Sequence record: NC_054908.1 | DNA: 64,000 nucleotides | Source of the DNA: Escherichia phage vB_EcoM_DalCa | Reading direction: 5' to 3' (one strand) | Part shown: piece after piece, positions 1 through 64,000 of the stretch | How the letters are laid out: the number at the start of each line of letters is the position of its first letter | Position numbering within the stretch: position 1 is the first letter of the stretch | The notes under the pieces: generated by a model | What the model saw: the letters and a program-made list of their open reading frames with translations, nothing else | What the model was told of the DNA's origin: nothing | The model's database searches: none | Position numbers and translations under genes: made by a program

Positions 1-1310
1 TAATGGTTAATCTGCTTATTAAATAATGGAATGTACTTTTTAATAATAGCACCTTTAATACCAGAATCTTTGAGCATATCAGTCAAAATTCCTCGGTGGT
101 ATTTTTCCATTACTAAATTAGTTTTTGTCTTAACAATTTTATCAAGTTCTTCTTGAAGCAGTGCTATTTCATCAGCATGGTCAATAAACTCAGAAGATGC
201 TTTTTCTATAGCCGCTTTAACTTTTTTAGCTTTATCTACCGTCGTGATTAGAGATTGCTTTTTATTGCGAATATCATTTGCCAACGACTGCTGGGTTTTA
301 ATATTATCTCGGTATTCATCAACAAGAACTTTTAAATTATCACGGTGTGTTGAAAGCTGTTCAAATGAATGCGTACATTCAGAAACTTTATCTTTAATTT
401 TAGAAACAACTTTATCACCGGAACTTAATTGTGACAAACAGGTTGGACATAATCCACCTTCATGATACATATTAATGACTTTATTATACGAGTCAATTTT
501 TGATTTAATTAAAAATGCTTCTTGACCGATTTTATTAAATGCATCAGTCGGGTCTTCATCTAAAACAATATTAACTAATCTTTCATTAGCTTCTTCTATT
601 TCCGATTTTAGCGTTCTAGCTTCTTTTGCCAAATCATCATACATATTCTGCAGACGAGTAAGGTTGTCACCAGACAATTTTTTCTGGCGTTCAACGTTAT
701 CATTATATATTTTAATTTGTTGGATAATACTATCTTTTTTAACATCAAGCACTTGGTTCTGCGAATTTAATTCACGTATTAGTGCTTTATTAAGCTTATC
801 CATTTCAGCTAATGTTCCTACCTCAAGCAGGTCTTCCACAAGCTTTCTTCGTGCAGGGGTCGACAAACCCATGAAAGGGGTATACCCTGCTGTACCAAGG
901 ACAACAATCTGCTTGAAACTGGCATATGACATTCCGATAAGCTGTTCAAATTCTGCTTGGAAATCTTTACTGCTGGCAGATTCATTAAGACGTGTACCGT
1001 TAACGGTGATTTCGAAAACGTTTGGTTTTTGTCCTCTTTTGATATAGTACTTTTTCTCATCATATTCCATCCACAGTTCAACTAAAAGTTCTTTCTTATT
1101 TGTGCTGTTTATTAATTGACCTTTCTTTACATCACGAAATGGCTTACCAAAAAGCCCAAATGTGATGGCTTCTAGCATAGTAGACTTACCACCGCCATTT
1201 CGTCCAGTAATAAGAGTTTTTTGAACCTTATCTAATTGAATGTCAATAGGATTTCCACCTACTGACATTATATTTTGATACCTAACTCGGTTTAGTTTAA
1301 AATTCTTCAC
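1..1310 (-). CDS. 46: Recombination/repair nuclease ATPase subunit gp46 (Rad50/SbcC-like); N-terminal ~435 codons, 3' end cut by window edge
   Basis: Minus-strand frame open from ~1310 to the window edge by manual translation; Walker A GRNGGGKST near N-terminus; CxxC zinc-hook-like GGLCPTCLS around nt 430-460; apparent GTG start overlapping stop of upstream ORF; sits next to Mre11-like gp47 as in T4. Confidence 0.8.
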   Translation of the reverse strand, partial: MKNFKLNRVRYQNIMSVGGNPIDIQLDKVQKTLITGRNGGGKSTMLEAITFGLFGKPFRDVKKGQLINSTNKKELLVELWMEYDEKKYYIKRGQKPNVFEITVNGTRLNESASSKDFQAEFEQLIGMSYASFKQIVVLGTAGYTPFMGLSTPARRKLVEDLLEVGTLAEMDKLNKALIRELNSQNQVLDVKKDSIIQQIKIYNDNVERQKKLSGDNLTRLQNMYDDLAKEARTLKSEIEEANERLVNIVLDEDPTDAFNKIGQEAFLIKSKIDSYNKVINMYHEGGLCPTCLSQLSSGDKVVSKIKDKVSECTHSFEQLSTHRDNLKVLVDEYRDNIKTQQSLANDIRNKKQSLITTVDKAKKVKAAIEKASSEFIDHADEIALLQEELDKIVKTKTNLVMEKYHRGILTDMLKDSGIKGAIIKKYIPLFNKQINH

Positions 1311-1570
1311 AAAAGATTCCTTTTAATGTATCTTTTAGACCATTCTATCATATCATCATAATCTAAAAAGTATTCATCAAATTCAGCCATGCAAACAACA
1401 CCTTGTGCTGTTTTTGATGTAATATAAATTATTCCAACATATCTAGAATCTTCTTCGGTATAATCAATATTTGCTATGAATTCATCATTAATGTCAAATG
1501 TCGAAAACTTCACAATATGCATCCTTAATACAAGATACAGCCATATCTCGTAATGATTTAGGTGTGTCAT
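1307..1570 (-). CDS. Hypothetical small early protein (46.1-like position)
   Basis: 87-aa ORF between genes 47 and 46, same strand, tight packing. Confidence 0.45.
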   Translation of the reverse strand: MTHLNHYEIWLYLVLRMHIVKFSTFDINDEFIANIDYTEEDSRYVGIIYITSKTAQGVVCMAEFDEYFLDYDDMIEWSKRYIKRNLL

Positions 1571-1757
1571 TATCTAAAATGTTGAAGTTAAAAGATACAG
1601 CCCAGTCAGTGCAGACCGTAACCTTTTTAATACAATTATCTTCAACCTCTAGCGGTTCAAACCAATATTCAATAATTTCTTTATGACCAATATCATCTTT
1701 TACTTCGCATTCAAAATGCTGACTCATCATAACATTTTTAAATTCATCAAAAGTCAT
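1494..1757 (-). CDS. Hypothetical small early protein (46.2-like position)
   Basis: 87-aa ORF abutting stop of gene 47; overlaps the next ORF so true start may be internal. Confidence 0.45.
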   Translation of the reverse strand: MTFDEFKNVMMSQHFECEVKDDIGHKEIIEYWFEPLEVEDNCIKKVTVCTDWAVSFNFNILDNDTPKSLRDMAVSCIKDAYCEVFDI

Positions 1758-2773
1758 TGTGTTGCCTCTACATATAACTGATTTGCATATTGAATAAGTG
1801 CTTCGCGATCAGAATCAGTGATGTCTGGAATTGCATTAATGTATTCTTCCATCAACGTCTGAAGAGGTTGAACTTCAACTTCTTCACTGTCATCTGACTC
1901 GACAGAGTTATCAATCTTTGACACAACTCGTAATGAATGCACAACTTTTTCTAGTTCAGATTCGAACTTCGTTAGATTTTTGTCTACTTCAGTTACTATA
2001 ACACGTACTGATAGATTTGTAAAATCTTTATAGTCAATTTTTCCTTTAAATGGATAATGAATTCTACGATGCCAGGTAGTATTGTTTGGAATAAATTCCA
2101 TTCGTTCTGTTTCTGTATCAAACATCCAGAACCCACGAGGGTCATTCTCGTCACCTGCAGTTAGTGTCCATGGTGTCCCAATATATCTGACGTTTGCAGC
2201 CTCAGAAATAGTATGGAAGTGACCAGACCACACTTCTTTATAAGTCTTAAGGAAATCAGGTTCAAGACCATGAGATTTCATTCCTTTATAAAAATAAAAT
2301 CCATTCAGTTCCCAGTGACCAACACAAAAAGAAGCAGATGAAGTTTTGATGTGTTCAAGAATTTCACCAGTATTTTCTTCACACATCCAAGGAATTAAAT
2401 CAATTAAACATCCGTCAAAATCTACTGTAGTAGGCTTATCATATACTTTAACATTAGGATATTTAGCCAAAAGCTCAGTAGAGGCATTTGGAGTTAAAGT
2501 ATTTTTAAAGTGCATATCATGGTTTCCTACAATAGTATGTAGGGTAATACCAGCATCATCAAGCATTTGAACTATTTCACGAGCAAACTCCATAGTTTTA
2601 TGCGTGATCGCTTTTCGCACATCAAAAATATCGCCGTATTGAATCCAGGTAGTAATTCCATTTTTCTTAGAATATTCTATTGCTTGTTTAATTCCATCCA
2701 ACTGAATGGATTGAACCCACTCATCATCAGCTTTAACGCCTAAATGCCAATCACCTAAATTTAAAATTTTCAT
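1754..2773 (-). CDS. 47: Recombination/repair nuclease gp47 (Mre11/SbcD-like phosphoesterase)
   Basis: 339 aa; N-terminal LGDWHLG phosphoesterase motif, GNHD motif; length and position match T4 gp47. Confidence 0.9.
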   Translation of the reverse strand: MKILNLGDWHLGVKADDEWVQSIQLDGIKQAIEYSKKNGITTWIQYGDIFDVRKAITHKTMEFAREIVQMLDDAGITLHTIVGNHDMHFKNTLTPNASTELLAKYPNVKVYDKPTTVDFDGCLIDLIPWMCEENTGEILEHIKTSSASFCVGHWELNGFYFYKGMKSHGLEPDFLKTYKEVWSGHFHTISEAANVRYIGTPWTLTAGDENDPRGFWMFDTETERMEFIPNNTTWHRRIHYPFKGKIDYKDFTNLSVRVIVTEVDKNLTKFESELEKVVHSLRVVSKIDNSVESDDSEEVEVQPLQTLMEEYINAIPDITDSDREALIQYANQLYVEATQ

Positions 2774-2933
2774 ATATCAAGAACCGTCATTGAAATGCAA
2801 AATAAAATTATTGAAATAAATCCATCTGGAGTGCTAAAGAACCCAATCCAACATGCTCTAGTGAATAGATAAAATGCAAGAAAAAGTATCACATATCCAA
2901 GAAATATCATTATATCAAACTCCGTATAAAGCT

Positions 2934-2951
2934 AAAGGGCCGAAGCCCTTT
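2934..2951 (-). terminator. GC-rich stem-loop (tetraloop) at 3' end of a-gt, putative terminator/RNA-stabilising hairpin
   Basis: AAAGGGC-CGAA-GCCCTTT palindrome overlapping the a-gt stop; U-rich flank. Confidence 0.45.
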
Positions 2952-4152
2952 ATTTTGTAATAATGTCAAACTGTTCTTTAAAACAGAAGCTTGAATCTTG
3001 GTGCTGATACAAAAATTCATATGCTTTTTCTCGCTCACGGTCATAAAGAGCTCGGTCAGATGACAGTTCTTTAATACGTTCAAATGTTGATTCCATATCA
3101 TTTTCATCAAACCAAATGATACCGCTATCATGCGAGGTCAAAGGAGTATTATCAACACGGAATTTTAAATTTTCGCCAGTAGATTTCCAAAATACCGGAA
3201 TTGTTCCACACGCGCCAAGCTCGAGATGAGTATATTCTAAAGAACGTTGTAGATATTTTTTATCCAACTTACTCAACTGATAACCAAAACCGGATTTACT
3301 CATACGTTCAAGCATTTCGCTATTTACATAACGGTCAAGAATTTGCGTTGGCAAATTAGGAGCAATTTTAATTTGGTCTACTTGATGAAGACGATAATAC
3401 TCGTATGGAATTCCTTTTTCTTTAATAGGAATGAACGCTGGAGAACGTTCCAGACCTTCCATAATAGTACTTAGTCCTGCAGGTTTAAGATGTTTTTCAT
3501 GAAAATCAAACATCTGATAAAAACCTTTCCATGTAGTCGTACGACCAATCCAACGGTTGATATTCATGTTAATTTCAGAAACATCTTTCCAGTAGGTTGA
3601 TCGAACCTTCGCAATATCCATCGGAGGCTGAAAGTTATATACTGTCGGTGCTTCTTCAATATCATCAAACAGAGAAACTGTTTCTGGATACCATTCTTTC
3701 ATCAGAACTTTATTAAAATCGCCATTATCAGAATGGCTAAAAATAACATCAGCTCGACGAACAGTTTCTTCTAATCCCAAATTTCGACGCAAAGAAAGAG
3801 AAGAATGGTCATGTTGATAAACTACAACACGAACCGAAGGTTTAATGTTATCAATAATTTTTTTATAGTTATTAATAGTGTCTTCTTCAACTGAAGTAAC
3901 AGGAACTGAATTGATAATTAGAATATCACAATCATTTACCAGCTTAAGTGTTTTATCGTATTCTTTTGCCAATAAAACCGGAATTGAAAATGATTTATAA
4001 TCATGTGCACAGTTACGAGTAAATGATTTATCTTTAGCATAAACCAAAGTTACTTCATGACCATTTTTAATAAACCAATCACGTTGCTCAAGAGAAAATT
4101 TAGTTACACCACAACCTTCAAGACCTCGAGCCATAAAAATACATACTTTCAT
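2950..4152 (-). CDS. a-gt: DNA alpha-glucosyltransferase (glucosylates hydroxymethylcytosine)
   Basis: 400 aa, same length and position (downstream of 47) as T4 a-gt; recognised N-terminus MKVCIFMARGLEGCGVTKF. Confidence 0.85.
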   Translation of the reverse strand: MKVCIFMARGLEGCGVTKFSLEQRDWFIKNGHEVTLVYAKDKSFTRNCAHDYKSFSIPVLLAKEYDKTLKLVNDCDILIINSVPVTSVEEDTINNYKKIIDNIKPSVRVVVYQHDHSSLSLRRNLGLEETVRRADVIFSHSDNGDFNKVLMKEWYPETVSLFDDIEEAPTVYNFQPPMDIAKVRSTYWKDVSEINMNINRWIGRTTTWKGFYQMFDFHEKHLKPAGLSTIMEGLERSPAFIPIKEKGIPYEYYRLHQVDQIKIAPNLPTQILDRYVNSEMLERMSKSGFGYQLSKLDKKYLQRSLEYTHLELGACGTIPVFWKSTGENLKFRVDNTPLTSHDSGIIWFDENDMESTFERIKELSSDRALYDREREKAYEFLYQHQDSSFCFKEQFDIITK

Positions 4153-4176
4153 TTAATATCCTCTTTGTTTTGGTTT

Positions 4177-4201
4177 ATTTTACCAAAATTTTATAAAGCA
4201 A
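4177..4201 (-). promoter_or_regulatory. Candidate MotA-dependent middle promoter for a-gt
   Basis: On minus strand TTGCTTTAT (MotA-box-like) followed after about 11 nt by TAAAAT, about 25 nt upstream of a-gt ATG. Confidence 0.35.
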
Positions 4202-4202
4202 T

Positions 4203-4222
4203 ATAGGAGCCGAAGCTCCTAT
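4203..4222 (-). terminator. Putative intrinsic terminator upstream of a-gt promoter region
   Basis: ATAGGAGC-CGAA-GCTCCTAT hairpin followed on minus by A/T-rich run. Confidence 0.4.
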
Positions 4223-4395
4223 CCACATAATACGCCATACAGAGGCTCATTAGAACTTTTAAATTTTATGCGCTTATATTTTATAGTTCCTTCTGCTTTA
4301 GCTTTATCATGAGACGCTTTAAAGAGTCTCATCATTTCCTCTTTAGAGGAACGAATTTTATTATAATCTATTTCAGAAGTCTGGGTGTTCATCTT

Positions 4396-4602
4396 TCATA
4401 ACTGCCACCATTTTTTGACTTGATAAGAATCAACCCACACTTTCATATTAGGGTCTGCTCTTACAATAGGAGGATTAACTTCTTTAATTGAACTATCATG
4501 GTATTCTTTTTCAGAAATTTTCACACAAAGATGACCATTCAAAGATTCAGTAAATCCTGCATTAATTTTAAGACGCTTGAATTTTACGTGTGTAAGCATC
4601 AA
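4396..4602 (-). CDS. Hypothetical protein
   Basis: 68-aa ORF in a-gt/55 intergenic block. Confidence 0.4.
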   Translation of the reverse strand: MMLTHVKFKRLKINAGFTESLNGHLCVKISEKEYHDSSIKEVNPPIVRADPNMKVWVDSYQVKKWWQL

Positions 4603-4885
4603 TCATATCCTCAATTTGCGATCTAGTAGTCTTCCAAAGAATACTGATGAGTTCATCGTTATATGGCTGTTTTAGAATATCCCGACTTTTCTTGATAGCA
4701 TATTCGTATTGAGCAAAATTATTATTTTCAGCTGCAATCTGAGCGTGCTTATAAAGACGATTCAGTTCGCGTTTGTTTTTAGACAATAACTTATTTGCTT
4801 TTCTTTCTGCTTCAAGACGGTTCTTTTCTTCAATAGAAGAAATAAGCTTTTCCACTTCATCATTAATTTCGGGTTTATCAGTCAT
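4568..4885 (-). CDS. Hypothetical protein, K/E-rich predicted coiled-coil
   Basis: 105-aa ORF, charged heptad-like sequence. Confidence 0.5.
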   Translation of the reverse strand: MTDKPEINDEVEKLISSIEEKNRLEAERKANKLLSKNKRELNRLYKHAQIAAENNNFAQYEYAIKKSRDILKQPYNDELISILWKTTRSQIEDMIDAYTRKIQAS

Positions 4886-4886
4886 A

Positions 4887-5105
4887 TTATTTCTCTAATA
4901 TAAAATAAAAATCATCATCTGTTAAATGATACCTGTAATTTAATTCTACACCATTAGATTTAAAAGCGGTATCATACGGATTTTCTGGATCAATATCAAT
5001 GTCAAGAGCTAAAACTTCCCTGAGATACATTTTAAGTAAATAGGGAATAGCTTCAACTTCAGGTATTTCTTCCAAGAATCCGGAGAGGTTAATCGTTAGC
5101 CTCAT
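4887..5105 (-). CDS. Hypothetical protein
   Basis: 72-aa ORF immediately downstream of gene 55, 1-nt spacing. Confidence 0.45.
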
Positions 5106-5652
5106 ATAAAAAATCCAAACTAGGAGAATCGTCTACAACACTTTTCTTTTCAGCCCCCGGTGTTCTATAGGTTGATTCTTCGTAATGCGTCATTTTATCA
5201 TAGATGTCTTGAATAAAAGTTTCATCTACTAACGCAACCATATCGTCGTCACGGCTGTCATAGACATTGTGAACGAAGTAACTATATTTCTTTGCAACTT
5301 CCTTACGTTCTTTTTTAATACGTTGGACGAATGCATTAAAACAAGCTTGAGTTATATACGCATGTGGGTTTTTATATTTCGTTTCATCAAAATTATGAAG
5401 CCCCTTAATAGAAGCTTCTATACCATCTGCAATCATTTCTTGTTTCCAAGACTGGGTGTATCCTGAAAAGTTGAAACGTTTAGATAAGCCTTCTGCAATA
5501 AGCATAATGGCTAATCCGATAGTATCATTCTGACGAACTACTTTATTTGGGTCTTTATTATTTGCTAATTCTGTTTTCCAATCAATAATAGCTTGTAAAA
5601 GCTCTTTATTGTTTACGTAATTATATTTAGGCTTAGTTTCTGACATTTTCAC
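5089..5652 (-). CDS. 55: Late-transcription sigma factor gp55
   Basis: 187 aa; recognised T4 gp55 N-terminus [25 protein letters not shown]; conserved position. Confidence 0.9.
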
Positions 5653-5724
5653 CTCTTAGCTCAATTCATAGATCTATTATATCATAATATTTGAAGATCT
5701 ATCTTAAAGCATAGAGGATATCAG

Positions 5725-5994
5725 TTATCTAAGTAAACAGTATGCTTGGAACACTTTATCCATCATCTTTTTAAATTCATGAATATCTATATAATGACTA
5801 GTTAGATCAGCATGATATAAAAAGTCTAAAAACTTTTCATGTGTACTAGCATATTCGCTTTCATTTAATTCAGAAACATGGCTTTCCCAATATCCAACAC
5901 CAGTCTTATTTGGGAAAAATGAAATTTTCATGTATTGGTCAACATAGAAAATGCCATAATTTTCAATAGTAATAGAAATATTAATAAATTTCAT
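5725..5994 (-). CDS. Hypothetical protein
   Basis: 89-aa ORF, 55.x region. Confidence 0.45.
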   Translation of the reverse strand: MKFINISITIENYGIFYVDQYMKISFFPNKTGVGYWESHVSELNESEYASTHEKFLDFLYHADLTSHYIDIHEFKKMMDKVFQAYCLLR

Positions 5995-6206
5995 ACATTC
6001 ATCAACTTAGCCGCTTCAAGAGCTGCATCTAGTGAATCAAATTGGTCAACATATTCAATCAATTCGCCGTAATTAGCGTATAACCACCATTGACTGAATT
6101 CATATTCAAGGATAAATCCATTTCCCTCAATTTGAGTTAAACCAATGCCATTTGTATTTACTTCATATCCGGCAAGACGCAAATCGTTAATAAGAGCTTC
6201 GTTCAT
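5991..6206 (-). CDS. Hypothetical protein
   Basis: 71-aa ORF, start/stop overlap with neighbours. Confidence 0.5.
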   Translation of the reverse strand: MNEALINDLRLAGYEVNTNGIGLTQIEGNGFILEYEFSQWWLYANYGELIEYVDQFDSLDAALEAAKLMNV

Positions 6207-6208
6207 AA

Positions 6209-6535
6209 TTATGCCTTAGTAATTTTCAGGTCAGCAAATTTTTTCTTGCGTTGATTTTTCATGCGACGAATAGTTTTATCGGAAATTTCATGCTTTTGAT
6301 AAGCTTTAGATTCTACACCAAAAGCTTTAACATCAAATTCTGACAAGATATATTGAACCAATAATTCACGGACAGTATTGCGTCCAATCTTCTGATCATT
6401 CTGTTTCATCATTTGATGAAGCTCTTTTTCCCATTTATCCAAAATTTGAGGAGTTACAATATCGCCTTTTTCTAACAAAGAAACTACTTTATCATATGCG
6501 TAAGAATTGATGGCGTTTTTAATTTGAATAGTCAT
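6209..6535 (-). CDS. Hypothetical protein
   Basis: 108-aa ORF, basic C-terminus. Confidence 0.5.
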   Translation of the reverse strand: MTIQIKNAINSYAYDKVVSLLEKGDIVTPQILDKWEKELHQMMKQNDQKIGRNTVRELLVQYILSEFDVKAFGVESKAYQKHEISDKTIRRMKNQRKKKFADLKITKA

Positions 6536-6565
6536 ACATTATCCTCAATTGCATTAAAATTTTAT

Positions 6566-6589
6566 TATCCAAAAAGGGCCGAAGCCCTT
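6566..6589 (-). terminator. Intrinsic terminator
   Basis: On minus strand GGGC-UUCG-GCCC hairpin followed by UUUUUGGAUAAUAAAAUUUU. Confidence 0.6.
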
Positions 6590-6788
6590 AGCTAAACCGT
6601 TTGGCACCCTTCCAGCCTTCGTACATCATTGCAACTGATAATGACAAAGCTCCTTCGCATGCTGCATACTTATTATTCCAGAACCAATTTAGAAAAACTT
6701 CATCCTCAATACCATTGTGTTTCATGTTCTGGAAAAATTTGGCGCGTTCTTCAGCAATTCGCTGCGATAATTTAGATTCAGGATTCAT
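6588..6788 (-). CDS. Hypothetical protein
   Basis: 66-aa ORF followed by a strong hairpin plus U-tract. Confidence 0.45.
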   Translation of the reverse strand: MNPESKLSQRIAEERAKFFQNMKHNGIEDEVFLNWFWNNKYAACEGALSLSVAMMYEGWKGAKRFS

Positions 6789-7004
6789 TTAAATTTCCCA
6801 ATTACCATTTTCATCAATAAATTTAATCCAGTCATTTACTGACCACTTGGTCGTATCGCCTTTTGGAGTAACATTTAAAGTATATAGCCCTTGCTTAAAA
6901 AGCATTCGCTTGATATTCATATTTTCCTCAGCTGTAACGATAGCACTCGTTTGATTTGCGCTTAGCAACTCGTTGAGAAATATTGTAATCAAAATCATCG
7001 TCAA
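6789..7004 (-). CDS. Hypothetical protein
   Basis: 71-aa ORF. Confidence 0.45.
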   Translation of the reverse strand: MTMILITIFLNELLSANQTSAIVTAEENMNIKRMLFKQGLYTLNVTPKGDTTKWSVNDWIKFIDENGNWEI

Positions 7005-7221
7005 TGTAAACTGATTTTTTCAACTTTCTTACTTCGCCGCGTAATTGACGATTCAATTCATTCTTAACCTCTGAATCAACACCCCGCATACGTCGCCATT
7101 TATCTGAGCGAAAAATGTTTTCAACCATATCTTTATGACTTACACCATCAGGAGCTTTACGCTTTCCGAAATAGTCATAATCACGTACTTTTAAATCTTT
7201 ACGACGATACGTTTTACCCAT
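6928..7221 (-). CDS. Hypothetical basic protein
   Basis: ORF 6928..7260 trimmed to internal ATG (MGKTYRRK) preceded by AAGGAAA; highly basic. Confidence 0.4.
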   Translation of the reverse strand: MGKTYRRKDLKVRDYDYFGKRKAPDGVSHKDMVENIFRSDKWRRMRGVDSEVKNELNRQLRGEVRKLKKSVYIDDDFDYNISQRVAKRKSNECYRYS

Positions 7222-7396
7222 GGTGTTTAATTTCCTTAGCAACTGAACTAAATGCAACACGATCGCAAATCATGCGTTTATGTAACTTGAGTATAATATA
7301 GCAAACTTCAAAACTATTTACATGAGTAACACGAACAGCATTACCATTAATGAGATAATACTGTCCCTTTTTAATTTCTTTATCAACCACAACCAT
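7214..7396 (-). CDS. Hypothetical protein
   Basis: 60-aa ORF downstream of an early-type promoter. Confidence 0.35.
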   Translation of the reverse strand: MVVVDKEIKKGQYYLINGNAVRVTHVNSFEVCYIILKLHKRMICDRVAFSSVAKEIKHHG

Positions 7397-7426
7397 ATCA
7401 ATTCCTCAAAGGCAATTCATGTGTTA

Positions 7427-7455
7427 ATAATACCACAGTTTGAACTTGTTGTAAA
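7427..7455 (-). promoter_or_regulatory. T4 early-type promoter (sigma70-like, -35 TTTACA / -10 TATTAT, 17-bp spacer) with A/T-rich upstream element
   Basis: Plus strand ATAATA...17 nt...TGTAAACAACTTTGTGAAAATTATTTTA; reverse complement gives -35 GTTTACA and -10. Confidence 0.55.
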
Positions 7456-7529
7456 CAACTTTGTGAAAATTATTTTAGGGAATGATAAGAAGGGAACGAT
7501 AGCTTAGAATGGTAATATACAGAATGTGA

Positions 7530-7552
7530 GAAAGAAGGGCCCAGAGGGCCCG
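7530..7552 (-). terminator. Putative intrinsic terminator downstream of nrdH
   Basis: GGGCCC...GGGCCC palindromic hairpin followed on minus by UUCUUUCUC. Confidence 0.45.
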
Positions 7553-7554
7553 TC

Positions 7555-7878
7555 TTAGTCTTCTATGATATCTCTATCATATCCAAGTGAAATGAGAGTT
7601 TCTTTGAAGTGTTTAATGTTCTTTTGTCTAGAATCATTAATGAAAATGACAGGATACCGAATATTAAGAGATGTGAATCCGGCGCGTTTGGCAAGAGATA
7701 CAATCAGTGGACGATCATACTCAATCTTACCATTATTAGTAAGAACTTTATAGAAAGTAAAAGGAGCATTGAGCTCCTTTAGAAGTTTTGTAACTGATTG
7801 ACATCCAGGACAACGACCTACTTCATCTGGAATTCCATAGACTTCAATCTTATTCTTTAAGTTCGAGTTTTGTTCCAC
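7555..7878 (-). CDS. nrdH: Glutaredoxin-like protein (NrdH-like), probable GTG start
   Basis: CPGC redox motif in a thioredoxin-fold-sized product; ORF 7555..8007 trimmed to a GTG preceded by AAGGAA, because the ATG-initiated ORF would overlap the upstream gene by about 160 nt. Confidence 0.6.
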   Translation of the reverse strand: MEQNSNLKNKIEVYGIPDEVGRCPGCQSVTKLLKELNAPFTFYKVLTNNGKIEYDRPLIVSLAKRAGFTSLNIRYPVIFINDSRQKNIKHFKETLISLGYDRDIIED

Positions 7879-8161
7879 GAGAAATAATTCCTTGGTAAGC
7901 CCAATAAGGAGGATTAACAGAATCCTCACCAGAGTTTTCTTCAGGAAAATAAACCTGGATAACGAAGCCGGATTCATCAAAGGTAAAATAAACCGTAGGC
8001 AGTTCACCTAACAATTCTGCACGAGCATTAATTTCTTCGAGATCTCGTTCACGTCCAGCCCAAAAACTAGGATTTAGACTACATTCGTAAAAATAATAGT
8101 CATTACCGAACATATCAAACCCCTTCCAACTCTCTACTACATACCGCTCAAAACTAATCAT
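7850..8161 (-). CDS. Hypothetical protein
   Basis: 103-aa ORF between nrdG and nrdH. Confidence 0.5.
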   Translation of the reverse strand: MISFERYVVESWKGFDMFGNDYYFYECSLNPSFWAGRERDLEEINARAELLGELPTVYFTFDESGFVIQVYFPEENSGEDSVNPPYWAYQGIISRGTKLELKE

Positions 8162-8163
8162 AA

Positions 8164-8379
8164 TTAAGCCTTTTTATCAAGAACAGCATTCAGCTTGTTA
8201 GTAATTTTATCCAGACGCTCATTGAACTCACTAGAAGATAAGCCCTTTTCTGGAGAAATTAAACTAATCACGAAAAATATAGCAATAAAAGGAATAAGGA
8301 AAATAGCTCCAACTGCCATAAACAGAAAGAATGTTACAGTTGTAAGAAAATCAGCTAAACCTTTACGAAATTTATACAT
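8164..8379 (-). CDS. Hypothetical small membrane protein
   Basis: 71 aa with a long hydrophobic segment (TVTFFLFMAVGAIFLIPFIAIFFVISLI). Confidence 0.5.
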   Translation of the reverse strand: MYKFRKGLADFLTTVTFFLFMAVGAIFLIPFIAIFFVISLISPEKGLSSSEFNERLDKITNKLNAVLDKKA

Positions 8380-8494
8380 ATTTTACCCTTAATTGATTAA
8401 CCAAGCATTGATAAGCACTAAACTATATTGGGAATAAAATTCTGGACCAAAATGAAAAATCATATCATTTATAGTATCCATAATGTAATTCAAT

Positions 8495-8965
8495 TTAATC
8501 ATGTTTCCACACCCCATCGGTATTTGACCAAAGTCGCTGATTATCTGATCCTCGCCACAGCTTTTTAGTCGGAAGATTTTTCTCATACTTCCCATCAATA
8601 ATAACATCAACATATTTAAGCATTTCTAGTTGTTTAATATCTTCAAACTTATATCCTGTCCACAACCAAATGCTTTTATTGGGATAAAGATTTTTAATAG
8701 TTTGAACCACAGAGTGAATCACGTCTCTGTTATCAGGATAAAGAGGGTCACCTCCGGTTATAGTTAATCCTTCTATATAATCATTATTCAAACATTCAAT
8801 TAATTGTTCTAGTGTTTCACCAGTGAATGGAATACCATTTCTAGCATTCCATGTTGATTTATTATAACACCCTTCGCATTTATGCAAACAACCTGTAACG
8901 AAAAGAACGGTCCTGCAGCCAGGACCATTAACAAAATCGCAAGGATAAAATCTATCATAATTCAT
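8495..8965 (-). CDS. nrdG: Anaerobic ribonucleotide reductase activating protein (radical SAM)
   Basis: 156 aa; Cys cluster CLHKCEGCYN typical of glycyl-radical-activating enzymes; directly downstream of nrdD. Confidence 0.9.
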   Translation of the reverse strand: MNYDRFYPCDFVNGPGCRTVLFVTGCLHKCEGCYNKSTWNARNGIPFTGETLEQLIECLNNDYIEGLTITGGDPLYPDNRDVIHSVVQTIKNLYPNKSIWLWTGYKFEDIKQLEMLKYVDVIIDGKYEKNLPTKKLWRGSDNQRLWSNTDGVWKHD

Positions 8966-10779
8966 TGGTGTTTAACCCTATGCATGATTTCTTTATTTTT
9001 GCCGAGATTAAATCCGCGTTCGTTCGGATTTCCCAAATAACCACATGTTCTTCTTATTGTGTTCATCTTTTTAGGATCAGTTTCTCCACAAATAGAACAA
9101 ACAAATCCGTTTTCAGTAGGAGTCATTTCATGGGTACTTCCACATGTAAAACATTTATCTACTGGCATATTAACACCAAAATAATCTAAATGTTGTGCAG
9201 CATAATCCCATACGGCCTCAAGACCCTTTAAGTTATTTTTCATATCAGGAAGTTCAACATAAGAAATGTGGCCGCCTGTCGCAATGAAATGATATGGTGC
9301 TTCGCGAGAAATCTTTTCAAACGGAGTAATATTTTCTTCTACTGAAACATGGAAACTGTTAGTGTACCAACCTTTATCGGTAACATCCTTTACACTTCCA
9401 TATTTTTCGGTATCAAGTTTACAGAAGCGATAACAAAGGTTTTCAGCAGGAGTAGAATACAAACTAAAAGCAAACCCAGTTCTTTCAGTCCACTGTTTAA
9501 GACGAGCATTCATTTTAGTTAAAATTTCCTGTCCAATATCACGACCGACAAGAATATTCAATTCGTGAATACCAATGTATCCTAGAGACACTGAACTTCT
9601 GCCATTTTTAAATAACTCAATTATATCGTCATCAGGTTTAAGACGAACCCCGAATGCACCTTCTTGGTAAAGAATAGGAGCAACAGTCGCTTTAACTCCT
9701 TTTAAGGAACTAATTCTACACATCAAAGCTTCAAAACATAAATCCATTCGCTCATTGAACAATTCAGTAAATTTCTGTTCATTGAACTGTGTTCCAATAT
9801 AAGAATCTAATGCGATACGAGGAAGATTCAGTGTTACAACACCGAGATTATTACGTCCATCAAGAATTTCATTGCCAGTCGAATCTTTCCATACGCTCAA
9901 GAAACTACGACAACCCATTGGAGAAACAGGAATAGATGAGCCGGTGATAGCTTTATTGTTCTTAGCCGAAATGATGTCAGGATACATTCTTTTGCTTGCG
10001 CACTCTAAAGCAAGCTGCTTAATATCATAGTTCGGGTCGTCTTTATAAAGATTAACACCTTCTTCAACGAACATAACAAGTTTAGGAAAAATAGGAGTTA
10101 TCCCATCACGACCGAGACCTTTAATACGATTTTTCAGAATTGCTTTCTGAATCATTCGTTCAGTCCAGTCAGTTCCCGTACCAAATGTAATTGTTACAAA
10201 AGGAGTCTGTCCGTTTGAACTAAAGAGAGTATTTACTTCATATTCATAAGCTTGGAATGCATCGTATACGTCTTTTTCTGTTTTAGATTGAGCATAATTC
10301 AACGCATCAGCGATTTGCCATTTTTCTGCATCTTCAATATGTTTTGCATAGGTGCGTTTAACATAAGGAGAAAGTACTTCATCTACATTCGCAAAAGTCG
10401 TTCCGCCATATTGATGGGAAGCAACCTGTGCAGTAATTTGTGCCATAATTGCAGTAGCAACACCGATTGATTTAGGAGTTTCAATCTGCGCATTACCGAG
10501 CTTAAATCCGTTCTCAAGCATTCCTTTTAAATCTACTAAACAGCAATTAGTAAATGGAAGAGCAGGGGAATAATCAATATCATGGAAATGAATAATTCCG
10601 CTTTCATGCGCTTTCATAATAAAAGACGGGACCATATTTTTGGCAATGTGCTTAGACACAATACCAGCCATAAGGTCCCGTTGAGTTGGAAAAACACGAG
10701 AATCTTTATTAGCATTCTCGTTTAAAAGGTCTTTATTAGTTTTATGAATCAATCCTTCAATTTCTTTTTCAATTGTCAT
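8962..10779 (-). CDS. nrdD: Anaerobic ribonucleoside-triphosphate reductase (class III), uninterrupted
   Basis: 605 aa continuous ORF; C-terminal glycyl-radical motif RRTCGYLG and Zn-ribbon CFTCGS...CSICG. Confidence 0.95.
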   Translation of the reverse strand: MTIEKEIEGLIHKTNKDLLNENANKDSRVFPTQRDLMAGIVSKHIAKNMVPSFIMKAHESGIIHFHDIDYSPALPFTNCCLVDLKGMLENGFKLGNAQIETPKSIGVATAIMAQITAQVASHQYGGTTFANVDEVLSPYVKRTYAKHIEDAEKWQIADALNYAQSKTEKDVYDAFQAYEYEVNTLFSSNGQTPFVTITFGTGTDWTERMIQKAILKNRIKGLGRDGITPIFPKLVMFVEEGVNLYKDDPNYDIKQLALECASKRMYPDIISAKNNKAITGSSIPVSPMGCRSFLSVWKDSTGNEILDGRNNLGVVTLNLPRIALDSYIGTQFNEQKFTELFNERMDLCFEALMCRISSLKGVKATVAPILYQEGAFGVRLKPDDDIIELFKNGRSSVSLGYIGIHELNILVGRDIGQEILTKMNARLKQWTERTGFAFSLYSTPAENLCYRFCKLDTEKYGSVKDVTDKGWYTNSFHVSVEENITPFEKISREAPYHFIATGGHISYVELPDMKNNLKGLEAVWDYAAQHLDYFGVNMPVDKCFTCGSTHEMTPTENGFVCSICGETDPKKMNTIRRTCGYLGNPNERGFNLGKNKEIMHRVKHQ

Positions 10780-11249
10780 TTTAAACTCTTTCTAAGCTGC
10801 TTCTTGAATGAAGCTATTAATTGTGTTTTGGTGTCAGATTCATTATATTCAAATCCTCTTTGAAGCATCTCAGCCATCATTTCCTCTTTTCCTAAACGAG
10901 AAAATTCCTTTGATTTATCTCCAACGAAGTTAGGGTGAATATTATTTTGGGTGTAATCGGATTTTAAATAAGTAAGTAAATTTTCTAACCATTCAAGATA
11001 ATCAACCCCTTGTCCCTTTAAGCCAGAACGATTAAATTTATGCTTCATTTGACCTTCTGCGGCATTGCAGAGATTACAAAGCAATCCACGTACCTTTCCT
11101 GCTTTTGGTCCATTTAATTCATGGTCATGGTCGAGGTGATTAGCTTGAACGTCAGGATTTAGTTCTCGTTGGCAAATTAAGCATTTACCATTTTGTGCAT
11201 CATAAAATTTCTGTTTTTCTTCTTTATATAATTTGCCAGTCAATAACAT
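10776..11249 (-). CDS. 49: Endonuclease VII (Holliday-junction resolvase)
   Basis: 157 aa; recognised T4 endo VII sequence including CLICQRELNPDVQANHLDHDHE ... CNLCN. Confidence 0.9.
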   Translation of the reverse strand: MLLTGKLYKEEKQKFYDAQNGKCLICQRELNPDVQANHLDHDHELNGPKAGKVRGLLCNLCNAAEGQMKHKFNRSGLKGQGVDYLEWLENLLTYLKSDYTQNNIHPNFVGDKSKEFSRLGKEEMMAEMLQRGFEYNESDTKTQLIASFKKQLRKSLK

Positions 11250-11291
11250 AATAAAACCCTTACCTTAAATAGATAAGGGTATTTATTATTT

Positions 11292-11777
11292 TCAAGTATT
11301 GTAAAACATTTGATGCAATCGCTTATATTGCTGAATCATTCGGTCAGAAAAAGAAATTTGAGTTTCAAGCCATTCAATGTATTCTGCGGCAGCTTGCATC
11401 AGGTTACCTTCATAGCCATCGTTATTTTCTTGCGCAGCTAATTTAGCTAATGCGTATGAAATACGTTCACCTTGAAAATCGGCTTTAGGCTTCTGAACAA
11501 CTTGATTAGTTCGCTCTACAACTTCTTCAATTTCGCCATTTTCAACGGATTCAGTATTCCATAAGCACCAATACGTAATTGGCTTATCATAGATATTAAT
11601 AATCTTTCCGTCGGAAAGTTCAATTTCAATAATTCCAGTATCAGGCTCTATATCATCTTCACATTCTTTTGCAAGTTCACGAACTTTAAAGACAGTACCT
11701 GCACTAAGTTCCGGCCAGTAATTACACAGCCCTGTATCAGCACGATTAATTCTAAACCACTTATCTACTGTAATCAT
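11292..11777 (-). CDS. pin: Probable Pin (host Lon protease inhibitor)-like protein
   Basis: ORF 11292..11795 trimmed to second ATG giving 161 aa, the length I recall for T4 Pin; position downstream of 49; identity rests on synteny and size only. Confidence 0.5.
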   Translation of the reverse strand: MITVDKWFRINRADTGLCNYWPELSAGTVFKVRELAKECEDDIEPDTGIIEIELSDGKIINIYDKPITYWCLWNTESVENGEIEEVVERTNQVVQKPKADFQGERISYALAKLAAQENNDGYEGNLMQAAAEYIEWLETQISFSDRMIQQYKRLHQMFYNT

Positions 11778-11817
11778 GTCCCATCTCCATATCAATTAAG
11801 TCATTTATCGTTGGTTC

Positions 11818-11846
11818 ATTATATACTGTTTCTTCATCAGTGTAAA
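11818..11846 (-). promoter_or_regulatory. T4 early-type promoter upstream of pin-like gene
   Basis: Minus strand -35 TTTACA, 17-bp spacer, -10 TATAAT. Confidence 0.5.
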
Positions 11847-11900
11847 CCGGTTCTTCCGGCTCTGGCTCTACAGTTTCCCATCTAGCCGCCCACCAAGGTT

Positions 11901-12221
11901 TTATAGCGTAATCCATTCTCGTACTATCTGAGTTACTACACGTTCACGGGGCTCGACTAGTTCAACAGTCGGAACTGCATAATACCAGTCAGAATGATAA
12001 GAACCTGACCGAGATTCATTTACCGCTACATGTACATTATGTTTTGGACTAAAGTAAACACACTGACGATATTGGCATTTACCATCTTGCACCCAGTCTT
12101 CTATTTCGATAGGTTTAAGATAGTCGGAAAAATCGAAATCATAGTTTTCCGAAAATGCATCATGGTCTTCAATAATTTCGCTCAGAACTGCATCAACATC
12201 TAATTTATTTTCAATAGTCAT
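11901..12221 (-). CDS. Hypothetical protein
   Basis: 106-aa acidic ORF. Confidence 0.5.
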   Translation of the reverse strand: MTIENKLDVDAVLSEIIEDHDAFSENYDFDFSDYLKPIEIEDWVQDGKCQYRQCVYFSPKHNVHVAVNESRSGSYHSDWYYAVPTVELVEPRERVVTQIVREWITL

Positions 12222-12231
12222 TTTTCACCAA

Positions 12232-12441
12232 TTAATTTCGCAATTTATTAAGTTCTTCATCATCAATCCAGGATTCTAGTCCTGATGGCAGGTCACATTC
12301 AATTTCCCAAAGAAGTTCTTCAATTTTCTGAAGACGATCTAGTTCTTCGGCTGGAATAGTAACCATTGACGGAGCTCGTGATACATTAATATCGTAAATC
12401 ATATTTACCCCAGTTTGACCATACAATCGCCGTATTTCCAC
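12232..12441 (-). CDS. Hypothetical protein
   Basis: 69-aa ORF. Confidence 0.45.
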   Translation of the reverse strand: MEIRRLYGQTGVNMIYDINVSRAPSMVTIPAEELDRLQKIEELLWEIECDLPSGLESWIDDEELNKLRN

Positions 12442-12620
12442 TTAGAAATAGACTTTTCACCATTAGAATAATAAACTTCAAGTTTAGCACGATTATTTTT
12501 AATTTGAATAACCTTTGCTGTCATCAAAGTTCCATACCCATAATAAACTGCAACTTCATCACCTACATATACCGCGATTCCGCGGTAATCGTGAATATAG
12601 TCAGTTCCTTCGAGCATCAT
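12405..12620 (-). CDS. Hypothetical protein
   Basis: 71-aa ORF immediately downstream of nrdC. Confidence 0.45.
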   Translation of the reverse strand: MMLEGTDYIHDYRGIAVYVGDEVAVYYGYGTLMTAKVIQIKNNRAKLEVYYSNGEKSISKWKYGDCMVKLG

Positions 12621-12880
12621 TTAAAATATTCTCGCAGTTGGTCAAATCCACCAATATGACTTCCATCAGGAGCAAATACCTGGGGCATTGTCAAGCCGAT
12701 TTGAGTATCACGACCTAGTTTAGTTAGAAGCTCAGCGATTTTCTCATCATCAAAAACACCTTTTTCCGGCATAATGTTGATAAATTCAAACGGCTGTTTC
12801 TTCACGGTCAAAAGACGTTTTGCATTATCACAATACACACATTTATGGATGTTGCTATCATAACCATATACTTTAAACAT
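12617..12880 (-). CDS. nrdC: Glutaredoxin (phage thioredoxin)
   Basis: 87 aa; CVYC active site; recognised T4 NrdC sequence MFKVYGYDSNIHKCVYCDNAKRLL. Confidence 0.85.
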   Translation of the reverse strand: MFKVYGYDSNIHKCVYCDNAKRLLTVKKQPFEFINIMPEKGVFDDEKIAELLTKLGRDTQIGLTMPQVFAPDGSHIGGFDQLREYFK

Positions 12881-12881
12881 A

Positions 12882-13139
12882 TTATTCCTTAATTCCTAGT
12901 ACTTGTTTAAAAGTCTCGTCGTAATCAAGACTTTGGCCCGTTTGTTCTTTATGTTTGTATATAATATCACTTACTTCTGATAGCATATTTTTATATGAAC
13001 GAGTTAAAGCAGATTTAAGCACGCTGTATCTATCAGGAAATTTACCATGTTCATTATAATAAGCTATTGCTAATTCACGGACTGCCTTTTCAGCAGTCTC
13101 CATATATTCTTTACGCTTGGTCATTTTCTTCTCGGTCAA
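12882..13139 (-). CDS. Hypothetical protein
   Basis: 85-aa ORF, 1 nt from nrdC. Confidence 0.5.
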
Positions 13140-13407
13140 ATCGGTGTTTACAATGGCGACATTTATAACGAAGATTATTAGTCTGCCAATGAACTAATTG
13201 TACCTGTTCAGTACCGCATTCAGGACAATTAGGAACGTTTTTAGAAGCCCTTTCGCGACGCTTAACCATAGCCATAATGGCATCCCATGCTGGAGGTTTA
13301 AAATCTAAATCGTCAGTAACTAGCAGTCCTTTATCAAACCCAGCGCATGGAGTCCATTCAGGAAAATCTGAAGCTTCGGCAATATCTTCTAATAAACGCT
13401 TTTTCAT
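13111..13407 (-). CDS. Hypothetical zinc-ribbon protein
   Basis: 98 aa; CPECG...CRHCKH four-Cys ribbon. Confidence 0.5.
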
Positions 13408-14330
13408 TTCAGTACCTCAATAGCATCACGTAAACCATTTGCTTTGGCGGTTAAAGCCTTAAGAACTTTAGTATGCTCTTCAATCTGTTTTTCAACTTCA
13501 ATCAAACGAGCACTGAGATATTCGCGTTCTTCTTTCATAGTATCATTCCCACGATTGGGCTTTGGTGTAGGTTTAAATTCACTAGGGTCCTTTAATTTAA
13601 TAACAAATTTAGTTTCAAACAGTGAAAGACCATAATTCGTATTATCATCAAAGGATTTGACTACATCCATATCAGATAATAACGTACGAAGATTATAAGT
13701 CAAAGAACGAATCGTTTTATTATGTTTATTAGCTTCACACGGTTTCATATATGGAAGATTTTTATATATCTCATTCGGAGCGCAAACGATAATTGACAAT
13801 TCAAATTGTCCATTCTGGGACGATGGAATGAATTTAGCCGTAACCCAGTCTTTTACATTCACATTAATAGTACGGTTATCACCATGACAAAACAGTCTAC
13901 GAGAATGCTTAAAAAGCATATTCACGTTATTATTGAATTCGTGTGAAAATTCACTAGCAAATTTTTCTTTACTATTTTTAGAAAACCATTCTTCTAAATA
14001 AGTTCTTTTCACGTCATTAATAATATTAAATGTAACAACATTAGCATTTGATACATTAGTCTCAATGTAGCTTGGATACATAAATTTTTTAACATTATTA
14101 ACAGCTATCACAGAAGATAGTAATCGGGAACGTTTAAACCATTCAAGCAAATTGCCTAACGAATGAGAATACGCATTTTGTGTATCTTTACAAATATGGT
14201 TTTCCCATCCAATATAGTCTAAAAAATCACGAAGAATATTATTGATTACTGCTCTGTGTCCTATCTGATAATTACGATGTTTAGTAATAAGACTGTCAAA
14301 ATAATCAATATAATGTTTACGAGTTTTCAT
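13404..14330 (-). CDS. Hypothetical protein with C-terminal coiled-coil (paralog family member)
   Basis: 308 aa; C-terminal ~40 aa heptad-like E/K-rich segment after a Pro-containing linker. Confidence 0.55.
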   Translation of the reverse strand: MKTRKHYIDYFDSLITKHRNYQIGHRAVINNILRDFLDYIGWENHICKDTQNAYSHSLGNLLEWFKRSRLLSSVIAVNNVKKFMYPSYIETNVSNANVVTFNIINDVKRTYLEEWFSKNSKEKFASEFSHEFNNNVNMLFKHSRRLFCHGDNRTINVNVKDWVTAKFIPSSQNGQFELSIIVCAPNEIYKNLPYMKPCEANKHNKTIRSLTYNLRTLLSDMDVVKSFDDNTNYGLSLFETKFVIKLKDPSEFKPTPKPNRGNDTMKEEREYLSARLIEVEKQIEEHTKVLKALTAKANGLRDAIEVLK

Positions 14331-14382
14331 GTTCTTCTCACTTGGTTAATGATTTATACTCCGAGCCATCCTTGGCTTTAAA

Positions 14383-15381
14383 TTACTTAATTAACTGTAA
14401 AGCTTGTTCAAGACGATCCAGGCGATTAACAGATTCTTCCCAAATCCTTTTAGCCTGCTCATATTCTTTCTGCGCTTTATTAGAAATTTCTAGAACTTCT
14501 TTATAAGCTTTTTCTAATGCAATAACTTCTGGACGAATTTCTACCGGTTCAGGTGAATCATCAAGATTATCCATTAGTTCCTCAAGGGTAGTTTCTTCTT
14601 TAGGAGTATTCACAATTTCATCACATTTTTGTTGGTAAATTTCTTTATCAGTAGGTGAATAAGCACATTTCACTTCACGAAGGCTAATTATGAGTTTATA
14701 TCCTTCCCAACCGCATATATTTTTAAAAGGATATGTATGAATATTTTCTACTGTTTCCATACAAAGTAATGCGGTCTCTAACTGACGAGTTATATCACTA
14801 GCAATTGAGAAAAATTTATTAATATTCTTTTGGTTAGCGTTTGGTGTAAAAAATCCATAATTCACAAAAATAGCTACTTTATTTTCATCAAGCTCATATT
14901 CTTTTACGATAATCATATCAGAAGCCAAAGGATGAATTTGACGATAATCGCCATAACATAATTTAGAAGCTGATTTTAGAATTTGTCCTTTGAAAAGTCT
15001 GAAATTACTAATCCAACGACGAGTAAAAATATTCTCAGGGGCTTCTTTATTAAGATGATAAGAATTAACATCACCGAACCAATTATATCCTACTACATCT
15101 TTGGTTCGTTTAATTTCTTTCCCAAAATTACCAAGAATATCCCGATTAACCAAATATGAAAGAAGACGAGATCCTTTAAAGGTTTTCTTAATGGCATCTT
15201 TATTTGTACGACTAGAAATTTCATGAACTTCATGAATAAATTTGCCGGAAGAAACAATACTTGCATCAATATTATTGAGCCATTGATTGATAATAGAAAG
15301 AACACTATTTTGGCCAAACAGCGGTATAACTTTATCATCAATAACGCTATTGAATGATTTGATATATTCGTTACGAGTCAT
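14383..15381 (-). CDS. Hypothetical protein with C-terminal coiled-coil (paralog family member)
   Basis: ORF 14383..15411 trimmed to ATG (MTRNEYI) preceded by GAGGAG; the longer ORF would overlap an early-type promoter. Confidence 0.55.
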   Translation of the reverse strand: MTRNEYIKSFNSVIDDKVIPLFGQNSVLSIINQWLNNIDASIVSSGKFIHEVHEISSRTNKDAIKKTFKGSRLLSYLVNRDILGNFGKEIKRTKDVVGYNWFGDVNSYHLNKEAPENIFTRRWISNFRLFKGQILKSASKLCYGDYRQIHPLASDMIIVKEYELDENKVAIFVNYGFFTPNANQKNINKFFSIASDITRQLETALLCMETVENIHTYPFKNICGWEGYKLIISLREVKCAYSPTDKEIYQQKCDEIVNTPKEETTLEELMDNLDDSPEPVEIRPEVIALEKAYKEVLEISNKAQKEYEQAKRIWEESVNRLDRLEQALQLIK

Positions 15382-15409
15382 ATTAATCTCCTCAGTAGAA
15401 AGTAAGAAC

Positions 15410-15438
15410 ATTATACCACATCCTTGTGGCGAAGTAAA
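15410..15438 (-). promoter_or_regulatory. T4 early-type promoter upstream of 14383..15381
   Basis: Minus strand -35 GTTTACT, 17-bp spacer, TGG-TATAAT extended -10. Confidence 0.5.
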
Positions 15439-16458
15439 CTAGTTCAGTGCATTTAGTGCGTTGTTCAGTTTAGAACGTTGCTTCGTGAGATTTTTGACTT
15501 TTTCTTGAGCTTTTTCTAGCATCTTTTCAGCTTCTAGCACTTCATTGGTCGCTTTAACGAGTTCATCATCTACTGCCTTGATAGACTTCTCAATCGCATC
15601 CGCGTGCCATTTTTCAACAGGTTTAAGACTCGGATTTTCAATAGGAAGAAAATTCACTTTATTGAATTTCCATGCATCTTTATTGCCTGAACTATACATC
15701 CAAAATTTAGGATCGTTTGATGAGTAATTAGATAAATTTAAGTTATCTTGCACTTCTTGCTTTTTCTCTTGCGGGACTTCATCCTTTCTCAAAAAATCGT
15801 ATTTAAATGAAACGATCATATCAAGTTCATATGTTGTTGTATGTTCCCAATTTCGCTCAAAACGAGGTAAAATCTTAGAATGAACAGCGGCAACAACATC
15901 CATATACTTAAATGCTTCTGTCAACTGCGATTTAAGGCATTCGCAAATTGAAAGAGAATTTTTTGTATTAGGTTTAAAGCTAATTCGTGCAGTTCTATTA
16001 TTTTCTTTTAATGGTCTTACTTCCATCTGAAGAGTATAACCATCAAATTTCAGGTTCTTTAAGTTAATGTCAGAACCTTTTAATCGACTAGCCGTCGACA
16101 AAATTTGCTTTAATTGTTTACGGAATAGAGCAATAAATCTCCATTCAAGACGATAATGATTTGGATTAAAAAATCCTGTTGATAAATCAACCTTACTCTG
16201 ACCAACGCCTTGAACAAATAGAGGATTTTTATAATCAATAGTTTTACAGAAATCGGTGAGCTGCTCACGAGCAGTCATTTGTGTAATATATCCCGCTTTA
16301 CTAAAATGACGTAACCATTCACTGCTATTCATATACTTAAAGTGAATATCACGATTAACTTTATCAGGGTCTAAATTATTTTCACACAAAAATGTCATAA
16401 CATCACGAGTATAGCTGGCATTACGAACCATATCTTCAATTTGAGAACGAGTTTTCAT
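15439..16458 (-). CDS. Hypothetical protein with C-terminal coiled-coil (paralog family member)
   Basis: 339 aa; C-terminal coiled-coil-like tail. Confidence 0.55.
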   Translation of the reverse strand: MKTRSQIEDMVRNASYTRDVMTFLCENNLDPDKVNRDIHFKYMNSSEWLRHFSKAGYITQMTAREQLTDFCKTIDYKNPLFVQGVGQSKVDLSTGFFNPNHYRLEWRFIALFRKQLKQILSTASRLKGSDINLKNLKFDGYTLQMEVRPLKENNRTARISFKPNTKNSLSICECLKSQLTEAFKYMDVVAAVHSKILPRFERNWEHTTTYELDMIVSFKYDFLRKDEVPQEKKQEVQDNLNLSNYSSNDPKFWMYSSGNKDAWKFNKVNFLPIENPSLKPVEKWHADAIEKSIKAVDDELVKATNEVLEAEKMLEKAQEKVKNLTKQRSKLNNALNALN

Positions 16459-16466
16459 AGTGTTCC

Positions 16467-17375
16467 TTAAGATTTAAGTAAATCAACAATTTTAATTAAC
16501 TTTTCACGCTCAGATTTAGCTTTACTACTCAATCCAGATAGTCTGAAAATTTCATCGTCATATTGTTGAATAGAAATATTCAGCTCTTCAATTTGCTTAT
16601 TAAAATAATCAATTTGTTCAGAATGTTTTTCATTACTACAAACTGGTACAGGTTTTGTAGGTAATTTAGTTGAACTGGATTCATCCGGGCGATAAATTAA
16701 AATACAACTTGAACCAATAGGACATTTTACACCAGACGAATATTCTAATGTTCCAGATTCTTTTAAAACTTCAAAAGCTAAACAGAGATGATGCCCCATA
16801 TTGACATAATCTGTAGAGTGAGCTCTGATATAATAATCATCGCCGCGAATACTAAATTTAAAGCATTTAAGGTCTTCTGTATTATTGGTCTTAAAAATCA
16901 TTTGTTTATCTAGACCTTTAGCTAATCGAGCGCCTAATGCTAATAATCGTCGTTGATTTTCCCACAAATCCGCAATCATTTGATCGAATGATAATTTCGG
17001 CATTAGTCGACCATAAAGGTCGTATCCTTTATTATAATTGCGAAGGATTTCACTCGCATTAATACGAGACAATGCTCCAATTTTATTAAGGGCTTTCATA
17101 ATGCGATTAGATAAACCCATTCCAGACCCGTTTGTTCGCTGTAAATGTTTTTCTAATCCAAATCCAATATCAACTTTAAACTTATCTAAAATTTCTGCAT
17201 GAACATCTCTGTCAATAACATTCAAATCCAAAGTTGGGTTAAATCTATGAAAAAATTTATCTGGCTCTCCACGACGAAGTACAGTCCATTCATTCAATTT
17301 TTTATTAACTAAAGATTTAATTACTGCATTGACATTATTAATTACTACTGACATATTTTCCTCACTCAATTTCAA
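16467..17375 (-). CDS. Hypothetical protein with C-terminal coiled-coil (paralog family member)
   Basis: 302 aa; C-terminal coiled-coil-like tail. Confidence 0.55.
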   Translation of the reverse strand: MKLSEENMSVVINNVNAVIKSLVNKKLNEWTVLRRGEPDKFFHRFNPTLDLNVIDRDVHAEILDKFKVDIGFGLEKHLQRTNGSGMGLSNRIMKALNKIGALSRINASEILRNYNKGYDLYGRLMPKLSFDQMIADLWENQRRLLALGARLAKGLDKQMIFKTNNTEDLKCFKFSIRGDDYYIRAHSTDYVNMGHHLCLAFEVLKESGTLEYSSGVKCPIGSSCILIYRPDESSSTKLPTKPVPVCSNEKHSEQIDYFNKQIEELNISIQQYDDEIFRLSGLSSKAKSEREKLIKIVDLLKS

Positions 17376-17769
17376 TTTTACTAAATACGCAGAATATGAT
17401 GGAAAAAACTATATAAGCACCGCATACAGATTGAACTAATACCATTCCAAAGAACCAAACAATATTATCAAACAATGTCTGTTTTACGTCGAAAGGACGT
17501 AAACTTACAGTAATATTATCACCTTTTTCTATTGAAGAATACATCTCTGGTGAAATATATTCGCTAAATCTATAACCATCATTCAGCTCATATACAGCAA
17601 TAAACGATAAACTAGACCCCTTTCCTTGTGTTCCTGTAAAGGTATTAACTACAGTAACATCATAATCTTTATAATGCATATAATCATTAATTGCGTAATA
17701 ACCATATGCAATTACTATACATAAACAACATATCAATAAATTCAATCTTTTAATTATCAACTGTTTCAT
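17362..17769 (-). CDS. Hypothetical membrane protein
   Basis: 135 aa; N-terminal and C-terminal hydrophobic helices. Confidence 0.5.
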   Translation of the reverse strand: MKQLIIKRLNLLICCLCIVIAYGYYAINDYMHYKDYDVTVVNTFTGTQGKGSSLSFIAVYELNDGYRFSEYISPEMYSSIEKGDNITVSLRPFDVKQTLFDNIVWFFGMVLVQSVCGAYIVFSIIFCVFSKIEIE

Positions 17770-17824
17770 AATAATCTCAATTAAAAGGGCTTAGAACCAT
17801 TATACCATCCTTGGTATAAAGCGG

Positions 17825-18352
17825 TTATGCGAGTACCGTCTTTAACCGTTCTTCAAACTTCCGAAGAGTATTTTGGCGTTCAGCTCTTTGCTTTTTGTAA
17901 GTTTCAATACGCTCTGAAATGAGAGTGTATCGTTCATTTACTGATTCTTTCATAAAATCAGGAATTTCACGAGAAGCTTTAATCTCATCAAATTTATCAA
18001 TAACAGCTTGCTCTTCAGCAATTAAGTTATCATACATCAAAATATCTTTCTTGATGAACTCAATATCTTCTTGAGTTACACGAGATAACTTAGATGCTTT
18101 ATCCTTTTTGTACTGTTCGTTAGTATCACGAGACCAATGTAATGTACGATTTTTATTCGTATTTTTGTAAATTTCTACAATACCAATCTCATCAATAATA
18201 ACGATCCAATTCCAACGGGATTTGTAAATTTGTCCTCCATCAACCGCGATTTCACCACCGATTGAGACATCATTAAAGAACTTGCTTTGAGCTTCAGATT
18301 TAAATTTACCATCATTGTAGTTTACTAAGTTGAAAATATCTTTAGCATTCAT
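17825..18352 (-). CDS. Hypothetical protein with C-terminal coiled-coil
   Basis: ORF 17825..18412 trimmed to ATG (MNAKDIF) preceded by GGAGG; the upstream 20 codons lie in a conserved promoter module. Confidence 0.5.
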   Translation of the reverse strand: MNAKDIFNLVNYNDGKFKSEAQSKFFNDVSIGGEIAVDGGQIYKSRWNWIVIIDEIGIVEIYKNTNKNRTLHWSRDTNEQYKKDKASKLSRVTQEDIEFIKKDILMYDNLIAEEQAVIDKFDEIKASREIPDFMKESVNERYTLISERIETYKKQRAERQNTLRKFEERLKTVLA

Positions 18353-18380
18353 TTTCTGTTCCTCCGTAGTTGATAGTTGT

Positions 18381-18409
18381 ATAGTATCACAGAGGAACAG
18401 TCTTGTAAA
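18381..18409 (-). promoter_or_regulatory. T4 early-type promoter module upstream of 17825..18352
   Basis: Conserved module TGATAGTTGTATAGTATCAC...TGTAAACAAC on plus; minus -35 GTTTACA, 17-bp spacer, -10 TACTAT. Confidence 0.5.
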
Positions 18410-18412
18410 CAA

Positions 18413-18727
18413 CTAAAAGAAACTTCTTTCACAATTTTTTCCACTAAACCATGCGCTCACTGCTTTCTTAGTCTCAGGAGCAGTGTTATCCATAAACCAT
18501 TCAAAGGCAGCCTTTTTATGATTCTGGAGGGCTTCTCGGGCTTTAATCTGCTCACGGTCTATTAACACTAACATATGAGCCTTTCTTGTCACCAAGGGCT
18601 TCTTATGATTTTTTGAATACTCCCAATCATTTGTCCATCGCATCGTTGTTGCGAACTGAAATACTGCTTCTTTAATTTTAGTTTCGTAAATTTCACGAGC
18701 CTTTGAGTATAACATCATTACCTCCAT
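18413..18727 (-). CDS. Hypothetical protein
   Basis: 104-aa ORF. Confidence 0.5.
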   Translation of the reverse strand: MEVMMLYSKAREIYETKIKEAVFQFATTMRWTNDWEYSKNHKKPLVTRKAHMLVLIDREQIKAREALQNHKKAAFEWFMDNTAPETKKAVSAWFSGKNCERSFF

Positions 18728-18815
18728 TTACCAGTTTAATTCTAGTCATTTTTTGATGGCAGTCCATATAATCTATTTCTGAACTGCCTTTTTATCTTAG
18801 AAGGCCTCTTATGAA

Positions 18816-19796
18816 TTATTTCAGAAGAGTAACCTCAGCGATTTCTTCCCAACCGTTTTTGTCGGTCATAATAAAGTCAGCAAGATAAAGTGCAGTACGC
18901 AGTGAAACATTGCGTAAACGATTAACATTAACTTTCATCCATGATAATGCTTTATAAGTTTCTTCATCAGAAAGACCGCGTTTTTGCATCATGTCAGTTG
19001 AAAGAATAACATCTTCAACCCTGACCATAATTTCTTCATTAGTGTGAACACCCAAATCCAAATAAACTGAGCGGGAAACTAATGCTTGTAAATGTGGAGC
19101 AAGTTTAGTACCACGGTCTAATTCGCGGTCAATGTCAACGTTTGTGATAAAAACAATCGTTCCTTTAAATTCAAACTCACGCTCAATGCCTTTTTCTTCT
19201 AAGTAAGAAGATGCGGTGCTCCAGCAGACTTTACGGGTCTCTCCGGTGTCCAGAGCAGCTTTCAGAAGATTAAGAATGTCCATATCAGAGAAAACATCCA
19301 CATCATCAATCAAAAGGACAGAATTCTCTTCACGATTATTCCAAAGCTGTTCATAAAGACCGATACCAGAGATTTTACCATTAATGCTTTTATATTCGAT
19401 GTATCCAATATCATTTGCTTTATTTAAAGCTTTATCTAAAGAATACGTTTTACCAATACCTGCTGCTCCAGAGATAATTAATGAACGAATGTTTCCGTTA
19501 ATAATACCATTCGTCATCATTCCCATAACATTAAATCTTTTATTAATGCGGGTTTTCATATCTTCATACGATTCTTTAACTTCTTCAACTTTTACACCAT
19601 CATATGAAATGTCTGATTTGTAAACCCAAACACCGCGACGCTTACCGTCAATTTCAACAAAAACTTTACCATCTCCTTGTGCATCTACCGGAGCATTATC
19701 TGGGAACCATTCACCTAAGAGCTCAAAAGTTCCAGAGATTTCTTTACCGAAGTAGATACCCTTATTGATAGTTACAGTTTTCATTTTATTCTCCAA
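18816..19796 (-). CDS. Predicted P-loop NTPase (AAA-like)
   Basis: 326 aa; Walker A GAAGIGKT and Walker B-like VLLIDDVD; early-type promoter upstream. Confidence 0.6.
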   Translation of the reverse strand: MENKMKTVTINKGIYFGKEISGTFELLGEWFPDNAPVDAQGDGKVFVEIDGKRRGVWVYKSDISYDGVKVEEVKESYEDMKTRINKRFNVMGMMTNGIINGNIRSLIISGAAGIGKTYSLDKALNKANDIGYIEYKSINGKISGIGLYEQLWNNREENSVLLIDDVDVFSDMDILNLLKAALDTGETRKVCWSTASSYLEEKGIEREFEFKGTIVFITNVDIDRELDRGTKLAPHLQALVSRSVYLDLGVHTNEEIMVRVEDVILSTDMMQKRGLSDEETYKALSWMKVNVNRLRNVSLRTALYLADFIMTDKNGWEEIAEVTLLK

Positions 19797-19820
19797 TTTT
19801 ACATTTGTTTTGATAGGGTA

Positions 19821-19849
19821 ATAATATCACACTACTACCCTGCTGTAAA
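19821..19849 (-). promoter_or_regulatory. T4 early-type promoter module upstream of P-loop NTPase gene
   Basis: TTGATAGGGTAATAATATCAC...TGTAAACAATTTATTTTA on plus; 17-bp spacing. Confidence 0.5.
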
Positions 19850-19853
19850 CAAT

Positions 19854-20117
19854 TTATTTTAATGTTTGCCAAATTTTTACTGCTTCACGACGAGATACTT
19901 CTACAGCTCCAAGTTCTACAGCTTTTTGGCGTCGCCGAGCGTGTAAGTCATAATGTTTAATGCGTTTATCTTGAAACCAAGAACGTTTCATTCCTATTGC
20001 TTCTGCCATTTCGTGAAGCTCTTCAATATCTCCATCAGTGAACATATGACAATTTTTAGTTGGATGACCGCGAAGTTTCCATCCATGATTCATTAAAACA
20101 TCTACGTAAACTGTCAT
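19854..20117 (-). CDS. Hypothetical protein
   Basis: 87-aa ORF, His/Arg-rich. Confidence 0.5.
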   Translation of the reverse strand: MTVYVDVLMNHGWKLRGHPTKNCHMFTDGDIEELHEMAEAIGMKRSWFQDKRIKHYDLHARRRQKAVELGAVEVSRREAVKIWQTLK

Positions 20118-20299
20118 TGATTCTTCTCCAAATAAGTTTCGATAATTTTCTGGGCGAGATAAACCGCGTTATCTTCAGTTGCGTCTTCCAAGAAACTTTC
20201 AAAACACTCTGAAATTTCTTCTGTATCAATCAACTTTTTTACTTCAATTGGTGTAATTTTCATTTTGTTTTCCGTTTAAGTGTTTGTTTTGATAGTTGT

Positions 20300-20328
20300 A
20301 TAGTACCATAAAGCTTTATGCTTGTAAA
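20300..20328 (-). promoter_or_regulatory. T4 early-type promoter module
   Basis: TTGATAGTTGTATAGTACC...TGTAAACAGTTTTGTGAAAAATTTTT on plus; 17-bp spacing. Confidence 0.5.
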
Positions 20329-20345
20329 CAGTTTTGTGAAAAATT

Positions 20346-20376
20346 TTTGAAATAAAAAGGGAGCCCGAAGGCTCCC
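20346..20376 (-). terminator. Intrinsic terminator downstream of nucleotidyltransferase-like gene
   Basis: On minus strand GGGAGCC-UUCG-GGCUCCC followed by UUUUUAUUUC. Confidence 0.65.
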
Positions 20377-20378
20377 TA

Positions 20379-21392
20379 TCATTTATAATAACTTCGGTGG
20401 TTTTCAAGATAGACCTTCTCAAGGAAGTCATCCCAGAAACTCATGTCTACTGTTTTAGGCATACCGTTCTTAGAAGCTTCAATAGATGCTGCTTCTACTT
20501 GATCGACCACATCTTCCAAAAACTCTTGAACCGTTTTAAATGGATGTTTACCCAACTTCACGTCGAGAATAAATGGAGCATCTTGGAGTGGATAAACCAA
20601 GTCACCAGTTTTGTAAATTTCCAATAGTTGGAGTCCACCACGGCAAGCATGACTCAGAGCTTTCCAGTCAATACCTTCATTGGCTTCGGCCTTACGAGCA
20701 CGTTCACCATATTCAGCATCTAATTTGTTCAGTGACTGCTTAAGCTCAATAAGAGAAAGCGTTGTCTGATATTTACGACCCAACACAGTGTAGAACGTTT
20801 GTGGGCCTGTTTTCTCATGATTATGGAACACCCATTCACAGAATTCGTTTTCTGGAAGACGATGCTTAATATCTTCAACTTTAGTGCGACGCTGCTTAAT
20901 AGAACCATCTTCTTGGTAATCAATCCACTGCTCAGGGATTTGATTAACTACTTTCAATACATCACGTAATGCAGCCAAACGAGAACCCTTGACACCGTAT
21001 TTAGAAGCTTGCTTGCGGACATATCCTAAATAGGATTTCATGTTAGTCGTATAAAAACGAGAACGGTTGTCTTGAATAAACTTCCACACATCAGGCAAAT
21101 CAGATTTAACCACTAGTTCAGGTGGAGTGTGAAGCATATCCAATGCTACAGTTTCACCATCTGCTGCTAATTTAAAGAAATATTTAAGACTGTATAGTTC
21201 ATGGTCAATATCATCTTTAGTGTTTTTAGATGATGTGTTGTTAGTGTTTTTACTCATGTGCTCTTTGACATTTCCGATAAGAATATCACGAGCAGGAGGA
21301 ACAAAAATTTCTTTAAAATCTACATCAGATTCTGGGGTAGAAGTTCCATAAAGATGACTACCAAAATAGCTTTTCATTACTGTTTTCATCAT
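20379..21392 (-). CDS. Predicted nucleotidyltransferase-fold protein (Pol-beta superfamily-like)
   Basis: 337 aa; N-terminal GSHLYGTSTPESDVDF matches the GS...D.D nucleotidyltransferase signature; strong terminator hairpin downstream. Confidence 0.55.
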   Translation of the reverse strand: MMKTVMKSYFGSHLYGTSTPESDVDFKEIFVPPARDILIGNVKEHMSKNTNNTSSKNTKDDIDHELYSLKYFFKLAADGETVALDMLHTPPELVVKSDLPDVWKFIQDNRSRFYTTNMKSYLGYVRKQASKYGVKGSRLAALRDVLKVVNQIPEQWIDYQEDGSIKQRRTKVEDIKHRLPENEFCEWVFHNHEKTGPQTFYTVLGRKYQTTLSLIELKQSLNKLDAEYGERARKAEANEGIDWKALSHACRGGLQLLEIYKTGDLVYPLQDAPFILDVKLGKHPFKTVQEFLEDVVDQVEAASIEASKNGMPKTVDMSFWDDFLEKVYLENHRSYYK

Positions 21393-21856
21393 TCAGCCTT
21401 ATATTCAATAACAGGACATACTTTAGCTTTACGAGCTTTTAAAAATTCAACGATAATCGATTTCTTGGGTTGAATAGGAGGTAAACCTTTATACGCCCTA
21501 TCAATATTTTCTATGTGTAAAGCATAATCCTTTTTCCATTTATAATCTTTATATTTTTCATGCAAATGTGCAGGAATAACAAATGAACCGATAATAAGTA
21601 AAACAACCAAAAGTGCAAGTATAAATGCCGATGGAAGAAGAGTCCATAAACTACCGAAAATAAGCCAACGTTGTAAGCTTTCTGCACAAATAATTGTTAG
21701 CCCTACGAGTATAGCACATCCAAAAATAGAAACGAAAAATGTAGGAATGGCAATAGACCAAAAATATGCGCATAGTGTCTTAGGTCGTTGCCATTCATCG
21801 TTAAACAATTTGAATAATTTATAGTGCCAAGAGTTTTCATTAATAACCATAATCAT
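21389..21856 (-). CDS. Hypothetical polytopic membrane protein
   Basis: 155 aa; three or more hydrophobic helices. Confidence 0.5.
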   Translation of the reverse strand: MIMVINENSWHYKLFKLFNDEWQRPKTLCAYFWSIAIPTFFVSIFGCAILVGLTIICAESLQRWLIFGSLWTLLPSAFILALLVVLLIIGSFVIPAHLHEKYKDYKWKKDYALHIENIDRAYKGLPPIQPKKSIIVEFLKARKAKVCPVIEYKAE

Positions 21857-21858
21857 AA

Positions 21859-22380
21859 TTATCCTTTCATTGAAGGCGTAACGGTTGTTAAATACTTAAT
21901 CATAGCTTCAGCTTCTGATTTTGATAATGAAATTTCTCCATTGTTTTGACGAATAGAAATAAAATCCGGATGACGGTCACCACCAGCTTTTAAAACACAC
22001 ATATAAGTATCAGTTTCACCTTCAATATTTGAAATGATTGAAGCAGTTCCACATGAATGCGGTTTTTGATAAATCAATGCAGCTTTTCTTCCGCCATTTG
22101 ACTGCTCATAGGCTTTTAATACATCAAGCAAATCAGTTCTTTTATCAATAGCTAAAATGTTATTTTCATCTTCAATGTTAAATCCTTCGGATACTTCATA
22201 AAGTGTTACCCATAAATCACCAATGTCAATAACAGCATTTACTTTTCCACGGCTTTCAAGAGTATGACAAATTTTCTTGATTTCGTCATAACTCATTTTA
22301 ATAATATCATCTCCTTGACTAAGGAAGATGTCATTTTTAAATTCAACACGAATTAAACCGCTTCCACTTGAAATAAACAT
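21859..22380 (-). CDS. Hypothetical protein (paralog of 22387..22932)
   Basis: 173 aa; shares FNIEDE and a C-terminal motif with its neighbour. Confidence 0.5.
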   Translation of the reverse strand: MFISSGSGLIRVEFKNDIFLSQGDDIIKMSYDEIKKICHTLESRGKVNAVIDIGDLWVTLYEVSEGFNIEDENNILAIDKRTDLLDVLKAYEQSNGGRKAALIYQKPHSCGTASIISNIEGETDTYMCVLKAGGDRHPDFISIRQNNGEISLSKSEAEAMIKYLTTVTPSMKG

Positions 22381-22386
22381 ATTTCC

Positions 22387-22932
22387 TCACTTTGAAATCA
22401 TAGTTGGAATGACAGAATCAAGATAAGTCTTTAGCGCAATAGCTTCGTCTTTGGTAAATGTGACAATATGTGCTCGAAAATCATCAATTTGACGAATAGT
22501 TAAGACATCTCCATCTTCATAACATTTTGATACGTTTAAAACAGTTTCATCATTCTGATTGCAAGCGTTAGTAATAATAGCATTGCAATTTTTAAACCAT
22601 TTTAAACTATGTTTTCTTTCATTAGAATAATAAAAATATTTAATCTTATCTATAAAACTATCCCAATGGATAACTGATAAGCATATTGACTCGCTTTCAA
22701 TATTAAATCCTGGGCATGAAGAATAAAAATGAATTTTATGCTCATCATTAATGCTTACAATTTTATCAGTATAAGGATTTTCAATTTTGGTTAAATGAAT
22801 GATTTCACTAGGCGTAAAATACAGCATATCGTCTTCTTGTGTCAAACGATACATATTATTTACTTTTTCTATAGCCAATTCACCAAAAAGTGAACTAACT
22901 TCTAATACTAATCGTTTCGCCTCGCTCATCAT
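22387..22932 (-). CDS. Hypothetical protein (paralog of 21859..22380)
   Basis: 181 aa; FNIESE and C-terminal ...LKTYLDSVIPTMISK similar to the neighbour. Confidence 0.5.
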   Translation of the reverse strand: MMSEAKRLVLEVSSLFGELAIEKVNNMYRLTQEDDMLYFTPSEIIHLTKIENPYTDKIVSINDEHKIHFYSSCPGFNIESESICLSVIHWDSFIDKIKYFYYSNERKHSLKWFKNCNAIITNACNQNDETVLNVSKCYEDGDVLTIRQIDDFRAHIVTFTKDEAIALKTYLDSVIPTMISK

Positions 22933-23064
22933 TACATACTCCTCTGAATCATATCAATAATGTTGTTCACCAGATTATAAGTAAACATTGGGTAATTATA
23001 TTGAATCACCACATACACAACAAACAAAACTTTCATTCTCTTCTCCTTGGCAGTTGACAAGATT

Positions 23065-23093
23065 ACTATATCATAACCTTGCCAACTTGTAAA
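23065..23093 (-). promoter_or_regulatory. Candidate T4 early-type promoter upstream of 22387..22932
   Basis: Minus -35 TTTACA, 17-bp spacer, -10 TATAGT. Confidence 0.4.
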
Positions 23094-23259
23094 CCATTAA
23101 ATGACGTTTTCGATAAAATTCTGAAGCTTTGTATGAGCATCAACCATGATTTTCATTTCTTCTTTAGCGAAAGCTGTACCTCTTTCCCGAGAAGAATACT
23201 CATAATCAGAAACTGCATTAGCATATTCTTCAATTAGCTTCATTAAAAACATCTGCTTT

Positions 23260-23454
23260 TCAGTTTTCATTATTCCACCTAATCATTTCAAGATATTGAA
23301 CTAACTTAGCTTTAGATTTATCCAAATCCTTTTTAGCTGATTCTATACCATCGTATGAATATCCTTCACAATGCTCAACTGCTAATTGGTATGAATCTAT
23401 TTCAATATCACGTGCTAATTTAATGATTTTTTCAAACTGTTCGCGTGTTAGCAT
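23260..23454 (-). CDS. Hypothetical protein
   Basis: 64-aa ORF. Confidence 0.4.
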   Translation of the reverse strand: MLTREQFEKIIKLARDIEIDSYQLAVEHCEGYSYDGIESAKKDLDKSKAKLVQYLEMIRWNNEN

Positions 23455-23456
23455 AA

Positions 23457-23696
23457 TTAAACTCTAGTATTATGATCGATAATTTCATCAAGAAACATAT
23501 CTAACGCTTCTAAAGCATTATCAACTTTAGCTTCAAGTTCATCAATGCCTTTATTTGCAATGCCTGACGAAAACCAAGCAAAGTCACTAAGTTCCTCGTC
23601 TGCTTTACGAATTAAAGCTACCAATTCTTTAATCTTATCCGCTTGTTCGATACTAATCATTATTCCACCACATATGAAAGAGAGAATATTGCACAC
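23457..23696 (-). CDS. Hypothetical protein
   Basis: 79-aa ORF. Confidence 0.45.
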
Positions 23697-23848
23697 GCCA
23701 TGTGAGTTGCAACTTCATCACACATATTATAACGTTTCTTAAGAAGTTCTACAAGTTCTTCACTAGTAACTTCATCCATGTTGACGAAAAAATCACCATT
23801 AATGATGACGTAGATATTTCCTTCATGATTAAGTGCTTCAATTTTCAT
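23660..23848 (-). CDS. Hypothetical protein
   Basis: ORF 23660..23893 trimmed to ATG ([10 protein letters not shown]) preceded by GAGGAG; upstream codons overlap a promoter module. Confidence 0.4.
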
Positions 23849-23876
23849 GATGTTCTCCTCTTTATCCGATGGTTGT

Positions 23877-23905
23877 ATAGTACCACAGCTCAAACGGAAA
23901 GTAAA
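23877..23905 (-). promoter_or_regulatory. T4 early-type promoter module upstream of 23660..23848
   Basis: GGTTGTATAGTACCAC...AGTAAAC on plus; 17-bp spacing. Confidence 0.5.
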
Positions 23906-23910
23906 CCGGT

Positions 23911-23939
23911 AAAATGAAAAAAGTCTCCCGAAGGAGACT
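23911..23939 (-). terminator. Intrinsic terminator downstream of 23944..24330
   Basis: On minus strand AGUCUCC-UUCG-GGAGACU followed by UUUUUUCAUUUU. Confidence 0.65.
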
Positions 23940-23943
23940 AATG

Positions 23944-24330
23944 TTATTCGAGGGAAAGAAGATACTTACTTTGGTAAAACATTCCAGTAATATCATCTAT
24001 CGTGCTTTGGATGGCTGGAGGCATTTCTTTATAAATGCTGTTAGATTGGTCTAGTATACGATCAATCATTTTAATTGTGTCGGTAGGAAGTTTACTGGCA
24101 TCTGGAATTGAAGGCGTGTATTTTCTACCAGAATACCCCAAATATTGCTCACCAAATTTATCAATCAAATCTGGTAACTCAGAGAAAATAAAATCGTATG
24201 CTTTGTGTCTAGCATAACTTTTAGTTTCAAAATGTGCAGAATGAAAATAAGCTTGTGCAGCCATTAATAAACCTAAGTATTCATCTGCCTTTGAAGGTTT
24301 TCCACTTTGTGAAAAGTCGCTGAATTTCAT
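23944..24330 (-). CDS. Hypothetical protein
   Basis: 128-aa ORF followed by hairpin plus U-tract. Confidence 0.5.
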
Positions 24331-24620
24331 TCAGTCTCCAATTTAATGTTCATAATTCTAGCGTATGATTGTGCCATCTCCGCGCCTCGTTCTATACATT
24401 CAAAATCAGAAGAGCACGGGTCATTTTTATAGGTCGTTCTCATAAAACTATAGAATTGTTCAGACGATTCTACGCTTTTATTTTCAAAAAGCATATAAAC
24501 GTGCCTAATACCAGATTCCATAAATTTATCAAAATGAGGATCGACATTCGCTTCAATCGATGGAGATAAAACAAATGACAATCCTAGCATGGCAAATAGT
24601 GCCGTTGCTTTTAAGGCCAT
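24327..24620 (-). CDS. rI: Lysis-inhibition regulator rI (secreted antiholin-binding protein)
   Basis: 97 aa with N-terminal signal peptide MALKATALFAMLGLSFVLSPSIEA; length and position next to tk match T4 rI. Confidence 0.75.
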   Translation of the reverse strand: MALKATALFAMLGLSFVLSPSIEANVDPHFDKFMESGIRHVYMLFENKSVESSEQFYSFMRTTYKNDPCSSDFECIERGAEMAQSYARIMNIKLETE

Positions 24621-24888
24621 AAAGGCCTCCTATCATTTTTGTCCTGTATTTACTTTATGCCGATGCACGGCCTTAACTTTATCAAGGTATTTTTTCAAAA
24701 TTTCGCAATCTAGTATAGTCTGCCGGAGATTGGTTGAGTGATACTTCTCGACGCAAAGCTGAAATAACATTTCCAACTTCCCTACGAATTTCATCTAATT
24801 GAAGCACAGTAAGATTGCGAAGTTGCTTTTCAGTTAATTGTAGCATATATACCCCTTTAGTTAGATAAACCTATTTATAACTTTTGCA

Positions 24889-25470
24889 CTAACCGAGCTT
24901 TTTAGTTAATTCGTTCCAGTGTTTTCTACACAAAGAAACATAAATTTCATCACCAATACAGATTTGATTACCTTCTTTAACTGGTGTTCCATCTTCCATT
25001 AATCGAGCTGTCATAATAGCTTTTTTACCACAATGACAAACTGCCTTTAGTTCAATAAGTTTATCTGCAATCGCCAAAAGTTCTTTAGAACCTTCAAATA
25101 ATTTTCCAGCGAAATCAGTCCTTAGCCCATAAGCCATAACAGGAACATTATATGTATCAACAATTCGACTTAATTGATGCACCTGTTCAGTTTTTAAAAA
25201 CTGAGCTTCATCTACAAATACACAATGAATATCTTTTTGTGCTTCAGCCCATTTATAGAACTCAAAAATATCCATATCATCCGTAATAATATTCGCTTCC
25301 TGCTTAATTCCAATGCGAGAAACGACTTCACAGACAGAATCGCGAGTATCAATAGCAGGCTTAAGAACTAATACACCCATTCCGCGTTCTTTATAATTAT
25401 GTGCAGCAGTCAAAAGAGAAGCAGATTTTCCAGCATTCATTGCTGCGTAAGTAAAAATTAAACTCGCCAT
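24889..25470 (-). CDS. tk: Thymidine kinase
   Basis: 193 aa; P-loop AAMNAGKS; C-terminal Zn-binding Cys pairs; recognised T4 tk. Confidence 0.9.
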   Translation of the reverse strand: MASLIFTYAAMNAGKSASLLTAAHNYKERGMGVLVLKPAIDTRDSVCEVVSRIGIKQEANIITDDMDIFEFYKWAEAQKDIHCVFVDEAQFLKTEQVHQLSRIVDTYNVPVMAYGLRTDFAGKLFEGSKELLAIADKLIELKAVCHCGKKAIMTARLMEDGTPVKEGNQICIGDEIYVSLCRKHWNELTKKLG

Positions 25471-25479
25471 ATCACCTTC

Positions 25480-25665
25480 TTAAAGCATATTCACATAAGC
25501 TATTAATTCGTTTTCTTTCTTATCAAACCGATCAGCAAATTCTTCTTGCTGTTCGGGAGATAGCGGGCCGTATTCATCATAAAAGGTGTTTGCTTCTGTA
25601 TGCTCATCTAGAAGTTCATGGATAAGCTCAAACAATTTATCTTTTTGTTCTTTACTCAGACTCAT
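25480..25665 (-). CDS. Hypothetical acidic protein
   Basis: 61-aa ORF. Confidence 0.45.
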   Translation of the reverse strand: MSLSKEQKDKLFELIHELLDEHTEANTFYDEYGPLSPEQQEEFADRFDKKENELIAYVNML

Positions 25666-25831
25666 ATATTAATTTCCAGGAGTTTTAAAATAATTCGCTT
25701 TTGCTTAAATATTTCCATAGTTAAATGACCAGTATCTTTTTGACCGATTCCAATGGCAAAACCTTTATTGACAGCGAGTTCAATTAAATTATCAATCTCA
25801 CGTAACACTTCATACTGTAACTCAAAACTAT

Positions 25832-26044
25832 TCATTTCGGTTTACCTTCTTTAACGAAATCTGGATAAGGATAAAATCCCGAATAAAATCCTTCACCTTT
25901 ATGATTGATGCATCCTTTATTAGAACAATAGCACCAATAATCGAAATCACAAGCCATTTCATCGTTGCATAAAGCAAAAACAACTGGCCATTTACACTTT
26001 TCACAATGGGCATTTTTAAGAATACTAGTTTGGCTCATAACCAT
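25832..26044 (-). CDS. Hypothetical Cys-rich small protein
   Basis: 70 aa with about 10 Cys (CEKCKW, CNDEMAC, CYC, GC). Confidence 0.45.
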   Translation of the reverse strand: MVMSQTSILKNAHCEKCKWPVVFALCNDEMACDFDYWCYCSNKGCINHKGEGFYSGFYPYPDFVKEGKPK

Positions 26045-26262
26045 GTAACCTTTAAGCAGTATTCTTCTACATGCTGTTTACGACCTTTCTTATCAATAAA
26101 GGTATATTCAACGAATGTTCCAATGTAGTCTTTATCTACATCATGCGGACTATTAATTGGACATTTAGTACGGCAAATGCGTTCCCATTGACGAATAATT
26201 ACTGCCTTATTCTTTGGGTCATATGGATGTGGATAATGTATATTCATAATAACGGTTCCCAA
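26035..26262 (-). CDS. Hypothetical protein
   Basis: 75-aa ORF. Confidence 0.45.
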   Translation of the reverse strand: MGTVIMNIHYPHPYDPKNKAVIIRQWERICRTKCPINSPHDVDKDYIGTFVEYTFIDKKGRKQHVEEYCLKVTWL

Positions 26263-26711
26263 TCAACAATCACAATTTCTAATTTAGAGGAATATGTATC
26301 TAAAATCCCCTCAATAATATCCCAGTTCCCTTTACCTATGCCTGCACCAATCCTAGGCATATAGATTGTAGGTTTAATCAGTTTATTTTCACCAAACTCA
26401 TTTAATTCTAACATACAATTCATTAAAGCGGAATACTCAAAATTTGGCCCTGGTTGAAATTGAGTATAAAGGTTGAAGCAATACGCTTTATGAGTCCTAA
26501 AGTATTTTTCATAGACTGAGTAAGAACCGAGTTTAGTTACATCACCCCATTCAGTCTGTAATTTATCAGCTTCCAAAATTTTAGGGAAAGCTTTGGTTAA
26601 TTGACCCGCTACGCCTGAACCCATAGTATGAAAACAATTGCATCCATGCGCAATATTTTTACCTTCAGCGAAAAGGGCGACAATATCGCCCTTGATATAT
26701 TTTACAATCAT
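26244..26711 (-). CDS. Predicted macro-domain (ADP-ribose-binding/processing) protein
   Basis: 155 aa; motifs resembling macro domain (NAHGCNCFHTMGSGVAGQL and IGAGIGKG Gly-rich loop). Confidence 0.55.
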   Translation of the reverse strand: MIVKYIKGDIVALFAEGKNIAHGCNCFHTMGSGVAGQLTKAFPKILEADKLQTEWGDVTKLGSYSVYEKYFRTHKAYCFNLYTQFQPGPNFEYSALMNCMLELNEFGENKLIKPTIYMPRIGAGIGKGNWDIIEGILDTYSSKLEIVIVDWEPLL

Positions 26712-27049
26712 CTAGTACTCAATCCTCGATTATAAGAATCTACTAAACGGTCAACCATTGAATGACAAGCGGCTTTATCTTTCTCCTCCGCAACTGAACA
26801 TTCTAAGGTATTCCACTTTTTAGCATATCGTTTTAACAATGTATCATTTTTGTATCTGCTTGATTTATCTCTTTCTCCGTCTTTATATGCATATATTAAT
26901 TTCTGCGCAAATTCAGCTTGGCATGCTTTATTTTTCCCGCAATAATCCGCTGCAGTACGGTTTACATACTCTCTAATTTCAGTATATGATGTATCTGCTA
27001 ACACAGAAAATGAAATTAATCCTATACATAAAACCAAAATTTTAGTCAT
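26708..27049 (-). CDS. Hypothetical secreted protein
   Basis: 113 aa; N-terminal signal peptide MTKILVLCIGLISFSVLA; four Cys in mature part. Confidence 0.5.
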   Translation of the reverse strand: MTKILVLCIGLISFSVLADTSYTEIREYVNRTAADYCGKNKACQAEFAQKLIYAYKDGERDKSSRYKNDTLLKRYAKKWNTLECSVAEEKDKAACHSMVDRLVDSYNRGLSTR

Positions 27050-27587
27050 TTACTATTTCCAAAAGTTTATTATTTTTAAGGTAATTAGCCTTTTCTAGGA
27101 CTTCAGAAGCATATTTAGAACCTGCTTTAACATTCCATCCCGAATTATAAGATGATATTGCTTTTCTTATATCACCCTTATGTATATTTAACCAATAAGA
27201 AAGTTCAATGTACGCCCAGGAAGCTGAATTGGACCGTTTATTCAACATTCTTTTTATTTCAGCATCGGTCATATTATAACCAAGTTCCTTGACTCTCGCT
27301 CGCATAGTAGGCAAATAATTTTGGAACATTCCATAGGCATGATGCTTTGGTTTAGATTTTAAATTAACTCCGGCAGAGCTTTCTTGCCACAAAATAGCAG
27401 CCATTATATGACCCAATCCGCTCTTATGGATGTTTTTGTGTGTTTTATATTTTCCATCCTTAGAAAATTGTTCCCCGAATTGATACGCGTAACGCATGTT
27501 ATCGAGTTGGACATTACTGAAAGTATGCTCGGAGCTATGTGCCATCATTGAAATGGCCAATAGACCAGCGAGTAGTGCTTTTCTCAT
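27042..27587 (-). CDS. Predicted secreted lytic-transglycosylase/lysozyme-like protein
   Basis: 181 aa; signal peptide MRKALLAGLLAISMMAHS; ...AAILWQESS... motif reminiscent of SLT-domain catalytic region. Confidence 0.55.
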   Translation of the reverse strand: MRKALLAGLLAISMMAHSSEHTFSNVQLDNMRYAYQFGEQFSKDGKYKTHKNIHKSGLGHIMAAILWQESSAGVNLKSKPKHHAYGMFQNYLPTMRARVKELGYNMTDAEIKRMLNKRSNSASWAYIELSYWLNIHKGDIRKAISSYNSGWNVKAGSKYASEVLEKANYLKNNKLLEIVND

Positions 27588-27594
27588 GCTTACC

Positions 27595-28056
27595 TCATTG
27601 AGTTTTAATTACTGCTTTAGAAGCCTTTCCTGGTAAACGACGACTGTTGATAATTGCCATCCTACATTGAAGTGACGGGTCTTTGAACTTCGCGTTAGGT
27701 TTACAAACTGTAAATCCAAGCCAAAGATTTCCATCTGTGATTTCTAAACGTCCAGGACGATATTCAACCCCATCAATAAAATCCTCGTCAATGTCAGGAC
27801 GCGGAGGCATACTCAGGAATTCATTAACTTCTAAAACATGGTCTTTTATTTTATGGAATAATTCAAAAACATATGTCTCATCAATCTCCCGTTGAATTGC
27901 ACGATCAAGAAGATGTTGAGAATATTTTAGATGAAACGATGAGACTCCTGCTGCTTTTGATGCCTCACGAATCTCATTGTTAATTTGACGAAACTCCGAC
28001 TCAAAGTGACGACGAAGCTTATTTCGACGGATAAAAACTTCTGTATTGATAGTCAT
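27595..28056 (-). CDS. regB: Sequence-specific endoribonuclease RegB
   Basis: 153 aa, the length of T4 RegB; position between vs-region and denV; early-type promoter directly upstream. Confidence 0.75.
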   Translation of the reverse strand: MTINTEVFIRRNKLRRHFESEFRQINNEIREASKAAGVSSFHLKYSQHLLDRAIQREIDETYVFELFHKIKDHVLEVNEFLSMPPRPDIDEDFIDGVEYRPGRLEITDGNLWLGFTVCKPNAKFKDPSLQCRMAIINSRRLPGKASKAVIKTQ

Positions 28057-28073
28057 GTTATTCTCCTCTTAAC

Positions 28074-28102
28074 TGATAGAAAAATTATACCACAGTCAAG
28101 AG
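28074..28102 (-). promoter_or_regulatory. T4 early-type promoter upstream of regB
   Basis: Minus -35 GTTTACT, 17-bp spacer, TGG-TATAAT. Confidence 0.55.
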
Positions 28103-28115
28103 GAAAAGTAAACAG

Positions 28116-28436
28116 TTATTCTTTAAATCTAATCAATTTATTCATAGACTTTGAAACTTCTGCACGAACCTCATGTAGATTTTTGAGCTGTTCAAGACGC
28201 TGCTCATAGTAAGCAATTTCATCTTCTTCGAGACAGTCCTGTGAATCTTCTTTAAGATAACGTGCATAGTCCTGGAAAGCGTTACGAACTACTTCCTGGA
28301 AGTCATCAAGACTTTGAATTTTCTTAGGAGCAACAGATACACGACGAGGGGCAGTATAATACTCATAACCAAACCCTGCGCTTAATTGAGCCATTAGTAT
28401 TTTTCCTCTAGTTGGAACACAGCACGACAAGCCCAC
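28116..28436 (-). CDS. Hypothetical protein
   Basis: 106-aa ORF. Confidence 0.45.
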
Positions 28437-28660
28437 ATACTGGCTTCTTTGAGTTTCATTTTAGCAATAGTTAACTGATCGAGGCTTTCGGCGTAATTCT
28501 TCGCGAGTTCATCATCTTCACAGCTATCAAATGCTTCCCAGAATTCATCATATAAAGCATCAAAGATAAGCCCTAAACGAACTTCAGCATCTTTGATAGC
28601 ATTCACTTTACTGATTTTATCGTCAGTATGTGGTTTATAACCTTTAATGTCTTCAATCAT
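28394..28660 (-). CDS. Hypothetical acidic protein
   Basis: 88-aa ORF. Confidence 0.45.
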
Positions 28661-28874
28661 ATTTTACTTCCTCACCTGTTCCCAAATCATATTCAACTAA
28701 ACGAATAGGTTCATGAATGCCATATCCTTGAACAGAAATTTCTGTCGTAGGATAAATTCCATTAATATCACCCATGTTCCATGCTTCGTTAAATTGCTGT
28801 TCGCCTGAATTACTAAACCACTCGGCGAAAGCATTTAGCACATCTTCAGAACCTTCAATAATTATCTTTGCCAT
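28653..28874 (-). CDS. Hypothetical protein
   Basis: 73-aa ORF. Confidence 0.45.
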   Translation of the reverse strand: MAKIIIEGSEDVLNAFAEWFSNSGEQQFNEAWNMGDINGIYPTTEISVQGYGIHEPIRLVEYDLGTGEEVKYD

Positions 28875-29236
28875 TACAAACTCTCGGTGAAGGTACGAGC
28901 GATAACGTCGCGCTGCTGTTCCGGAGTCAGAGAGTTAAAGCGAACTGCATAACCGGATACACGGATGGTCAGCTGCGGATATTTTTCCGGATGCTTAACT
29001 GCATCTTCCAGAGTTTCACGACGCAGAACGTTAACGTTCAGGTGTTGACCACCTTCAATTTTAACTGTAGGCTGTTGCTCAATTTCAATTTCACGGGCAT
29101 GCAAACCATAGAAAATTTCTGGGTCTACAAAAGAGTCCTCTTTAAAGGTTTTAGAGACAATAATTCGTGCTTGAATACCATCTTCAAAATAAATAGTACC
29201 TTTATGTGTGCCTTCAAGAATTTGATATGCTTTCAT
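28874..29236 (-). CDS. Autonomous glycyl-radical cofactor-like protein (GrcA/YfiD-like)
   Basis: 120 aa; C-terminal RVSGYAVRF glycyl-radical fingerprint; T4 is known to encode a YfiD homolog. Confidence 0.7.
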
Positions 29237-29242
29237 ATAACC

Positions 29243-29623
29243 TCAATTAGAAAATAAATTTATCCAAGATTGTTCTTTAATTAAAAATGGCTCAGAATCA
29301 TATGCCATTAAACTCTGTGTGATTAGTCCTTTAAAAGGCCCATCAATAAATTCCATGGTAAAATATGGAATTTTATTCATTAGCCGTGCATTAGGAGCCG
29401 TGCACAAAACTCTGCATCCTTTGAATACGCCTTTTTGTAATTTGTATTGCTTGGGATAAAATTCGCTCAAAATGTTATTTTTTGCCAAAATTTCAAAATG
29501 ATTCACCAATTTATTTTTAATAGTTTTTGGCGAAAAATAAAGATATTCGAAAAGCTGAGTGTCTGTCATCATTGCATTCCGATTACGAAAAACTGTGGAC
29601 GAGTAATACCACCAATGCAACAT
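29243..29623 (-). CDS. Hypothetical protein
   Basis: 126-aa ORF. Confidence 0.45.
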   Translation of the reverse strand: MLHWWYYSSTVFRNRNAMMTDTQLFEYLYFSPKTIKNKLVNHFEILAKNNILSEFYPKQYKLQKGVFKGCRVLCTAPNARLMNKIPYFTMEFIDGPFKGLITQSLMAYDSEPFLIKEQSWINLFSN

Positions 29624-30108
29624 TTAATATTACAGCAGCAGTGTACAGTGTCAATATGGACACTATAAATCTTATCCATATCAGGAGATTTGACAGGCTC
29701 ATCAATTATATACAAAATTCGCGAAAGCGATAAACCTCTGAACTTGCTTCCTTTATTACCAATAAAACTGCGCACAGAATCAGTAAATAAACGAAAACGT
29801 ATATCATCATTAGAATAACGCGAAAATTCCTTTTTAATATTATCTGCGGAAATTTTAGCGTAAGCTGAAGTATTAGAAAGAACAATAACTGTTCCACCGT
29901 CATACAACCAATTAGCGGCAAAATTAGTTACTGCAGTTGATTTACCAGATTGACGCCCACCATCTAGTCGAAGTGTACAATACTGTTTAAGTAAGTCTTC
30001 AAATGGCGGGATATATTCGTTTTTACAAATTTCTTCTACTCTAGCATCAGAATGGTGTGTAAAAGCATTCATCAGGGATAGATAAGGACCAGTTAAAAAT
30101 GTTCTCAT
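29569..30108 (-). CDS. Hypothetical P-loop protein with Cys-rich C-terminus
   Basis: ORF 29569..30156 trimmed to ATG (MRTFLTG); Walker A-like GGRQSGKST; C-terminal HCCCNIKCC; 3' end overlaps next ORF by ~55 nt. Confidence 0.45.
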   Translation of the reverse strand: MRTFLTGPYLSLMNAFTHHSDARVEEICKNEYIPPFEDLLKQYCTLRLDGGRQSGKSTAVTNFAANWLYDGGTVIVLSNTSAYAKISADNIKKEFSRYSNDDIRFRLFTDSVRSFIGNKGSKFRGLSLSRILYIIDEPVKSPDMDKIYSVHIDTVHCCCNIKCCIGGITRPQFFVIGMQ

Positions 30109-30253
30109 TTTGTTCTCTCTAGGTTTGGGCCATTCCATGGCGCATGAATTGTCCATTTCTGTATTTACCCATTACCGCACTTGGGCTCGACCTTATTACA
30201 GGTTGGCGGGAATCCCTCACAGAATCATGAGGTCCAGGTTATTCCCATGTTAT

Positions 30254-30670
30254 TTAAATGTAAATATTTTTGCCGTAATACTTATACCAGTGTGGCTTCA
30301 TTAAAATTTTTTCATCGAGTCGTTGTTGACTCAACTTAATAGCTGATTTGCATGGATTATAATCATTTTTCCATTCTACTGGAATATCGCTGATGTCAGG
30401 AACTTCAGTATCTTTTATACTGAACCCGCGTTTTAAGCATTCCGTTATAATGTCCGATTGACGCTTTCGCAAAAATTCTAACTTATCGTAAAAGAAAGTA
30501 ACATGACCAGAACCTAAAATAAATTTAGAAGATATTTTAAAATCTTTAACGCGCTTACCGTTTGCCACATGCTTACGAACTATACCAAAAACACGCGGCA
30601 ATTCACGGTATTCTGCGATTAAATGTTGATCAGCAAGTTCAGATACTAAAGTCAAATTAATACGAGTCAT
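30254..30670 (-). CDS. denV: Endonuclease V (pyrimidine-dimer DNA glycosylase/AP lyase)
   Basis: 138 aa; recognised T4 endo V sequence [17 protein letters not shown]... Confidence 0.9.
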
Positions 30671-30695
30671 TTTATCCCTCCAAGTAACTGTGAAT

Positions 30696-30724
30696 ATACT
30701 ATCACAATTCTAGGAGAAAGTAAA
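30696..30724 (-). promoter_or_regulatory. T4 early-type promoter upstream of denV
   Basis: Minus -35 GTTTACT, 17-bp spacer, -10 TAGTAT; lies between e and denV. Confidence 0.5.
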
Positions 30725-30729
30725 CAACT

Positions 30730-31260
<531 letters not shown>

Positions 31261-31716
31261 TTAAAAGAGGCTGTTCATTATTCGGTAAAGTGAAGGACCC
31301 ATCACATATTGCCACTGAGTACGAGGAATAAGAGCAAAAGCATCCATCTCTGGAATCATAACGCCATCTTTATTTTCAAAATAAGACTCGCAATGGCAAT
31401 TTCTAAACATCTCATGCTCTACTGGAATCGTATAATAAAATAACTGTAAGTCTTTATTACTAGAATATTTAAATACACCTAAGTCTTCTAGAAGGTCTGG
31501 ATTATAATCGATAAAACCAGTCTCTTCTGAGCATTCTCTTTTTGCAGCTTCCAGTGCATTCAAATCAGAACTTTCTACGCGGCCCTTTGGAATATCCCAG
31601 CGATGTGCCATCATTCCAGGCTTACGAGAACCAGTAACCCGACCCATAAATAAATCTTTATCTTCTGTCATAAAGATAATACCAGCTGATAGTGTTTTCA
31701 TTTTAATTTCCTGCAT
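31261..31716 (-). CDS. nudE: Nudix hydrolase
   Basis: 151 aa; Nudix box GRVESSDLNALEAAKRECSEETGF; position immediately after e as T4 e.1. Confidence 0.75.
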   Translation of the reverse strand: MQEIKMKTLSAGIIFMTEDKDLFMGRVTGSRKPGMMAHRWDIPKGRVESSDLNALEAAKRECSEETGFIDYNPDLLEDLGVFKYSSNKDLQLFYYTIPVEHEMFRNCHCESYFENKDGVMIPEMDAFALIPRTQWQYVMGPSLYRIMNSLF

Positions 31717-32186
31717 TCAGTGATAAAGTTATTTAAATTTTGAGTATATTTCTTTTCATCAAAAATCTTTTGTTGTCTGCGTAAACGCCATGGCATTTCA
31801 ATGAACATACGCCATATTCCTGATAATACTGCTGCTGTAAAAATATTAACAAGTATAGTTAAAAGAACCCAATCTCCTATTCTGTCCATTGGATTTTTTA
31901 TAAAAAAGTAAAATACGAACGATGATATAGGAAGACTAATGATATACCACAGAAGAACCTTCTTATCTGTGAACCAATCAGCATTCGTTAACTTAGCGCG
32001 ACCGTTTTGAATACATACGAACTTATCATCTGTTACAGTAAATGGCTTAGCTGCTTGATATCCCATTCTAAACTCCCTAATCAACAAATTTTTCATATCT
32101 TCGGAACAACCATTCCAGTCAACTCTATCAACTGAAATGCCATCATCCCCATCATCTAAATCATACCAGCGAGTTTTTAAAATCAT
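31698..32186 (-). CDS. Hypothetical membrane protein (paralog group with next two ORFs)
   Basis: 162 aa; central hydrophobic helices; C-terminal ...FITECRKLK. Confidence 0.5.
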   Translation of the reverse strand: MILKTRWYDLDDGDDGISVDRVDWNGCSEDMKNLLIREFRMGYQAAKPFTVTDDKFVCIQNGRAKLTNADWFTDKKVLLWYIISLPISSFVFYFFIKNPMDRIGDWVLLTILVNIFTAAVLSGIWRMFIEMPWRLRRQQKIFDEKKYTQNLNNFITECRKLK

Positions 32187-32545
32187 TTAATTTTCCTACA
32201 ATCACTCACAAACTCTTCCATTGATTCTTTTTCAATATAAGACATATAGCTATTATATTCCTTTAATTGTATTTTGTAATCCTTTTTTCTTTGCCAATTT
32301 ATTTTAAAATTATCATAATGAAAATATAACATGGTACCAAAGAATGAAAATAATGAAATCGCTATAGTAAAACGAAGTTCACTCCAAACCTCTGTTATAA
32401 TTACTGTGCCGTCGATATTTAAAATAAAACAGTCAATTAACAATCCAATAAGACTACCCGCAAGAGCTGTAAATACTGATACAGCAAGAATTAATAGTGC
32501 CTCAGGAAACGAATATTTGACTTTATTTAGTTTTGGCTTTTGCAT
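32183..32545 (-). CDS. Hypothetical membrane protein (paralog group)
   Basis: 120 aa; two TM helices; C-terminal ...FVSDCRKIK. Confidence 0.5.
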   Translation of the reverse strand: MQKPKLNKVKYSFPEALLILAVSVFTALAGSLIGLLIDCFILNIDGTVIITEVWSELRFTIAISLFSFFGTMLYFHYDNFKINWQRKKDYKIQLKEYNSYMSYIEKESMEEFVSDCRKIK

Positions 32546-32940
32546 CGTGATTCCTTAACAAATTTCATAATTTCATCAAATTCATACATATCTAGCTTAA
32601 GCTGGTGTTCCTTTTTAATCTTTTTACACTGAGCTTTCCAATCACGTACACGTTTACGATAATGTCTTCCTTGATACCAGTATCCTACCCAATTTACGGG
32701 TACTAATAAAAGTGGAACTATTAATGGAAGAATTAGCATTAACACAAGTATTTCGCCAGAATCAATATCAGTCATAACATCTAAAACACCTCCAATAATC
32801 AATAGAATTACAAATGATATGAGTATAACAGGACCTATTAACACATCAGTAGAAATTATCTGACGCTTTGGTTCATACTTCACAGGTTTACTTGGAAGGT
32901 ATAGTGATGGTTTTGACATATTCTCTACATTCCTTAACAA
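32527..32940 (-). CDS. Hypothetical membrane protein (paralog group)
   Basis: 137 aa; two TM helices; C-terminal ...FVKESRCKSQN. Confidence 0.5.
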   Translation of the reverse strand: MLRNVENMSKPSLYLPSKPVKYEPKRQIISTDVLIGPVILISFVILLIIGGVLDVMTDIDSGEILVLMLILPLIVPLLLVPVNWVGYWYQGRHYRKRVRDWKAQCKKIKKEHQLKLDMYEFDEIMKFVKESRCKSQN

Positions 32941-33502
32941 ATTTTTCTAGTAATAAATCACTTTCAAAATTGGGATTTTCTACAAATTTATCAAAAAGAT
33001 CATCAACAATAGTTAAGATATTCTTTTTACTAAGAATACGTTTATTTTCATGCTTCGTTTCAGAATCAACTATAAGAGTAAAGAAATATTTCTTGCCCTG
33101 AAATTTTACAGTAGTATCAATATAAAATAAATTTGACTTTTGTAAATTACGTTTAAACCATGCGTCACTTAAACTATAAACACCGAGATAATCAAAATCG
33201 TCGTTTAAATAACAAACCGTCCATTCAGGAGAAATGAAATCAGTAAATTCAACATCAAAATCACACGTCAATGAATGAATTGATTCAATACTGTTAATGA
33301 GTATTCCAGGACGTATTAAAGACTTTTTACCTCTAGAAAATCTTCCGGAAAGGCTTTCATCAGTTTCATATGAAGACCCCCAATAGTAATTACGTCCTTC
33401 TGCCATGCGTTTAAGAGCATTTAGTAATTGGTCTGGAACATCAACCTGTCTTTGGAACTCTTCAAACATTGAATTGAAATCACTTTGCATTTTCATTTTC
33501 AT
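32888..33502 (-). CDS. Hypothetical protein
   Basis: 204-aa ORF. Confidence 0.5.
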   Translation of the reverse strand: MKMKMQSDFNSMFEEFQRQVDVPDQLLNALKRMAEGRNYYWGSSYETDESLSGRFSRGKKSLIRPGILINSIESIHSLTCDFDVEFTDFISPEWTVCYLNDDFDYLGVYSLSDAWFKRNLQKSNLFYIDTTVKFQGKKYFFTLIVDSETKHENKRILSKKNILTIVDDLFDKFVENPNFESDLLLEKFVKECREYVKTITIPSK

Positions 33503-33520
33503 TCCTATTTACTCCAAGTA

Positions 33521-33540
33521 TAAGGGGCCGAAGCCCCTTA
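33521..33540 (-). terminator. Putative terminator hairpin downstream of 33544..34137
   Basis: TAAGGGGC-CGAA-GCCCCTTA palindrome; weak U-tract. Confidence 0.4.
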
Positions 33541-33543
33541 TCA

Positions 33544-34137
33544 TTATTTCAGAGAATTAATGTATTCCTGAACATCGGCAGAGGTAGTTTCAACCCCAGA
33601 AATATTACCGTTAAAGGTTTCAACTCGAGCAAGGGTATCTTCAATATCAACCTTAGTCAGTGCTGCAATTTCAACTACATCATCAGCAGTACTAATTCCA
33701 AGGGCATTTGCTGCACGAGTTTCACGGATATATTCCAATTTAACCGCAAGTTCTTGACGAGCATCATCTAACTCAACTACTTTCTTGGCGATTTCAATTC
33801 GCATTTCAGCATAACCGTCAGCCTTAGTAGTCAACTGCTCAGCTGTTCGACGATATAGTAAACCGAGTTTAGCATGCATTGTTACATCTTGGCCTTCGGA
33901 AAGAAGTTTACGAATTTCACGCTCTTTTGATTCGGCCTGTCGATTCTTTTCGATAACAAGTTCACGAATACGTTTTTCTTCGTTAATAGATTTAACAGAA
34001 GCAGTTTTTAGATCTTTAATTTTATCAAGTAGTTTTGCTGCTGCAGCAGTATACTGTTCTTCGACAGATAGATTTTTAGCCATAGCAGAACCAAGTTTAG
34101 TGCGAATAAACTCAACAATTTTCTTCAGTGTGTTCAT
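33544..34137 (-). CDS. Hypothetical coiled-coil protein (PspA/IM30-like architecture?)
   Basis: 197 aa, almost entirely predicted alpha-helical coiled-coil with E/K/R-rich heptads. Confidence 0.5.
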
Positions 34138-34208
34138 AGTATTTCCTTAGGTTAATTGAGATTTAAAATCCGTAGGAGTATAATACTCTATCGTCAAATT
34201 ATAGGCTC

Positions 34209-34237
34209 ATAATATCTCAATCATGAGCCTGCGTAAA
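34209..34237 (-). promoter_or_regulatory. Candidate T4 early-type promoter upstream of 33544..34137
   Basis: Minus -35 GTTTACG, 17-bp spacer, -10 TATTAT. Confidence 0.4.
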
Positions 34238-34238
34238 C

Positions 34239-34502
34239 TTATTTCATATTATTGAAATATTCTTCTGCGATTTCGTCGTTATCATGGTAAACTTTAGAAG
34301 ACAGTTTAACATAACCTTCTGCTGTGAACATATTAATCACAACTTTTACAGTATACCACTGACCGTCTTCATTACCCATTACTGCGTAAGTTTCAAACAT
34401 CGGATGATCAGGACCGATAACTTTAATATCATTCACTGTACGACCGAAATCTTCTGAAACGCATTTCATAAAGAAGTTGAACAGTTCGCCGTAATTATCC
34501 AT
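34239..34502 (-). CDS. Hypothetical protein
   Basis: ORF 34239..34622 trimmed to ATG (MDNYGELF) preceded by GGAG; upstream 40 codons lie in a conserved promoter module. Confidence 0.45.
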   Translation of the reverse strand: MDNYGELFNFFMKCVSEDFGRTVNDIKVIGPDHPMFETYAVMGNEDGQWYTVKVVINMFTAEGYVKLSSKVYHDNDEIAEEYFNNMK

Positions 34503-34535
34503 TTCATTCTCCAAGTTGTTTTCTGTATCAGTAGT

Positions 34536-34564
34536 TGATAGTTGTATAGTACCATGGAAGAACA
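34536..34564 (-). promoter_or_regulatory. T4 early-type promoter module upstream of 34239..34502
   Basis: TTGATAGTTGTATAGTACC...TGTAAACAGTTTTGTGAAAAAATTTTTAGGG on plus. Confidence 0.5.
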
Positions 34565-34731
34565 GAGATGTAAACAGTTTTGTGAAAAAATTTTTAGGGA
34601 ATTCTAGGGCAGGGATGGGCAATTAAAGGATAGGATAATATATTATAAAGGGTATAAACTAAATGATGCCTAGAGAGGTCCAGAAAGGCCTAGATACCAA
34701 AAAGCCCTATCATTTAGATAGGGATTTAAAA

Positions 34732-35295
34732 TTATTTACCTAGTTTACTTATTATAGCTTCTGCAGCAGCTTTTAGCTTAGATGCAGTGTTAATACGATT
34801 TTTAATTTCAGTATACGCATCGCCAAGAACATCAAGGCTATCAGAATAAACACTTACACTATTGCGTTCGCTATTTGAAATAGAACCTTTAGTTTTGCGG
34901 TCAAAATCGGTGTACACGTCTTGAAGATCGCGGGCTGCCTTCTTTGCATCATCCAATGCATCAAGAGCTTTATTCAAAGCATTAACGTATTTTTTAGTGT
35001 CGAACATATTCTTAGAAATTTTAACAGGTGCGCGTTCAGGAGTAGCTAACACAGATTTAGGAACCTGAGCGCCAGATGCCAATTTCTTAGAAATTTTGAA
35101 AAATGCTTTATTGAATTTATTTTCTTGACTCATTGTAAAAGAACTATTATCGATGTTGTACATTTCAATAGCTTTAGCTTTCCACTTAAGAAAATCGCCG
35201 CGGTCTTTTGGGTCCAATTGGAAGAATACTTTAGTAAGATCTGCTTCAGATGGTAATTTTGCTGCTTCGGTTAAAAATTCGGCATAGGTTTTCAT
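34732..35295 (-). CDS. Internal-protein-like capsid-targeted protein (IP family candidate)
   Basis: 187 aa; N-terminus MKTYAEFLTEA resembles the T4 internal-protein capsid-targeting sequence (MKTYQEFIAE) ending in an L-x-E prohead-protease-type site. Confidence 0.55.
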   Translation of the reverse strand: MKTYAEFLTEAAKLPSEADLTKVFFQLDPKDRGDFLKWKAKAIEMYNIDNSSFTMSQENKFNKAFFKISKKLASGAQVPKSVLATPERAPVKISKNMFDTKKYVNALNKALDALDDAKKAARDLQDVYTDFDRKTKGSISNSERNSVSVYSDSLDVLGDAYTEIKNRINTASKLKAAAEAIISKLGK

Positions 35296-35384
35296 TTAAA
35301 ATCCTTGAAATAATTTATCGGTTGGTTATTAATTATTTATTACTTTGTTACTATCCGTAACAGCGTTATCCGAGTGATTCAAAC

Positions 35385-35413
35385 TAAAAAGCCCCAACCT
35401 TTCGGTCGGGGCT
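35385..35413 (-). terminator. Intrinsic terminator (repeat copy 1) downstream of IP-like gene 35421..35894
   Basis: On minus strand AGCCCCGACC-GAAA-GGUUGGGGCU followed by UUUUU; identical to copy at 35942-35970. Confidence 0.6.
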
Positions 35414-35420
35414 AAGAATG

Positions 35421-35894
35421 TCATTTGATTTGTTTAGCAGACCAAATGCGGTCTTTAATAATTTTTTGGATGTCTTCAACATACTCAAGAGAGTGAACAT
35501 GTGGATTATCTTTGAAACTATAAGCACGGGCTAACTTTTGGCCTTCGGTTTTGATTACTAAAAGCTCTTTAAGGATAGCTTCATATTTAGCGATAATTCC
35601 TTTAACGATATTTTTTTCTTGTGCCGCTTTAGGATCTGCTTTAGGAGCAGGTTTACCCGAAGCCTTTGCAAAAGCAGCGCCAGTAGCAACTAAACTTTTC
35701 CAGGCCATACTAACTGCATTTCCCGTAAATCCTTCCGCTTTCATGTCGCGTGCAAACTGGAATCGCGATTCATCAGAAGCATCTTTATAGGAATATTTAC
35801 CCGCGGCAATGGCAGCTTTTGCAACAGCTTGAATTTCGGTGCTAGATGCTTCATTTAACACCGCTTCATTTAAAAATTGAGTATATGATTTCAT
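35421..35894 (-). CDS. Internal-protein-like capsid-targeted protein (IP family candidate)
   Basis: ORF 35421..36071 trimmed to ATG (MKSYTQFLNEA) preceded by AGGAAA; CTS-like N-terminus; TATAAATA late-promoter motif upstream; terminator hairpin downstream. Confidence 0.55.
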   Translation of the reverse strand: MKSYTQFLNEAVLNEASSTEIQAVAKAAIAAGKYSYKDASDESRFQFARDMKAEGFTGNAVSMAWKSLVATGAAFAKASGKPAPKADPKAAQEKNIVKGIIAKYEAILKELLVIKTEGQKLARAYSFKDNPHVHSLEYVEDIQKIIKDRIWSAKQIK

Positions 35895-35932
35895 CTTATT
35901 TCCTGTTTTAATTTGTAGATTTAATATACTAA

Positions 35933-35940
35933 TATTTATA
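35933..35940 (-). promoter_or_regulatory. T4-type late promoter motif upstream of internal-protein-like gene 35421..35894
   Basis: Plus strand TATTTATA (TATAAATA on minus) about 40 nt upstream of the MKSYTQF start. Confidence 0.5.
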
Positions 35941-35941
35941 C

Positions 35942-35970
35942 CAAAAAGCCCCAACCTTTCGGTCGGGGCT
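35942..35970 (-). terminator. Intrinsic terminator (repeat copy 2) at 3' end of tRNA/small-RNA transcription unit
   Basis: Same 29-nt hairpin plus U5 as copy 1. Confidence 0.6.
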
Positions 35971-36277
35971 AAGCCTTGCGGCAACCTTGTCGGGGTTCCA
36001 CCTGCTAAGGCAAGTGTTTGTACGAAACGCCGGGATTCGAACCCGGTTATTAAGTAGTTGACGCTACTCAATATTTTTAAAAGGCCATATCTCGACCATA
36101 TCCGAACGTTCCGTCAAAAACGCTACTCGGCTTACGGCAAAGATATTTCCTCGAATCGATAATTCGGTGCGCCGTTTCTGCTGTGATAGTAAAGAGCCAG
36201 AACACAGTAAAACTGTGGGAGGAAACTATACTCCAGGGAACATCAGTCCGACGACTTACCGGTAGCGACCCGGTTTC
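35971..36277 (-). ncRNA. Candidate small stable RNA(s), analogous to T4 RNA C/RNA D (species 1 and 2), including a tRNA-like T-arm
   Basis: About 300 nt with no ORF of 60 aa or more between the tRNA-region ORF and a strong terminator; perfect T-arm-like hairpin CCGGG-TTCGAAT-CCCGG near 36030-36046 without a full cloverleaf; exact RNA ends not determinable by eye. Confidence 0.3.
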
Positions 36278-36628
36278 TTAATATTCTTTTAAAGAATCAA
36301 TATATTCACGGCGTTTACGCCACAAATCAATTGCTTCATACGCGGATTCAGCATTTCGAATTAGCCTGCATTTATGTAAAGACTTATGATTTTGATATTG
36401 TGTAGATAACGGAATTGTATCTAAAAGGTCTTTACGATCAAAATATTCGTAACCATCTAAACCAAATGAACGATTTTTGAGAAATTGCCAATGACCATAT
36501 TCGTTTTCGACATAAACATAATCTGCATGCTGATAAAGCAAATTAATTACACGTTCAGAAATAACAGTATCATTATGATTAAAATAGAATGTTAAATCAT
36601 GAACTACTAAATAAACATTACCTTTCAT
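36278..36628 (-). CDS. Hypothetical protein within tRNA region
   Basis: 116-aa ORF immediately downstream of tRNA-Arg. Confidence 0.5.
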   Translation of the reverse strand: MKGNVYLVVHDLTFYFNHNDTVISERVINLLYQHADYVYVENEYGHWQFLKNRSFGLDGYEYFDRKDLLDTIPLSTQYQNHKSLHKCRLIRNAESAYEAIDLWRKRREYIDSLKEY

Positions 36629-36646
36629 ATTTTCCTCACTTATAAT

Positions 36647-36722
36647 TGGTCGAGGCAGTAGGGATCGAACCTACGACCTAGGACTTAGAAGGTCCTTGCT
36701 CTTCCTTCTGAGCTATGCCCCG
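36647..36722 (-). tRNA. tRNA-Arg (anticodon UCU), CCA encoded
   Basis: Manual fold of reverse complement: 7-bp acceptor stem, anticodon arm AGGAC-CUUCUAA-GUCCU, T-arm GTAGG-TTCGATC-CCTAC; 76 nt. Confidence 0.8.
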
Positions 36723-36726
36723 TAAT

Positions 36727-36802
36727 TGGGGTGACCGATGGGAGTCGAACCCATGACTACGAGAATCACAATCTCGAGTTCTACCAACTGAACTACGGCC
36801 AC
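36727..36802 (-). tRNA. tRNA-His (anticodon GUG), CCA encoded
   Basis: Manual fold: D-stem GTTC/GAAC, anticodon arm CGAGA-UUGUGAU-UCUCG, T-arm ATGGG-TTCGACT-CCCAT, discriminator C; not part of the 8-tRNA T4 set. Confidence 0.75.
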
Positions 36803-36916
36803 ATTAATACCTACTCCAACAATCAAGATGTCTTCACACGAAATTAAGAGAAGAGTGATCAGTTCAACCCCTATAATCGCGTCAAGTAGATATTAATGTG
36901 ACAGTTGTCACAAATT

Positions 36917-36991
36917 TGGCGGACGTGATAGGATTCGAACCTATAACCAATCGCTTAACAGGCGATCGCTCTGCCATTGAGCTACACATCC
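36917..36991 (-). tRNA. tRNA-Asn (anticodon GUU), CCA encoded
   Basis: Manual fold: anticodon arm ATCGC-CUGUUAA-GCGAT, T-arm with GGTTCGAATCC; not part of the T4 set. Confidence 0.75.
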
Positions 36992-36995
36992 AAAT

Positions 36996-37082
36996 TGGTG
37001 GGGAGTGGTGGAGTCGAACCACCCGAGTCGCAATGACAATGGATTTACAGTCCACACCGCTACCTCTACGGGATAACTCCCC
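36996..37082 (-). tRNA. tRNA-Tyr (anticodon GUA), class II long variable arm, CCA encoded
   Basis: Manual fold: acceptor GGGGAGT/ACTCCCC, anticodon loop CUGUAAA, long variable arm, T-arm GGTGG-TTCGACT-CCACC; 87 nt; not part of the T4 set. Confidence 0.7.
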
Positions 37083-37091
37083 AAATTAATT

Positions 37092-37166
37092 TGGTGGCCC
37101 TGGGTGGAATTGAACCACCATCTGGCGATTATGAGTCGCTTGCTTGAACCTTCCAGCTACAGGGCC
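37092..37166 (-). tRNA. tRNA with anticodon CAU (Met or lysidine-modified Ile), CCA encoded
   Basis: Manual fold: acceptor GGCCCTG/CAGGGCC, anticodon loop CUCAUAA, T-arm GGTGG-TTCAATT-CCACC; cannot separate Met from Ile(LAU) by eye. Confidence 0.65.
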
Positions 37167-37167
37167 T

Positions 37168-37243
37168 TGGTGCTGATTGACGGAATCGAACCGCCGACCT
37201 TCTCATTACAAGTGAGTTGCTCTACCTACTGAGCTAAATCAGC
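37168..37243 (-). tRNA. tRNA-Thr (anticodon UGU), CCA encoded
   Basis: Manual fold: acceptor GCTGATT/AATCAGC, anticodon loop CUUGUAA, T-loop TTCGATT. Confidence 0.75.
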
Positions 37244-37248
37244 AAAAC

Positions 37249-37338
37249 TGGCGGAGGCGATAGGATTTGAACCTATGAGTCGCCGGAGCGACTGCCGGTT
37301 TTCAAGACCGGTGCATTAAACCACTCTGCCACGCCTCC
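37249..37338 (-). tRNA. tRNA-Ser (anticodon UGA), class II, CCA encoded
   Basis: Manual fold: acceptor GGAGGCG/CGCCTCC, anticodon arm CCGGT-CUUGAAA-ACCGG, long variable arm; 90 nt. Confidence 0.8.
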
Positions 37339-37340
37339 AG

Positions 37341-37414
37341 TCTCCGTGGCAGGATTTGAACCTACGACATTCTACTCCCAAAGCAGACGCTCTACCAAAC
37401 TGAGCTACACGGAG
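37341..37414 (-). tRNA. tRNA-Pro (anticodon UGG), CCA not encoded
   Basis: Manual fold: acceptor CTCCGTG/CACGGAG, anticodon loop UUUGGGA, T-loop TTCAAAT; 3' end abuts tRNA-Ser 5' end, consistent with the T4-type Pro-Ser dimeric precursor. Confidence 0.75.
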
Positions 37415-37424
37415 TAAATTAAAT

Positions 37425-37498
<74 letters not shown>

Positions 37499-37503
37499 AA
37501 ATT

Positions 37504-37590
37504 TGGTGCGAGAAGTGGGACTCGAACCCACAAGGAAATCATTCCGCAGCATTTTAAGTGCTGTGCCTTTACCAATTTGGCCATTCTCGC
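37504..37590 (-). tRNA. tRNA-Leu (anticodon UAA), class II, CCA encoded
   Basis: Manual fold: acceptor GCGAGAA/TTCTCGC, anticodon arm CAGCA-CUUAAAA-UGCUG, long variable arm; 87 nt. Confidence 0.8.
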
Positions 37591-37591
37591 G

Positions 37592-37664
37592 CTGGGAATA
37601 AAGGACTCGAACCTTTGCATCCTGGAATCAAAATCCAGTGCCTTACCAACTTGGCTAATTCCCA
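37592..37664 (-). tRNA. tRNA-Gln (anticodon UUG), CCA not encoded
   Basis: Manual fold: acceptor TGGGAAT/ATTCCCA (U1-A72), anticodon arm CTGGA-UUUUGAU-TCCAG, T-arm AAAGG-TTCGAGT-CCTTT; 3' end abuts tRNA-Leu as in the T4 Gln-Leu dimeric precursor. Confidence 0.75.
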
Positions 37665-37761
37665 ATTATTAACAAAGGCTCTTAAGCAAGAACCCTTGAT
37701 GATAGAGGGTATTAATCAGTGCGATATGAGTTAATAATAACAAATAATTCTTAAAGCATAT

Positions 37762-38049
37762 TTACCATTTATAATAATACATATTTACGATGCATTCAAG
37801 ACCCAAAGGATTCTTGAAAATATCATATTCAAGAGGACCTTTTTCTGTTTCAATAAAGAAATCAAAATTTACTGTATTAAATTTACGTTCTTCCTTCACT
37901 AATTTAACTTGAGAAGATGAACGGTCAATGTAAACCTTTTCAACTTCAAAACATGTTAAAATGCCATAATCATCAATCAAAGCTTTAGCCGCGTCTTGAT
38001 CATATTTATATCCATTTTCAATGGATGATACTTTCGCATAAAGAATCAT
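37762..38049 (-). CDS. Hypothetical protein
   Basis: 95-aa ORF upstream of the tRNA cluster. Confidence 0.5.
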   Translation of the reverse strand: MILYAKVSSIENGYKYDQDAAKALIDDYGILTCFEVEKVYIDRSSSQVKLVKEERKFNTVNFDFFIETEKGPLEYDIFKNPLGLECIVNMYYYKW

Positions 38050-38051
38050 TA

Positions 38052-38450
38052 TCAGCCTTCATCAACAATAGTGTGAGTATTAGCATTTACGATTTGCCAC
38101 CAATCAAAGCGATTAGAATCCATCGGTTTGTTTTCATTTTCTTTGATAATGTCACGGAGTTCATCTTCAGAGAATGCTTTAGCAATTAAATCGGTATACC
38201 CACCACGGGGATAATAATTATCACCTGCAAACAAAAGGAAATTTACCTTCCCGGAAGCAACATATGCTTCCTTAGGATACTTGTTTCCTGCGTGGTCAAC
38301 CACTTCAATATAACGGTAAGGAATATCGGTTCTTTCAACCCATTGCCATGCCGCCGCAGGGGAATCGAAAGCATCTACACCTAAACGATTATCTTCATCT
38401 TTAGACGGATTATTTTCGTAATCCGCATATACATAATATTCAACGTTCAT
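38052..38450 (-). CDS. Hypothetical acidic protein
   Basis: 132-aa ORF. Confidence 0.5.
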   Translation of the reverse strand: MNVEYYVYADYENNPSKDEDNRLGVDAFDSPAAAWQWVERTDIPYRYIEVVDHAGNKYPKEAYVASGKVNFLLFAGDNYYPRGGYTDLIAKAFSEDELRDIIKENENKPMDSNRFDWWQIVNANTHTIVDEG

Positions 38451-38635
38451 TATTCACCTTTAGAAATTTTATCCATAACAATAGCAATTAAACCAATTAA
38501 AAATGCTACTACAAGTGAAAAAACATTTTCTGCCGTAGTCAATAATCCGCATATAAATCCAACAAACATTGAAAAACTGAAAGCGGAAGCAGAAATTGCA
38601 ATAGCAACATTTCGAATTAATTCACAACGTTTCAT
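38450..38635 (-). CDS. Hypothetical small membrane protein
   Basis: 61 aa, two hydrophobic helices; early-type promoter upstream. Confidence 0.45.
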   Translation of the reverse strand: MKRCELIRNVAIAISASAFSFSMFVGFICGLLTTAENVFSLVVAFLIGLIAIVMDKISKGE

Positions 38636-38663
38636 TTTATTCTCCTCAGTAGTAGATAGGGTA

Positions 38664-38692
38664 ATAGTATCACTACCCTATCTAAAAGTAAA
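38664..38692 (-). promoter_or_regulatory. T4 early-type promoter module upstream of 38450..38635
   Basis: GATAGGGTAATAGTATCAC...AGTAAAC on plus; 17-bp spacing. Confidence 0.5.
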
Positions 38693-38693
38693 C

Positions 38694-38939
38694 TTATTTT
38701 TTACGAAAAATTGATTTATTTTCTGCTGCCCATTTTTCAATAACTGCAGCAGGACCAGTAACAACAATTTTATCACCGTAATCTTCTGCGGCGAGTTGAC
38801 CGAAATTATCTAATGCATCACGAAGAACTCCATGAGGCATTTCACCCATTTTATCTTTCTTGCCAGTGTAAATAAACTCAACTTTTACATCAGCAGTTTC
38901 AGCAATAAATTCTTGGTAAGTTTTCATTTTGATTTCCAT
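38694..38939 (-). CDS. Internal-protein-like capsid-targeted protein (IP family candidate)
   Basis: 81-aa ORF; from its fifth codon reads MKTYQEFIAETA, matching the T4 IP capsid-targeting sequence; true start may be that internal ATG. Confidence 0.55.
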   Translation of the reverse strand: MEIKMKTYQEFIAETADVKVEFIYTGKKDKMGEMPHGVLRDALDNFGQLAAEDYGDKIVVTGPAAVIEKWAAENKSIFRKK

Positions 38940-38961
38940 TTGGTTTTGTTTTGATAGGGTA

Positions 38962-38990
38962 ATAGTATCACAACTAAAACCCTATGTAAA
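38962..38990 (-). promoter_or_regulatory. T4 early-type promoter module upstream of IP-like gene 38694..38939
   Basis: TTGATAGGGTAATAGTATCAC...TGTAAACAACTTTGTGAAATTATTTTA on plus. Confidence 0.55.
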
Positions 38991-39003
38991 CAACTTTGTG
39001 AAA

Positions 39004-39261
39004 TTATTTTAAATCTTCTAATCGTTTCTTCATCTTAGAACCATTTTTAGCAATTTCTCCTGCATCGGAGCATAATGCTAAAAGTGCTTTAACTTTAGTT
39101 TGGTCTCCTTTAAAAGATGAAGGATCGACCGCAGCAGCAAGTTCTTTAATACGAGAGAAAAGACGCTCAGCTTCAGCTAAAGCCATTCCAAGCTTTACTT
39201 CCATACCGTGGGAAGATTCAGTGATAGTAGTTTTTGTAGCAAACTCTTTGAAAGTTTTCAT
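39004..39261 (-). CDS. Internal-protein-like capsid-targeted protein (IP family candidate)
   Basis: 85 aa; N-terminus MKTFKEFATKTTITE resembles CTS with L/I-x-E site. Confidence 0.5.
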   Translation of the reverse strand: MKTFKEFATKTTITESSHGMEVKLGMALAEAERLFSRIKELAAAVDPSSFKGDQTKVKALLALCSDAGEIAKNGSKMKKRLEDLK

Positions 39262-39291
39262 TTTTATTTTCCTAATTAATTTTGATGAGGT

Positions 39292-39320
39292 AATAGTATC
39301 ACTACCTCATCAGTATGTAA
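39292..39320 (-). promoter_or_regulatory. T4 early-type promoter module upstream of IP-like gene 39004..39261
   Basis: Near-identical copy of the module at 38962-38990. Confidence 0.55.
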
Positions 39321-39334
39321 ACAACTTTGTGAAA

Positions 39335-40019
<685 letters not shown>

Positions 40020-40020
<1 letters not shown>

Positions 40021-40745
40021 TATAGTACCTTTAGTGTATTTTTAATTTTAGAAAAAAGTTCTTCAAGAGAACCATCGTTTGTAATTACTAAATCGCCATC
40101 ACGAATTGGCAATCCAGCTTCTGTAATATGTGTATCATTGGATTTTTGACCAGGACGAACTACATGAATTACTGTAGCACCCATCGCCCTAGCCGCATCC
40201 ATTTCATGATCTTGGCGGGTATCAGGAACGATATAATAATCATAACCTGAGTTAAATTTATCAAGATAATCTAAAGCAAATAATTTTACCCAGTACATGC
40301 GGTCGAAGTTATTAACAATCAAATCCGTACCTAGGGCTTGCATCAGACGACGGACTGACCATTGATCTTCAATATTATTTATAACGTCAATAATCTTGTT
40401 AAATGCTACGGAATTAACTGATTCTTGTCCTTCGTCATCAAAAACAAACACACCTTTAATTGGGCTTTTACCATTAAGATAGCAAAATGCTTGTTCCATA
40501 ATCGTGATTACTTCTGATTTAGTCAGATTTAAATTAGTCTCACGATCATAGTCAATTCCTTCAAACTCTTTACGAGTTAAGCAAGGATAGTCAGTGTTTG
40601 CTGCAAATACTCCCCATGCATAAGCCAATGCATCCTTAATAGGACCAGCAAGTTGGTATTTAACTGCAGAATAATTGCTCATGATAAAATCAGCAGTAGT
40701 ATCTTTTCCACTACGCTTTACACCGCTTAAAAAGATTAGTTTCAT
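40020..40745 (-). CDS. 1: Deoxynucleoside monophosphate kinase gp1
   Basis: ORF 40020..40784 trimmed to ATG giving 241 aa (MKLIFLSGVKRSGKDTTADF, P-loop) preceded by GAGGAG; matches T4 gp1. Confidence 0.9.
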
Positions 40746-40794
40746 GTGTTTCTCCTCAAATTTAATTAAGATTATAACACACAAAACTGAAGCA

Positions 40795-41325
40795 TTAAAC
40801 TTCCGCTATAATTTTTCCATCTTTTTCTACTTGAAAATACGTATAAGGAATCGTTGCTGTACATACTAAAGCCGGGTCTGAATCTTCTGTGTAGCTAAAT
40901 TCTACTTCAGATAGGTCAGAAACCCAAGGCTTATAAAAATTTATTGACATCACGATTTCAGTTTTGCTATTATCTAAAATGTAAAGCGTAATGTATTCAG
41001 GACCTGTTTTTTGGGCAGTATTTTCACCTGTAAGATAGTTGCTAGTTCCTAGCATCCATTCATACATTCCTATCCATGACTTAAGTTCTTCATCAACTAT
41101 AAATCTCACGATGAGTGGATCGTACTCAAATGTAGCACCTGGACGTTGTGCTCGGCCCAGTCCAAACGGCCCAGTCACGGTATCGGTAACAGGTATCCTA
41201 ATTCCAGGAATAGGAACTGACTGAGCATTTAAAGTAAAAGCAGATGTAGTATTACTATGTGGTATTGATACTACAAAGTTAGTTGTATTTGCTTGGTTAA
41301 AAATTTGTTGCAGTGCTTGCGACAT
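40795..41325 (-). CDS. 3: Tail completion/sheath stabilizer protein gp3
   Basis: ORF 40795..41406 trimmed to ATG (MSQALQQIF) preceded by GAGGAA giving 176 aa; position between genes 1 and 2. Confidence 0.75.
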   Translation of the reverse strand: MSQALQQIFNQANTTNFVVSIPHSNTTSAFTLNAQSVPIPGIRIPVTDTVTGPFGLGRAQRPGATFEYDPLIVRFIVDEELKSWIGMYEWMLGTSNYLTGENTAQKTGPEYITLYILDNSKTEIVMSINFYKPWVSDLSEVEFSYTEDSDPALVCTATIPYTYFQVEKDGKIIAEV

Positions 41326-41431
41326 ATATTCCTCATAATGCTTTATAACTGTTGGTGGTATAATGGGTCTAAGTCCCTTCCATTCAATTCCATTTAGAAC
41401 AAACAACAGAAAAGAATGGAAGATAATAGAA

Positions 41432-42256
41432 TTAGATATTTGACCAGACTTTGTTTGCAGAGAAACGTTTTCCTTTTGAAACGAACTGCTGAAGTGGCAT
41501 TAACACAACGTTCGCCCAGTCTTTCGGGGCGATTTCAACAAGGCTACCCATAATATTACCAGGTATATATGCCTTAATCATTTGGTCTGCACCCCTAAAT
41601 CCTTTCACTTGACTCCAATCAATTTTTAATTTCGTTTTATTAGTAATAGTAGGTGTATTTGCATATTGCTTTAAAAGCTCTTCTAGAAACTGTTGACGAG
41701 CTTTAGGTGGAATATAGTGCAAGTTTAATCCATACATTAAATTATGCTTACCTAAACCAAGGTAAATTATTAAAGGAAATTTATCCCAGTAAGGAAGAGT
41801 TTCCTTGTGTTTAGCATCATAAGCAAAAGCATATATTCGTCCCGGCTGCGGGCGAACAACTTTATGTCCTTTTACTTGCTTAATAGTTTCAGCAAACCAC
41901 TTTCTGGTTTTATTATTAATTGCTGCGCCTTCATTACGAATTTTATCACGCAATGTTTGTCTGAATGAATTTATCATAAGCAGTTGTCTTTCTTGCTTAT
42001 TGAGTTTATTCATTGGTTTTGATTCAAGCTTTTGAATCTTTTCAGCCGTTTTAATTCCTGAAGCATATTTTGACATTGCTGAAGTAAACGTAGAGTATTT
42101 GATTCCTCTTTCTTCAGCAAATTGCTTTCCTGTCATTCCTTTTGCTTTGGCCTTTTTATATTCAAGACCTATTTGAATCCATTTCTTTTCGTTTAATGAT
42201 TGCTTAACCTTTGGAACTTGGGGAGTGCTTTCATTAATTATTTGAAAAATAGCCAT
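41432..42256 (-). CDS. 2: DNA end-protector protein gp2
   Basis: 274 aa; length and position match T4 gp2. Confidence 0.85.
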
Positions 42257-42708
42257 TATGCCCCCTTAAAGCCAAGAGCTCGTAATCCATCTTCTGTTAA
42301 AATTCTAAATTTTATTCCACGCTTTTCAGCTAAAGATTGTGCTGCTTTCCATTTGTCGGTATTAACAGAATATGTATAAATTTCATTCATAAATCTTTTC
42401 TTCGCTGCTGTTGTTAGATGTGCTGGTTTAACTGGTGGTTGTGTTTCTTTTTTAGGTTTTATTTCAATAAAAAATTCTTGTCCAGAAGAATCTTTCATCC
42501 AAATATCCATGAAGTATCTACGTTTTTTCCCTTCTGCATTACAAAAATAAGGAATTACTGCTGTTTCACTACCCCATGCAATAATTTCTGGATTTTTATC
42601 TAACCATTCAAAAAAGAATTTTTCCCAATTTGATCTATACGTAATTTTTTTAGGGTCACCTCTATACTTTGATATATTTTTAGGAACCCATTTTCCAGAA
42701 TATGCCAT
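42256..42708 (-). CDS. 4: Head completion protein gp4
   Basis: 150 aa; length and position match T4 gp4; TATAAATA late motif upstream. Confidence 0.85.
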
Positions 42709-42719
42709 TGGATTCTCCT

Positions 42720-42727
42720 TATAAATA
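42720..42727 (+). promoter_or_regulatory. T4-type late promoter (TATAAATA) for gene 53 operon
   Basis: Exact TATAAATA about 28 nt upstream of gene 53 ATG, followed by GGAGG RBS. Confidence 0.7.
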
Positions 42728-42734
42728 GATAATA

Positions 42735-42742
42735 TATTTATA
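42735..42742 (-). promoter_or_regulatory. T4-type late promoter (TATAAATA) for gene 4-2 transcription, divergent from the gene 53 promoter
   Basis: Plus strand reads TATTTATA, i.e. TATAAATA on minus, about 27 nt upstream of gene 4 ATG. Confidence 0.6.
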
Positions 42743-42755
42743 AACAGGAGGGCCC

Positions 42756-43346
42756 ATGCTCTTTACATTTTTTGATCCGATTGAATATGCGGCCAAAACG
42801 GTGAATAAAAACGCGCCGACTATTCCTATGACAGATATTTTTAGAAACTATAAAGACTATTTTAAACGCGCTCTTGCGGGATACCGCTTACGTACTTATT
42901 ATATCAAAGGTTCACCACGCCCGGAAGAATTAGCAAATACTATATATGGAAATCCACAGTTGTATTGGGTTTTATTGATGTGTAATGATAATTATGACCC
43001 GTATTATGGATGGATTACTTCACAAGAAGCAGCTTATCAAGCATCTATACAAAAATACAAAAATGTAGGTGGAGACCAAATAGTATATCATGTGAATGAG
43101 AACGGCGAAAAATTTTATAATTTAATATCATACGATGATAATCCATATGTTTGGTATGACAAAGGCGATAAAGCTAGAAAATATCCTCAATATGAAGGAG
43201 CACTTGCTGCTGTTAATACGTATGAAGATGCTGTTCTTGAAAATGAAAAACTTCGTCAAATAAAAATAATAGCAAAATCAGACATCAATTCATTTATGAA
43301 CGACCTTATACGTATAATGGAGAAATCTTATGGAAATGATAAGTAA
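42756..43346 (+). CDS. 53: Baseplate wedge protein gp53
   Basis: 196 aa; first plus-strand late gene, TATAAATA motif about 28 nt upstream; T4 synteny. Confidence 0.85.
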   Translation: MLFTFFDPIEYAAKTVNKNAPTIPMTDIFRNYKDYFKRALAGYRLRTYYIKGSPRPEELANTIYGNPQLYWVLLMCNDNYDPYYGWITSQEAAYQASIQKYKNVGGDQIVYHVNENGEKFYNLISYDDNPYVWYDKGDKARKYPQYEGALAAVNTYEDAVLENEKLRQIKIIAKSDINSFMNDLIRIMEKSYGNDK

Positions 43347-45057
43347 TAACCTTAATTGGTTTGTTGGTGTTGTTGAAGATAGAATGGACCCATTAAAATT
43401 AGGTCGTGTTCGTGTTCGTGTGGTTGGTCTGCATCCACCTCAAAGAGCACAAGGCGATGTAATGGGTATTCCAACTGAAAAATTACCATGGATGTCAGTT
43501 ATTCAACCTATAACTTCTGCAGCAATGTCTGGAATTGGAGGTTCTGTTACTGGACCGGTAGAAGGAACTAGAGTTTATGGTCATTTTTTAGACAAATGGA
43601 AAACTAACGGAATTGTCCTTGGCACGTATGGTGGAATAGTTCGCGAAAAACCGAATAGACTTGAAGGATTTTCTGACCCAACTGGGCAATATCCTAGACG
43701 TTTAGGAAATGATACTAATGTATTAAACCAAGGCGGAGAAGTAGGATATGATTCGTCTTCTAATATTATCCAAGATAGCAATCTAGACACTGCGATAAAT
43801 CCTGATGATAGACCGCTATCAGAGATTCCAACTGATGATAATCCAAATATGTCAATGGCTGAAATGCTTCGCCGTGATGAAGGATTAAGACTAAAAGTCT
43901 ATTGGGATACAGAAGGATATCCGACAATTGGTATTGGTCATCTTATCATAAAGCAGCCAGTTCGTGATATGGCTCAAATTAATAAAGTTTTATCGAAACA
44001 AGTTGGTCGTGAAATTACTGGAAACCCAGGTTCTATTACAATGGAAGAAGCGACGACTTTATTTGAACGTGATTTGGCTGATATGCAAAGGGATATTAAA
44101 TCACATTCTAAAGTAGGACCAGTCTGGCAAGCTGTCAACCGTTCTCGTCAAATGGCATTAGAAAATATGGCGTTTCAGATGGGTGTTGGCGGTGTAGCTA
44201 AATTTAACACAATGTTAACTGCTATGTTAGCAGGAGATTGGGAAAAAGCATATAAAGCCGGTCGTGATTCATTGTGGTATCAACAAACAAAAGGCCGTGC
44301 ATCCCGTGTTACCATGATTATTCTTACAGGTAATTTGGAATCATATGGTGTTGAAGTGAAAACCCCAGCTAGGTCTCTATCAGCAATGGCTGCTACTGTA
44401 GCTAAATCTTCTGACCCGGCTGACCCTCCTATTCCAAATGACTCGAGAATTTTATTCAAAGAACCAGTTTCTTCATATAAAGGCGAATATCCTTATGTGC
44501 ATACAATGGAAACTGAAAGCGGACATATCCAAGAATTTGATGATACCCCTGGGCAAGAACGATACAGATTAGTTCATCCGACTGGAACTTATGAAGAAGT
44601 ATCACCGTCAGGAAGAAGAACAAGAAAAACTGTCGATAATTTGTATGATATAACCAACGCTGATGGTAATTTTTTGGTAGCCGGTGATAAAAAGACTAAC
44701 GTCGGTGGATCAGAAATTTATTACAACATGGATAATCGTCTTCACCAAATAGATGGAAGCAATACAATATTTGTACGTGGCGATGAAACTAAGACGGTTG
44801 AAGGTAATGGAACTATCCTAGTTAAAGGTAATGTTACTATTGTAGTTGAAGGTAATGCTGACATCACAGTTAAAGGAGATGCTACCACTTTAGTTGAAGG
44901 TAATCAAACTAATACAGTAAATGGAAATCTTTCTTGGAAAGTTGCTGGGACAGTTGATTGGGACGTTGGCGGTGATTGGACAGAAAAAATGGCATCTATG
45001 AGTTCTATTTCATCCGGTCAATACACAATTGATGGATCGAGGATTGACATTGGCTAA
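43330..45057 (+). CDS. 5: Baseplate hub/tail-associated lysozyme gp5
   Basis: 575 aa; central T4-lysozyme-like domain (MAEMLRRDEGLRLKVYWDTEGYPTIGIGHL) and C-terminal VxGxxxxx beta-helix repeats. Confidence 0.95.
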   Translation: MEMISNNLNWFVGVVEDRMDPLKLGRVRVRVVGLHPPQRAQGDVMGIPTEKLPWMSVIQPITSAAMSGIGGSVTGPVEGTRVYGHFLDKWKTNGIVLGTYGGIVREKPNRLEGFSDPTGQYPRRLGNDTNVLNQGGEVGYDSSSNIIQDSNLDTAINPDDRPLSEIPTDDNPNMSMAEMLRRDEGLRLKVYWDTEGYPTIGIGHLIIKQPVRDMAQINKVLSKQVGREITGNPGSITMEEATTLFERDLADMQRDIKSHSKVGPVWQAVNRSRQMALENMAFQMGVGGVAKFNTMLTAMLAGDWEKAYKAGRDSLWYQQTKGRASRVTMIILTGNLESYGVEVKTPARSLSAMAATVAKSSDPADPPIPNDSRILFKEPVSSYKGEYPYVHTMETESGHIQEFDDTPGQERYRLVHPTGTYEEVSPSGRRTRKTVDNLYDITNADGNFLVAGDKKTNVGGSEIYYNMDNRLHQIDGSNTIFVRGDETKTVEGNGTILVKGNVTIVVEGNADITVKGDATTLVEGNQTNTVNGNLSWKVAGTVDWDVGGDWTEKMASMSSISSGQYTIDGSRIDIG

Positions 45058-45067
45058 TATACTTCCA

Positions 45068-45586
45068 ATGAGCACTGATTTAGGAGAATCCATGGAAGGT
45101 TCTTCTATCGACGTCACCTTTACCGCTCAATTAGAAACAGGTGAAACGTTAGTATCTATAAATATAACTAGTTACGAAGAAACTCCTGGGGTTTTAGTAG
45201 AAGAAAATCGCTTATATGGAACATATGAATCTGTGTTTGGATTTGGAAATGACGCGTTGAAATATCGTTTAGGCGATGAATTTAAAACTGCTGCTTCATG
45301 GGAAGAACTTCCTACTGATTCTGATACTCAGTTGTATTTGTGGAAAGCTCCTCAAAATCTCCAGAAGACATTCACTTACGAAGTAACATTAATATATGAC
45401 TACCAAGAACAAAGTGAATCTGGAGGTTCTGGCAGTAATTCTAGGTCATCTTCTGATACTACTGAACCGACTGATCCTCCTGCTCCAGTAAGAAAAACTC
45501 TAGTTAAAAATTACACAAAAACTATAGTTGGAAATTGGAGTCGTTGGGCTAATAAATTAAGAAGCTATGTATATGAGAGGTCATAA
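45068..45586 (+). CDS. Hypothetical protein gp5.1-like
   Basis: ORF 45029..45586 trimmed to first ATG downstream of gp5 stop; acidic, Ser-rich; position as T4 5.1. Confidence 0.5.
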
Positions 45587-45880
45587 ATGTCAGGATTGAG
45601 TTATGATAAGTGTGTTACTGCTGGCCATGAAGCGTGGCCTCCAACAGTTGTGAATGCTACGCAAAGTAAAGTATTCACTGGAGGAATTGCTGTTCTCGTA
45701 GCAGGCGATCCAATTACAGAACATACAGAAATTAAAAAGCCATATGAAACACATGGCGGAGTGACACAACCTAGAACTTCTAAGGTATATGTCACTGGAA
45801 AGAAAGCTGTTCAAATGGCTGATCCAATATCATGCGGTGATACTGTGGCTCAGGCATCATCTAAAGTATTCATTAAATAG
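45587..45880 (+). CDS. 5.4: PAAR-repeat spike-tip protein gp5.4
   Basis: 97 aa; size and position match T4 gp5.4; Gly/Cys-containing PAAR-like segments. Confidence 0.8.
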
Positions 45881-45888
45881 GATTTAAA

Positions 45889-47871
45889 ATGGCAAATACC
45901 CCTGTAAATTATCAATTAACAAGAACAGCAAATGCTATTCCCGAGATATTCGTCGGTGGTACGTTTGCTGAAATAAAACAAAACCTCATTGAATGGCTTA
46001 ATGGCCAAAATGAATTTTTGGATTATGATTTTGAAGGCTCAAGATTAAACGTTCTGTGTGACCTTTTGGCTTATAATACGCTGTACATTCAGCAGTTTGG
46101 TAATGCTGCTGTATATGAAAGCTTTATGCGTACTGCTAACTTACGAAGCTCAGTTGTTCAAGCTGCACAAGATAACGGATATTTACCTACTTCAAAATCC
46201 GCTGCGCAAACCGAAATTATGTTAACATGCACCGACGCATTGAATAGGAATTACATTACAATTCCTCGCGGAACTCGCTTTTTAGCATATGCAAAAGATA
46301 CTTCTGTTAATCCATATAACTTCGTTTCTACCGAAGACGTTATTGCTATTCGTGATAAAAATAACCAATATTTTCCACGTTTAAAATTGGCCCAGGGACG
46401 TATAGTAAGAACTGAAATCATTTATGATAAATTAACACCTATTATCATTTATGACAAAAATATAGATAGAAACCAGGTTAAATTATACGTTGATGGAGCA
46501 GAATGGATTAACTGGACAAGAAAGTCAATGGTTCATGCTGGTTCTACATCGACAATTTACTACATGCGTGAAACTATTGATGGAAATACTGAATTCTATT
46601 TTGGTGAAGGTGAAATTTCTGTTAATGCTTCTGAAGGAGCTTTGACCGCTAATTATATCGGAGGTCTTAAACCTACTCAGAACTCTACGATTGTTATTGA
46701 GTACATCAGTACTAATGGTGCTGACGCGAACGGAGCAGTCGGATTTTCATACGCAGATACATTAACAAATATAACTGTCATCAATATTAATGAAAATCCA
46801 AACGATGACCCAGATTTTGTTGGGGCAGATGGCGGCGGTGATCCAGAAGATATTGAGCGTATCCGCGAATTGGGTACTATTAAACGCGAAACCCAGCAAC
46901 GCTGCGTAACTGCGACTGACTATGATACATTCGTTTCAGAGAGATTTGGTTCTATTATTCAAGCAGTTCAGACTTTCACTGATTCTACTAAACCTGGTTA
47001 TGCATTTATTGCTGCTAAACCTAAATCAGGTCTGTATTTAACTACTGTACAGCGTGAAGATATTAAAAATTATCTCAAAGACTATAATTTAGCTCCTATT
47101 ACGCCATCAATTATTTCTCCTAATTATCTTTTTATTAAGACTAATTTAAAAGTCACATATGCTTTAAATAAGCTGCAAGAATCCGAACAGTGGCTCGAAG
47201 GTCAAATAATTGATAAAATTGATCGTTATTATACCGAAGACGTAGAAATTTTTAATTCATCTTTCGCTAAATCTAAGATGTTGACATATGTAGATGATGC
47301 AGATCATTCTATCATTGGCTCATCAGCGACAATTCAAATTGTTCGTGAAGTACAAAACTTCTATAAAACGCCTGAAGCAGGTATTAAATACAATAATCAA
47401 ATAAAAGATCGTTCTATGGAATCTAATACGTTTTCATTTAATTCTGGACGAAAGGTTGTAAATCCTGATACTGGTTTAGAAGAAGATGTATTATATGACG
47501 TTCGCATAGTATCAACAGACCGAGATTCTAAAGGAATTGGTAAAGTTATTATTGGTCCATTTGCTTCTGGCGATGTTACAGAAAATGAAAACATTCAGCC
47601 GTATACGGGCAACGATTTTAACAAATTAGCAAATTCTGATGGACGCGACAAATACTATGTTATCGGTGAAATAAATTATCCAGCTGACATGATTTATTGG
47701 AATATCGCTAAAATTAATTTAACATCTGAAAAATTTGAAGTTCAGACTATTGAATTATATTCTGACCCAACCGATGATGTTATCTTTACTCGCGATGGTT
47801 CACTGATTGTATTTGAAAATGACTTACGTCCACAATACTTAACTATCGATTTGGAGCCTATATCACAATGA
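45889..47871 (+). CDS. 6: Baseplate wedge protein gp6
   Basis: 660 aa; T4 synteny and length. Confidence 0.9.
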   Translation: MANTPVNYQLTRTANAIPEIFVGGTFAEIKQNLIEWLNGQNEFLDYDFEGSRLNVLCDLLAYNTLYIQQFGNAAVYESFMRTANLRSSVVQAAQDNGYLPTSKSAAQTEIMLTCTDALNRNYITIPRGTRFLAYAKDTSVNPYNFVSTEDVIAIRDKNNQYFPRLKLAQGRIVRTEIIYDKLTPIIIYDKNIDRNQVKLYVDGAEWINWTRKSMVHAGSTSTIYYMRETIDGNTEFYFGEGEISVNASEGALTANYIGGLKPTQNSTIVIEYISTNGADANGAVGFSYADTLTNITVININENPNDDPDFVGADGGGDPEDIERIRELGTIKRETQQRCVTATDYDTFVSERFGSIIQAVQTFTDSTKPGYAFIAAKPKSGLYLTTVQREDIKNYLKDYNLAPITPSIISPNYLFIKTNLKVTYALNKLQESEQWLEGQIIDKIDRYYTEDVEIFNSSFAKSKMLTYVDDADHSIIGSSATIQIVREVQNFYKTPEAGIKYNNQIKDRSMESNTFSFNSGRKVVNPDTGLEEDVLYDVRIVSTDRDSKGIGKVIIGPFASGDVTENENIQPYTGNDFNKLANSDGRDKYYVIGEINYPADMIYWNIAKINLTSEKFEVQTIELYSDPTDDVIFTRDGSLIVFENDLRPQYLTIDLEPISQ

Positions 47872-50800
47872 CAGTAAAAGCACCTTCAGTCACTAGTCTC
47901 AGAATTTCCAAGTTATCCGCAAATCAGGTGCAAGTACGCTGGGATGACGTTGGTGCTAATTTCTACTATTTTGTAGAAATCGCTGAGACAAAAACAGACT
48001 CGGGGGAAAATCTCCCGAGCGATCAATATCGTTGGATTAACTTAGGATATACTGCAAATAACAGCTTCTTTTTTGATAATGCTAATCCATTGACATCGTA
48101 TATTATTAGAGTAGCTACAGCTGCGCAGGATTTTGAGCAGTCTGATTGGATTTATACCGAAGAGTTTGAAACTTTTGCTACAAACGCTTATACATTTCAA
48201 AACATGATTGAAATGCAATTAGCCAATAAATTCATTCAGGAAAAATTTACTCTTAATAATTCTGATTATGTTAATTTTAATAATGACACAATAATGGCTG
48301 CGTTGATGAATGAATCATTTCAGTTCAGCCCATCGTATGCTGATGTCTCATCAATTAGTAATTTTATTATTGGTGAAAACGAGTATCATGAAATACAAGG
48401 TTCTATTCAGCAAGTATGTAAGGATATTAACCGAGTTTATTTGATGGAATCAGAAGGGATTCTATATCTTTTTGAGCGTTATCAACCCGTAGTTAAAGTA
48501 TCAAATGATAAAGGACAAACTTGGAAAGCTGTAAAGCTCTTCAATGATCGTGTAGGATATCCTTTATCTAAGACTGTATATTACCAATCTGCGAGCACAA
48601 CATACGTTCTAGGATACGACAAGATTTTCTATGGCCGCAAATCTACTGATGTTAGATGGTCAGCTGATGATGTCAGATTTAGTTCGCAGGATATAACATT
48701 CGCTAAACTTGGTGATCAACTTCATTTAGGATTTGATGTTGAAATCTTTGGTACTTATGCTACATTACCTGCAAATGTGTATCGTATAGCTGAAGCTATT
48801 ACTTGCACCGATGATTACATTTACGTTGTCGCCAGAGACAAAGTTAGATACATAAAAACGAGTAATGCACCTATAGATTCTGATCCATTATCTCCAACAT
48901 ATTCGGAAAGACTTTTTGAACCTGATACAATGACTATAACCGGAAATCCTAAAGCAGTATGCTATAAAATGGATTCTATCGGTGATAAAGTTTTTGCTCT
49001 TATTATTGGTGAAGTTGAAACATTAAATGCTAATCCTAGAACGTCAAAAATAATTGATTCTACTGATAAAGGAATATATGTTTTAAATCATGACACAAAA
49101 ACGTGGAAAAGAGTTTTTGGCAACACTGAAGAAGAAAGAAGACGTATTCAACCTGGGTATGCGAATATGTCAACTGATGGTAAATTAGTTTCTCTATCTT
49201 CGAGTAATTTTAAATTTTTAAATGATAACGTTGTTAATGACCCTGAAACTGTAGCAAAATATCAGTTAATCGGTGCCGTTAAATATGAATTTCCTCGTGA
49301 ATGGTTAGCTGATAAGCATTATCATATGATGGCATTTATAGCAGATGAAAAGTCTGATTGGGAAACTTTTACGCCTCAGCCAATGAAATACTACGCAGAA
49401 CCGTTCTTTAATTGGTCTAAAAAATCTAACACACGCTGTTGGATAAACAACTCTAATAGAGCTGTAGTAGTTTATGCTGATTTAAAATACACTAAAGTTA
49501 TAGAAAATATTCCGGAAACATCACCAGATAGATTAGTTCATGAATACTGGGATGATGGTGATTGTACGATAGTAATGCCAAATGTTAAATTCACGGGATT
49601 TAAAAAATATGCGTCTGGGATGCTTTTTTATAAATCTTCTGGTGAAATAATTTCTTATTATGATTTTAACTATCGTGTGAGAGATACAGTAGAAATTATT
49701 TGGAAGCCGACTGGAGTATTTTTAAAAGCATTTTTACAAAACCAAGAGCATGAGACTCCTTGGTCGCCAGAAGAAGAGCATGGATTAGCTGACCCTGATT
49801 TAAGACCATTAATTGGCACAATGATGCCTGATTCTTATTTGTTGCAGGATTCGAATTTTGAGGCATTTTGTGAAGCATATATTCAATATCTTTCTGACGG
49901 ATACGGAACTCAGTATAATAATTTACGAAATTTAATTCGTAATCAGTATCCACGAGAAGAGCATGCGTGGGAATATTTGTGGTCAGAGATATATAAAAGA
50001 AACATTTATTTAAATGCTGACAAACGTGATGCTGTTGCAAGATTTTTTGAATCACGTAGTTATGATTTTTATTCTACTAAAGGAATTGAAGCATCATACA
50101 AGTTTCTTTTTAAAGTTCTTTATAATGAAGAAGTTGAAATTGAAATTGAATCTGGGGCCGGTACTGAATATGACATAATCGTTCAATCTGATTCTTTGAC
50201 TGAAGATTTAGTAGGACAAACGATTTATACGGCAACAGGAAGATGTAATGTTACTTATATAGAAAGAAGTTATTCTAATGGTAAATTGCAATGGACCGTA
50301 ACTATTCATAATCTTTTGGGAAGATTAATTGCTGGTCAAGAAGTTAAAGCAGAAAGACTCCCTAGTTTTGAAGGCGAAATTATTCGTGGAGTTAAAGGAA
50401 AGGATTTGCTTCAAAACAATATAGACTATATTAATAGAAGTAGATCATACTATGTAATGAAAATTAAATCCAATTTACCTTCTTCCCGCTGGAAATCTGA
50501 CGTTATTCGTTTTGTTCATCCAGTAGGATTTGGATTTATAGCAATTACCCTTTTAACGATGTTTATTAATGTTGGTTTAACTCTTAAACACACAGAGACA
50601 ATAATTAATAAATATAAAAACTATAAATGGGATTCTGGATTGCCTACTGAATATGCTGATAGAGTAGCTAAATTAACTCCAACCGGTGAAATTGAGCATG
50701 ATTCAGTAACAGGCGAAGCAATTTATGAGCCTGGCCCAATGGCTGGTGTAGAATATCCTCTTCCTGATGACTATAATGCTGAAAATAATAATTCAATATT

Positions 50801-50966
50801 TCAAGGTCAATTGCCGTCTGAACGACGTAAATTAATGAGTCCCCTATTTGATGCTTCTGGAACAACATTTGCGCAATTTAGGGATTTAGTTAATAAACGT
50901 CTAAAAGATAATATAGGAAATCCAAGAGACCCTGAAAATCCAACACAGGTTAAAATAGATGAATGA
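47868..50966 (+). CDS. 7: Baseplate wedge initiator gp7
   Basis: 1032 aa; T4 synteny and length. Confidence 0.9.
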   Translation: MTVKAPSVTSLRISKLSANQVQVRWDDVGANFYYFVEIAETKTDSGENLPSDQYRWINLGYTANNSFFFDNANPLTSYIIRVATAAQDFEQSDWIYTEEFETFATNAYTFQNMIEMQLANKFIQEKFTLNNSDYVNFNNDTIMAALMNESFQFSPSYADVSSISNFIIGENEYHEIQGSIQQVCKDINRVYLMESEGILYLFERYQPVVKVSNDKGQTWKAVKLFNDRVGYPLSKTVYYQSASTTYVLGYDKIFYGRKSTDVRWSADDVRFSSQDITFAKLGDQLHLGFDVEIFGTYATLPANVYRIAEAITCTDDYIYVVARDKVRYIKTSNAPIDSDPLSPTYSERLFEPDTMTITGNPKAVCYKMDSIGDKVFALIIGEVETLNANPRTSKIIDSTDKGIYVLNHDTKTWKRVFGNTEEERRRIQPGYANMSTDGKLVSLSSSNFKFLNDNVVNDPETVAKYQLIGAVKYEFPREWLADKHYHMMAFIADEKSDWETFTPQPMKYYAEPFFNWSKKSNTRCWINNSNRAVVVYADLKYTKVIENIPETSPDRLVHEYWDDGDCTIVMPNVKFTGFKKYASGMLFYKSSGEIISYYDFNYRVRDTVEIIWKPTGVFLKAFLQNQEHETPWSPEEEHGLADPDLRPLIGTMMPDSYLLQDSNFEAFCEAYIQYLSDGYGTQYNNLRNLIRNQYPREEHAWEYLWSEIYKRNIYLNADKRDAVARFFESRSYDFYSTKGIEASYKFLFKVLYNEEVEIEIESGAGTEYDIIVQSDSLTEDLVGQTIYTATGRCNVTYIERSYSNGKLQWTVTIHNLLGRLIAGQEVKAERLPSFEGEIIRGVKGKDLLQNNIDYINRSRSYYVMKIKSNLPSSRWKSDVIRFVHPVGFGFIAITLLTMFINVGLTLKHTETIINKYKNYKWDSGLPTEYADRVAKLTPTGEIEHDSVTGEAIYEPGPMAGVEYPLPDDYNAENNNSIFQGQLPSERRKLMSPLFDASGTTFAQFRDLVNKRLKDNIGNPRDPENPTQVKIDE

Positions 50967-51963
50967 TTCAAGTGTTATCTATCGTGCGATAGTTACTTCA
51001 AAATTTAGAACAGAAAAAATGTTGAATTTTTATAATTCAATTGGAAGTGGTCCGGATAAAAACACTATCTTTATCACATTTGGAAGATCAGAACCGTGGT
51101 CATCAAATGAAAATGAGGTGGGCTTTGCCCCACCTTATCCAACCGATTCTGTATTAGGCGTAACTGACATGTGGACGCATATGATGGGAACAGTAAAGGT
51201 TCTTCCATCAATGCTTGACGCAGTTATTCCTCGTCGAGATTGGGGAGATACTAGATATCCGGATCCATACACATTTAGAATTAACGATATTGTAGTGTGT
51301 AACTCAGCTCCTTACAACGCTACTGAATCAGGCGCAGGCTGGTTAGTATATCGTTGTTTAGATGTTCCTGATACTGGAATGTGTTCAATTGCATCTTTAA
51401 CTGATAAGGATGAATGCCTTAAATTAGGCGGAAAATGGACTCCTTCTGTTAGGTCAATGACTCCTCCTGAAGGTCGAGGAGATGCGGAAGGAACAATCGA
51501 ACCTGGAGACGGATATGTTTGGGAATATCTTTTTGAGATTCCGCCCGATGTATCTATAAATAGATGCACAAATGAATATATCGTAGTTCCTTGGCCTGAG
51601 GAATTAAAAGAAGATCCAACTAGATGGGGGTATGAAGATAATCTCACTTGGCAGCAAGATGATTTTGGATTAATTTACCGGGTTAAGGCAAATACTATCC
51701 GTTTTAAAGCATATTTAGATTCAGTTTATTTTCCTGATGCTGCATTGCCAGGAAATAAAGGATTTAGACAAATATCAATAATCACGAATCCTCTTGAAGC
51801 TAAAGCTCATCCAAATGACCCAAACGTTAAAGCTGAAAAGGATTATTATGACCCAGAAGATTTAATGAGGCATTCGGGCGAAATGATTTATATGGAAAAT
51901 AGGCCACCTATTATCATGGCAATGGATCAGACAGAAGAAATCAATATTCTGTTTACATTTTAA
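50959..51963 (+). CDS. 8: Baseplate wedge protein gp8
   Basis: 334 aa; T4 synteny and length; plus-strand terminator hairpin follows. Confidence 0.9.
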   Translation: MNDSSVIYRAIVTSKFRTEKMLNFYNSIGSGPDKNTIFITFGRSEPWSSNENEVGFAPPYPTDSVLGVTDMWTHMMGTVKVLPSMLDAVIPRRDWGDTRYPDPYTFRINDIVVCNSAPYNATESGAGWLVYRCLDVPDTGMCSIASLTDKDECLKLGGKWTPSVRSMTPPEGRGDAEGTIEPGDGYVWEYLFEIPPDVSINRCTNEYIVVPWPEELKEDPTRWGYEDNLTWQQDDFGLIYRVKANTIRFKAYLDSVYFPDAALPGNKGFRQISIITNPLEAKAHPNDPNVKAEKDYYDPEDLMRHSGEMIYMENRPPIIMAMDQTEEINILFTF

Positions 51964-51968
51964 ATTAA

Positions 51969-51995
51969 GGGAGCCCATGGGCTCCCTTTTTCTTT
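51969..51995 (+). terminator. Intrinsic terminator downstream of gene 8
   Basis: GGGAGCC-CAUG-GGCUCCC hairpin followed by UUUUUCUUU on plus strand. Confidence 0.65.
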
Positions 51996-52002
51996 ATAAA
52001 TA
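51995..52002 (+). promoter_or_regulatory. T4-type late promoter (TATAAATA) for gene 9
   Basis: Exact TATAAATA about 25 nt upstream of gene 9 ATG, just after the gp8 terminator hairpin. Confidence 0.7.
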
Positions 52003-52026
52003 CTATAAACTCATAAGGAAACCGCT

Positions 52027-52893
52027 ATGTTCATTCAAGAACCAAAGAAATTGATTGATACCGGCGAAATTGGTAACGCTTCTACTGGTGATATCTTATT
52101 CGACGGTGGTAATAAAATTAATAGTGATTTTAACGCAATTTATAATGCGTTTGGCGATCAGCGTAAAATGGCAGTAGCAAATGGCACTGGAGCAGATGGT
52201 CAAATTATCCATGCTACTGGGTATTATCAAAAACACTCTATTACAGAGTACGCAACTCCAGTGAAAGTTGGCACTAGACATGATATTGATACCTCTACTG
52301 TAGGTGTTAAAGTTATTATTGAAAGAGGCGAACTCGGCGATTGTGTTGAATTCATTAACTCTAATGGATCAATATCAGTTACTAATCCTTTAACGATTCA
52401 AGCTATTGATTCAATTAAAGGTGTTTCAGGTAATTTAGTAGTAACTAGCCCATATAGTAAAGTAACTTTACGCTGTATTTCATCTGATAATTCTACATCG
52501 GTTTGGAATTATTCTATTGAAAGTATGTTTGGACAAAAGGAATCACCAGCTGAAGGTACATGGAATATTTCTACATCCGGATCAGTTGATATTCCACTAT
52601 TTCATCGCACTGAATACAATATGGCTAAATTGCTAGTTACGTGCCAATCAGTAGATGGAAGAAAAATTAAAACAGCAGAAATAAATATTCTTGTGGATAC
52701 TGTTAATTCAGAAGTTATTTCTTCTGAGTATGCTGTCATGAGAGTTGGAAATGAAACAGAAGAAGACGAGATTGCTAATATTGCATTTAGTATTAAAACC
52801 AACTATGTAACGGCGACTATAAGTTCTTCTACCGTTGGCATGAGAGCAGCAGTTAAAGTTATCGCTACGCAGAAAATCGGGGTGGCTCAATAA
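52027..52893 (+). CDS. 9: Baseplate wedge protein gp9 (long tail fiber socket)
   Basis: 288 aa; TATAAATA motif about 25 nt upstream; T4 synteny. Confidence 0.9.
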   Translation: MFIQEPKKLIDTGEIGNASTGDILFDGGNKINSDFNAIYNAFGDQRKMAVANGTGADGQIIHATGYYQKHSITEYATPVKVGTRHDIDTSTVGVKVIIERGELGDCVEFINSNGSISVTNPLTIQAIDSIKGVSGNLVVTSPYSKVTLRCISSDNSTSVWNYSIESMFGQKESPAEGTWNISTSGSVDIPLFHRTEYNMAKLLVTCQSVDGRKIKTAEINILVDTVNSEVISSEYAVMRVGNETEEDEIANIAFSIKTNYVTATISSSTVGMRAAVKVIATQKIGVAQ

Positions 52894-54698
52894 TGAAACA
52901 AAATATTAATATCGGTAATGTTGTTGATGATGGTACCGGTGACTACCTGCGTAAAGGTGGTATAAAAATAAATGAAAACTTTGATGAACTTTATTATGAA
53001 CTTGGCGATGGAGATGTTCCATATTCAGCCGGTGCCTGGAAAACTTATAATGCTTCATCCGGTCAAACATTAAAAGCTAAGTGGGGAAAATCATACGCTA
53101 TTAATACCTCTTCTGGAAGAGTAACTTTACAACTTCCTAAAGGAACTGTTAATGATTATAATAAAGTAATTAGAGCTAGGGATGTATTTGCAACATGGAA
53201 CATTAATCCAGTTACTTTAGTAGCTGCTTCTGGGGATACAATTAAAGGGTCGTCATCGTCAGTTGAAATTAATATTCAATTTAGTGATTTAGAGCTCGTT
53301 TATTGCGCTCCAGGACGTTGGGAGTATGTCAAAAACAAACAAATTGATAAAATTATTAGTTCAGATATTAGTAATGTAGCTCGCAAAGAATTTTTAGTAG
53401 AAGTTCAAGGACAAACTGACTTTTTAGATGTTTTCCGCGGAACTAGCTATAATGTTAATAACATCCGAGTAAAACACCGTGGTAATGAATTATATTACGG
53501 CGATGTATTTAGTGAAAACAGTGACTTTGGCTCTCCTGGGGAAAATGAAGGAGAATTGATTCCTCTTGATGGATTTAATATTAGATTAAGACAGCCTTGT
53601 AATATTGGTGACACTGTTCAAATTGAAACATTTATGGATGGTATATCACAATGGAGAAGTTCATATACAAGACGCCAAATAAAAGTATTAGATTCAAAAT
53701 TAACGTCAAAAACTTCTTTAGAAGGAAGTATTTACGTTACTGATTTATCAACAATGAAATCAATTCCATTCTCTGCATTTGGATTAATTCCTGGAGAACC
53801 TATTAATCCTAATTCTCTTGAAGTTCGTTTTAATGGAATTTTACAACAACAAGCTGGAACAGCAGGATATCCTCTGTTTTTGTGTGAAGGTGCTAACTCA
53901 GATACGCAAGCAGGATGTATATCTCTTGGTGGTGAATGGAAAGAATCGAACACAGATTATTCTATAGAATATGAAGATGGAAAACCTGTCAGTCTTTTAT
54001 TTGATAGAAAATTTGAATCAGGTGATATAATCGTTATAACATGGTTTAATAATGATTTAGGAACTCTTTTAGAAAAAGATGACATTATTGAATTAACTGA
54101 TGACCGTTATGTTAGTAAAGGATCATCTACTGAAGTTACTGGGGATGTAGCCTTAACAGATTTTGATAAAATCGGTTGGCCAAATGTTGAAAAAGTTGAT
54201 TCTTATACTAGAACGTATAATTCAATATCATCTATTTTCGACAGCATTTATCCTGTTGGTTCAATTTATGAAAATGCTATAAACCCAAATAATCCGGTGA
54301 CTTATATGGGATTTGGTTCATGGAAATTATTTGGTAAAGGACAAGTTTTAGTAGGATGGAATGATGATGTTACGGATCCAAACTTTGCTTTAAACAATAA
54401 TGATTTAGATTCTAGCGGAAATCCTTCACATACTGCCGGTGGAACAGTTGGTACAACATCAGTAACGCTTGAAAACGCAAATCTTCCTGCGACTAAAACT
54501 GATGAAAGAGTTTTAATTGAAGACGAAAATGGATCAGTTATTATTGGAGGATGTCAATATGACCCAGACGAAACTGGTCCTATATATACAAAATATCGTG
54601 AAGACTACGCAACAACAAACTCTTCACATACTCCTCCTACTAATATTAGTAATATTCAACCGTCTATTACTGTATACCGTTGGATAAGGATTGCATAA
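52893..54698 (+). CDS. 10: Baseplate wedge protein gp10
   Basis: 601 aa; T4 synteny and length. Confidence 0.9.
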
Positions 54699-55357
54699 TG
54701 AGTTTACTTAATAATAAAGCGGGAGTTATTTCCCGCTTAGCAGATTTTCTTGGTTTTAGAACTAAGAAAAATGATATTTCGGTTATGAATAATCAGCCAG
54801 TAGGCGCTGTAACAATTTCACAAATATCAAAAGGTTTTTATGATTCAAATGTAGAATCTGCTATCAATGACGTTAGAAATATGGCAGAGCAACCGGTTGG
54901 AGCTGTATTAGTTAATATAAGCGGCGTATCTCCTACTGGCGTGCAACAGACCGACTATTGGTCATTTGAAGGAACTGTTACTGATACTTCAGTCAAATCA
55001 GGTGACCCAGTTATTGTTAACATGTTTGGTATTCCAGTTAAAGCTACTAATGGAATGACTTCAATTGAATTTACTAGTGCCGTTAGAATAGCTCTACAGG
55101 AAATGGTTGTAAAATTTATTGCAATTGATTCATTTGAAGACCATCCTACCATAGGAAATAAAATACAAGTTAAGTATTTAGATAACCAAGAACATATCTT
55201 AGAACAATACTCTGATAAAGGAATTACTTTCAAACAGGAAATAATTTCTCCTTCTAAACCTGGGTATGGAACTTGGCAATTATTAGGTGCGCAAACTGTT
55301 ACGCTAGATAGTCACACACAACCTACAGTATTTTATTATTTTGAGAGAGTAGCATGA
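54698..55357 (+). CDS. 11: Baseplate wedge protein gp11 (short tail fiber attachment)
   Basis: ORF 54680..55357 trimmed to ATG overlapping gp10 stop (TAATG) giving 219 aa as in T4. Confidence 0.8.
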
Positions 55358-56904
55358 GTAACAATACATATCAGCACGTATCAAATGAATCAAAATATGT
55401 TAAATTCGATCCTACTGGATCGAATTTTCCTGGCACTGTTACGACAGTACAGTCTGCATTATCAAAAATAAGTAATATCGGCGTAAATGGTATTCCTGAT
55501 GCAACTATGGAAGTTAAAGGAATAGCAATGATTGCGTCAGAACAAGAGGTTTTAGATGGAACTAATAATTCTAAAATCGTTACACCAGCTACATTAGCAA
55601 CAAGATTATTGTATCCAAATGCTACTGAAACTAAATATGGTTTAACGCGTTATTCAACAAATGAAGAAACATTAAAAGGCTCAGATAATAATTCATCAAT
55701 AACACCACAAAAACTGAAATACCACACTGACGATGTGTTCAAAAATAGATATTCGTCTGAGTCATCAAACGGGGTTATTAAAATATCATCTACACCTGCA
55801 GCTTTGGCTGGAGTTGATGATACTACTGCGATGACTCCGCTAAAAACCCAAAAACTTGCAATAAAATTAATTTCGCAAATAGCTCCTTCAGAAGACACTG
55901 CAACAGAATCGGTGAGAGGAGTAGTTCAATTATCTACTGTTGCACAAATTCGTCAAGGAACTCTCCGCGAAGGATATGCAATTTCCCCGTATACCTTTAT
56001 GAATTCTGTTGCAACACATGAATATAAGGGTGTTATACGCCTAGGAACGCAGACTGAAATTAATAATAATTTGGGTGGTGTTGCAGTAACAGGTGAAACA
56101 CTAAATGGTCGAGGAGCTACCGGTTCTATGCGTGGAGTAGTTAAATTAACGACGCAAGCCGGTATTGCCCCTGAAGGTGATAGCTCTGGAGCATTAGCAT
56201 GGAACGCAGATGTAATTAATACTCGTGGTGGACAAACTATTAATGGTTCTTTAAATTTAGACCATCTTACAGCAAATGGAATTTGGTCACGCGGTGGAAT
56301 GTGGAAAAATGGCGATCAACCTGTTGCCACTGAAAGATATGCGTCCGAACGAGTTCCGGTTGGAACTATTATGATGTTTGCGGGTGATTCAGCACCTCCA
56401 GGTTGGATTATGTGTCATGGTGGAACCGTGTCAGGTGACCAATTTCCTGATTATAGAAACGTAGTTGGAACAAGATTTGGTGGCGATTGGAATAATCCTG
56501 GCGTTCCTGATATGCGAGGTCTTTTCGTCAGAGGAGCCGGCACAGGCGGTCATATTTTAAATCAACGAGGACAAGATGGTTATGGAAAGGATAGACTTGG
56601 CGTAGGATGTGACGGAATGCATGTTGGTGGTGTTCAAGCACAACAAATGTCATACCATAAACACGCCGGTGGTTGGGGGGAATATAACAGAAGTGAAGGC
56701 CCATTTGGCGCGTCTGTTTATCAAGGATATCTTGGAACTAGAAAATATTCCGACTGGGATAATGCTTCATACTTCACTAATGATGGATTTGAATTAGGCG
56801 GACCGAGAGATGCCCTTGGTACACTTAATCGTGAAGGATTAATTGGTTATGAAACTAGACCATGGAATATATCATTAAACTATATTATTAAAGTTCATTA
56901 CTAA
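55354..56904 (+). CDS. 12: Short tail fiber protein gp12
   Basis: 516 aa; T4 synteny; repetitive Gly/Thr-rich fibrous sequence. Confidence 0.9.
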
Positions 56905-58419
<1,515 letters not shown>

Positions 58420-58423
58420 CATG

Positions 58424-58448
58424 GGGCCGCAAGGCCCCAAAGGATTTT
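58424..58448 (+). terminator. Stem-loop downstream of wac (weak terminator or RNA-stability hairpin)
   Basis: GGGGCC-GCAA-GGCCCC immediately after the wac stop; U-tract is separated by AAAGGA. Confidence 0.4.
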
Positions 58449-58450
58449 AA

Positions 58451-60152
<1,702 letters not shown>

Positions 60153-60193
60153 TAAATATTATAAACTAATTAAAGCCCAGATTAGGAGAAATC

Positions 60194-63334
<3,141 letters not shown>

Positions 63335-63362
63335 TATTAAAGCATATTAAAGAGGATTAAAA

Positions 63363-64000
63363 ATGACTTTATTATCTCCGGGCATTGAGCTCAAAGAAAC
63401 TACGGTTCAAAGCACCGTGGTTAATAACTCTACTGGTACAGCAGCTTTGGCCGGTAAATTCCAGTGGGGTCCTGCTTTTCAGATTAAACAGGTTACAAAC
63501 GAAGTAGATTTAGTTAATACTTTTGGTCAACCAACCGCTGAAACTGCTGACTATTTTATGTCTGCGATGAATTTCTTGCAGTACGGAAATGACTTACGAG
63601 TAGTTCGTGCTGTTGATAGAGATACCGCTAAAAACTCATCGCCAATTGCTGGTAATATTGAATACACAATTTCTACCCCAGGTAGTAACTATGCGGTTGG
63701 AGATAAAATCACGGTCAAATATGTTTCAGATGATATTGAAACTGAAGGTAAAATTACTGAAGTAGACGCAGATGGAAAAATTAAGAAAATTAATATTCCT
63801 ACTGCAAAAATTATCGCTAAAGCAAAAGAAGTCGGTGAATACCCGGAATTAGGTTCTAACTGGACTGCGGAAATTTCTTCATCTTCCTCTGGTTTAGCTG
63901 CAGTAATAACTCTTGGAAAAATTATTACTGATTCTGGTATTTTATTAGCTGAAATTGAAAATGCTGAAGCTGCTATGACAGCGGTTGACTTTCAAGCAAA
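63363..64000 (+). CDS. 18: Tail sheath protein gp18, N-terminal part (3' end beyond window)
   Basis: ATG at 63363 preceded by AGAGGA and a TATAAATA late motif; reads MTLLSPGIELKETTVQSTVVNNSTGT...; open to window end. Confidence 0.9.
   Translation, partial: MTLLSPGIELKETTVQSTVVNNSTGTAALAGKFQWGPAFQIKQVTNEVDLVNTFGQPTAETADYFMSAMNFLQYGNDLRVVRAVDRDTAKNSSPIAGNIEYTISTPGSNYAVGDKITVKYVSDDIETEGKITEVDADGKIKKINIPTAKIIAKAKEVGEYPELGSNWTAEISSSSSGLAAVITLGKIITDSGILLAEIENAEAAMTAVDFQA

What the first reader, a model, noticed from the sequence alone, without database searches (positions are those of the whole stretch)
7427..39320. Family of about 13 conserved early-promoter modules, some extending about 50 bp
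Minus-strand promoters share -35 GTTTAC(A/T), a 17-bp spacer and -10 TATAAT/TACTAT, and many also share flanking sequence (for example TTGATAG(G/T)TGTATAGTA(T/C)CAC and TGTAAACA(A/G)(C/T)TTTGTGAAA(A)ATTATTTTA). These dispersed near-identical modules match T4 early promoter architecture with an UP-like element, and may also act as recombination hot spots for shuffling accessory genes. The ORF finder produced spurious N-terminal extensions (for example ...TIQLSTT...) where it translated through them.
Basis: partly seen in the sequence, partly recalled or inferred. Interest (0 to 1): 0.4.

Follow-up and report, generated by a model that had tools for sequence, protein, structure and literature searches.

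The report
T4-type early promoter cassettes (PeSLs)
The repeated motifs are the well-known strong early promoters of a T4-like phage, packaged with small hairpins as the already-described "PeSL" cassettes, so the finding is real but ordinary.

Summary
The pattern GTTTACW-N16-18-TAYWAT hits 13 times, all on the minus strand, against 0.23 expected. A relaxed model gives 14 credible members between 7427 and 39322. All 14 have a 17-nt spacer; 13 have an extended -10 (TGn), an A at the predicted start, and an SD+ATG 25-43 nt downstream. The upstream region is AT-rich. Two further strict hits (6982, 11818) lie inside genes and are doubtful. A similar site at 40800 is the mapped MotA-dependent middle promoter P1.

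The window is a Tequatrovirus (about 98% identical to phage U115), and 12 of the 14 sites have positional orthologues in T4. The architecture matches published T4 early promoters (UP/-35/TGn/-10).

The recombination idea is also already published, as PeSL cassettes and for the internal-protein loci. Here, 10 of 38 indel events against four relatives end inside a module, but at only four loci. Two junctions map to the shared CTATC(A/T)A just after the -10.

I also measured significant complementarity between each spacer and its own downstream sequence, which puts the -10 inside a hairpin. This too is a described PeSL feature.

Verdict: real, correctly interpreted, already known.

The parts
39293..39322 (-). 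Early promoter P39322 (-35 TTTACA 39321-39316, 17-nt spacer, TGA, -10 TACTAT 39298-39293, predicted start about 39286). It drives an internal-protein-like ORF (ATG 39261, MKTFKEF...). The UP-type flank extends to about 39346.
   Evidence: T4 orthologue at 73939, upstream of ipI. Hairpin across the -10, -18.0 kcal/mol.
38962..38991 (-). Early promoter P38991. It drives an internal-protein ORF at 38694-38939 (MEIKMKTYQEFIAE...). It has no T4 orthologue at this position because it sits in an extra cassette.
   Evidence: Shares 33 nt exactly with P39322 upstream and 19-20 nt with P38693 and P19850 downstream.
38664..38693 (-). Early promoter P38693, driving the trna.4 orthologue (ATG 38635).
   Evidence: The T4 module at 73572 equals the P38991 core joined to the P38693 downstream part. 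Hairpin -18.5 kcal/mol.
34546..34575 (-). Early promoter P34575 with a strong UP-type flank (AAAAATTTTTTCACAAAACT), driving the e.8 orthologue (ATG 34502). A terminator-like hairpin lies upstream at 34705-34723.
   Evidence: T4 orthologue at 70696.
34209..34238 (-). Early-type promoter P34238 (-35 TTTACG, no TGn, -10 TATTAT). The next ATG is 71 nt downstream (e.6 orthologue, 34137). It sits next to the e.7 deletion/replacement breakpoint.
   Evidence: T4 orthologue at 70359. Hairpin -19.8 kcal/mol.
30696..30725 (-). Early-type promoter P30725 (-10 TAGTAT). Here it drives denV (ATG 30670), whereas its T4 orthologue (66498) precedes ipIII. ipII and ipIII are absent from the window, and the breakpoint is at 30674-30681.
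   Evidence: The hairpin includes the SD (-18.3 kcal/mol; shuffle fraction 0.017).
28084..28113 (-). Early promoter P28113, driving regB (ATG 28056). The spacer TTTTCCTCTTGACTG is complementary to the SD region CAGTTAAGAGGAGAA.
   Evidence: -21.6 kcal/mol. T4 orthologue at 62797.
23877..23906 (-). Early promoter P23906, driving the mobD.5 orthologue (ATG 23848). An intrinsic terminator at 23922-23939 lies immediately upstream.
   Evidence: T4 orthologue at 58780.
23065..23094 (-). Early-type promoter P23094 (-10 TATAGT), driving the mobD.2-like ORF (ATG 23036). A 15-bp hairpin straddles the -10.
   Evidence: -21.6 kcal/mol. T4 orthologue at 57990.
20300..20329 (-). Early promoter P20329 with the UP-type flank. 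An intrinsic terminator at 20358-20377 lies immediately upstream. It drives a 48-aa ORF (ATG 20263) and a DUF4031 ORF (19854-20117), a cassette that is absent from T4, RB68, slur07 and G8.
19821..19850 (-). Early promoter P19850 at the 3' end of the inserted cassette, driving the nrdC.10 orthologue (ATG 19784). It has no T4 orthologue at this position.
18381..18410 (-). Early promoter P18410, driving the nrdC.8 orthologue (ATG 18352). The spacer CTGTTCCTC is complementary to the SD region GAGGAACAG.
   Evidence: -18.8 kcal/mol. T4 orthologue at 53943.
15410..15439 (-). Early promoter P15439, driving the nrdC.4 orthologue (ATG 15381). Its upstream region is coding sequence, so it is less AT-rich. 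It has a small hairpin inside the spacer (CCACA...TGTGG).
   Evidence: T4 orthologue at 50973.
7427..7456 (-). Early promoter P7456 with the UP-type flank, driving the 55.6 orthologue (ATG 7396).
   Evidence: T4 orthologue at 41706.
11818..11847 (-). Strict-pattern hit inside the 49.1-like coding sequence, with no TGn and no SD/ATG. Its status is doubtful: a weak internal promoter or chance.
   Evidence: conserved in four relatives, but it is coding sequence.
6982..7011 (-). Its status is doubtful.
40771..40800 (-). Not a family member. This is the MotA-dependent middle promoter P1 (MotA box AATGCTTCA, -10 TATAAT) upstream of gene 1.
   Evidence: Hinton 2010 Table 1 gives the P1 start at T4 75393, 19 nt upstream of the gene 1 ATG, and the geometry is the same here.

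Best explanation
These are sigma-70-dependent early promoters of a T4-like phage. Host RNA polymerase holoenzyme recognises four elements at once, with no phage protein needed. The AT-rich UP-like tract contacts the alpha C-terminal domains. GTTTAC(A/T) contacts sigma region 4. The TGn extended -10 contacts sigma region 3. TA(C/T)(A/T)AT contacts sigma region 2. Transcription is predicted to start at the A seven nucleotides after the -10 and to run into an SD and ATG 25-43 nt further on. Each promoter restarts transcription inside the long leftward early units, in front of small accessory genes. Most modules also carry a stem-loop. In 10 of 14 it straddles the -10: the 5' arm lies in the spacer and the 3' arm just after the -10, or on the SD. 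In three others a terminator-like hairpin lies upstream. Promoter plus stem-loop plus SD/ATG is the published PeSL cassette. Because the modules share 18-33 nt exact stretches, the phage's efficient homologous recombination can exchange, insert or delete the genes between them. Shown here: the motif statistics, the anatomy, orthology to T4, the complementarity, and two junctions inside modules. Inferred from the T4 literature: polymerase recognition, early timing, and the attenuator role of the hairpin.
For: Motif statistics: 13 hits against 0.23 expected, all on one strand; 17 against 0.8, all on one strand. Anatomy: 14 of 14 have a 17-nt spacer, 13 of 14 have TGn, 13 of 14 have A at the predicted +1, 13 of 14 have SD+ATG 25-43 nt after the -10, and -60..-37 is 77% AT against 65% +/- 10% background. 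The window is a Tequatrovirus, and T4 has the same promoters at 12 orthologous positions. The same model finds 33 sites in three T4 segments, all on the early strand. Literature: T4 early promoters are UP/-35/TGn/-10 with extra consensus regions (PMC2988021); T4 dRNA-seq gives the early -10 motif TGTG(A/G)TA(C/T)(A/T)AT; the PeSL consensus for PST/T4 is TTTACW-N17-TAYWAT (PMC4122927); PeSL stem-loops most often lie between the boxes or overlap the -10 (PMC2839356). Hairpin: cognate spacer/downstream duplexes average -13.6 against -8.3 kcal/mol for non-cognate pairs in the window, with none of 5000 permutations reaching it. This is replicated in independent T4 regions (-11.05 against -7.26, again 0 of 5000), and an upstream-segment control is flat. 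Recombination: 10 of 38 events against four relatives end within 20 nt of a module, where 5.3% of bases qualify. Two junctions map to the shared sequence just after the -10.
Against: No transcript data exist for this phage. Early timing and start sites are inferred from sequence and from T4. I could not obtain the published list of mapped T4 early promoters (Miller 2003 is not held) or the dRNA-seq TSS table, so orthology to experimentally mapped starts is indirect. Three members deviate from consensus (34238 lacks TGn; 30725 and 23094 have weaker -10 boxes). The breakpoint enrichment rests on only four loci, and T4 also recombines at 6-10 bp microhomologies anywhere (PMC9391042), so 'hot spot' may mean no more than 'available homology at a tolerated site'. 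The straddling hairpins lack a U-tract, and their attenuator function has not been tested for T4-type modules.
Confidence: 0.92

Rival explanations
1. The matches are chance sigma-70-like sequences in AT-rich DNA with no function.
For: A generic sigma-70 consensus scan of 18001-38000 finds 90 sites against 78 +/- 9 in shuffles, so loose promoter-like matches are indeed noise in this genome. The two in-ORF strict hits (6982, 11818) may belong to this class.
Against: The specific family is 50-fold or more over expectation. It shows complete strand bias (17 to 0), a fixed 17-nt spacer, intergenic placement with SD+ATG at a fixed distance, and positional conservation in T4, RB68, slur07 and G8.
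Confidence: 0.01
2. They are MotA/AsiA-dependent middle promoters rather than early promoters.
For: One similar site at 40800 is the mapped middle promoter P1. About half of middle promoters also carry TGn.
Against: A MotA box (TGCTT centred near -30) replaces the -35 element in middle promoters. The 14 sites instead have GTTTAC at -36 to -31. None of the predicted T4 orthologous starts (41670, 50937, 53907, 55348, 57954, 58744, 62761, 66462, 70323, 70660, 73536, 73903) coincides with a start in Hinton's Table 1 of mapped middle promoters.
Confidence: 0.03
3. The modules are primarily recombination or mobility signals: cassette ends recognised by a dedicated enzyme or structure-specific nuclease, with the hairpin as its target. 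Promoter activity would be secondary.
For: Cassette gains and losses have junctions inside modules. The hairpin is maintained by covariation between paralogous modules. Arbiol 2010 raised a possible specific DNA-binding protein and showed mini-circles in RB49/phi1.
Against: The conserved positions are exactly the RNA polymerase contact points, while the stems differ in sequence and register between modules. That argues against a sequence-specific recombinase site. Only four of the variable loci involve modules. T4 recombination needs only short homology. No candidate recombinase is evident.
Confidence: 0.05
4. An additional role on top of promoter function. In read-through RNA from upstream promoters, the hairpin that straddles the -10 masks the ribosome-binding site. 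The gene would then be translated only from its own promoter's transcript, as in the lysozyme (e) and I-TevI cases that use late promoters.
For: The predicted probability that the SD is paired is 0.31 in proximal transcripts and 0.67 in read-through RNA (p = 2e-4). In 7 of 28 promoters the native spacer masks the SD better than at least 95% of shuffled spacers, where about 1.4 would be expected. These include P18410, P28113 (regB) and P30725. The known precedent is in PMC3014915.
Against: Across all promoters, shuffled spacers mask the SD equally well (0.65 against 0.67, p = 0.48). In most hairpins the 3' arm ends before the SD. The sense-versus-antisense strand test could not separate RNA-level from DNA-level selection.
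Confidence: 0.25

Closest known systems
Bacteriophage T4 early promoters (Liebig and Ruger 1989; Miller et al. 2003; reviewed by Hinton 2010, PMC2988021)
   Same: Same consensus: GTTTAC(A/T), 17-nt spacer, TGn, TA(C/T)(A/T)AT, an AT-rich UP region and extra conserved bases around +1. Same strand and gene context. Twelve of 14 are positional orthologues of T4 sites.
   Different: Nothing essential. Two promoters (19850, 38991) belong to cassettes that T4 lacks, and P30725 drives denV here because ipII and ipIII are missing.
PeSL (promoter-early stem-loop) cassettes of T4-like phages (Arbiol et al. 2010, PMC2839356; Comeau et al. 2014, PMC4122927)
   Same: AT-rich tract, early promoter, stem-loop at a variable position (often overlapping the -10), then SD and ATG. 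They lie in hyperplastic regions next to indels. The PST/T4 consensus is TTTACW-N17-TAYWAT. Crossovers fall between the -10 and the SD, as in the RB49 mini-circle junctions.
   Different: The RB49/phi1 stems are G/C-rich and one was shown to terminate transcription. The stems here are AT-richer, lack a U-tract and are untested. Mini-circles have not been looked for in this lineage.
Conserved promoter and leader motifs flanking internal-protein genes in T-even phages (Repoila et al. 1994, as cited in PMC2839356 and PMC4122927)
   Same: The three modules at 38.66-39.32 kb precede ORFs with the MKTYQEFIAE-type leader. This locus and the ipII/ipIII locus are the most rearranged among relatives.
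   Different: I could not read the original paper, so the comparison rests on how later papers describe it.
RBS-sequestering hairpins with an internal promoter (T4 genes e and I-TevI; PMC3014915)
   Same: The 5' arm lies upstream of the proximal start, so only read-through RNA can form the hairpin. In P18410, P28113 and P30725 the 3' arm covers the SD.
   Different: The known cases use late promoters to delay translation. Here the promoter is early, and the effect is specific for only about a quarter of the promoters.

Membership tests
T4-type early (sigma-70) promoters | -35 element GTTTAC(A/T), aligning with TTGACA | tested here: met
   Of the 14, 13 have GTTTAC(A/T) exactly and P34238 has GTTTACG.
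T4-type early (sigma-70) promoters | 17 +/- 1 nt spacer and a -10 of TA(C/T)(A/T)AT preceded by TGn | tested here: met
   Spacer is 17 nt in 14 of 14 and TGn is present in 13 of 14. The -10 fits TAYWAT in 12 of 14; the other two are TAGTAT and TATAGT.
T4-type early (sigma-70) promoters | AT-rich UP-like element at about -40 to -60 | tested here: met
   Mean 77% AT over -60..-37, against 65% +/- 10% for random 24-mers. Five copies carry A-tract/T-tract plus TTTCACAAARYT. P15439 and P23906 are at 58%.
T4-type early (sigma-70) promoters | Placement on the early strand, upstream of early genes, orthologous to T4 sites | tested here: met
   All are on the minus (early) strand. Twelve of 14 are orthologous to T4 sites at 41706, 50973, 53943, 55384, 57990, 58780, 62797, 66498, 70359, 70696, 73572 and 73939.
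T4-type early (sigma-70) promoters | Used by unmodified host RNA polymerase immediately after infection, without phage protein synthesis | not testable with these tools
   This needs 5' end mapping or in vitro transcription. The T4 TSS table of the dRNA-seq preprint was not held.
PeSL cassettes | Early promoter combined with a stem-loop and followed by SD and ATG, in an intergenic position | tested here: met
   Ten of 14 have a hairpin across the -10 of -12.9 kcal/mol or stronger. The complementarity is specific to cognate pairs. P20329, P23906 and P34575 have terminator-like hairpins upstream. P7456 has no clear stem-loop.
PeSL cassettes | Association with insertions, deletions and replacements between close relatives | tested here: inconclusive
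   Ten of 38 events touch a module, against about 4 expected from random placement (my arithmetic). They cluster at four loci, and many other events are at homing-endonuclease genes. Two junctions are precisely inside modules.
PeSL cassettes | Stem-loop acts as a terminator or attenuator; mini-circles form between neighbouring modules | not testable with these tools
   Shown only for RB49/phi1 by reporter assays and inverse PCR.
T4 middle (MotA-dependent) promoters | MotA box (a/t)(a/t)TGCTT(t/c)a centred near -30 in place of a -35 element | tested here: not met
   It is absent from the 14 sites and present only at 40800, which is P1.

The most novel reading that the evidence does not exclude
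In about a quarter of T4-type early promoters, the -35/-10 spacer has been selected to pair with the gene's own Shine-Dalgarno region. Read-through transcripts from upstream promoters would then be translationally silent for that gene, and possibly protected from RegB cleavage at GGAG, and only the promoter-proximal transcript would be translated. That would make each accessory-gene cassette autonomous at the level of translation as well as transcription. Examples are P28113 (regB), P18410 and P30725 here, and the T4 sites at 8218 and 166807.
Probability: 0.2. Interest if true: 0.35.

Novelty: already known. Interest (0 to 1): 0.1.

Why it matters
It matters mainly for annotation. Recognising these modules fixes gene starts: several ORF calls are wrongly extended through promoters, for example 17825-18412, 34239-34622 and 14383-15411. 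It also defines the early transcription units of this phage and marks the places where accessory-gene cassettes (internal proteins, a DUF4031 gene) have been swapped. No open question is advanced, because promoter class, extended consensus, hairpin and recombination role are all described for T4 and its relatives. The only loose end of some interest is whether the hairpins across the -10 act on read-through RNA, by attenuation or SD masking, in T4-type phages. That has not been tested experimentally.

Tried and rejected
1. The generic sigma-70 and terminator scan found 90 promoter-like sites against 78 expected, so it is uninformative in this AT-rich genome. Only the family-specific model discriminates.

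2. I tried to read Miller et al. 2003 for the mapped T4 early promoter list, but it is not held. The T4 RefSeq record has no promoter features apart from one note naming 'Pe133295'. The dRNA-seq TSS table is not held. Direct comparison with mapped starts was therefore impossible.

3. I tested RNA-level against DNA-level selection of the hairpin by comparing sense and antisense duplex energies. Sense is better in 41 against 19 cases, but non-cognate controls show the same bias (70% against 78%). The bias is compositional and the test is inconclusive.

4. I tested SD masking as a general function. It is rejected as general, because shuffled spacers mask equally well, and retained only for a subset.

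5. Column-wise covariation counting was not applicable, because stems sit in different registers in different modules. I used cognate versus non-cognate permutation tests instead.

6. In the viral-contig set selected for the TTTCACAAA-type UP element, the straddling hairpin is only marginal (-7.9 against -7.0, p = 0.02). The hairpin is therefore not universal; UP-rich modules tend to have an upstream terminator instead.

7. I considered 40800 as a family member and rejected it: it is middle promoter P1.

8. Technical: loci fetched in parallel (L003, L004, L007) never reached the script sandbox, so T4 78-128 kb was not analysed.
Full report
**What is there.** The strict pattern GTTTACW-N16-18-TAYWAT matches 13 times in the 64-kb window, always on the minus strand. 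Dinucleotide-preserving shuffles give 0.23 matches and never more than 2. A position-weight model built from the 11 intergenic matches finds 17 sites at a relaxed threshold, again all on the minus strand, against 0.8 expected on both strands together.

After inspection, 14 sites between 7427 and 39322 are credible family members. By the coordinate of the G of GTTTAC they are 7456, 15439, 18410, 19850, 20329, 23094, 23906, 28113, 30725, 34238, 34575, 38693, 38991 and 39322.

Their anatomy is very uniform:
- All 14 have a 17-nt spacer.
- 13 have TGn immediately before the -10.
- 13 have an A seven nucleotides after the -10, the predicted start.
- 13 have a Shine-Dalgarno sequence and ATG 25-43 nt after the -10.
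- The 24 nt upstream of the -35 are 77% AT, against 65% +/- 10% for random 24-mers.

Two strict hits (6982-7011 and 11818-11847) lie inside coding sequence and lack TGn and a downstream start. They are conserved in relatives, but so is the surrounding coding sequence, so their status stays open.

- The quoted downstream flank (GTGRTACTATACAMCTATCAA on the minus strand) occurs three times and the upstream flank five times, against 0.00 and 0.01 expected.
- Pairs of modules share exact runs of 18-33 nt, whereas random 130-mers from the window share at most 11.
- The peptide TIQLSTT arises twice, at 18385 and 34550, from translating TACTATACAACTATCAACTAC. ORFs 17825-18412 and 34239-34622 are therefore spuriously extended through promoters.

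**What genome this is.** The window is a Tequatrovirus, about 98% identical to Escherichia phage U115 over 22 kb, with more than 1200 related records. Against T4 it is collinear at about 94-98% identity. The minus-strand part up to about 42.7 kb is the early region from gene 46 to gene 4, and the plus-strand part holds baseplate and neck genes 53 to 17. The same model finds 33 sites in three T4 segments, all on the early strand. Twelve of the window's 14 sites have a T4 counterpart at the orthologous position.

**Comparison with what is known.**
- Hinton's review describes T4 early promoters as having excellent matches to the -35, TGn, -10 and UP elements, plus additional regions of consensus (PMC2988021).
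- A T4 dRNA-seq preprint recovers the early -10 motif TGTG(A/G)TA(C/T)(A/T)AT.
It corresponds exactly to the mapped middle promoter P1: the T4 start is at 75393, 19 nt upstream of the gene 1 ATG.
- None of the predicted starts of the other T4 orthologues coincides with a listed middle-promoter start.

The family is therefore the T4 early class, not the middle class.

**The hairpin.** Reading the sites, I saw that the spacer is often the reverse complement of the sequence just after the -10. Examples are GATGAGGTA/TACCTCATC at 39322, AGATAGGGTA/TACCCTATCT at 38693, and CTGTTCCTC/GAGGAACAG at 18410.
- A cognate versus non-cognate test confirms it. Mean duplex energy is -13.6 against -8.3 kcal/mol, and none of 5000 permutations reaches the observed value.
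- It replicates in T4 regions not homologous to the window (-11.05 against -7.26). A control using the 19 nt upstream of the -35 shows nothing (-4.22 against -4.26).
- Ten of the 14 modules fold into a hairpin across the -10 of -12.9 to -21.6 kcal/mol.
- P20329, P23906 and P34575 instead have terminator-like hairpins 30-130 nt upstream.
- Modules selected for the strong TTTCACAAA-type UP element show only a marginal straddling hairpin in an independent set of viral contigs (-7.9 against -7.0, p = 0.02).

This is also not new. [quoted passage not shown] They add that T-even internal-protein loci carry analogous elements built on T4 early promoters with weaker, AT-richer stems (PMC2839356).

**What the hairpin does.** I could not determine this.
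- The 5' arm lies upstream of the predicted start, so only read-through RNA (or single-stranded DNA) can form the hairpin.
- Sense-strand pairing is stronger than antisense (41 against 19), but non-cognate pairs show the same bias. That is base composition, not evidence for RNA-level selection.
- The SD is predicted to be paired more often in read-through RNA than in the proximal transcript (0.67 against 0.31, p = 2e-4). Shuffled spacers do as well (0.65), so SD masking is not a general designed property.
- It is specific for 7 of 28 promoters, where about 1.4 would be expected, including P18410, P28113 (regB) and P30725.
- This resembles the lysozyme and I-TevI cases, in which a late promoter sits in the 5' arm of an SD-masking hairpin (PMC3014915).

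**Recombination.** Against T4, RB68, slur07 and G8 I count 38 distinct insertion, deletion or replacement events in window 1-43000.
- Ten have an end within 20 nt of a module, whereas 5.3% of bases are that close. By my arithmetic that gives about 4 events expected.
- These ten cluster at four loci: 19796/20257, about 30.7 kb (ipII and ipIII absent), 34.15-34.20 kb (e.7), and 38.67-39.24 kb (the ipI locus).
- Most other events are at homing-endonuclease genes (mobB, mobC, I-TevII, mobD, segB) or elsewhere.
- Two junctions are resolved. T4's single module upstream of trna.4 equals the upstream half of P38991 joined to the downstream half of P38693. T4's module upstream of nrdC.10 equals P20329 joined to P19850. 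In both, the switch lies in the shared CTATC(A/T)A just after the -10.
- That is the same zone (between the -10 and the SD) where RB49 mini-circle junctions were mapped.
- The extra cassettes carry a 48-aa ORF plus a DUF4031 gene, and an internal protein with the MKTYQEFIAE leader.

The evidence fits module-mediated cassette exchange. However, T4 also recombines at 6-10 bp microhomologies anywhere in its genome (PMC9391042). The modules may therefore be no more than convenient homology at sites where exchange is tolerated.

**Verdict.** Everything essential is already described for T4 and its relatives: promoter class, extended consensus, UP element, hairpin and recombination role. The value here is practical: correct gene starts, transcription units and cassette boundaries for this genome. 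The only residual question of modest interest is the function of the hairpins across the -10 in T4-type phages.

Noticed in passing
window 40771-40800 (minus): A promoter-like site with a perfect MotA box (AATGCTTCA) 11 nt upstream of TATAAT. It corresponds to the mapped T4 middle promoter P1 upstream of gene 1 (dNMP kinase).
   Followed up: yes
window 35390-35413 and 35947-35970 (minus): Two identical strong terminator hairpins (AGCCCCGACCGAAAGGTTGGGGCT followed by a T-run) lie 557 nt apart, inside a 1.2-kb segment (34723-35938) that T4 lacks. The segment holds ORFs 34732-35295 (187 aa) and 35421-36071 (216 aa), neither with a significant Pfam match.
   Followed up: partly
window 36647-37664 (minus): Eleven tRNA genes (Arg, His, Asn, Tyr, Met, Thr, Ser, Pro, Gly, Leu, Gln), against eight in T4. 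No segB-like endonuclease gene interrupts the cluster here.
   Followed up: partly
window 30674-30681; 4143-4168; 8945-8965; 10241-10244; 21393-22362: Relative to T4 the window lacks ipII and ipIII, mobB, mobC, the I-TevII intron in nrdD, and mobD. mobD is replaced by two ORFs, one of which is a y05I-like putative transcription factor (PF24449/PF24448).
   Followed up: partly
window 38604-38676: In the 801-bp query 38600-39400, this 73-nt stretch (the 5' UTR and first codons of the trna.4 orthologue, just downstream of P38693) was the part matched at about 93% identity by the listed Klebsiella T4-like phage records.
   Followed up: no
window 6982-7011 and 11818-11847 (minus): Two in-gene matches to the strict early-promoter pattern. 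Their -35 and -10 boxes are conserved in T4, RB68, slur07 and G8. They could be weak internal promoters or simply conserved coding sequence.
   Followed up: partly
window 14383-15411 (minus): This ORF call starts at an ATG inside the -10 region of P15439. By T4 orthology the real nrdC.4 start is the ATG at 15381, so this is another promoter-derived N-terminal extension.
   Followed up: partly
window 23065-23094 compared with T4 57961-57990: T4 has a perfect 14-bp inverted repeat across the -10 (AGTTGACAAGATTA / TAATCTTGTCAACT). The window has two A-to-G changes in the 5' arm, which would still pair as G-U in sense-strand RNA but not in DNA. This is suggestive of RNA-level structure but anecdotal.
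   Followed up: partly

Follow-up and report, generated by a model that had tools for sequence, protein, structure and literature searches.

In bacteriophage T4, the gene nrdD is interrupted by a group I intron that encodes an endonuclease, and the region around it carries additional, free-standing endonuclease genes. An initial annotation of the corresponding DNA from Escherichia phage vB_EcoM_DalCa described an intron-less nrdD and a region with no recognisable homing endonuclease genes. Two questions follow from this description: whether the mobile elements of T4 are truly missing from this DNA, and whether their absence is a peculiarity of vB_EcoM_DalCa or of T4. The DNA analysed here, called the window, is a stretch of 64 kb, and all the searches cover these 64 kb of the approximately 167-kb genome; endonuclease genes may be present elsewhere in the genome, outside the window.

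The window is colinear with the genome of T4 (NC_000866) from approximately 33.7 to 99.2 kb, which corresponds to the span from gene 46 through gene 17. At approximately 42.7 kb, the genes of the window change from the minus strand to the plus strand. Between these T4 coordinates, T4 contains six mobile elements: mobB, mobC, the intron of nrdD together with the endonuclease it encodes, mobD, segB, and segC. The initial annotation mentioned mobD and seg genes for this region of T4, in agreement with the T4 annotation, which lists all five of the free-standing genes. Synteny and base-level comparison showed that all six elements are cleanly missing or replaced in the window.

Over the 6 kb around nrdD, the window shares 97-98% identity with numerous Tequatrovirus genomes, among them those of phages MLF4 (97.6% identity over the 6 kb), EO1, CrRp10, RB51, and RB68. 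Yersinia phage fPS-65 matches positions 13001-38000 of the window as a single colinear piece with 97.4% identity over 25 kb. Therefore, the exact arrangement of the window is already present in sequenced phages. The Tequatroviruses RB51, MLF4, and fPS-65 share with the window a nucleotide identity of 97-98%, the gene order, the intron-less nrdD, and the lack of mobB, mobC, and mobD, in place of which they contain the same replacement segments as the window. In all probability, vB_EcoM_DalCa belongs to this type of Tequatrovirus, with the sites of the T4 elements unoccupied, a nrdD of the ancestral, intron-less type, and an empty homing site for the intron endonuclease I-TevII.

The nrdD gene and the intron insertion site

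The gene nrdD, encoding the large subunit of the anaerobic (class III) ribonucleoside-triphosphate reductase, was identified at positions 8962-10779 of the minus strand from the list of open reading frames, alignment to T4, and Pfam. It is one uninterrupted, ATG-started open reading frame of 605 codons (1818 nt), which is exactly the length of the spliced nrdD of T4. Global alignment of the two genes gave a nucleotide identity of 95.7%, and six of the 605 amino acids differ. The protein contains one continuous NRDD domain (PF13597, residues 21-604, profile positions 1-562 of 562, E=1.2e-171) and the C-terminal glycyl-radical domain (Gly_radical, PF01228, residues 481-586, E=1.3e-25). None of the six differences from T4 is located in the C-terminal region. 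The alignment of NrdD with the crystal structure of the T4 protein (chain 1H78_A) extends from end to end, residues 1-605, so NrdD contains no intein or other insertion. Judging from its 99% amino-acid identity to the characterised T4 enzyme, NrdD of the window probably reduces nucleoside triphosphates under anaerobic conditions.

The stop codon of nrdD overlaps the start codon of nrdG in an ATGA junction. nrdG (8495-8965, minus strand) encodes the radical-SAM activase of NrdD and was recognised by matches to the Pfam families Fer4_12 (4e-47) and Radical_SAM. Translation of the nrdD transcript would yield the complete class III reductase without splicing, and the gene for its activase is adjacent. 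For annotation purposes, nrdD can be called here as one coding sequence without a join.

In the alignment of T4 nrdD to the window gene, blocks of 538 and 1280 nt, both free of gaps, flank the 1033-nt intron of T4 (T4 44815-45847), and the boundary between the blocks cannot slide by even one base. The unoccupied insertion site is located between positions 10241 and 10242 of the window (minus strand), that is, between nucleotides 538 and 539 of the gene, after the first base of codon 180, where the junction of exon 1 and exon 2 is continuous. A search with the Rfam model Intron_gpI (RF00028) at the gathering threshold identified no group I intron on either strand of the 64 kb; the Rfam matches at gathering thresholds were confined to 11 tRNAs. 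A permissive Rfam scan for weak intron signals (E<=5) returned solely tRNA-related and chance matches. The nrdD intron of T4, used as a positive control, scored 105.3 bits (E=1.7e-27). The description of nrdD as a single intron-less frame of 605 codons was thus borne out. The same annotation named I-TevIII as the endonuclease encoded by the T4 nrdD intron, which is incorrect. According to the T4 annotation and Table 1 of Edgell, Gibb and Belfort 2010 (PMC2988022), the nrdD intron encodes the GIY-YIG endonuclease I-TevII, whereas I-TevIII belongs to the intron of nrdB. In the T4 annotation, I-TevIII is a defective HNH open reading frame in the nrdB intron, approximately 90 kb away and outside the region analysed here.

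The nrdD locus of T4, where the gene is also called sunY, shares with the window the coding length of nrdD, the position of gene 49 upstream, and that of nrdG downstream. Unlike the window, T4 contains the group IA intron with the I-TevII open reading frame after nucleotide 538 of the gene, has mobC between nrdD and nrdG, and differs at seven positions close to the exon junction. Relative to the joined exons of T4, these differences are at -2, +8, +11, +14, +15, +17, and +20, and all seven are synonymous.

Phage T2 (AP018813, 40833-42650) resembles the window in that its nrdD is an uninterrupted gene of 1818 nt, the stop codon of which overlaps the start codon of nrdG, and in that it lacks mobC. 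Within the homing-site region of the window (10209-10281, minus strand), from -40 to +33 around the insertion site, the sequence of T2 is identical to that of the window, including all seven positions at which T4 is variant. The two nrdD genes differ by 63 nt across the gene, and elsewhere the region is mosaic. Product names in the T2 record are unreliable, as nrdG is listed as 'tail sheath monomer' and gene 49 as 'hypothetical protein'; the record (AP018813, 36000-52000) was used for its coordinates and sequence alone.

Sites of the free-standing T4 endonuclease genes

The sites at which T4 carries free-standing endonuclease genes could be located in the window by synteny. The empty mobB site (4144-4167, minus strand) is 24 bp long and corresponds to 861 bp in T4 (37818-38678), located between a-gt and a-gt.2.

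At the empty mobC site (8945-8965, minus strand), the BLAST pieces overlap and skip T4 42917-43517. The mobC gene of T4 lies between two copies of a 21-nt sequence in direct repeat, ATGAATTATGAYAGAATYTAT (locus positions 12896-12916 and 13518-13538), whereas the window contains one copy, which forms the first seven codons of nrdG. The repeat in T4 encodes MNYDRIY, the start of both mobC and nrdG. This arrangement suggests that mobC was inserted by recombination within the 21-nt microhomology, or that the N-terminus of mobC is a hybrid with nrdG.

The mobD site (21393-22362, minus strand) is occupied by two open reading frames that do not encode endonucleases (Pfam T4_y05I_N/C, PHROG 944 and 1502). 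One encodes a membrane protein (21389-21856, PHROG 944) and the other is a second y05I-like gene (21859-22380). No nuclease domain was found in either of them using Pfam and PHROG. The y05I-like gene, which encodes a putative transcription factor, adjoins the mobD.1 homologue (22387-22932), so that the two form a tandem pair.

The place of segB is taken by extra tRNA genes and one open reading frame. The tRNA cluster of the window (36647-37664, minus strand), identified with ARAGORN and Rfam, consists of 11 genes without segB. RB51, compared at positions 5262-5870 of its locus, differs from the window in that it has a segB-like GIY-YIG gene, RB51ORF142, where the window has tRNA-Pro; the genes for tRNA-Ser, Pro, and Gly are contiguous in the window. 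A tblastn search with RB51ORF142 found no match in the window (E ~0.1). RB51 is approximately 97% identical to the window in the nrdD region, and therefore endonuclease content varies among very close relatives. The cluster of T4 comprises eight tRNA genes, and those additional in the window are for His, Asn, and Tyr. The tRNA of the window with the anticodon CAT corresponds to tRNA-Ile of T4.

At the empty segC/5.3 site (45583-45588, plus strand), the synteny skips T4 80218-80774, so that gene 5.1 abuts gene 5.4, the PAAR gene, and the PAAR domain is encoded within 45587-45880. No decayed remnants of endonuclease genes were found at the 24-bp mobB site, the single 21-nt copy at the mobC site, or the junction of genes 5.1 and 5.4 by synteny and sequence comparison; the six-frame profile search described below would detect pieces as small as the 37-residue mobA fragment of T4.

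Endonuclease searches and variable loci

The absence of endonuclease genes from their T4 positions leaves the question of whether such genes are present elsewhere in the window. Pfam (E<=0.01) identified no homing-endonuclease domain in 115 open reading frames of the coding strand of at least 45 residues, a set that excludes four large genes already matched to T4. The large structural genes of the plus strand are colinear with their T4 orthologues, to which they are 90-97% identical, and contain no insertions. NrdD and the nine longest antisense open reading frames were likewise free of homing-endonuclease domains at E<=0.01. The only nuclease-family matches in the Pfam scans were Endonuclease_7 with its dimerisation domain in gp49, RegB, and DenV.

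Searches of the window by tblastn with all 15 homing endonucleases of T4 gave a best match of E=0.023, whereas in T4 each set of queries also recovers its paralogues, at 1e-5 to 1e-33. None of the nine GIY-YIG proteins of T4 nor the SegB-like protein of RB51 was found in the window by tblastn. GIY-YIG and HNH profiles were built from the T4 homing endonuclease genes and compared with open reading frames of at least 25 residues in all six frames, with all filters off. The best GIY-YIG match in the window had an E of 0.6, compared with 1e-24 to 1e-44 in the T4 control, and the best matches to the HNH (Mob) profile were at approximately 0.4-0.6, compared with 6e-17 to 1e-109 in T4. The control recovered every seg and mob gene of T4, including the 37-residue mobA remnant at 6e-17.

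Gene 49 (10776-11249, minus strand) encodes endonuclease VII, a Holliday-junction resolvase (Endonuclease_7 2.2e-20, Endonuc-dimeris 2.5e-32), and is 97% identical in nucleotide sequence to gene 49 of T4. gp49 is the sole protein of the HNH superfamily in the window and is not a homing endonuclease. The agreement of Pfam, tblastn, and six-frame profiles upholds the initial annotation in its claim that endonuclease VII is the exception among GIY-YIG or HNH reading frames. That annotation had proposed intron and homing-endonuclease searches and a comparison with T4, and these, as carried out here, found no group I intron and no GIY-YIG or HNH homing endonuclease in the window.

A highly divergent homing endonuclease could be hidden among window-specific open reading frames that are annotated without a function. 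The frames of this kind are at 7850-8161, 34732-35295, 35421-36071, and 36278-36628, and they have no Pfam assignment. The top candidate by position is the last of them, encoding 116 residues, which adjoins tRNA-Arg in the tRNA cluster, a hot spot for endonuclease genes that holds segB in T4 and the segB-like gene in RB51. However, open reading frames in the segments without a T4 counterpart contained no nuclease domain at the permissive Pfam threshold of E<=1 or in PHROGs; they correspond to domains of unknown function (DUFs), a membrane protein, a y05I-like protein, and PHROG families without known function. In the window-specific frames themselves, neither motifs nor domains of nucleases were detected at E<=1, and the PHROG matches were confined to families without known function. 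The 116-residue protein has homologues in seven clusters, all of them hypothetical phage proteins, conserved in T4-like phages. Together with the similarity to an RB69 open reading frame noted in the RB51 record, this conservation is more suggestive of a resident gene than of a sporadic mobile element. An AlphaFold model of the protein was of mediocre confidence (pLDDT 65), and at this confidence the best Foldseek match in the PDB had an E of 0.47. A length of 116 residues is also short for a nuclease combined with a DNA-binding domain. The products of 34732-35295 and 35421-36071 start like capsid-targeted internal proteins. We therefore consider a concealed endonuclease extremely unlikely, and the window is best described as containing no homing endonuclease genes.

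The genes ipII and ipIII of T4 are absent from the window and ipI is replaced (30674-30681, 34732-36071, and 38694-39261). Four open reading frames, at 34732-35295, 35421-36071, 38694-38939, and 39004-39261, encode capsid-targeting-like sequences of the type MK(T/S)(Y/F)xEF at or near the N-terminus, and the RB51 counterpart of one of them is annotated as Ip5. These loci look like the known hyper-variable loci of internal proteins. Anti-defence genes were found in 28394-28660 and 39335-39793, encoding an Acb2/Tad1-hairpin protein at the position of T4 vs.4 and Acb1 (T4 57B). In place of T4 49.3, the window contains an acidic open reading frame of 69 residues (12232-12441), which matches a PHROG labelled antitoxin and, weakly, the T7 gp5.9 family of RecBCD inhibitors (E=5e-4, below the Pfam cut-off).

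Distribution, history and homing at the nrdD site

The T4 nrdD intron is present at full length in 25 of 50,697 phage records, and approximately half of the carriers are T4 itself or laboratory variants of T4. The remaining carriers are RB55, RB59, PST, fPS-2, G8, RPN226, Manna, EC128, and U5. Of the 902 records that matched the 6-kb nrdD region of the window, 495 did so over 80% or more of its length. Full-length matches to the free-standing genes of T4 numbered 26 for mobB, 32 for mobC, 38 for segC, 47 for mobD, and 126 for segB, and each of these genes is a minority feature. T4 has been called "the outlier" in a review (PMC2988022). The intron-less state without homing endonuclease genes is usual in relatives of T4, because T4 itself is the exception; that the window lacks both the intron and such genes is ordinary and already known. 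The initial annotation had presented these absences as distinguishing the phage from T4. They do so in the sense that T4 has elements that are lacking here, but the framing is misleading, since the difference tells about T4 and not about this phage. vB_EcoM_DalCa follows the pattern common among T4 relatives, in which the nrdD intron is lacking and homing endonucleases are few or absent.

The exon sequence next to the insertion site follows the presence of the intron. At a threshold of 95% identity over +1 to +60, 26 records contain the T4-type exon-2 flank, namely the intron carriers and Salmonella phage SG1. A flank at least 95% identical to that of the window was found in 519 of 548 matching records. 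Therefore, the window carries the majority allele of the empty site, and the distinctive flank of T4 accompanies the intron. Such linkage is consistent with co-conversion, during homing, of the exon sequence on either side, a process described in the review that also reports the demonstrated mobility of the nrdD intron (PMC2988022).

The lineage of vB_EcoM_DalCa might once have held the intron and lost it precisely, either by recombination with an intron-less phage or through reverse-transcribed spliced mRNA. Such a loss would be compatible with the nrdD junction, which is exact to the base, and T-even phages acquire and lose introns and homing endonuclease genes sporadically. A history of loss and one in which the intron was never gained would result in the same allele. 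However, the exon flank of the window is the majority intron-less allele, identical to that of T2, and conversion by spliced mRNA would be expected to leave a T4-type flank. Secondary loss is disfavoured by the lack of all seven flank variants that accompany the intron in T4, and we regard it as very improbable. The preferred reading is that of an ancestral-type nrdD with an empty homing site.

T2 is said to have been the recipient in the original homing crosses, those of Quirk et al. in 1989. The identity of the window to T2 from -40 to +33 suggests that the site in the window is an unoccupied and probably cleavable I-TevII homing site, and that this phage would be susceptible to homing. In a mixed infection with an intron carrier such as T4, I-TevII would cut the empty nrdD site. 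Repair of the resulting double-strand break, with the donor as template, would then introduce both the intron and the flanking exon sequence of T4.

The seven synonymous differences from T4, spread from -2 to +20, overlap the cut site of I-TevII, which reportedly is 13-15 nt 3' of the insertion site (Bell-Pedersen et al., 1990). The gene-wide divergence is 4.3%, and the clustering of the seven differences was tested in 20000 permutations that kept codon-position classes. Seven differences in this specific 23-nt interval occurred in 0 of 20000 permutations, and in any interval of that size in 0.46%. A second, equally dense cluster of differences is located at gene positions ~1007-1034, and for this reason we make no claim of selection on the junction site; the cluster at the junction is suggestive, not unique. 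We speculate that polymorphism of the flank might modulate cleavage by I-TevII, conferring partial resistance on the intron-less allele or self-immunity on the intron allele, and consider this improbable. If true, a cleavage-modulating flank would help to explain the rarity of the intron despite its efficient homing in the laboratory. vB_EcoM_DalCa provides one more data point on the known puzzle that the mobile elements of T4 are efficient in laboratory crosses and rare in nature.

Salmonella phage SG1 (MF001354 / NC_054936) has a T4-like exon-2 flank of 96.7% identity at approximately 156290-156349 and is absent among the records matching the nrdD intron. The flank of SG1 may reflect the loss of an intron or co-conversion of the flank without the intron.

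Follow-up and report, generated by a model that had tools for sequence, protein, structure and literature searches.

The closest described counterpart of the genes considered here is T4 nrdC.5 (DUF7235 / PF23882), which counteracts the Dsr1 defence, so that cells carrying Dsr1 can be infected again (Srikant et al. 2022, PMC9391042); plasmid-borne nrdC.5 rescued a T4 deletion mutant on Dsr1-carrying MG1655 (PMC9391042). Dsr1 is reported to sense the major capsid protein through a TPR domain (PMC12803255). Another described system is DSAD1 of phage SPbeta, an inhibitor of the DSR2 SIR2 NADase (PMC10973363, PMC11087589, PMC11263360). Like NrdC.5, DSAD1 is a phage product directed against a defence-associated sirtuin, and in both cases the sensor of the sirtuin recognises a structural protein of the phage. 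However, the sensors of Dsr1 and DSR2 differ, and no sequence or fold relationship between DSAD1 and NrdC.5 was found, the Foldseek search against the PDB, which holds DSR2-DSAD1 complexes, being empty at E ≤ 0.001. The phage tail-terminator or tail-completion fold (lambda gpU, Mu, GTA) was also entered among the closest known systems. Of the neighbouring T4 genes, gp49.2 inhibits OLD (PMC13096335) and nrdC.1 inhibits Septu (bioRxiv 10.1101/2025.11.20.689424). The literature searched contains no published mechanism or structure for any nrdC.3 to nrdC.6 protein.

The window, a 64,000-nt stretch of Escherichia phage vB_EcoM_DalCa (NC_054908.1), is from a Tequatrovirus (T4-like) genome. The five ORFs of the original prediction are present where it placed them, all on the minus strand, and are the orthologues of T4 nrdC.3, nrdC.4, nrdC.5, nrdC.6 and nrdC.8 (protein identity to T4 92-98 %). 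nrdC.3 (13404-14330, 308 aa; PF26897 of newer Pfam) matches phrog_1435 over its full length (E=5e-99) and is 93.5 % identical to T4 NrdC.3, and nrdC.4 (14383-15381, 332 aa; PF26897) likewise matches phrog_1435 over its full length (E=8e-166). nrdC.5 (15439-16458, 339 aa), which matches Pfam DUF7235 / PF23882 with E=8e-127, is the direct orthologue of T4 NrdC.5, with 92.9 % identity, equal length and equal position; nrdC.3, nrdC.4 and nrdC.6 are paralogues with the same body-linker-tail architecture. The most divergent of them is nrdC.6 (16467-17354, 295 aa; PF26899, phrog_2257). Its start is most likely the ATG at 17354, which has the Shine-Dalgarno sequence GAGG 6 nt upstream and agrees with the T4 annotation and with the PHROG profile alignment, which begins at residue 8; on the same grounds the TTG at 17375, taken earlier as the start, is probably not used. 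The window proteins are clear members of PHROGs 1435, 2351 and 2257 and of Pfam PF26897 (nrdC.3 and nrdC.4) and PF26899 (nrdC.6). The five genes had been described as consecutive, but nrdC.7 (17362-17769, minus strand; in the ORF list, phrog_2547) separates nrdC.6 from nrdC.8. The T4 annotation calls it a predicted membrane protein; it gives no match with the superfamily HMM and lies outside the family.

The N-terminal 250-300 aa of these proteins had been thought to differ, but the bodies of nrdC.3, nrdC.4, nrdC.5 and, less strongly, nrdC.6 are homologous. With the tails removed, hhalign gave E=5e-11 over 213 columns for the nrdC.3 and nrdC.4 families, 2.3e-5 for nrdC.4 and nrdC.5, and 7e-3 for nrdC.3 and nrdC.5, and all reversed-sequence controls had E of at least 0.15. 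Full-length family profiles gave 2.9e-11, 1.3e-5 and 1.2e-4, respectively. nrdC.6 was not significant against any single family in pairwise hhalign. Against the merged profile of the other three it gave E=3.2e-4 tail-less (reversed control 0.56) and 7.3e-5 at full length, across 112 core columns. Its membership of the superfamily (hhalign probability 39-63 %, E about 1e-4) thus has moderate support; nrdC.6, nrdC.5 and distant members have in common an 'E-K-H...I' motif ahead of the tail and the end of the tail itself. The shared motifs run colinear in a 31-sequence alignment, and a search of 1.84 billion proteins with a single HMM recovered all four families together with distant members of full length. 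BLASTP among the window paralogues was weak (best E=0.003), and across genera it connected the nrdC.3 and nrdC.4 families at 1e-5 to 1e-6. Pfam and PHROG list nrdC.3 to nrdC.6 under at least three distinct families without known function. Here they are joined, PF26897, PF26899 and DUF7235 being linked as one superfamily with a conserved, predicted C-terminal coiled coil.

A confident AF2 model was obtained only from the merged four-family alignment (A3). With it, nrdC.4 was predicted with a mean pLDDT of 82.9 and a pTM of 0.68, as an alpha/beta body (residues 1-258), a low-confidence linker (260-282) and a helix (284-331). With an nrdC.5-only alignment (pLDDT 44) the body was not modelled, and a single long helix (280-338) was still predicted. 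No related solved structure was found for the family, Foldseek against the PDB giving no match at E ≤ 0.001. The 64-sequence superfamily alignment has no invariant column, and, DUF7235 for nrdC.5 apart, Pfam (a copy without PF26897 and PF26899), NCBIfam and PADLOC gave no match above cut-off. From the lack of an invariant column, database match or related structure we infer that the proteins are binders rather than enzymes.

The prediction of a five-gene paralogue family thus holds for nrdC.3 to nrdC.6, diverged early genes, and fails for nrdC.8 (17825-18352, minus strand, 175 aa), a well-conserved protein apart from the family, whose C-terminal helix is heptad-like in its own right. It is matched by neither of the two profiles (superfamily and tail), even at E ≤ 10, and hhalign E values were at least 0.05 with each family and with the merged profile. 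Against the tail HMM its tail scored 4.6 bits both as it stands and reversed, and 31 of 1000 shuffles equalled or exceeded this. The protein is half the length of nrdC.3 to nrdC.6, with about 105-130 residues before the helical region. It is 84 % identical to its Mosigvirus orthologue, compared to only 24-56 % for nrdC.3 to nrdC.6, and 68-100 % identical across genera. Judged by sequence comparison, nrdC.8 is an unrelated, slowly evolving neighbour.

The reading we favour, and regard as probable, is that nrdC.3 to nrdC.6 encode early oligomeric inhibitors of host immunity which diversified through tandem duplication, nrdC.8 being unrelated. Each protein is predicted to consist of an alpha/beta body (about 240-280 aa), a flexible linker rich in Pro and an amphipathic helix of ~46 residues. 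The helix may cause homo-oligomerisation (dimer or trimer) and thereby create a multivalent binder, and the fast-evolving body would bind directly to a host immunity protein and neutralise it. For NrdC.5 the target would be the SIR2-TPR NADase Dsr1, blocked before the major capsid protein, a late product and its reported trigger, appears, so that NAD+ would not be depleted. By analogy with DSAD1, NrdC.5 is proposed to be a direct-binding, pre-emptive inhibitor. The anti-defence role put forward in the original prediction is therefore a reasonable reading, as T4 nrdC.5 restores infection against Dsr1 and its counterpart in the window has 93 % identity to it. For the paralogues nrdC.3, nrdC.4 and nrdC.6 we infer anti-defence roles. 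As body identity among the four is 11-23 %, their targets probably differ from that of NrdC.5; in Tequatrovirus, duplication and divergence could have given as many as four specificities, each for another defence protein or allele. A phenotype has been published for one of the four paralogues only (nrdC.5).

The proteins could instead serve housekeeping or host takeover, for example as a scaffold in early replication or nucleotide metabolism or in membrane or nucleoid remodelling, with the anti-Dsr1 effect being indirect. The neighbours do include nucleotide-metabolism genes (nrdC, nrdD/G, tk), many GenBank records carry the label 'thioredoxin', and the published evidence on nrdC.5 is a phenotype rather than a mechanism. 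We consider this unlikely. The label was carried over from the nrdC.x names of the loci, as there is no thioredoxin-family match, the plasmid-borne gene rescued the deletion mutant, and adjoining genes are proven anti-defence genes. Varying copy number, decay into pseudogenes and divergence far faster than in the truly conserved neighbours are also atypical of core functions. Only T4-like phages have the family (31 clusters in a set of 1.84 billion representatives), and it always sits between nrdC and nrdC.10, with one to four copies per genome, varying between genera, and with pseudogenised, fused and frameshifted copies. Against the 24-56 % identity of nrdC.3 to nrdC.6 to their Mosigvirus orthologues, the neighbours nrdC, nrdC.10, nrdC.11 and gp49 have 77-88 %. 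Such fast divergence and variable copy number look like an arms-race signature.

The E/K/R/L-rich, heptad-like C-terminal segment was confirmed in all five proteins, by AF2 helices in NrdC.4 and NrdC.5 and by an ad hoc heptad scorer, which had its maximum within the last 30-55 residues in each (0-8 of 200 shuffles reached the observed score). E/K/R/Q/L content of the tails is 48-59 %. The tails of nrdC.3 (last ~46 aa, 13407-13544; score maximum at residues 278-305) and nrdC.6 (last ~46 aa, 16470-16607; residues 242-273) and the helices of nrdC.4 (residues 284-332, 14386-14532; block pLDDT 75-83) and nrdC.5 (residues 280-339, 15442-15621; pLDDT 63-91) are all on the minus strand. L324 and L331 of nrdC.4 mark the only two columns of the four-family alignment in which Leu is nearly invariant. 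The Pro/acidic linker described before the tail was found as a Pro-rich linker in nrdC.3 to nrdC.6, and nrdC.8 has none. In T4 reference NC_000866.4 the nrdC.6 tail is out of frame through a 1-nt deletion relative to the window, where it is in frame; either T4 can at least do without nrdC.6 in the laboratory, or there is a sequencing error in the record.

Among the orthologues of one lineage, tail identity exceeds body identity (76/56, 62/42, 59/26 and 61/38 %), which is not obvious if each tail merely self-associates. Helical or extended peptides are common ligands of TPR domains. The C-terminal helix might itself be the target-binding element, for example as a competitive pseudo-ligand that enters the TPR superhelix of sensors like Dsr1, with the body providing stabilisation or a second contact and the paralogues differing mainly in which sensor the helix fits. 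The TPR-based sensing of Dsr1 would agree with this, as would a tail that is the best-conserved part of each lineage and yet differs between paralogues. We nevertheless find it quite unlikely, as the tails look like self-associating coiled coils: in 44 aligned superfamily tails the hydrophobic columns (5/8/12/15/19/22/26/29/33/36/40/43/47/50) form a strict a/d pattern, unbroken over about 46 residues (6.5 heptads), with a Leu-rich core superfamily-wide. Weak PDB sequence matches of the tail were to classical coiled coils only, e.g. GCN4, SPC42 and BST2.

In a modular model along the lines of the original prediction, five unrelated effector domains would each carry the same kind of tail, which would dock on a shared partner or hetero-oligomerise. 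A heptad-patterned helix does end all five proteins, and the higher tail conservation within lineages would fit. However, the bodies of nrdC.3 to nrdC.6 are homologous, and the tails of same-genome paralogues, at 12-26 % identity, are no closer to one another than the bodies are; this speaks against a docking surface common to all. Tested alone, the tails gave marginal results (family HMMs against shuffled and reversed decoys were mostly non-significant, a few pairs having p of about 0.01-0.05), although an end-anchored L..A[IL]..L[KN] signature persists even in members at 15-25 % identity. A shared tail beyond composition stands for nrdC.3 to nrdC.6, whose tails are homologous because they close, in colinear order, proteins that are themselves homologous; the tail of nrdC.8 has no specific similarity. 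The common-tail model is thus very improbable, and homologous bodies with equally diverged tails indicate that whole proteins were duplicated and diverged, not that domains were shuffled onto a common docking module. One metagenomic contig of 803 nt (P0235/L008), cited in favour of shuffling, joins an unrelated N-terminus to the nrdC.5 tail exactly at the body/tail junction (window position 15600), but this N-terminal part matched none of 50,697 phage records and the contig may be a mis-assembly. That the five are unrelated neighbouring ORFans made similar by composition and coiled-coil bias, as the weak window BLASTP and mostly non-significant tails-only tests might suggest, is hardly credible given the significant body-only comparisons with non-significant reversed controls, the cross-genus BLASTP, the one PHROG spanning nrdC.3 and nrdC.4, the AF2 prediction rescued by the merged alignment and the single HMM finding all four families with distant full-length members.

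Early transcription of nrdC.3 to nrdC.6 is suggested by early-type promoters in the intergenic gaps, and nrdC.5 has been termed an early gene (PMC9391042). A consensus scan and direct reading of the sequence gave a T4 early-type promoter upstream of nrdC.4 (15410-15438, minus strand; GTTTAC, 17 nt, TGGTATAAT; 10/12 consensus matches plus TG) and another upstream of nrdC.8 (18381-18409, minus strand; GTTTACA, 17 nt, TGATACTAT). The gap upstream of nrdC.7 and nrdC.6 (17770-17824, minus strand) contains a promoter-like TGGTATAAT and a CAAGGATG hairpin.

The five minus-strand ORFs flagged in the original prediction are all present, and comparison with the annotated T4 record gives each of them a T4 orthologue: nrdC.3 (13404-14330; protein 93.5 % identical to that of T4), nrdC.4 (14383-15381; 92.2 %), nrdC.5 (15439-16458; 92.9 % over 339 aligned residues, with conserved position), nrdC.6 (16467-17354/17375; 92.7 %) and nrdC.8 (17825-18352; 97.7 %). 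The five genes are not consecutive as had been assumed, since nrdC.7 (17362-17769), a predicted membrane protein in the T4 annotation, separates nrdC.6 from nrdC.8. The window as a whole is a T4-like genome of the genus Tequatrovirus, and its bases 13000-19000 are 90-97 % identical at the nucleotide level to Yersinia phage fPS-65, Escherichia phage teqhad and ~460 other T4-like records. The start of nrdC.6 is almost certainly the ATG at 17354, based on a GAGG 6 nt upstream, the T4 annotation and a PHROG profile whose alignment begins at residue 8. In the T4 reference (NC_000866.4, comparison locus L001, 5567-6394) a 1-nt deletion relative to window ~16540-16550 (ctgAatattt to ctg-atattt) frameshifts nrdC.6, so that the coiled-coil tail is replaced by 'IFLFNNMMMKFSDYLD', while the tail-coding DNA persists downstream. 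Either the laboratory strain has mutated or the reference contains a sequencing error.

The N-terminal parts of the proteins had been described as different from each other. For nrdC.3-.6 this is not the case, as the N-terminal globular parts (bodies) match in profile comparisons made without the C-terminal tails. Nine phage loci and database matches supplied the sequences for the family profiles, and with full-length profiles hhalign aligned the nrdC.3 and nrdC.4 families at E=2.9e-11 (201 columns), nrdC.4 and nrdC.5 at E=1.3e-5 (251 columns) and nrdC.3 and nrdC.5 at E=1.2e-4 (274 columns, end to end). The merged profile of these three families matched the nrdC.6 family at E=7.3e-5 over 112 core columns, bringing together the two best-conserved motifs, 'F.kS..LS...A...L..F' and 'F..N...LL..A.RL..G'. 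When the last 55 residues were removed, the corresponding E-values were 5e-11, 2.3e-5, 7e-3 and, for the merged profile against nrdC.6, 3.2e-4, and all reversed-sequence controls gave E of at least 0.15. Phrog_1435 is matched end to end by both nrdC.3 and nrdC.4, and cross-genus BLASTP paired nrdC.3 with nrdC.4 (1e-5 to 1e-6) and nrdC.5 with gene 'X' of Dhakavirus and Gaprivervirus (1e-16). An HMM of the merged four-family alignment finds all four window ORFs nrdC.3-.6.

AlphaFold2 (AF2) run on NrdC.5 with its own shallow single-family alignment gave a pLDDT of 44 with the body not modelled, and this model was kept out of the fold search. With the merged alignment of 64 sequences, NrdC.4 was modelled at pLDDT 82.9 and pTM 0.68, and the rise from 44 to 82.9 fits one fold common to the families. 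PADLOC, NCBIfam and Pfam contained no known family besides DUF7235 for these proteins. We are confident that nrdC.3, nrdC.4 and nrdC.5 are one paralogue family, and nrdC.6 is likely to belong to it as well. As judged from sequence profiles, the Pfam families PF26897, PF23882 (DUF7235) and PF26899 thus probably belong together as one superfamily, and this link is the new contribution here.

The proposed five-member family stands as a set of real, diversified early-gene paralogues with a coiled-coil tail, but with four members, as nrdC.8 matches no profile. The hhalign E-values of nrdC.8 were at least 0.05 for each of the families and 0.15 for the merged profile. Against an HMM of 44 superfamily tails it scored 4.6 bits, the reversed sequence also scored 4.6 bits, and 31 of 1000 shuffles equalled or exceeded this. 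It was not detected by the superfamily or tail HMM at E<=10, and a search of the PDB with it gave no match. NrdC.8 is also shorter, 175 aa compared to ~300 aa for the superfamily. With both the merged body profile and the 44-sequence tail profile negative, nrdC.8 very probably stands outside the paralogue family. In phage Bp7 (comparison locus L003, 4366-4917) nrdC.8 has an aberrant C-terminus (…GRSIVRTPASRTSGRAPIA), which suggests a frameshift.

The heptad-like C-terminal segments reported for all five proteins were confirmed. A simple heptad scorer peaked in the last 30-55 residues of each protein, a peak equalled by only 0-8 of 200 whole-protein shuffles. In the AF2 model of NrdC.5, residues 280-338 form one long helix (pLDDT 63-91) with the rest of the protein unmodelled, and in that of NrdC.4 a helix at 284-331 is preceded by a linker (260-282) with pLDDT below 50. 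When the 44 superfamily tails were aligned, columns 5, 8, 12, 15, 19, 22, 26, 29, 33, 36, 40, 43, 47 and 50 were rich in L/I/V/M/F, i.e. uninterrupted a/d heptads over ~6.5 heptads. The last 46 residues are 48-59 % E/K/R/Q/L and contain 0-1 Pro or Gly. The tails thus have the sequence features of classical parallel coiled coils (a/d hydrophobic periodicity over at least four heptads and no helix breakers), seen in the aligned columns, the near absence of Pro and Gly and the single AF2 helix. Matches of the superfamily profile to PDB sequences were all sub-threshold and were classical coiled coils aligned on the tail (GCN4, SPC42, BST2, NEMO). A Pro-rich linker precedes the tail in nrdC.3-.6 (KPTPKPN, SPEPVEIRPE, PIENPSLKP and LPTKPVPV), and nrdC.8 has none before its heptad helix. 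A ~46-aa heptad helix that follows a Pro-rich linker and ends in L..A[IL]..L[KN] was found in nrdC.3-.6 and in the distant database members P0220-P0234.

A similar tail in several proteins could result from variable effector domains having been fused to one common module, as originally proposed, or from duplication of whole genes. The homology of the bodies, together with tails as diverged as the bodies, speaks against the former and for whole-gene duplication. Between paralogues of the window genome the tails are 12-26 % and the bodies 11-23 % identical, whereas within orthologue lineages the tail exceeds the body in identity (tail/body 76/56, 62/42, 59/26 and 61/38 %), so that each paralogue has its own constrained tail. 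The tail is an ancestral part of the protein, and a docking surface common to all tails is unlikely. The suggestion that isolated tails are significantly similar was abandoned, because tail-only family-to-family HMM comparisons against shuffled and reversed decoys gave marginal, mostly non-significant similarity, and the homology of the tails is therefore argued from full-length colinearity. Distant full-length members (285-345 aa, ~15-25 % identity) all retain a C-terminal helix ending in '...QR.KL..A[IL]..L[KN]', and the pre-tail motif 'P.E.H[YF]A..[IM]E.S[IV]', common to nrdC.5 and nrdC.6, is kept in many of them.

One database protein, P0235 (173 aa), is encoded on an 803-nt ENA contig (k141_89665, comparison locus L008) that aligns with window 15600-15277. 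It carries an unrelated 120-aa N-terminus and then, from exactly the body/tail junction onward, the same tail sequence as the window nrdC.5, followed by the start of nrdC.4. Nothing in 50,697 phage records matched its N-terminal 120 aa, and P0235 reflects either replacement of the body or a chimera made in assembly. Little weight was given to it for tail modularity, in view of the short metagenome contig and of an N-terminus unmatched in phage genomes. Short remnants consisting of the tail only exist for nrdC.5 and nrdC.6 (P0231 and P0228).

The superfamily appears to be confined to T4-like phages. When 1.84 billion representative proteins were searched exhaustively with the HMM of the merged profile, only 31 clusters reached E<=1e-3, and all 170 matches in a word-indexed search, as well as all BFVD structural neighbours, were uncharacterised proteins of ~300-370 aa from T4-like phages, the hosts being Escherichia, Shigella, Yersinia, Enterobacter, Pectobacterium, Klebsiella, Erwinia, Serratia and Acinetobacter. 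In every locus compared (the window, T4, Mosigvirus, Dhakavirus, Gaprivervirus, Kanagawavirus and Jiaodavirus), nrdC and the AAA-like nrdC.10 flank the genes. There are four copies in Tequatrovirus, three or two in Mosigvirus, three in Dhakavirus and Gaprivervirus, including the nrdC.5-like gene 'X' (in Bp7 recognised by BLASTP only), and one in Kanagawavirus and Jiaodavirus. Identity to the Mosigvirus orthologues is 24-56 % for nrdC.3, nrdC.5 and nrdC.6, compared to 77-88 % for nrdC, nrdC.8, nrdC.10, nrdC.11 and gp49. In phage SP18 (comparison locus L007, 6940-7844) the nrdC.5-like gene is a probable pseudogene, broken into two ORFs. The database protein P0056 is a natural nrdC.5/nrdC.3 fusion, joining nrdC.5 residues ~145-265 to nrdC.3 residues ~138-308 (window numbering) at a short 'KVN / NVN' microhomology, which indicates that recombination between paralogues deleted nrdC.4 in some T4-like phage.

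The T4 nrdC.5 allele restores infection on hosts carrying Dsr1 (Srikant et al., PMC9391042). The window NrdC.5 is the orthologue of this protein by sequence identity and position, the phenotype being known for the T4 allele only. The anti-defence role suggested for the array thus has published support for nrdC.5, while nrdC.3, nrdC.4 and nrdC.6 are candidates only. The literature search found no papers on DUF7235 and no functional studies of nrdC.3, nrdC.4, nrdC.6 or nrdC.8. Joining the three database families makes nrdC.3, nrdC.4 and nrdC.6, as three full-length paralogues of the anti-Dsr1 gene, concrete anti-defence candidates in T4, the best-studied virulent phage. Orthologues of gp49.2 (11901-12221), which inhibits OLD (PMC13096335), and of nrdC.1 (12882-13139), which inhibits Septu (bioRxiv 10.1101/2025.11.20.689424), adjoin the array, and the stretch from pin to nrdC.6 therefore looks like an anti-defence island.

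We propose that the nrdC.3-.6 paralogues would be produced early, that their tails would mediate oligomerisation and that the fast-evolving bodies would bind and neutralise host immunity proteins. The TPR sensor of Dsr1 is reported to recognise the phage major capsid protein (2026 preprint, PMC12803255), and NrdC.5 may target Dsr1 and block it ahead of this capsid trigger; for the other paralogues, further defences or other alleles would be candidate targets. For the family as a whole we regard such a mechanism as plausible, with the balance tipped neither way, and the overall explanation, in which family membership and mechanism are taken together, as somewhat favoured. A more specific version is improbable in our view: the four paralogues could be a panel of coiled-coil-oligomerised decoys, each for a different bacterial pattern-recognition sensor, with a body that mimics a virion epitope and occupies the sensor early without activating it. 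Candidate sensors would be Dsr1/Avs7-type TPR clades recognising the capsid protein, or other sensors of structural proteins, and this version invokes a faint tail-terminator-like subdomain in the modelled alpha/beta body. If it were true, T4-like phages would have in this family a general 'sensor-blinding' scaffold, and nrdC.3, nrdC.4 and nrdC.6 would be three anti-defence proteins not described before. A thioredoxin identity found no support, as no thioredoxin or glutaredoxin family was among the Pfam or NCBIfam matches of the array proteins.

For the paralogue family, the analysis defines a working unit of body, linker and coiled coil in which the tail is a constrained element, and a syntenic slot, nrdC-nrdC.10, in which T4-like phages vary copy number from 1 to 4 and which can be searched in other phages. 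It also corrects a widespread mis-annotation. Many deposited T4-like genomes label nrdC.3-nrdC.10 'thioredoxin', occasionally 'replication protein', 'spanin' or 'tail sheath protein'; these labels were propagated from the locus name nrdC.x and lack sequence support, and one 2026 paper takes nrdC.8 as a nucleotide reductase, apparently another misreading of the name. The advance is an incremental one, as these T4 ORFs have long been known, one function was already published and the mechanism is inferred.

Early-type promoters, with a GTTTAC-like -35 element, a spacing of ~17 nt and a TG-extended TATAAT-like -10 element, were found in the gaps upstream of nrdC.4, nrdC.7/.6, nrdC.8 and nrdC.10. 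Sigma-70-like sites overall were not above the shuffle expectation (37 compared to 33.4), and early promoters were limited to intergenic sites combining the GTTTAC-type -35 with the TG-extended -10. The sequence CAAGGATG has only three copies in the 64-kb window, all on the minus (coding) strand and in intergenic gaps of the array (14367-14374, 15419-15426 and 17806-17813). Each copy forms a small hairpin (GCCAAGGATGGC, CCACAAGGATGTGG and TACCAAGGATGGTA) inside an early-promoter-like site, placed between its -35-like and -10-like elements. The placement is striking, while three copies in total are no more than chance would give (30 of 100 shuffles have at least three); CAAGGATG may belong to a promoter/terminator cassette that was duplicated.

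Two ORFs absent from T4 at this place stand between nrdC.10 and nrdC.11, with a strong hairpin terminator at 20358-20377 and a promoter of the early type ahead of them: an 87-aa DUF4031 protein (19854-20117, minus strand; Pfam E=1e-21) and a small, acidic protein of ~49 aa (20118-20270; MKITPIEVKK...). Of the flanking genes, nrdC.10 (18816-19796) has weak, below-cut-off AAA and STAND-NTPase-like matches (AAA_14, nSTAND3), and nrdC.11 (20379-21392) matches RlaP, a pol-beta-type nucleotidyltransferase of an RNA-repair pathway, at E=4e-11. Both are conserved across genera far better than nrdC.3-.6.

Follow-up and report, generated by a model that had tools for sequence, protein, structure and literature searches.

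The nrdC.11 gene of a T4-like phage is predicted to encode a long-form RlaP-lineage nucleotidyltransferase, a candidate RNA 3'-end adder in tRNA repair

RNA repair has its founding example in the mending of tRNA by the Pnkp and Rnl1 enzymes of phage T4. Since 2008–2012, the question has been whether phages can also undo anticodon nucleases that, like RloC, excise a nucleotide. RloC removes the wobble nucleotide, and the T4 repair enzymes then give mostly tRNA without it (PMC3458546). Phage RlaP was predicted by Iyer et al. 2021 to restore lost nucleotides before ligation (PMC7824862). Two members of the RlaP family, PfRlaP of Pseudomonas fluorescens and PaRlaP of P. aeruginosa, add one to two NMPs (or dNMPs) onto the 3'-OH of RNA, are stimulated by Mn2+, and favour the 5' half of cleaved tRNA; DNA and protein are not their substrates, and E. 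coli proteins stayed unlabelled (PMC12776372). In vitro, RlaP shows little NTP specificity, and the aminoacylation of a tRNA lacking one anticodon-loop nucleotide was partly rescued by it (PMC12776372).

We analysed a 64,000-nucleotide stretch of Escherichia phage vB_EcoM_DalCa (NC_054908.1), here called the window, which is a segment of a Tequatrovirus (T4-like) genome. According to the ORF listing, its minus strand holds an ORF of 337 aa with the N-terminus MMKTVMKSYFGSHLYGTSTPESDVDF and the stop codon at 20379–20381:

20379..21392, minus strand: coding sequence of the nrdC.11 orthologue (ORF listing, identity to T4 NrdC.11 and PhiZZ23)

The window protein and T4 NrdC.11 (NP_049709.1) are identical at 326 of 336 residues (97%), the DNA is 99.9% identical to gp099, "nucleotidyltransferase," of Citrobacter phage PhiZZ23, and a DNA search with the interval matched 731 phage records. 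By sequence, the ORF is the orthologue of T4 nrdC.11, and the gene is well conserved. This identity with a known T4 gene had been overlooked in the earlier note. The first ATG (21392) overlaps the stop codon of the upstream gene, and an AAGG Shine–Dalgarno sequence precedes the first ATG by 4 nt and the second by 7 nt; as this spacing favours the second, the true start is probably 21389, giving the 336-aa form annotated in T4 and PhiZZ23.

The gene and its assignment are not new. The RefSeq product name for T4 NrdC.11 is "nucleotidyltransferase," an alternative being "uncharacterized 38.9 kDa protein"; the earlier note had named a known T4 protein of unrelated function as a contrary outcome, and the protein is indeed a known T4 protein but one that already carries the nucleotidyltransferase (NTase) label. 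Nolan et al. 2006 matched COG3541 to nrdC.11 orthologues (PMC1524935), and a December 2025 preprint puts "T4NrdC.11" in cluster 5 of its RlaP (PF10127) sequence similarity network (SSN) (PMC12776372). T4 tolerates a deletion from nrdC.11 to mobD.3, and the gene is dispensable on laboratory hosts (PMC9825161). The NTase label, the RlaP assignment, and the RNA-repair hypothesis are thus already known, and because fold, family, and hypothesis stand in the literature, the window contributes no element of a new kind. The activity of nrdC.11 is only predicted, in the best-studied phage, and what our analysis adds is that the long form represented by the T4 clade is distinct in structure and has a novel, uncharacterized insert, that this clade itself occurs in cellular RNA-repair islands, and that a common label is erroneous: many GenBank records call nrdC.11 "thioredoxin," which is an annotation error, and one record calls it "HNH homing endonuclease."

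The active-site motif consists of G11-S12, ten residues, and D23-V-D25 (hG-S-x10-D-x-D), and with its flanking residues, F10-G11-S12 ... D23-V-D25-F, it agrees with the strict Pol-beta form hG[GS]x9-13Dh[DE]h. The loose G[SG]-x(9-13)-D-x-[DE] motif matched three times in the window's 129 ATG-initiated ORFs of at least 60 aa, two of the matches falling in an unrelated 601-aa protein, and by itself it is weak, non-discriminating evidence. The profiles are more specific: Pfam PF10127 (RlaP) matches NrdC.11 with an E value of 3.9e-11 and 43.6 bits, above the gathering score of 23, residues 7–135 aligning to profile positions 23–142 of 249 (120 positions), and PHROG 388, "nucleotidyltransferase," matches at E 5.8e-138. 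The ORF, the signature, and both matches bear out the nucleotidyltransferase gene that the earlier note had read at this place.

To describe conservation, we scanned 1.84 billion cluster representatives with HMMER, which gave 834 clusters with E values up to 1e-30; among the matches listed, the top-scoring relatives align over nearly the full length. Alignment A1, comprising the window protein and 101 representatives with 34–54% identity (102 sequences), has invariant residues at G11, S12, S22, D23, D25, N57, D63, Y132, K244, H248, R251, and P268. At position 61, T4 NrdC.11 has N and the window protein D, as do at least 90% of family members. AlphaFold2 run on A1 produced a confident model (pLDDT 94.6, pTM 0.82), which, together with the alignments, outlines the following parts:

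21039..21392, minus strand: N-terminal Pol-beta NTase core, residues 1–118 (Pfam, hhalign, model E3-10 through H110-113)
21357..21362, minus strand: G11-S12 "GS" motif, invariant in A1 and aligned with the SGS of canonical RlaP
21318..21326, minus strand: D23-V24-D25, the first two metal-binding carboxylates, invariant
21204..21206, minus strand: D63, probable third catalytic carboxylate, invariant and placed on model strand E62-68
20940..21038, minus strand: long connecting helix, residues 119–151 (model H119-151, conservation), with Y132 invariant and K131 at least 90% conserved in A1
20754..20939, minus strand: beta-rich clade-specific insert, residues ~152–213, signature LPxxE...FYxVxGrKfQxT
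20382..20753, minus strand: C-terminal helical bundle, residues 214–337, carrying the K-x3-H-x2-R motif and P268
20640..20663, minus strand: K244-x3-H248-x2-R251, invariant in A1

The insert, of about 60 aa, interrupts the helical bundle, and no structural relative of it was found in the PDB; sequence searches of the PDB with NrdC.11, the 102-sequence profile, and a canonical-RlaP profile likewise found no relative. The structural neighbours of the model are all NTases, of KNTase/HalB type. With the RlaP match above its gathering score, the invariant catalytic residues, and the confident model, the Pol-beta-type fold proposed in the earlier note holds, and profile and structure prediction together assign the subfamily it had asked about to the RlaP (PF10127) lineage. 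We accordingly describe NrdC.11 as a Pol-beta NTase with an intact active site and as a divergent, "long-form" member of that lineage.

The structural neighbours bring in two other activities that need to be weighed. The first is the nucleotidylylation of a protein or small molecule, in the manner of the MntA-type antitoxin or an aminoglycoside NTase, inactivating a host toxin or metabolite. The model resembles kanamycin nucleotidyltransferase ANT(4') (KNTase) and MNT-HEPN components, and NCBIfam MntA gives a faint match (E 0.061). The match scores 13.2 bits where the cut-off is 60, however, and identity to ANT(4') and to 3c18, a "nucleotidyltransferase-like protein," is 8–11%, the two having a small-molecule substrate and, unlike NrdC.11, no beta insert. 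The earlier note had thought of a HEPN domain or partner, but the R-x4-6-H motif is absent from the protein and no HEPN gene lies adjacent. With the lack of protein labelling by assayed RlaP (PMC12776372), this makes nucleotidylylation a very improbable activity for NrdC.11.

The second activity is de novo signal synthesis by a HalB-like or other signalling NTase, for example as a decoy closing the DNA-gated channel of a Hailong-type system or as a disruptor of host nucleotide signalling, and we hold it to be just as improbable. Hailong HalB (PDB 9dbh/9dbj), a Tyr-primed oligo-dA synthase whose partner is the HalA channel, has 15% identity to NrdC.11 and a Foldseek E value of at least 1e-2, and the likeness is confined to the NTase plus helical-domain architecture, which is also shared by KNTase and 3c18. 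There is no Pfam or PADLOC sequence-level relation between HalB and NrdC.11, no HalA partner was seen, and no HalA-like family occurs among the recurrent neighbours clustered, in which RNA-repair genes recur. CD-NTase/SMODS (CBASS) families gave no Pfam or PADLOC match either, and the neighbours of NrdC.11 are not effectors; PADLOC defence models matched neither NrdC.11 nor NrdC.10 nor the DUF4031 protein encoded nearby.

We then compared NrdC.11 with canonical RlaP proteins (~255 aa), which were found as neighbours of its cellular homologues and match the Pfam profile at full length (E 5.9e-81). The profile–profile alignment of A1 with canonical RlaP by hhalign covers residues 7–133 only, with a probability of 93.8% and an E value of 1.7e-7, and pairs D23, D25, and D63 with RlaP D39, D41, and D72. 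The NTase core, SG[S]...SDxD...D, agrees residue for residue, and both proteins combine an NTase domain with a helical C-terminal domain, the part of RlaP that forms the RNA/NTP cleft. At the level of sequence, residues 7–133 are the sole part of NrdC.11 that is detectably RlaP-like. A downstream helix with an invariant K-x3-[H/Y]-x2-R is present in both forms, with H in NrdC.11 and Y in canonical RlaP, and C-terminal sub-profiles set K244/H248/R251 opposite RlaP K149/Y153/R156; since the E value of this alignment is a nonsignificant 0.06, we make no claim that the C-terminal domains are homologous, and because the C-terminal halves align nonsignificantly, the substrate specificity of NrdC.11 could differ from that of RlaP. 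Unlike the ~255-aa canonical form, NrdC.11 has 337 aa, including the extra beta-rich insert. Short RlaP among phages is found in jumbo phages only (86 records), and the long form is found in 1,517 phage records.

We scanned 185,579 species genomes and obtained 80 loci with full-length homologues of 33–54% identity, among them loci on Mb-scale chromosomal contigs of Desulfobacterales, Nitrospirota, and Alphaproteobacteria. As the peptide motif DWKAx[SH]HAxR used to retrieve the loci contains the K244, H248, and R251 residues, invariance of these within the cellular set is circular, and the independent evidence for them is alignment A1. The cellular long forms retain the catalytic residues, D23 in 79 and D25 in all 80, and they retain the insert.

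Neighbouring genes within 6 kb were classified by clustering, Pfam scans, and iterative HMM searches. RtcB was found at 11 of the 80 loci, a bacterial Pnkp-ligase at 8, Ro/TROVE at 5, and RtcA at 2. T4-type Pnkp matched 12 ORFs at 10 of the loci, most of these matches falling on the kinase-phosphatase portion of Pnkp-ligase proteins already counted, and T4-type Rnl1 was found at 2 of 80 loci, one of these (L049) in the same ORF as a Pnkp-ligase. The gene order at a Nitrosospira locus (L036) is Ro, RtcB, RtcA, long NTase, short RlaP, and Pnkp, and at another locus (L007) the long NTase, Pnkp, and Rnl1 form a compact cassette. In this company, RtcB, RtcA, and Pnkp RNA-repair operons, the cellular relatives of NrdC.11 resemble canonical RlaP. 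One or more RNA-repair genes lie within 6 kb at about a quarter of the 80 loci, a share that by our own estimate is far above chance for a single-copy gene in a multi-Mb genome. The NrdC.11 clade itself, not only RlaP taken broadly, occupies RNA-repair islands in cells. A canonical short RlaP lies directly downstream on the same strand in 17–23 of the 80 loci, and this co-occurrence indicates that the roles of the long and short forms are nonidentical.

The earlier note had envisaged host nucleic acids, proteins, or signalling nucleotides as the targets of modification. RlaP family membership, the activity of the assayed members, and the cellular RNA-repair operons together narrow the probable target to RNA 3' ends, so that the nucleic acid part of that statement stands in a more definite form and the protein and signalling parts are disfavoured. 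We infer from this that NrdC.11 adds nucleotides to RNA 3'-OH ends and cooperates with Pnkp and Rnl1, plausibly to counter nucleotide-excising anticodon nucleases of the RloC type, and give this reading a probability of about 0.55. [quoted passage not shown] The gene would be an accessory, dispensable, and probably early-transcribed counter-defence function. Its dispensability in T4 fits an accessory role and gives no phenotype.

The reading is supported by the alignment of the catalytic aspartates, the cellular islands, the phage-encoded Pnkp, Rnl1, and Rnl2, and the RlaP biochemistry. Against it stand the C-terminal half, which differs from that of the assayed enzymes, the pairing of long and short forms in cells, and the cellular loci themselves, as an RNA-repair gene within 6 kb is seen at only about one in four. 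As NTP specificity of RlaP is low, the reading leaves the faithful restoration of a specific wobble base unexplained. A more tentative proposal is that the long form is a distinct RlaP-derived enzyme in which the insert recognizes the broken anticodon stem-loop and lets phages re-add the excised wobble nucleotide. If true, it would explain why cells keep long and short RlaP side by side, and the classical T4 tRNA-repair pathway would have a third enzymatic step that reverses "smart" anticodon nucleases of the RloC type. NrdC.11 is the obvious candidate to fill the missing step of nucleotide restoration; the sequenced phage genomes that carry it number more than 1,500.

The RNA 3' end could also be modified at the acceptor side of tRNA, by restoring CCA, or parts of it, on host or phage tRNAs that host toxins have trimmed, or by maturing phage tRNAs without encoded CCA. 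The window has 11 phage tRNA genes, CCA-adding enzymes share a superfamily with NrdC.11, and jumbo phages use CCA-adding enzymes for such end repair (PMC7824862). Against this, the Pfam search gave no match of NrdC.11 to the CCA-adding/PolyA_pol families, only RlaP passing, their head-domain profile and neck/body/tail architecture are not seen, and the structural neighbours of KNTase/HalB type are not class I or II CCA enzymes. The tRNAs of T4, moreover, need the host cca enzyme. As RlaP also reacted less with the acceptor-end strand of a tRNA mimic (PMC12776372), we regard acceptor-end repair as improbable.

The phage neighbourhood gives the repair reading less comfort than the cellular one. 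We collected 78 related viral loci and the genes within 8 kb of nrdC.11. A membrane protein was found at 43, NrdC.10 at 34, and NrdC.9 at 33 of the loci; RNA ligase was found at 2 and RtcB at 1, giving 3 of 78 with Rnl or RtcB. In the near-identical PhiZZ23 genome, the genes for Rnl2, Pnkp, and Rnl1 are at distant positions. This lack of linkage to RNA ligase and Pnkp genes in T4-like phages counts against a role in repair and in favour of general 3'-tailing, in which short untemplated tails on host or phage transcripts or tRNAs would alter their stability or function, for example by promoting host mRNA decay or blocking 3' exonucleases. In agreement with tailing, RlaP labels rRNA, full-length tRNA, and tRNA fragments of total E. 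coli RNA with any NTP (PMC12776372). On the other hand, between the broken anticodon-loop end and the acceptor 3' end, assayed RlaP favours the former (PMC12776372), and the cellular homologues of the clade sit in RtcB, Pnkp, Ro, and RtcA islands. We consider general tailing unlikely, if somewhat less so than acceptor-end repair, and retain nucleotide addition during tRNA repair as the preferred reading.

The genes that do recur beside nrdC.11 in phages are of little help. All of them (NrdC.10, NrdC.9, y05I, the membrane protein, and DUF4031) are missing from the 80 cellular loci, and for this reason the phage synteny is not evidence of a functional partnership. We considered the NrdC.10 ATPase as a partner and rejected it: it is absent from the neighbours of the cellular homologues, and in the window a terminator and promoters separate the two genes.

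The terminator scan and the promoter scan place nrdC.11 at the end of a probable transcription unit:

20358..20377, minus strand: intrinsic-terminator-like hairpin (terminator scan, sequence reading)
23065..23093, minus strand: candidate early-type sigma-70 promoter, TTTACA-17-TATAGT with extended TG, 10 of 12 matches

The hairpin starts 1 nt past the stop codon and has 8 bp, with 6 G–C pairs, in GGGAGCC-TTCG-GGCTCCC followed by TTTTTATTT, which makes nrdC.11 the likely last gene of its unit. The promoter, a consensus match from the promoter scan, is the closest strong early-type promoter upstream of the gene (23093..23065). As the terminator scan found no minus-strand terminator between it and 20377, the likely unit consists of two y05I-like paralogues, a 155-aa membrane protein, and nrdC.11, and the status of "early gene" given in the earlier note is plausible. 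Candidates for a MotA-box middle promoter upstream of nrdC.11 were rejected, as they were imperfect TGCTTnA matches without a proper -10.

The position of the gene is shared with T4, where nrdC.11 has the same strand and the same place in the early region, with nrdC.10 to one side and rI/tk to the other. In T4, the mobD homing endonuclease lies directly upstream and a 115-bp gap downstream, whereas this phage has the membrane protein and the two y05I-like genes upstream and an inserted 49-aa ORF and DUF4031 gene downstream. Beyond the terminator of nrdC.11 lie two further early-type promoters, at 20328..20300 and 19849..19821, and the DUF4031 gene and the 49-aa ORF separate nrdC.11 from the P-loop ATPase gene nrdC.10.

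Gene content on both sides of nrdC.11 in the window departs from that of T4. The window features described here are the following.

18816-19796, minus strand: NrdC.10, a P-loop ATPase (AAA/STAND-type Pfam matches, all sub-threshold)
19854-20263, minus strand: DUF4031 protein of 87 aa (Pfam 1.1e-21 for DUF4031) and an ORF of 49 aa
20328..20300, minus strand: predicted early-type promoter serving these two genes
20358-20377: terminator hairpin with a perfect 8-bp palindromic stem
21389-22932, minus strand: upstream region of nrdC.11, compared with T4 56429-57828
36647-37664, minus strand: cluster of 11 tRNA genes

In T4, the upstream region carries the HNH homing endonuclease gene mobD, which overlaps the nrdC.11 start codon, whereas the window phage has in its place a predicted membrane protein of 155 aa together with a tandem pair of y05I-like paralogues (PF24449/PF24448). 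Here it is the stop codon of the membrane-protein gene that overlaps the nrdC.11 start codon. A membrane protein was also the most constant neighbour of nrdC.11 among the related viral loci, being present in 43 of the 78.

On the downstream side, the DUF4031 gene and the 49-aa ORF occupy the interval between nrdC.11 and nrdC.10, which in T4 is just a 115-bp gap. DUF4031 was found in 8/78 related viral loci and, as its place varied from locus to locus, the gene looks like a mobile accessory gene. The terminator hairpin gave a terminator score on both strands, and its stem is flanked on each side by T-rich or A-rich runs. A predicted terminator and promoters lie between NrdC.10 and nrdC.11, which were syntenic in 34 of the 78 viral loci; NrdC.10 was never found beside the nrdC.11 homologues of the 80 cellular loci. 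The listed TTG start of NrdC.10 is probably wrong, an ATG four codons downstream (MKTVTINK) being the likelier start.

In 17–23 of the 80 cellular loci (L004-L083), a canonical short RlaP directly follows the long NrdC.11-type nucleotidyltransferase on the same strand (e.g., L036 5986-7743 and L019 6001-7727), with catalytic residues kept in both proteins. Such tandems place two nucleotidyltransferases in one cellular RNA-repair island.

The T4 reference NrdC.11 (NC_000866 55435-56445, equal to 1136-2146 of our T4 locus, L162) has Asn at position 61 in window-protein numbering, whereas the window protein has the Asp seen in at least 90% of the family. The T4 sequence contains one ambiguous residue (X), and its invariant D63 is intact. 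In a large part of the phage genomes deposited in GenBank, nrdC.11 orthologues carry the label "thioredoxin", propagated from the gene symbol, and at least one orthologue record reads "putative HNH homing endonuclease"; both labels are annotation errors.

The tRNA cluster comprises Arg, His, Asn, Tyr, Met(CAT), Thr, Ser, Pro, Gly, Leu, and Gln, and is larger than that of T4, which has eight tRNAs; Tyr, His, and Asn are extra. Of these, tRNA-Tyr at least is known to be targeted by a host defence nuclease, one which phage tRNAs can circumvent (PMC11555353).

Follow-up and report, generated by a model that had tools for sequence, protein, structure and literature searches.

The stretch of DNA analysed here (the window) comprises 64,000 nucleotides of Escherichia phage vB_EcoM_DalCa (NC_054908.1), a T4-like phage of the genus Tequatrovirus. 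Over the 2 kb that surround the gene pair under study, the sequence shares 99.2% identity with Escherichia phage AugustSocin, and matches were found in 506 phage records. A preliminary description of this DNA had pointed to two adjacent open reading frames that lie beside a membrane-protein gene within an accessory block, and both frames were located exactly as claimed, at 22387..22932 and 21859..22380 on the minus strand. The upstream frame (gene B, 181 aa) is the ortholog of mobD.1 and belongs to the T4_y05I family, and the downstream frame (gene A, 173 aa) is a divergent paralog, RB32ORF097c. The neighbouring genes are arranged in the order tk, rI.1, rI, rI.-1, mobD.5 to mobD.2, B and A, the membrane-protein gene, nrdC.11, and nrdC.10. 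The membrane-protein gene (gene M, RB32ORF096c; 21389..21856, minus strand) lies downstream of the pair, as described. It encodes a 155 aa protein that contains a pair of long hydrophobic segments and ends in a strongly basic, lysine- and arginine-rich tail, and was assigned by its match to PHROG 944 ('membrane protein'), by hydropathy, and by alignment of homologs.

The genes of this segment are tightly packed. The unit opens with mobD.2 (22932..23060, minus strand; 42 aa), and the stop codon of this gene and the B start overlap (TAATG). A starts 6 nt after the B stop, with the ribosome-binding site GAGGA, and M starts 2 nt after the A stop. The start of nrdC.11 (20379..21392, minus strand; Pfam RlaP, PHROG 388), the last gene of the unit, which encodes an RlaP-family (Pol-beta) nucleotidyltransferase, overlaps the M stop by 4 nt (ATGA). 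A promoter-like site (TTTACA-17-TATAGT, with TG upstream; 23065..23093, minus strand) precedes mobD.2, a terminator-like hairpin with a T-run is present directly 3′ of nrdC.11 (20358..20377, minus strand), and a strong hairpin terminator is found 3′ of rI.-1 (23939..23922). A promoter and a terminator are annotated at the equivalent places in phage Lutter, and NR1 also has a terminator annotated after nrdC.11. The tight packing, together with the promoter-like site and the terminators, delimits a co-transcribed unit of mobD.2, B, A, M, and nrdC.11.

A second local paralog family of the accessory block lies just upstream of the pair. It consists of tandem small paralogs with the DUF7438 domain (PF24219), namely mobD.2a (23097..23270), mobD.3 (23260..23454), and mobD.4 (23457..23696), and a further copy is found upstream of tk (25480..25665), all on the minus strand. 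NrdC.10 (18816..19796, minus strand), whose gene has a separate promoter region, is a P-loop AAA/STAND-like ATPase. In several public records, nrdC.11, nrdC.10, and mobD.1 are wrongly labelled as 'thioredoxin' or as 'molybdopterin-guanine dinucleotide biosynthesis protein MobD'. NCBIfam contained no model for A, B, M, NrdC.11, or NrdC.10.

A and B Belong to the MobD.1 Family

BLASTP aligned A and B with 30% identity and 51% positives over 176 columns (E = 1e-11), and the alignment is collinear from residue 3/12 through 171/178. The Smith-Waterman score was 115, compared with 31.2 ± 5.3 (maximum 64) for 2000 shuffles (z = 15.7). The preliminary description had based the relationship on two shared motifs, and in the pairwise alignment each of these fell on its counterpart, in the same order, over the full length of the proteins. 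The FNIE[DS]E motif, located in repeat II (see below), starts at residue 67 in A (FNIEDE, residues 67-72, 22165..22182) and at residue 76 in B (FNIESE, residues 76-81, 22690..22707). The C-terminal motif starts at residue 156 in A (EAEAMIKYLTTVTPSM, residues 156-171, 21868..21915) and at residue 163 in B (EAIALKTYLDSVIPTM, residues 163-178, 22399..22446), with all four segments on the minus strand.

Both proteins carry the same two Pfam domains. The N-terminal domain (T4_y05I_N, PF24449) covers residues 2-95 of A (22096..22377, minus strand) and residues 8-104 of B (22621..22911, minus strand), which are predicted to contain repeats I and II (each β4-α in B); the scores were 115.4 bits for A and 130.1 bits for B, against a gathering cut-off of 24.9. 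C-terminal to it in both proteins, the second domain (T4_y05I_C, PF24448) covers residues 102-171 of A (21868..22077, minus strand), the predicted repeat III, and residues 109-178 of B (22399..22608, minus strand), the predicted repeat III with a conserved helix and tail; here the scores were 82.1 bits for A and 74.6 bits for B, against a cut-off of 27. PHROG 1502 was also matched by both proteins. B is 84% identical to T4 MobD.1 and occupies the same locus, between mobD.2 and nrdC.11, and the identity of A to B and to the MobD.1 type is 28-30%. The pair is located where T4-like genomes carry the T4_y05I family, with the mobD.2-side genes on one flank and nrdC.11 on the other. These findings firmly establish the homology of A and B, and place both genes, each of them under selection (see below), in the MobD.1 family. 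The family is already catalogued in Pfam, and the paralogy is already on record in GenBank, where the RB14 record notes RB32ORF097c as 'similar to mobD.1' and RB32ORF096c as 'replaces mobD'. In place of the earlier label, "unknown function", the pair can accordingly be assigned to a family that is catalogued in Pfam and for which a PUR/PC4-like fold is predicted.

Distribution and History of the Two Copies

At a protein identity of at least 90%, A was found in 431 phage records, and a 58% variant is present in T2. B-type proteins were found in 727 records, including those of Mosigvirus (about 46-48% identity) and of Gaprivervirus and Dhakavirus (about 33%). These population statistics are BLAST counts from the phage collection; a locus scan of IMG/VR returned only 7 loci. 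In the related genera, the gene is present as a single copy (Mosigvirus LH01, Gaprivervirus P896, and Dhakavirus dhaeg), and an M homolog and nrdC.11 come directly after it.

In a neighbor-joining tree with 50 bootstraps, for which the most distant full-length member served as the root, B grouped with the single-copy genes of Mosigvirus with 92% bootstrap support, and this group joined the Dhakavirus/Gaprivervirus clade at 92%. The A clade branched outside all of these, a placement in which long-branch effects are possible. Identity between A and B is 28%, whereas B shares 46-49% with its Mosigvirus orthologs. The two copies are therefore not mutual closest relatives in this tree, as the products of a recent tandem duplication would be, and the position of A outside the clade of B and its orthologs argues that A is not a recent local copy of B. 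The local gene duplication proposed earlier is thus supported in part: the two genes are true tandem homologs, but a duplication in the simple local sense is not borne out. Judged from the sequences, A could be an old duplicate that was lost elsewhere, a fast-evolving duplicate, or an acquisition by recombination from a more distant T4-like phage.

A is absent from T4. There, the HNH homing endonuclease gene mobD exactly replaces A and M (T4 AF158101.6, 4121..4900, versus 21389..22380 of the window). The mobD allele was found in 47 records, compared with about 430 for the A+M allele, and is thus the minority state; since all 47 records are at least 99% identical, the replacement is recent.

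Word-indexed and exhaustive protein searches confined the family to T4-like phages (52 clusters), and found no informative domain fusions. An exhaustive profile search of 1.84 billion representatives revealed only 28 proteins at E < 1e-3, many of which are stand-alone C-terminal domains of about 70 aa. No gene for such a stand-alone domain was found elsewhere within the 64-kb window. A literature search on 'y05I' returned nothing relevant, and one on 'MobD.1' returned one table entry, naming the mobD insertion site.

Predicted Fold and Repeat Architecture

AlphaFold2 models, built with a 32-sequence alignment, revealed the same pattern in A and B. Each model consists of three blocks, with four or five β-strands followed by a helix in each block. 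In the B model (mean pLDDT 78; about 90 at residues 10-100, and 54-83 in the C-terminal domain), the predicted strands at residues 7-39, 57-87, and 109-160 are followed by helices at residues 41-48, 90-103, and 161-179, respectively. The A model (mean pLDDT 70; 82-92 in the N-terminal domain, and 42-66 in the C-terminal domain) has the strand and helix pattern of B. Structural comparison aligned about 100 residues of the B N-terminal domain to repeats I-II of Pur-alpha, and the fold matches of A and B included Pur-alpha, MRP1/2, Whirly, PC4/Sub1, the T5 PC4 homolog, and YdbC. The predicted models show the topology of PUR repeats (β-β-β-β-α, with repeats I and II forming one domain) as well as that of the PC4-like fold (about 150 aa of β4-α-linker-β4-α, or a dimer of β4-α units). 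A three-repeat, PC4/PUR-like fold of A and B is therefore well supported by prediction.

The PurA, Whirly, and PC4 sequence models were not matched by A or B at E ≤ 1, and the PUR sequence signature is not present, so that membership in the PUR family proper is unsupported, and the relationship is at the level of the fold only. A fold search of BFVD yielded no viral relative with a functional annotation, the matches being confined to family members and low-TM noise. A relationship to CsoS1D, the sole match of a profile search in PDB sequences (E = 0.53), was rejected as spurious.

Similarity among the repeats was also detected in sequence comparisons. The HMM of the C-terminal domain also matched repeat I of B, in the same β3-β4-α register (conditional E 2.5e-4), and hhalign related repeat I to repeat III at P = 0.001 with a probability of 22%, a weak and only supportive signal; no relationship of repeat II to repeats I and III was found with hhalign. 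The DUF7189 profile was aligned by hhalign, in the same register, to repeat I (81% probability) and to repeat III (63%), which suggests that DUF7189 proteins are single-repeat relatives. More distant T4-like phages encode these proteins (about 55-67 aa) shortly before the y05I gene (L023, 989..1189 and 1543..1707; L024, 1991..2188; L025, 2057..2239; L026, 1040..1243). A 'Phage_tudor' (PF24144) gene is a frequent upstream neighbour in these distant loci.

Conservation within the family is highest in the helix and tail of repeat III, where the mean identity among nine clade representatives is 55%, compared with 27-32% elsewhere; Tequatrovirus B and its Mosigvirus orthologs are almost the same in this segment. 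PC4-like folds are known to assemble in two ways, with two repeats in one chain (type I), or as a dimer of single repeats (type II) (PMC7549692, Janowski & Niessing). A lone repeat is unlikely to fold alone, and half-domains must dimerise; Pur-alpha was the only reported combination of types I and II in this 2020 review, and its repeat III could permit the formation of Pur-alpha/Pur-beta heterodimers (PMC7549692). The layout of A and B is predicted to be that of Pur-alpha, with repeats I and II joined intramolecularly and repeat III as a half-domain. The low pLDDT of repeat III in the monomer models is expected of a half-domain that needs a partner.

The Membrane Protein M and NrdC.11

M homologs were identified in 13 loci (the window, LH01, P896, dhaeg, L010, L011, L018, L021, and L023-L027), and matched the M of the window at BLASTP E-values of 1e-10 to 1e-57. 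Conserved motifs are found in the N-terminal (NSWH and LC.YFW) and C-terminal (KA[RK]K.K.CP) parts. In all 13 loci, a y05I_C gene is followed by M, at a spacing of -11 to +10 nt. Gene order is generally conserved in T4-like phages, so that this adjacency carries less weight than a comparable one in bacteria would. Between M and the RlaP gene, zero to three variable genes are present, and an RlaP-type NrdC.11 is nearby in most loci. In L027, the RlaP gene lies upstream, and the y05I_C-M junction is still kept. Certain distantly related T4-like phages have a conserved gene of about 180 aa inserted between M and nrdC.11 (L010 4575..5117 and L011 4673..5215). The extra 82 N-terminal positions of PHROG 944 were considered as a fused y05I_C domain, an idea that was rejected, as A and B do not match PHROG 944.

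NrdC.11 matched the Pfam RlaP model at E = 3.9e-11, above the cut-off. RlaP enzymes were reported in a preprint to append one or two nucleotides to damaged RNA 3′ ends (PMC12776372), and were predicted by comparative genomics to act in phage tRNA repair (PMC7824862). T4 has kept an intact MobD.1 without M, indicating that B is not strictly dependent on M, although the replacement by mobD is recent. Joint decay of B, A, and M was seen in the T2 lineage only.

Selection, Broken Copies, and Dispensability

Summed dN/dS values for intact orthologs from seven or eight Tequatrovirus loci were 0.14 for A and 0.27 for B, the latter being slightly noisy, as stop-to-stop ORFs with short upstream extensions were aligned. 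Intact copies of both genes are under purifying selection. Broken copies are nevertheless common. NR1 has a frameshift in A, BMB16 a nonsense codon at position 57 of A, and RB14 a frameshift in B. In T2 (MH751506.1, 2437..3981), frameshifts are present in B, A, and M, with nrdC.11 intact. The annotated M CDS of T2 begins in the wrong frame.

In six metagenomic contigs, the place of the pair is taken by a natural hybrid gene, which joins the N-terminal part of B (about 125 residues) to the A C-terminal domain, indicating that the domains are interchangeable. It is found at L018 3001..3540 (L018-L020, Logan contigs), and the chimeric protein is P0011. In the hybrid contigs, M is mosaic too, with 58% overall identity to the M of the window and an identical C-terminal tail. 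In T4, the nrdC.11-mobD.3 block can be lost, and the phage is still viable (PMC9825161). The breakage of copies in NR1, RB14, BMB16, and T2, the replacement of A and M by mobD in T4, and the deletion of this block indicate that the A/B module is a dispensable accessory, yet it is conserved in nature.

Charge and Alternative Explanations

All full-length family members examined are acidic, with pI values of 4.2-5.6 and net charges of -4 to -22. Among the stand-alone C-terminal-domain proteins, 10 of 11 are acidic, the exception being P0066 (pI 9.16), and the pI of the N-terminal domain is 4.4 in A and 4.95 in B. Characterised nucleic-acid-binding PC4-like domains are typically basic, and the acidity of the full-length proteins argues against classical nucleic-acid binding. 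The Pfam label, 'putative transcription factor', was presumably given on the basis of the fold, and may be misleading, given the acidity of the proteins and the strict association of their genes with one for a membrane protein.

Three other explanations of the pair were weighed. The sharing of motifs might reflect a chance or compositional likeness of unrelated, small, AT-rich phage ORFs. The sole reason to consider this is the low identity of 30%, and no support for it was found; it is refuted by the collinear, full-length alignment that far exceeds the shuffles (z = 15.7), by the two common Pfam domains above curated cut-offs, by the fold predicted for both proteins, and by the existence of a natural A/B recombinant, and its probability is negligible. 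If A were instead a redundant copy in decay that has no separate function, and the pair were on its way to loss, the frameshift in NR1, the nonsense codon in BMB16, the fragmentation in T2, the absence of A from T4, and its fusion with B in the chimera would be readily accommodated. However, intact A is under stronger purifying selection than B (dN/dS 0.14 versus 0.27) and is kept at a protein identity of at least 90% in 431 records, and breakage is not specific to A, since B is also broken in RB14 and T2. A divergence to 28% identity, with both full-length domains kept, further implies long independent maintenance, which makes decay of A very unlikely.

The third explanation, which is the reading of Pfam, holds that A and B are PC4/PUR/Whirly-type binders of single-stranded DNA or RNA. 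Their top structural neighbours (Pur-alpha, MRP1/2, Whirly, PC4/Sub1, and the T5 PC4 homolog) all bind single-stranded nucleic acids. In one version, A and B would be RNA chaperones that hand damaged tRNA to the co-operonic RlaP nucleotidyltransferase NrdC.11, an idea favoured by the operon common to A/B and the RlaP-family enzyme, by the presence of RlaP nearby in nearly all related loci, and by the extension of damaged RNA 3′ ends by 1-2 nucleotides that is reported for RlaP enzymes (PMC12776372). We consider this explanation possible, though rather unlikely. A role as a protein-binding adaptor is moderately favoured over classical nucleic-acid binding, on the basis of charge and neighbourhood.

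A Proposed Role of the Pair

The best explanation, to which we assign a probability of about 0.5, is that A and B are tandem members of the MobD.1 ('y05I') family that diverged anciently, form PC4/PUR-like dimers joined through repeat III, and serve as acidic adaptors or regulators of M. Of its elements, the homology of A and B, the purifying selection on intact copies, the layout of the operon, and the constant position of the C-terminal-domain gene next to M are established. In the proposed mechanism, repeats I and II are predicted to pack as one intramolecular domain, and repeat III is predicted to be a half-domain that folds only by pairing with another repeat III, so that A and B would act as homo- or heterodimers. 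Pairing through repeat III is suggested by the stand-alone repeat-III proteins of about 70 aa, by the dimerisation of half-domains in this fold (PMC7549692), and by the low pLDDT of the monomer models. The helix and tail of this putative half-domain, the most conserved part of the family, correspond to the C-terminal motif flagged in the preliminary description.

The dimers would be soluble, acidic adaptors or regulators of M, most plausibly docked on its basic cytoplasmic tail. Coupling to M is suggested by the adjacency in 13 of 13 loci, including L027, and by the joint frameshifts in T2 with nrdC.11 intact, and docking is suggested by the uniformly acidic family and the lysine- and arginine-rich tail of M. 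The N-terminal domain may bind a further ligand, such as a host or phage protein, or possibly an RNA that is handled by NrdC.11, and the module as a whole would be a dispensable accessory of the host-takeover or counter-defence type. Since single-stranded nucleic-acid binding is the function best known for this fold, the adaptor role departs from the majority function of the fold.

A more far-reaching proposal, which we regard as quite unlikely, is that MobD.1-type proteins are a phage-specific, acidic offshoot of the PC4/PUR fold that has lost nucleic-acid binding, and that dimers formed through repeat III, including those with partners such as the stand-alone repeat-III proteins and the DUF7189 single-repeat proteins, gate or anchor M. 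The dimers, M with its two transmembrane segments, and NrdC.11 would then constitute a membrane-tethered counter-defence module, directed, for example, against RloC-type anticodon nucleases. If this proposal were true, the loss of half of the module to a homing endonuclease in T4 would explain why it has escaped study.

The pair is a real but ordinary accessory feature, and its points of note are the predicted Pur-alpha-like architecture, the invariant membrane partner, and the half-loss in T4. The majority state of the module (431 records versus 47) escaped classical T4 genetics, because mobD had replaced A and M in that phage.

Comparison with Known Systems

The closest known system is T4 MobD.1 (Y05I; PF24449 and PF24448; PHROG 1502), whose two domains are present in A in identical order. 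A falls outside the clade of MobD.1 orthologs, however, and T4 is without any A gene. More distant parallels are found in SsgA/SsgB (3cm1) and in the N-domain of KhtT (7agw), which belong to the same fold class, and are used in protein-protein or membrane-protein regulation; SsgB recruits FtsZ (PMC8061694). These proteins have no sequence relationship to A and B, and their oligomeric states differ, with SsgB forming trimers. The analogy is one of function, and is speculative.

Single-repeat PC4-like proteins, which form domain-swapped dimers, include PC4/Sub1, the phage T5 PC4 homolog (4bg7), YdbC, and Borrelia Bpur (3n8b). They bind single-stranded DNA or RNA, whereas the phage family is acidic, and its ligand is only conjectural. 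We know of no counterpart of the YL(N/D)SVIPTM tail of the phage family among these proteins. The predicted layout of A and B is that of Pur-alpha (PURA; PDB 3k44, 5fgo, and 8chw), in which repeats I-II are likewise combined with a repeat III. If the predicted fold is right, the MobD.1 family would provide a second example of the Pur-alpha-type combination of intramolecular and intermolecular PC4-like assembly, for which Pur-alpha was named as the sole reported case (PMC7549692).
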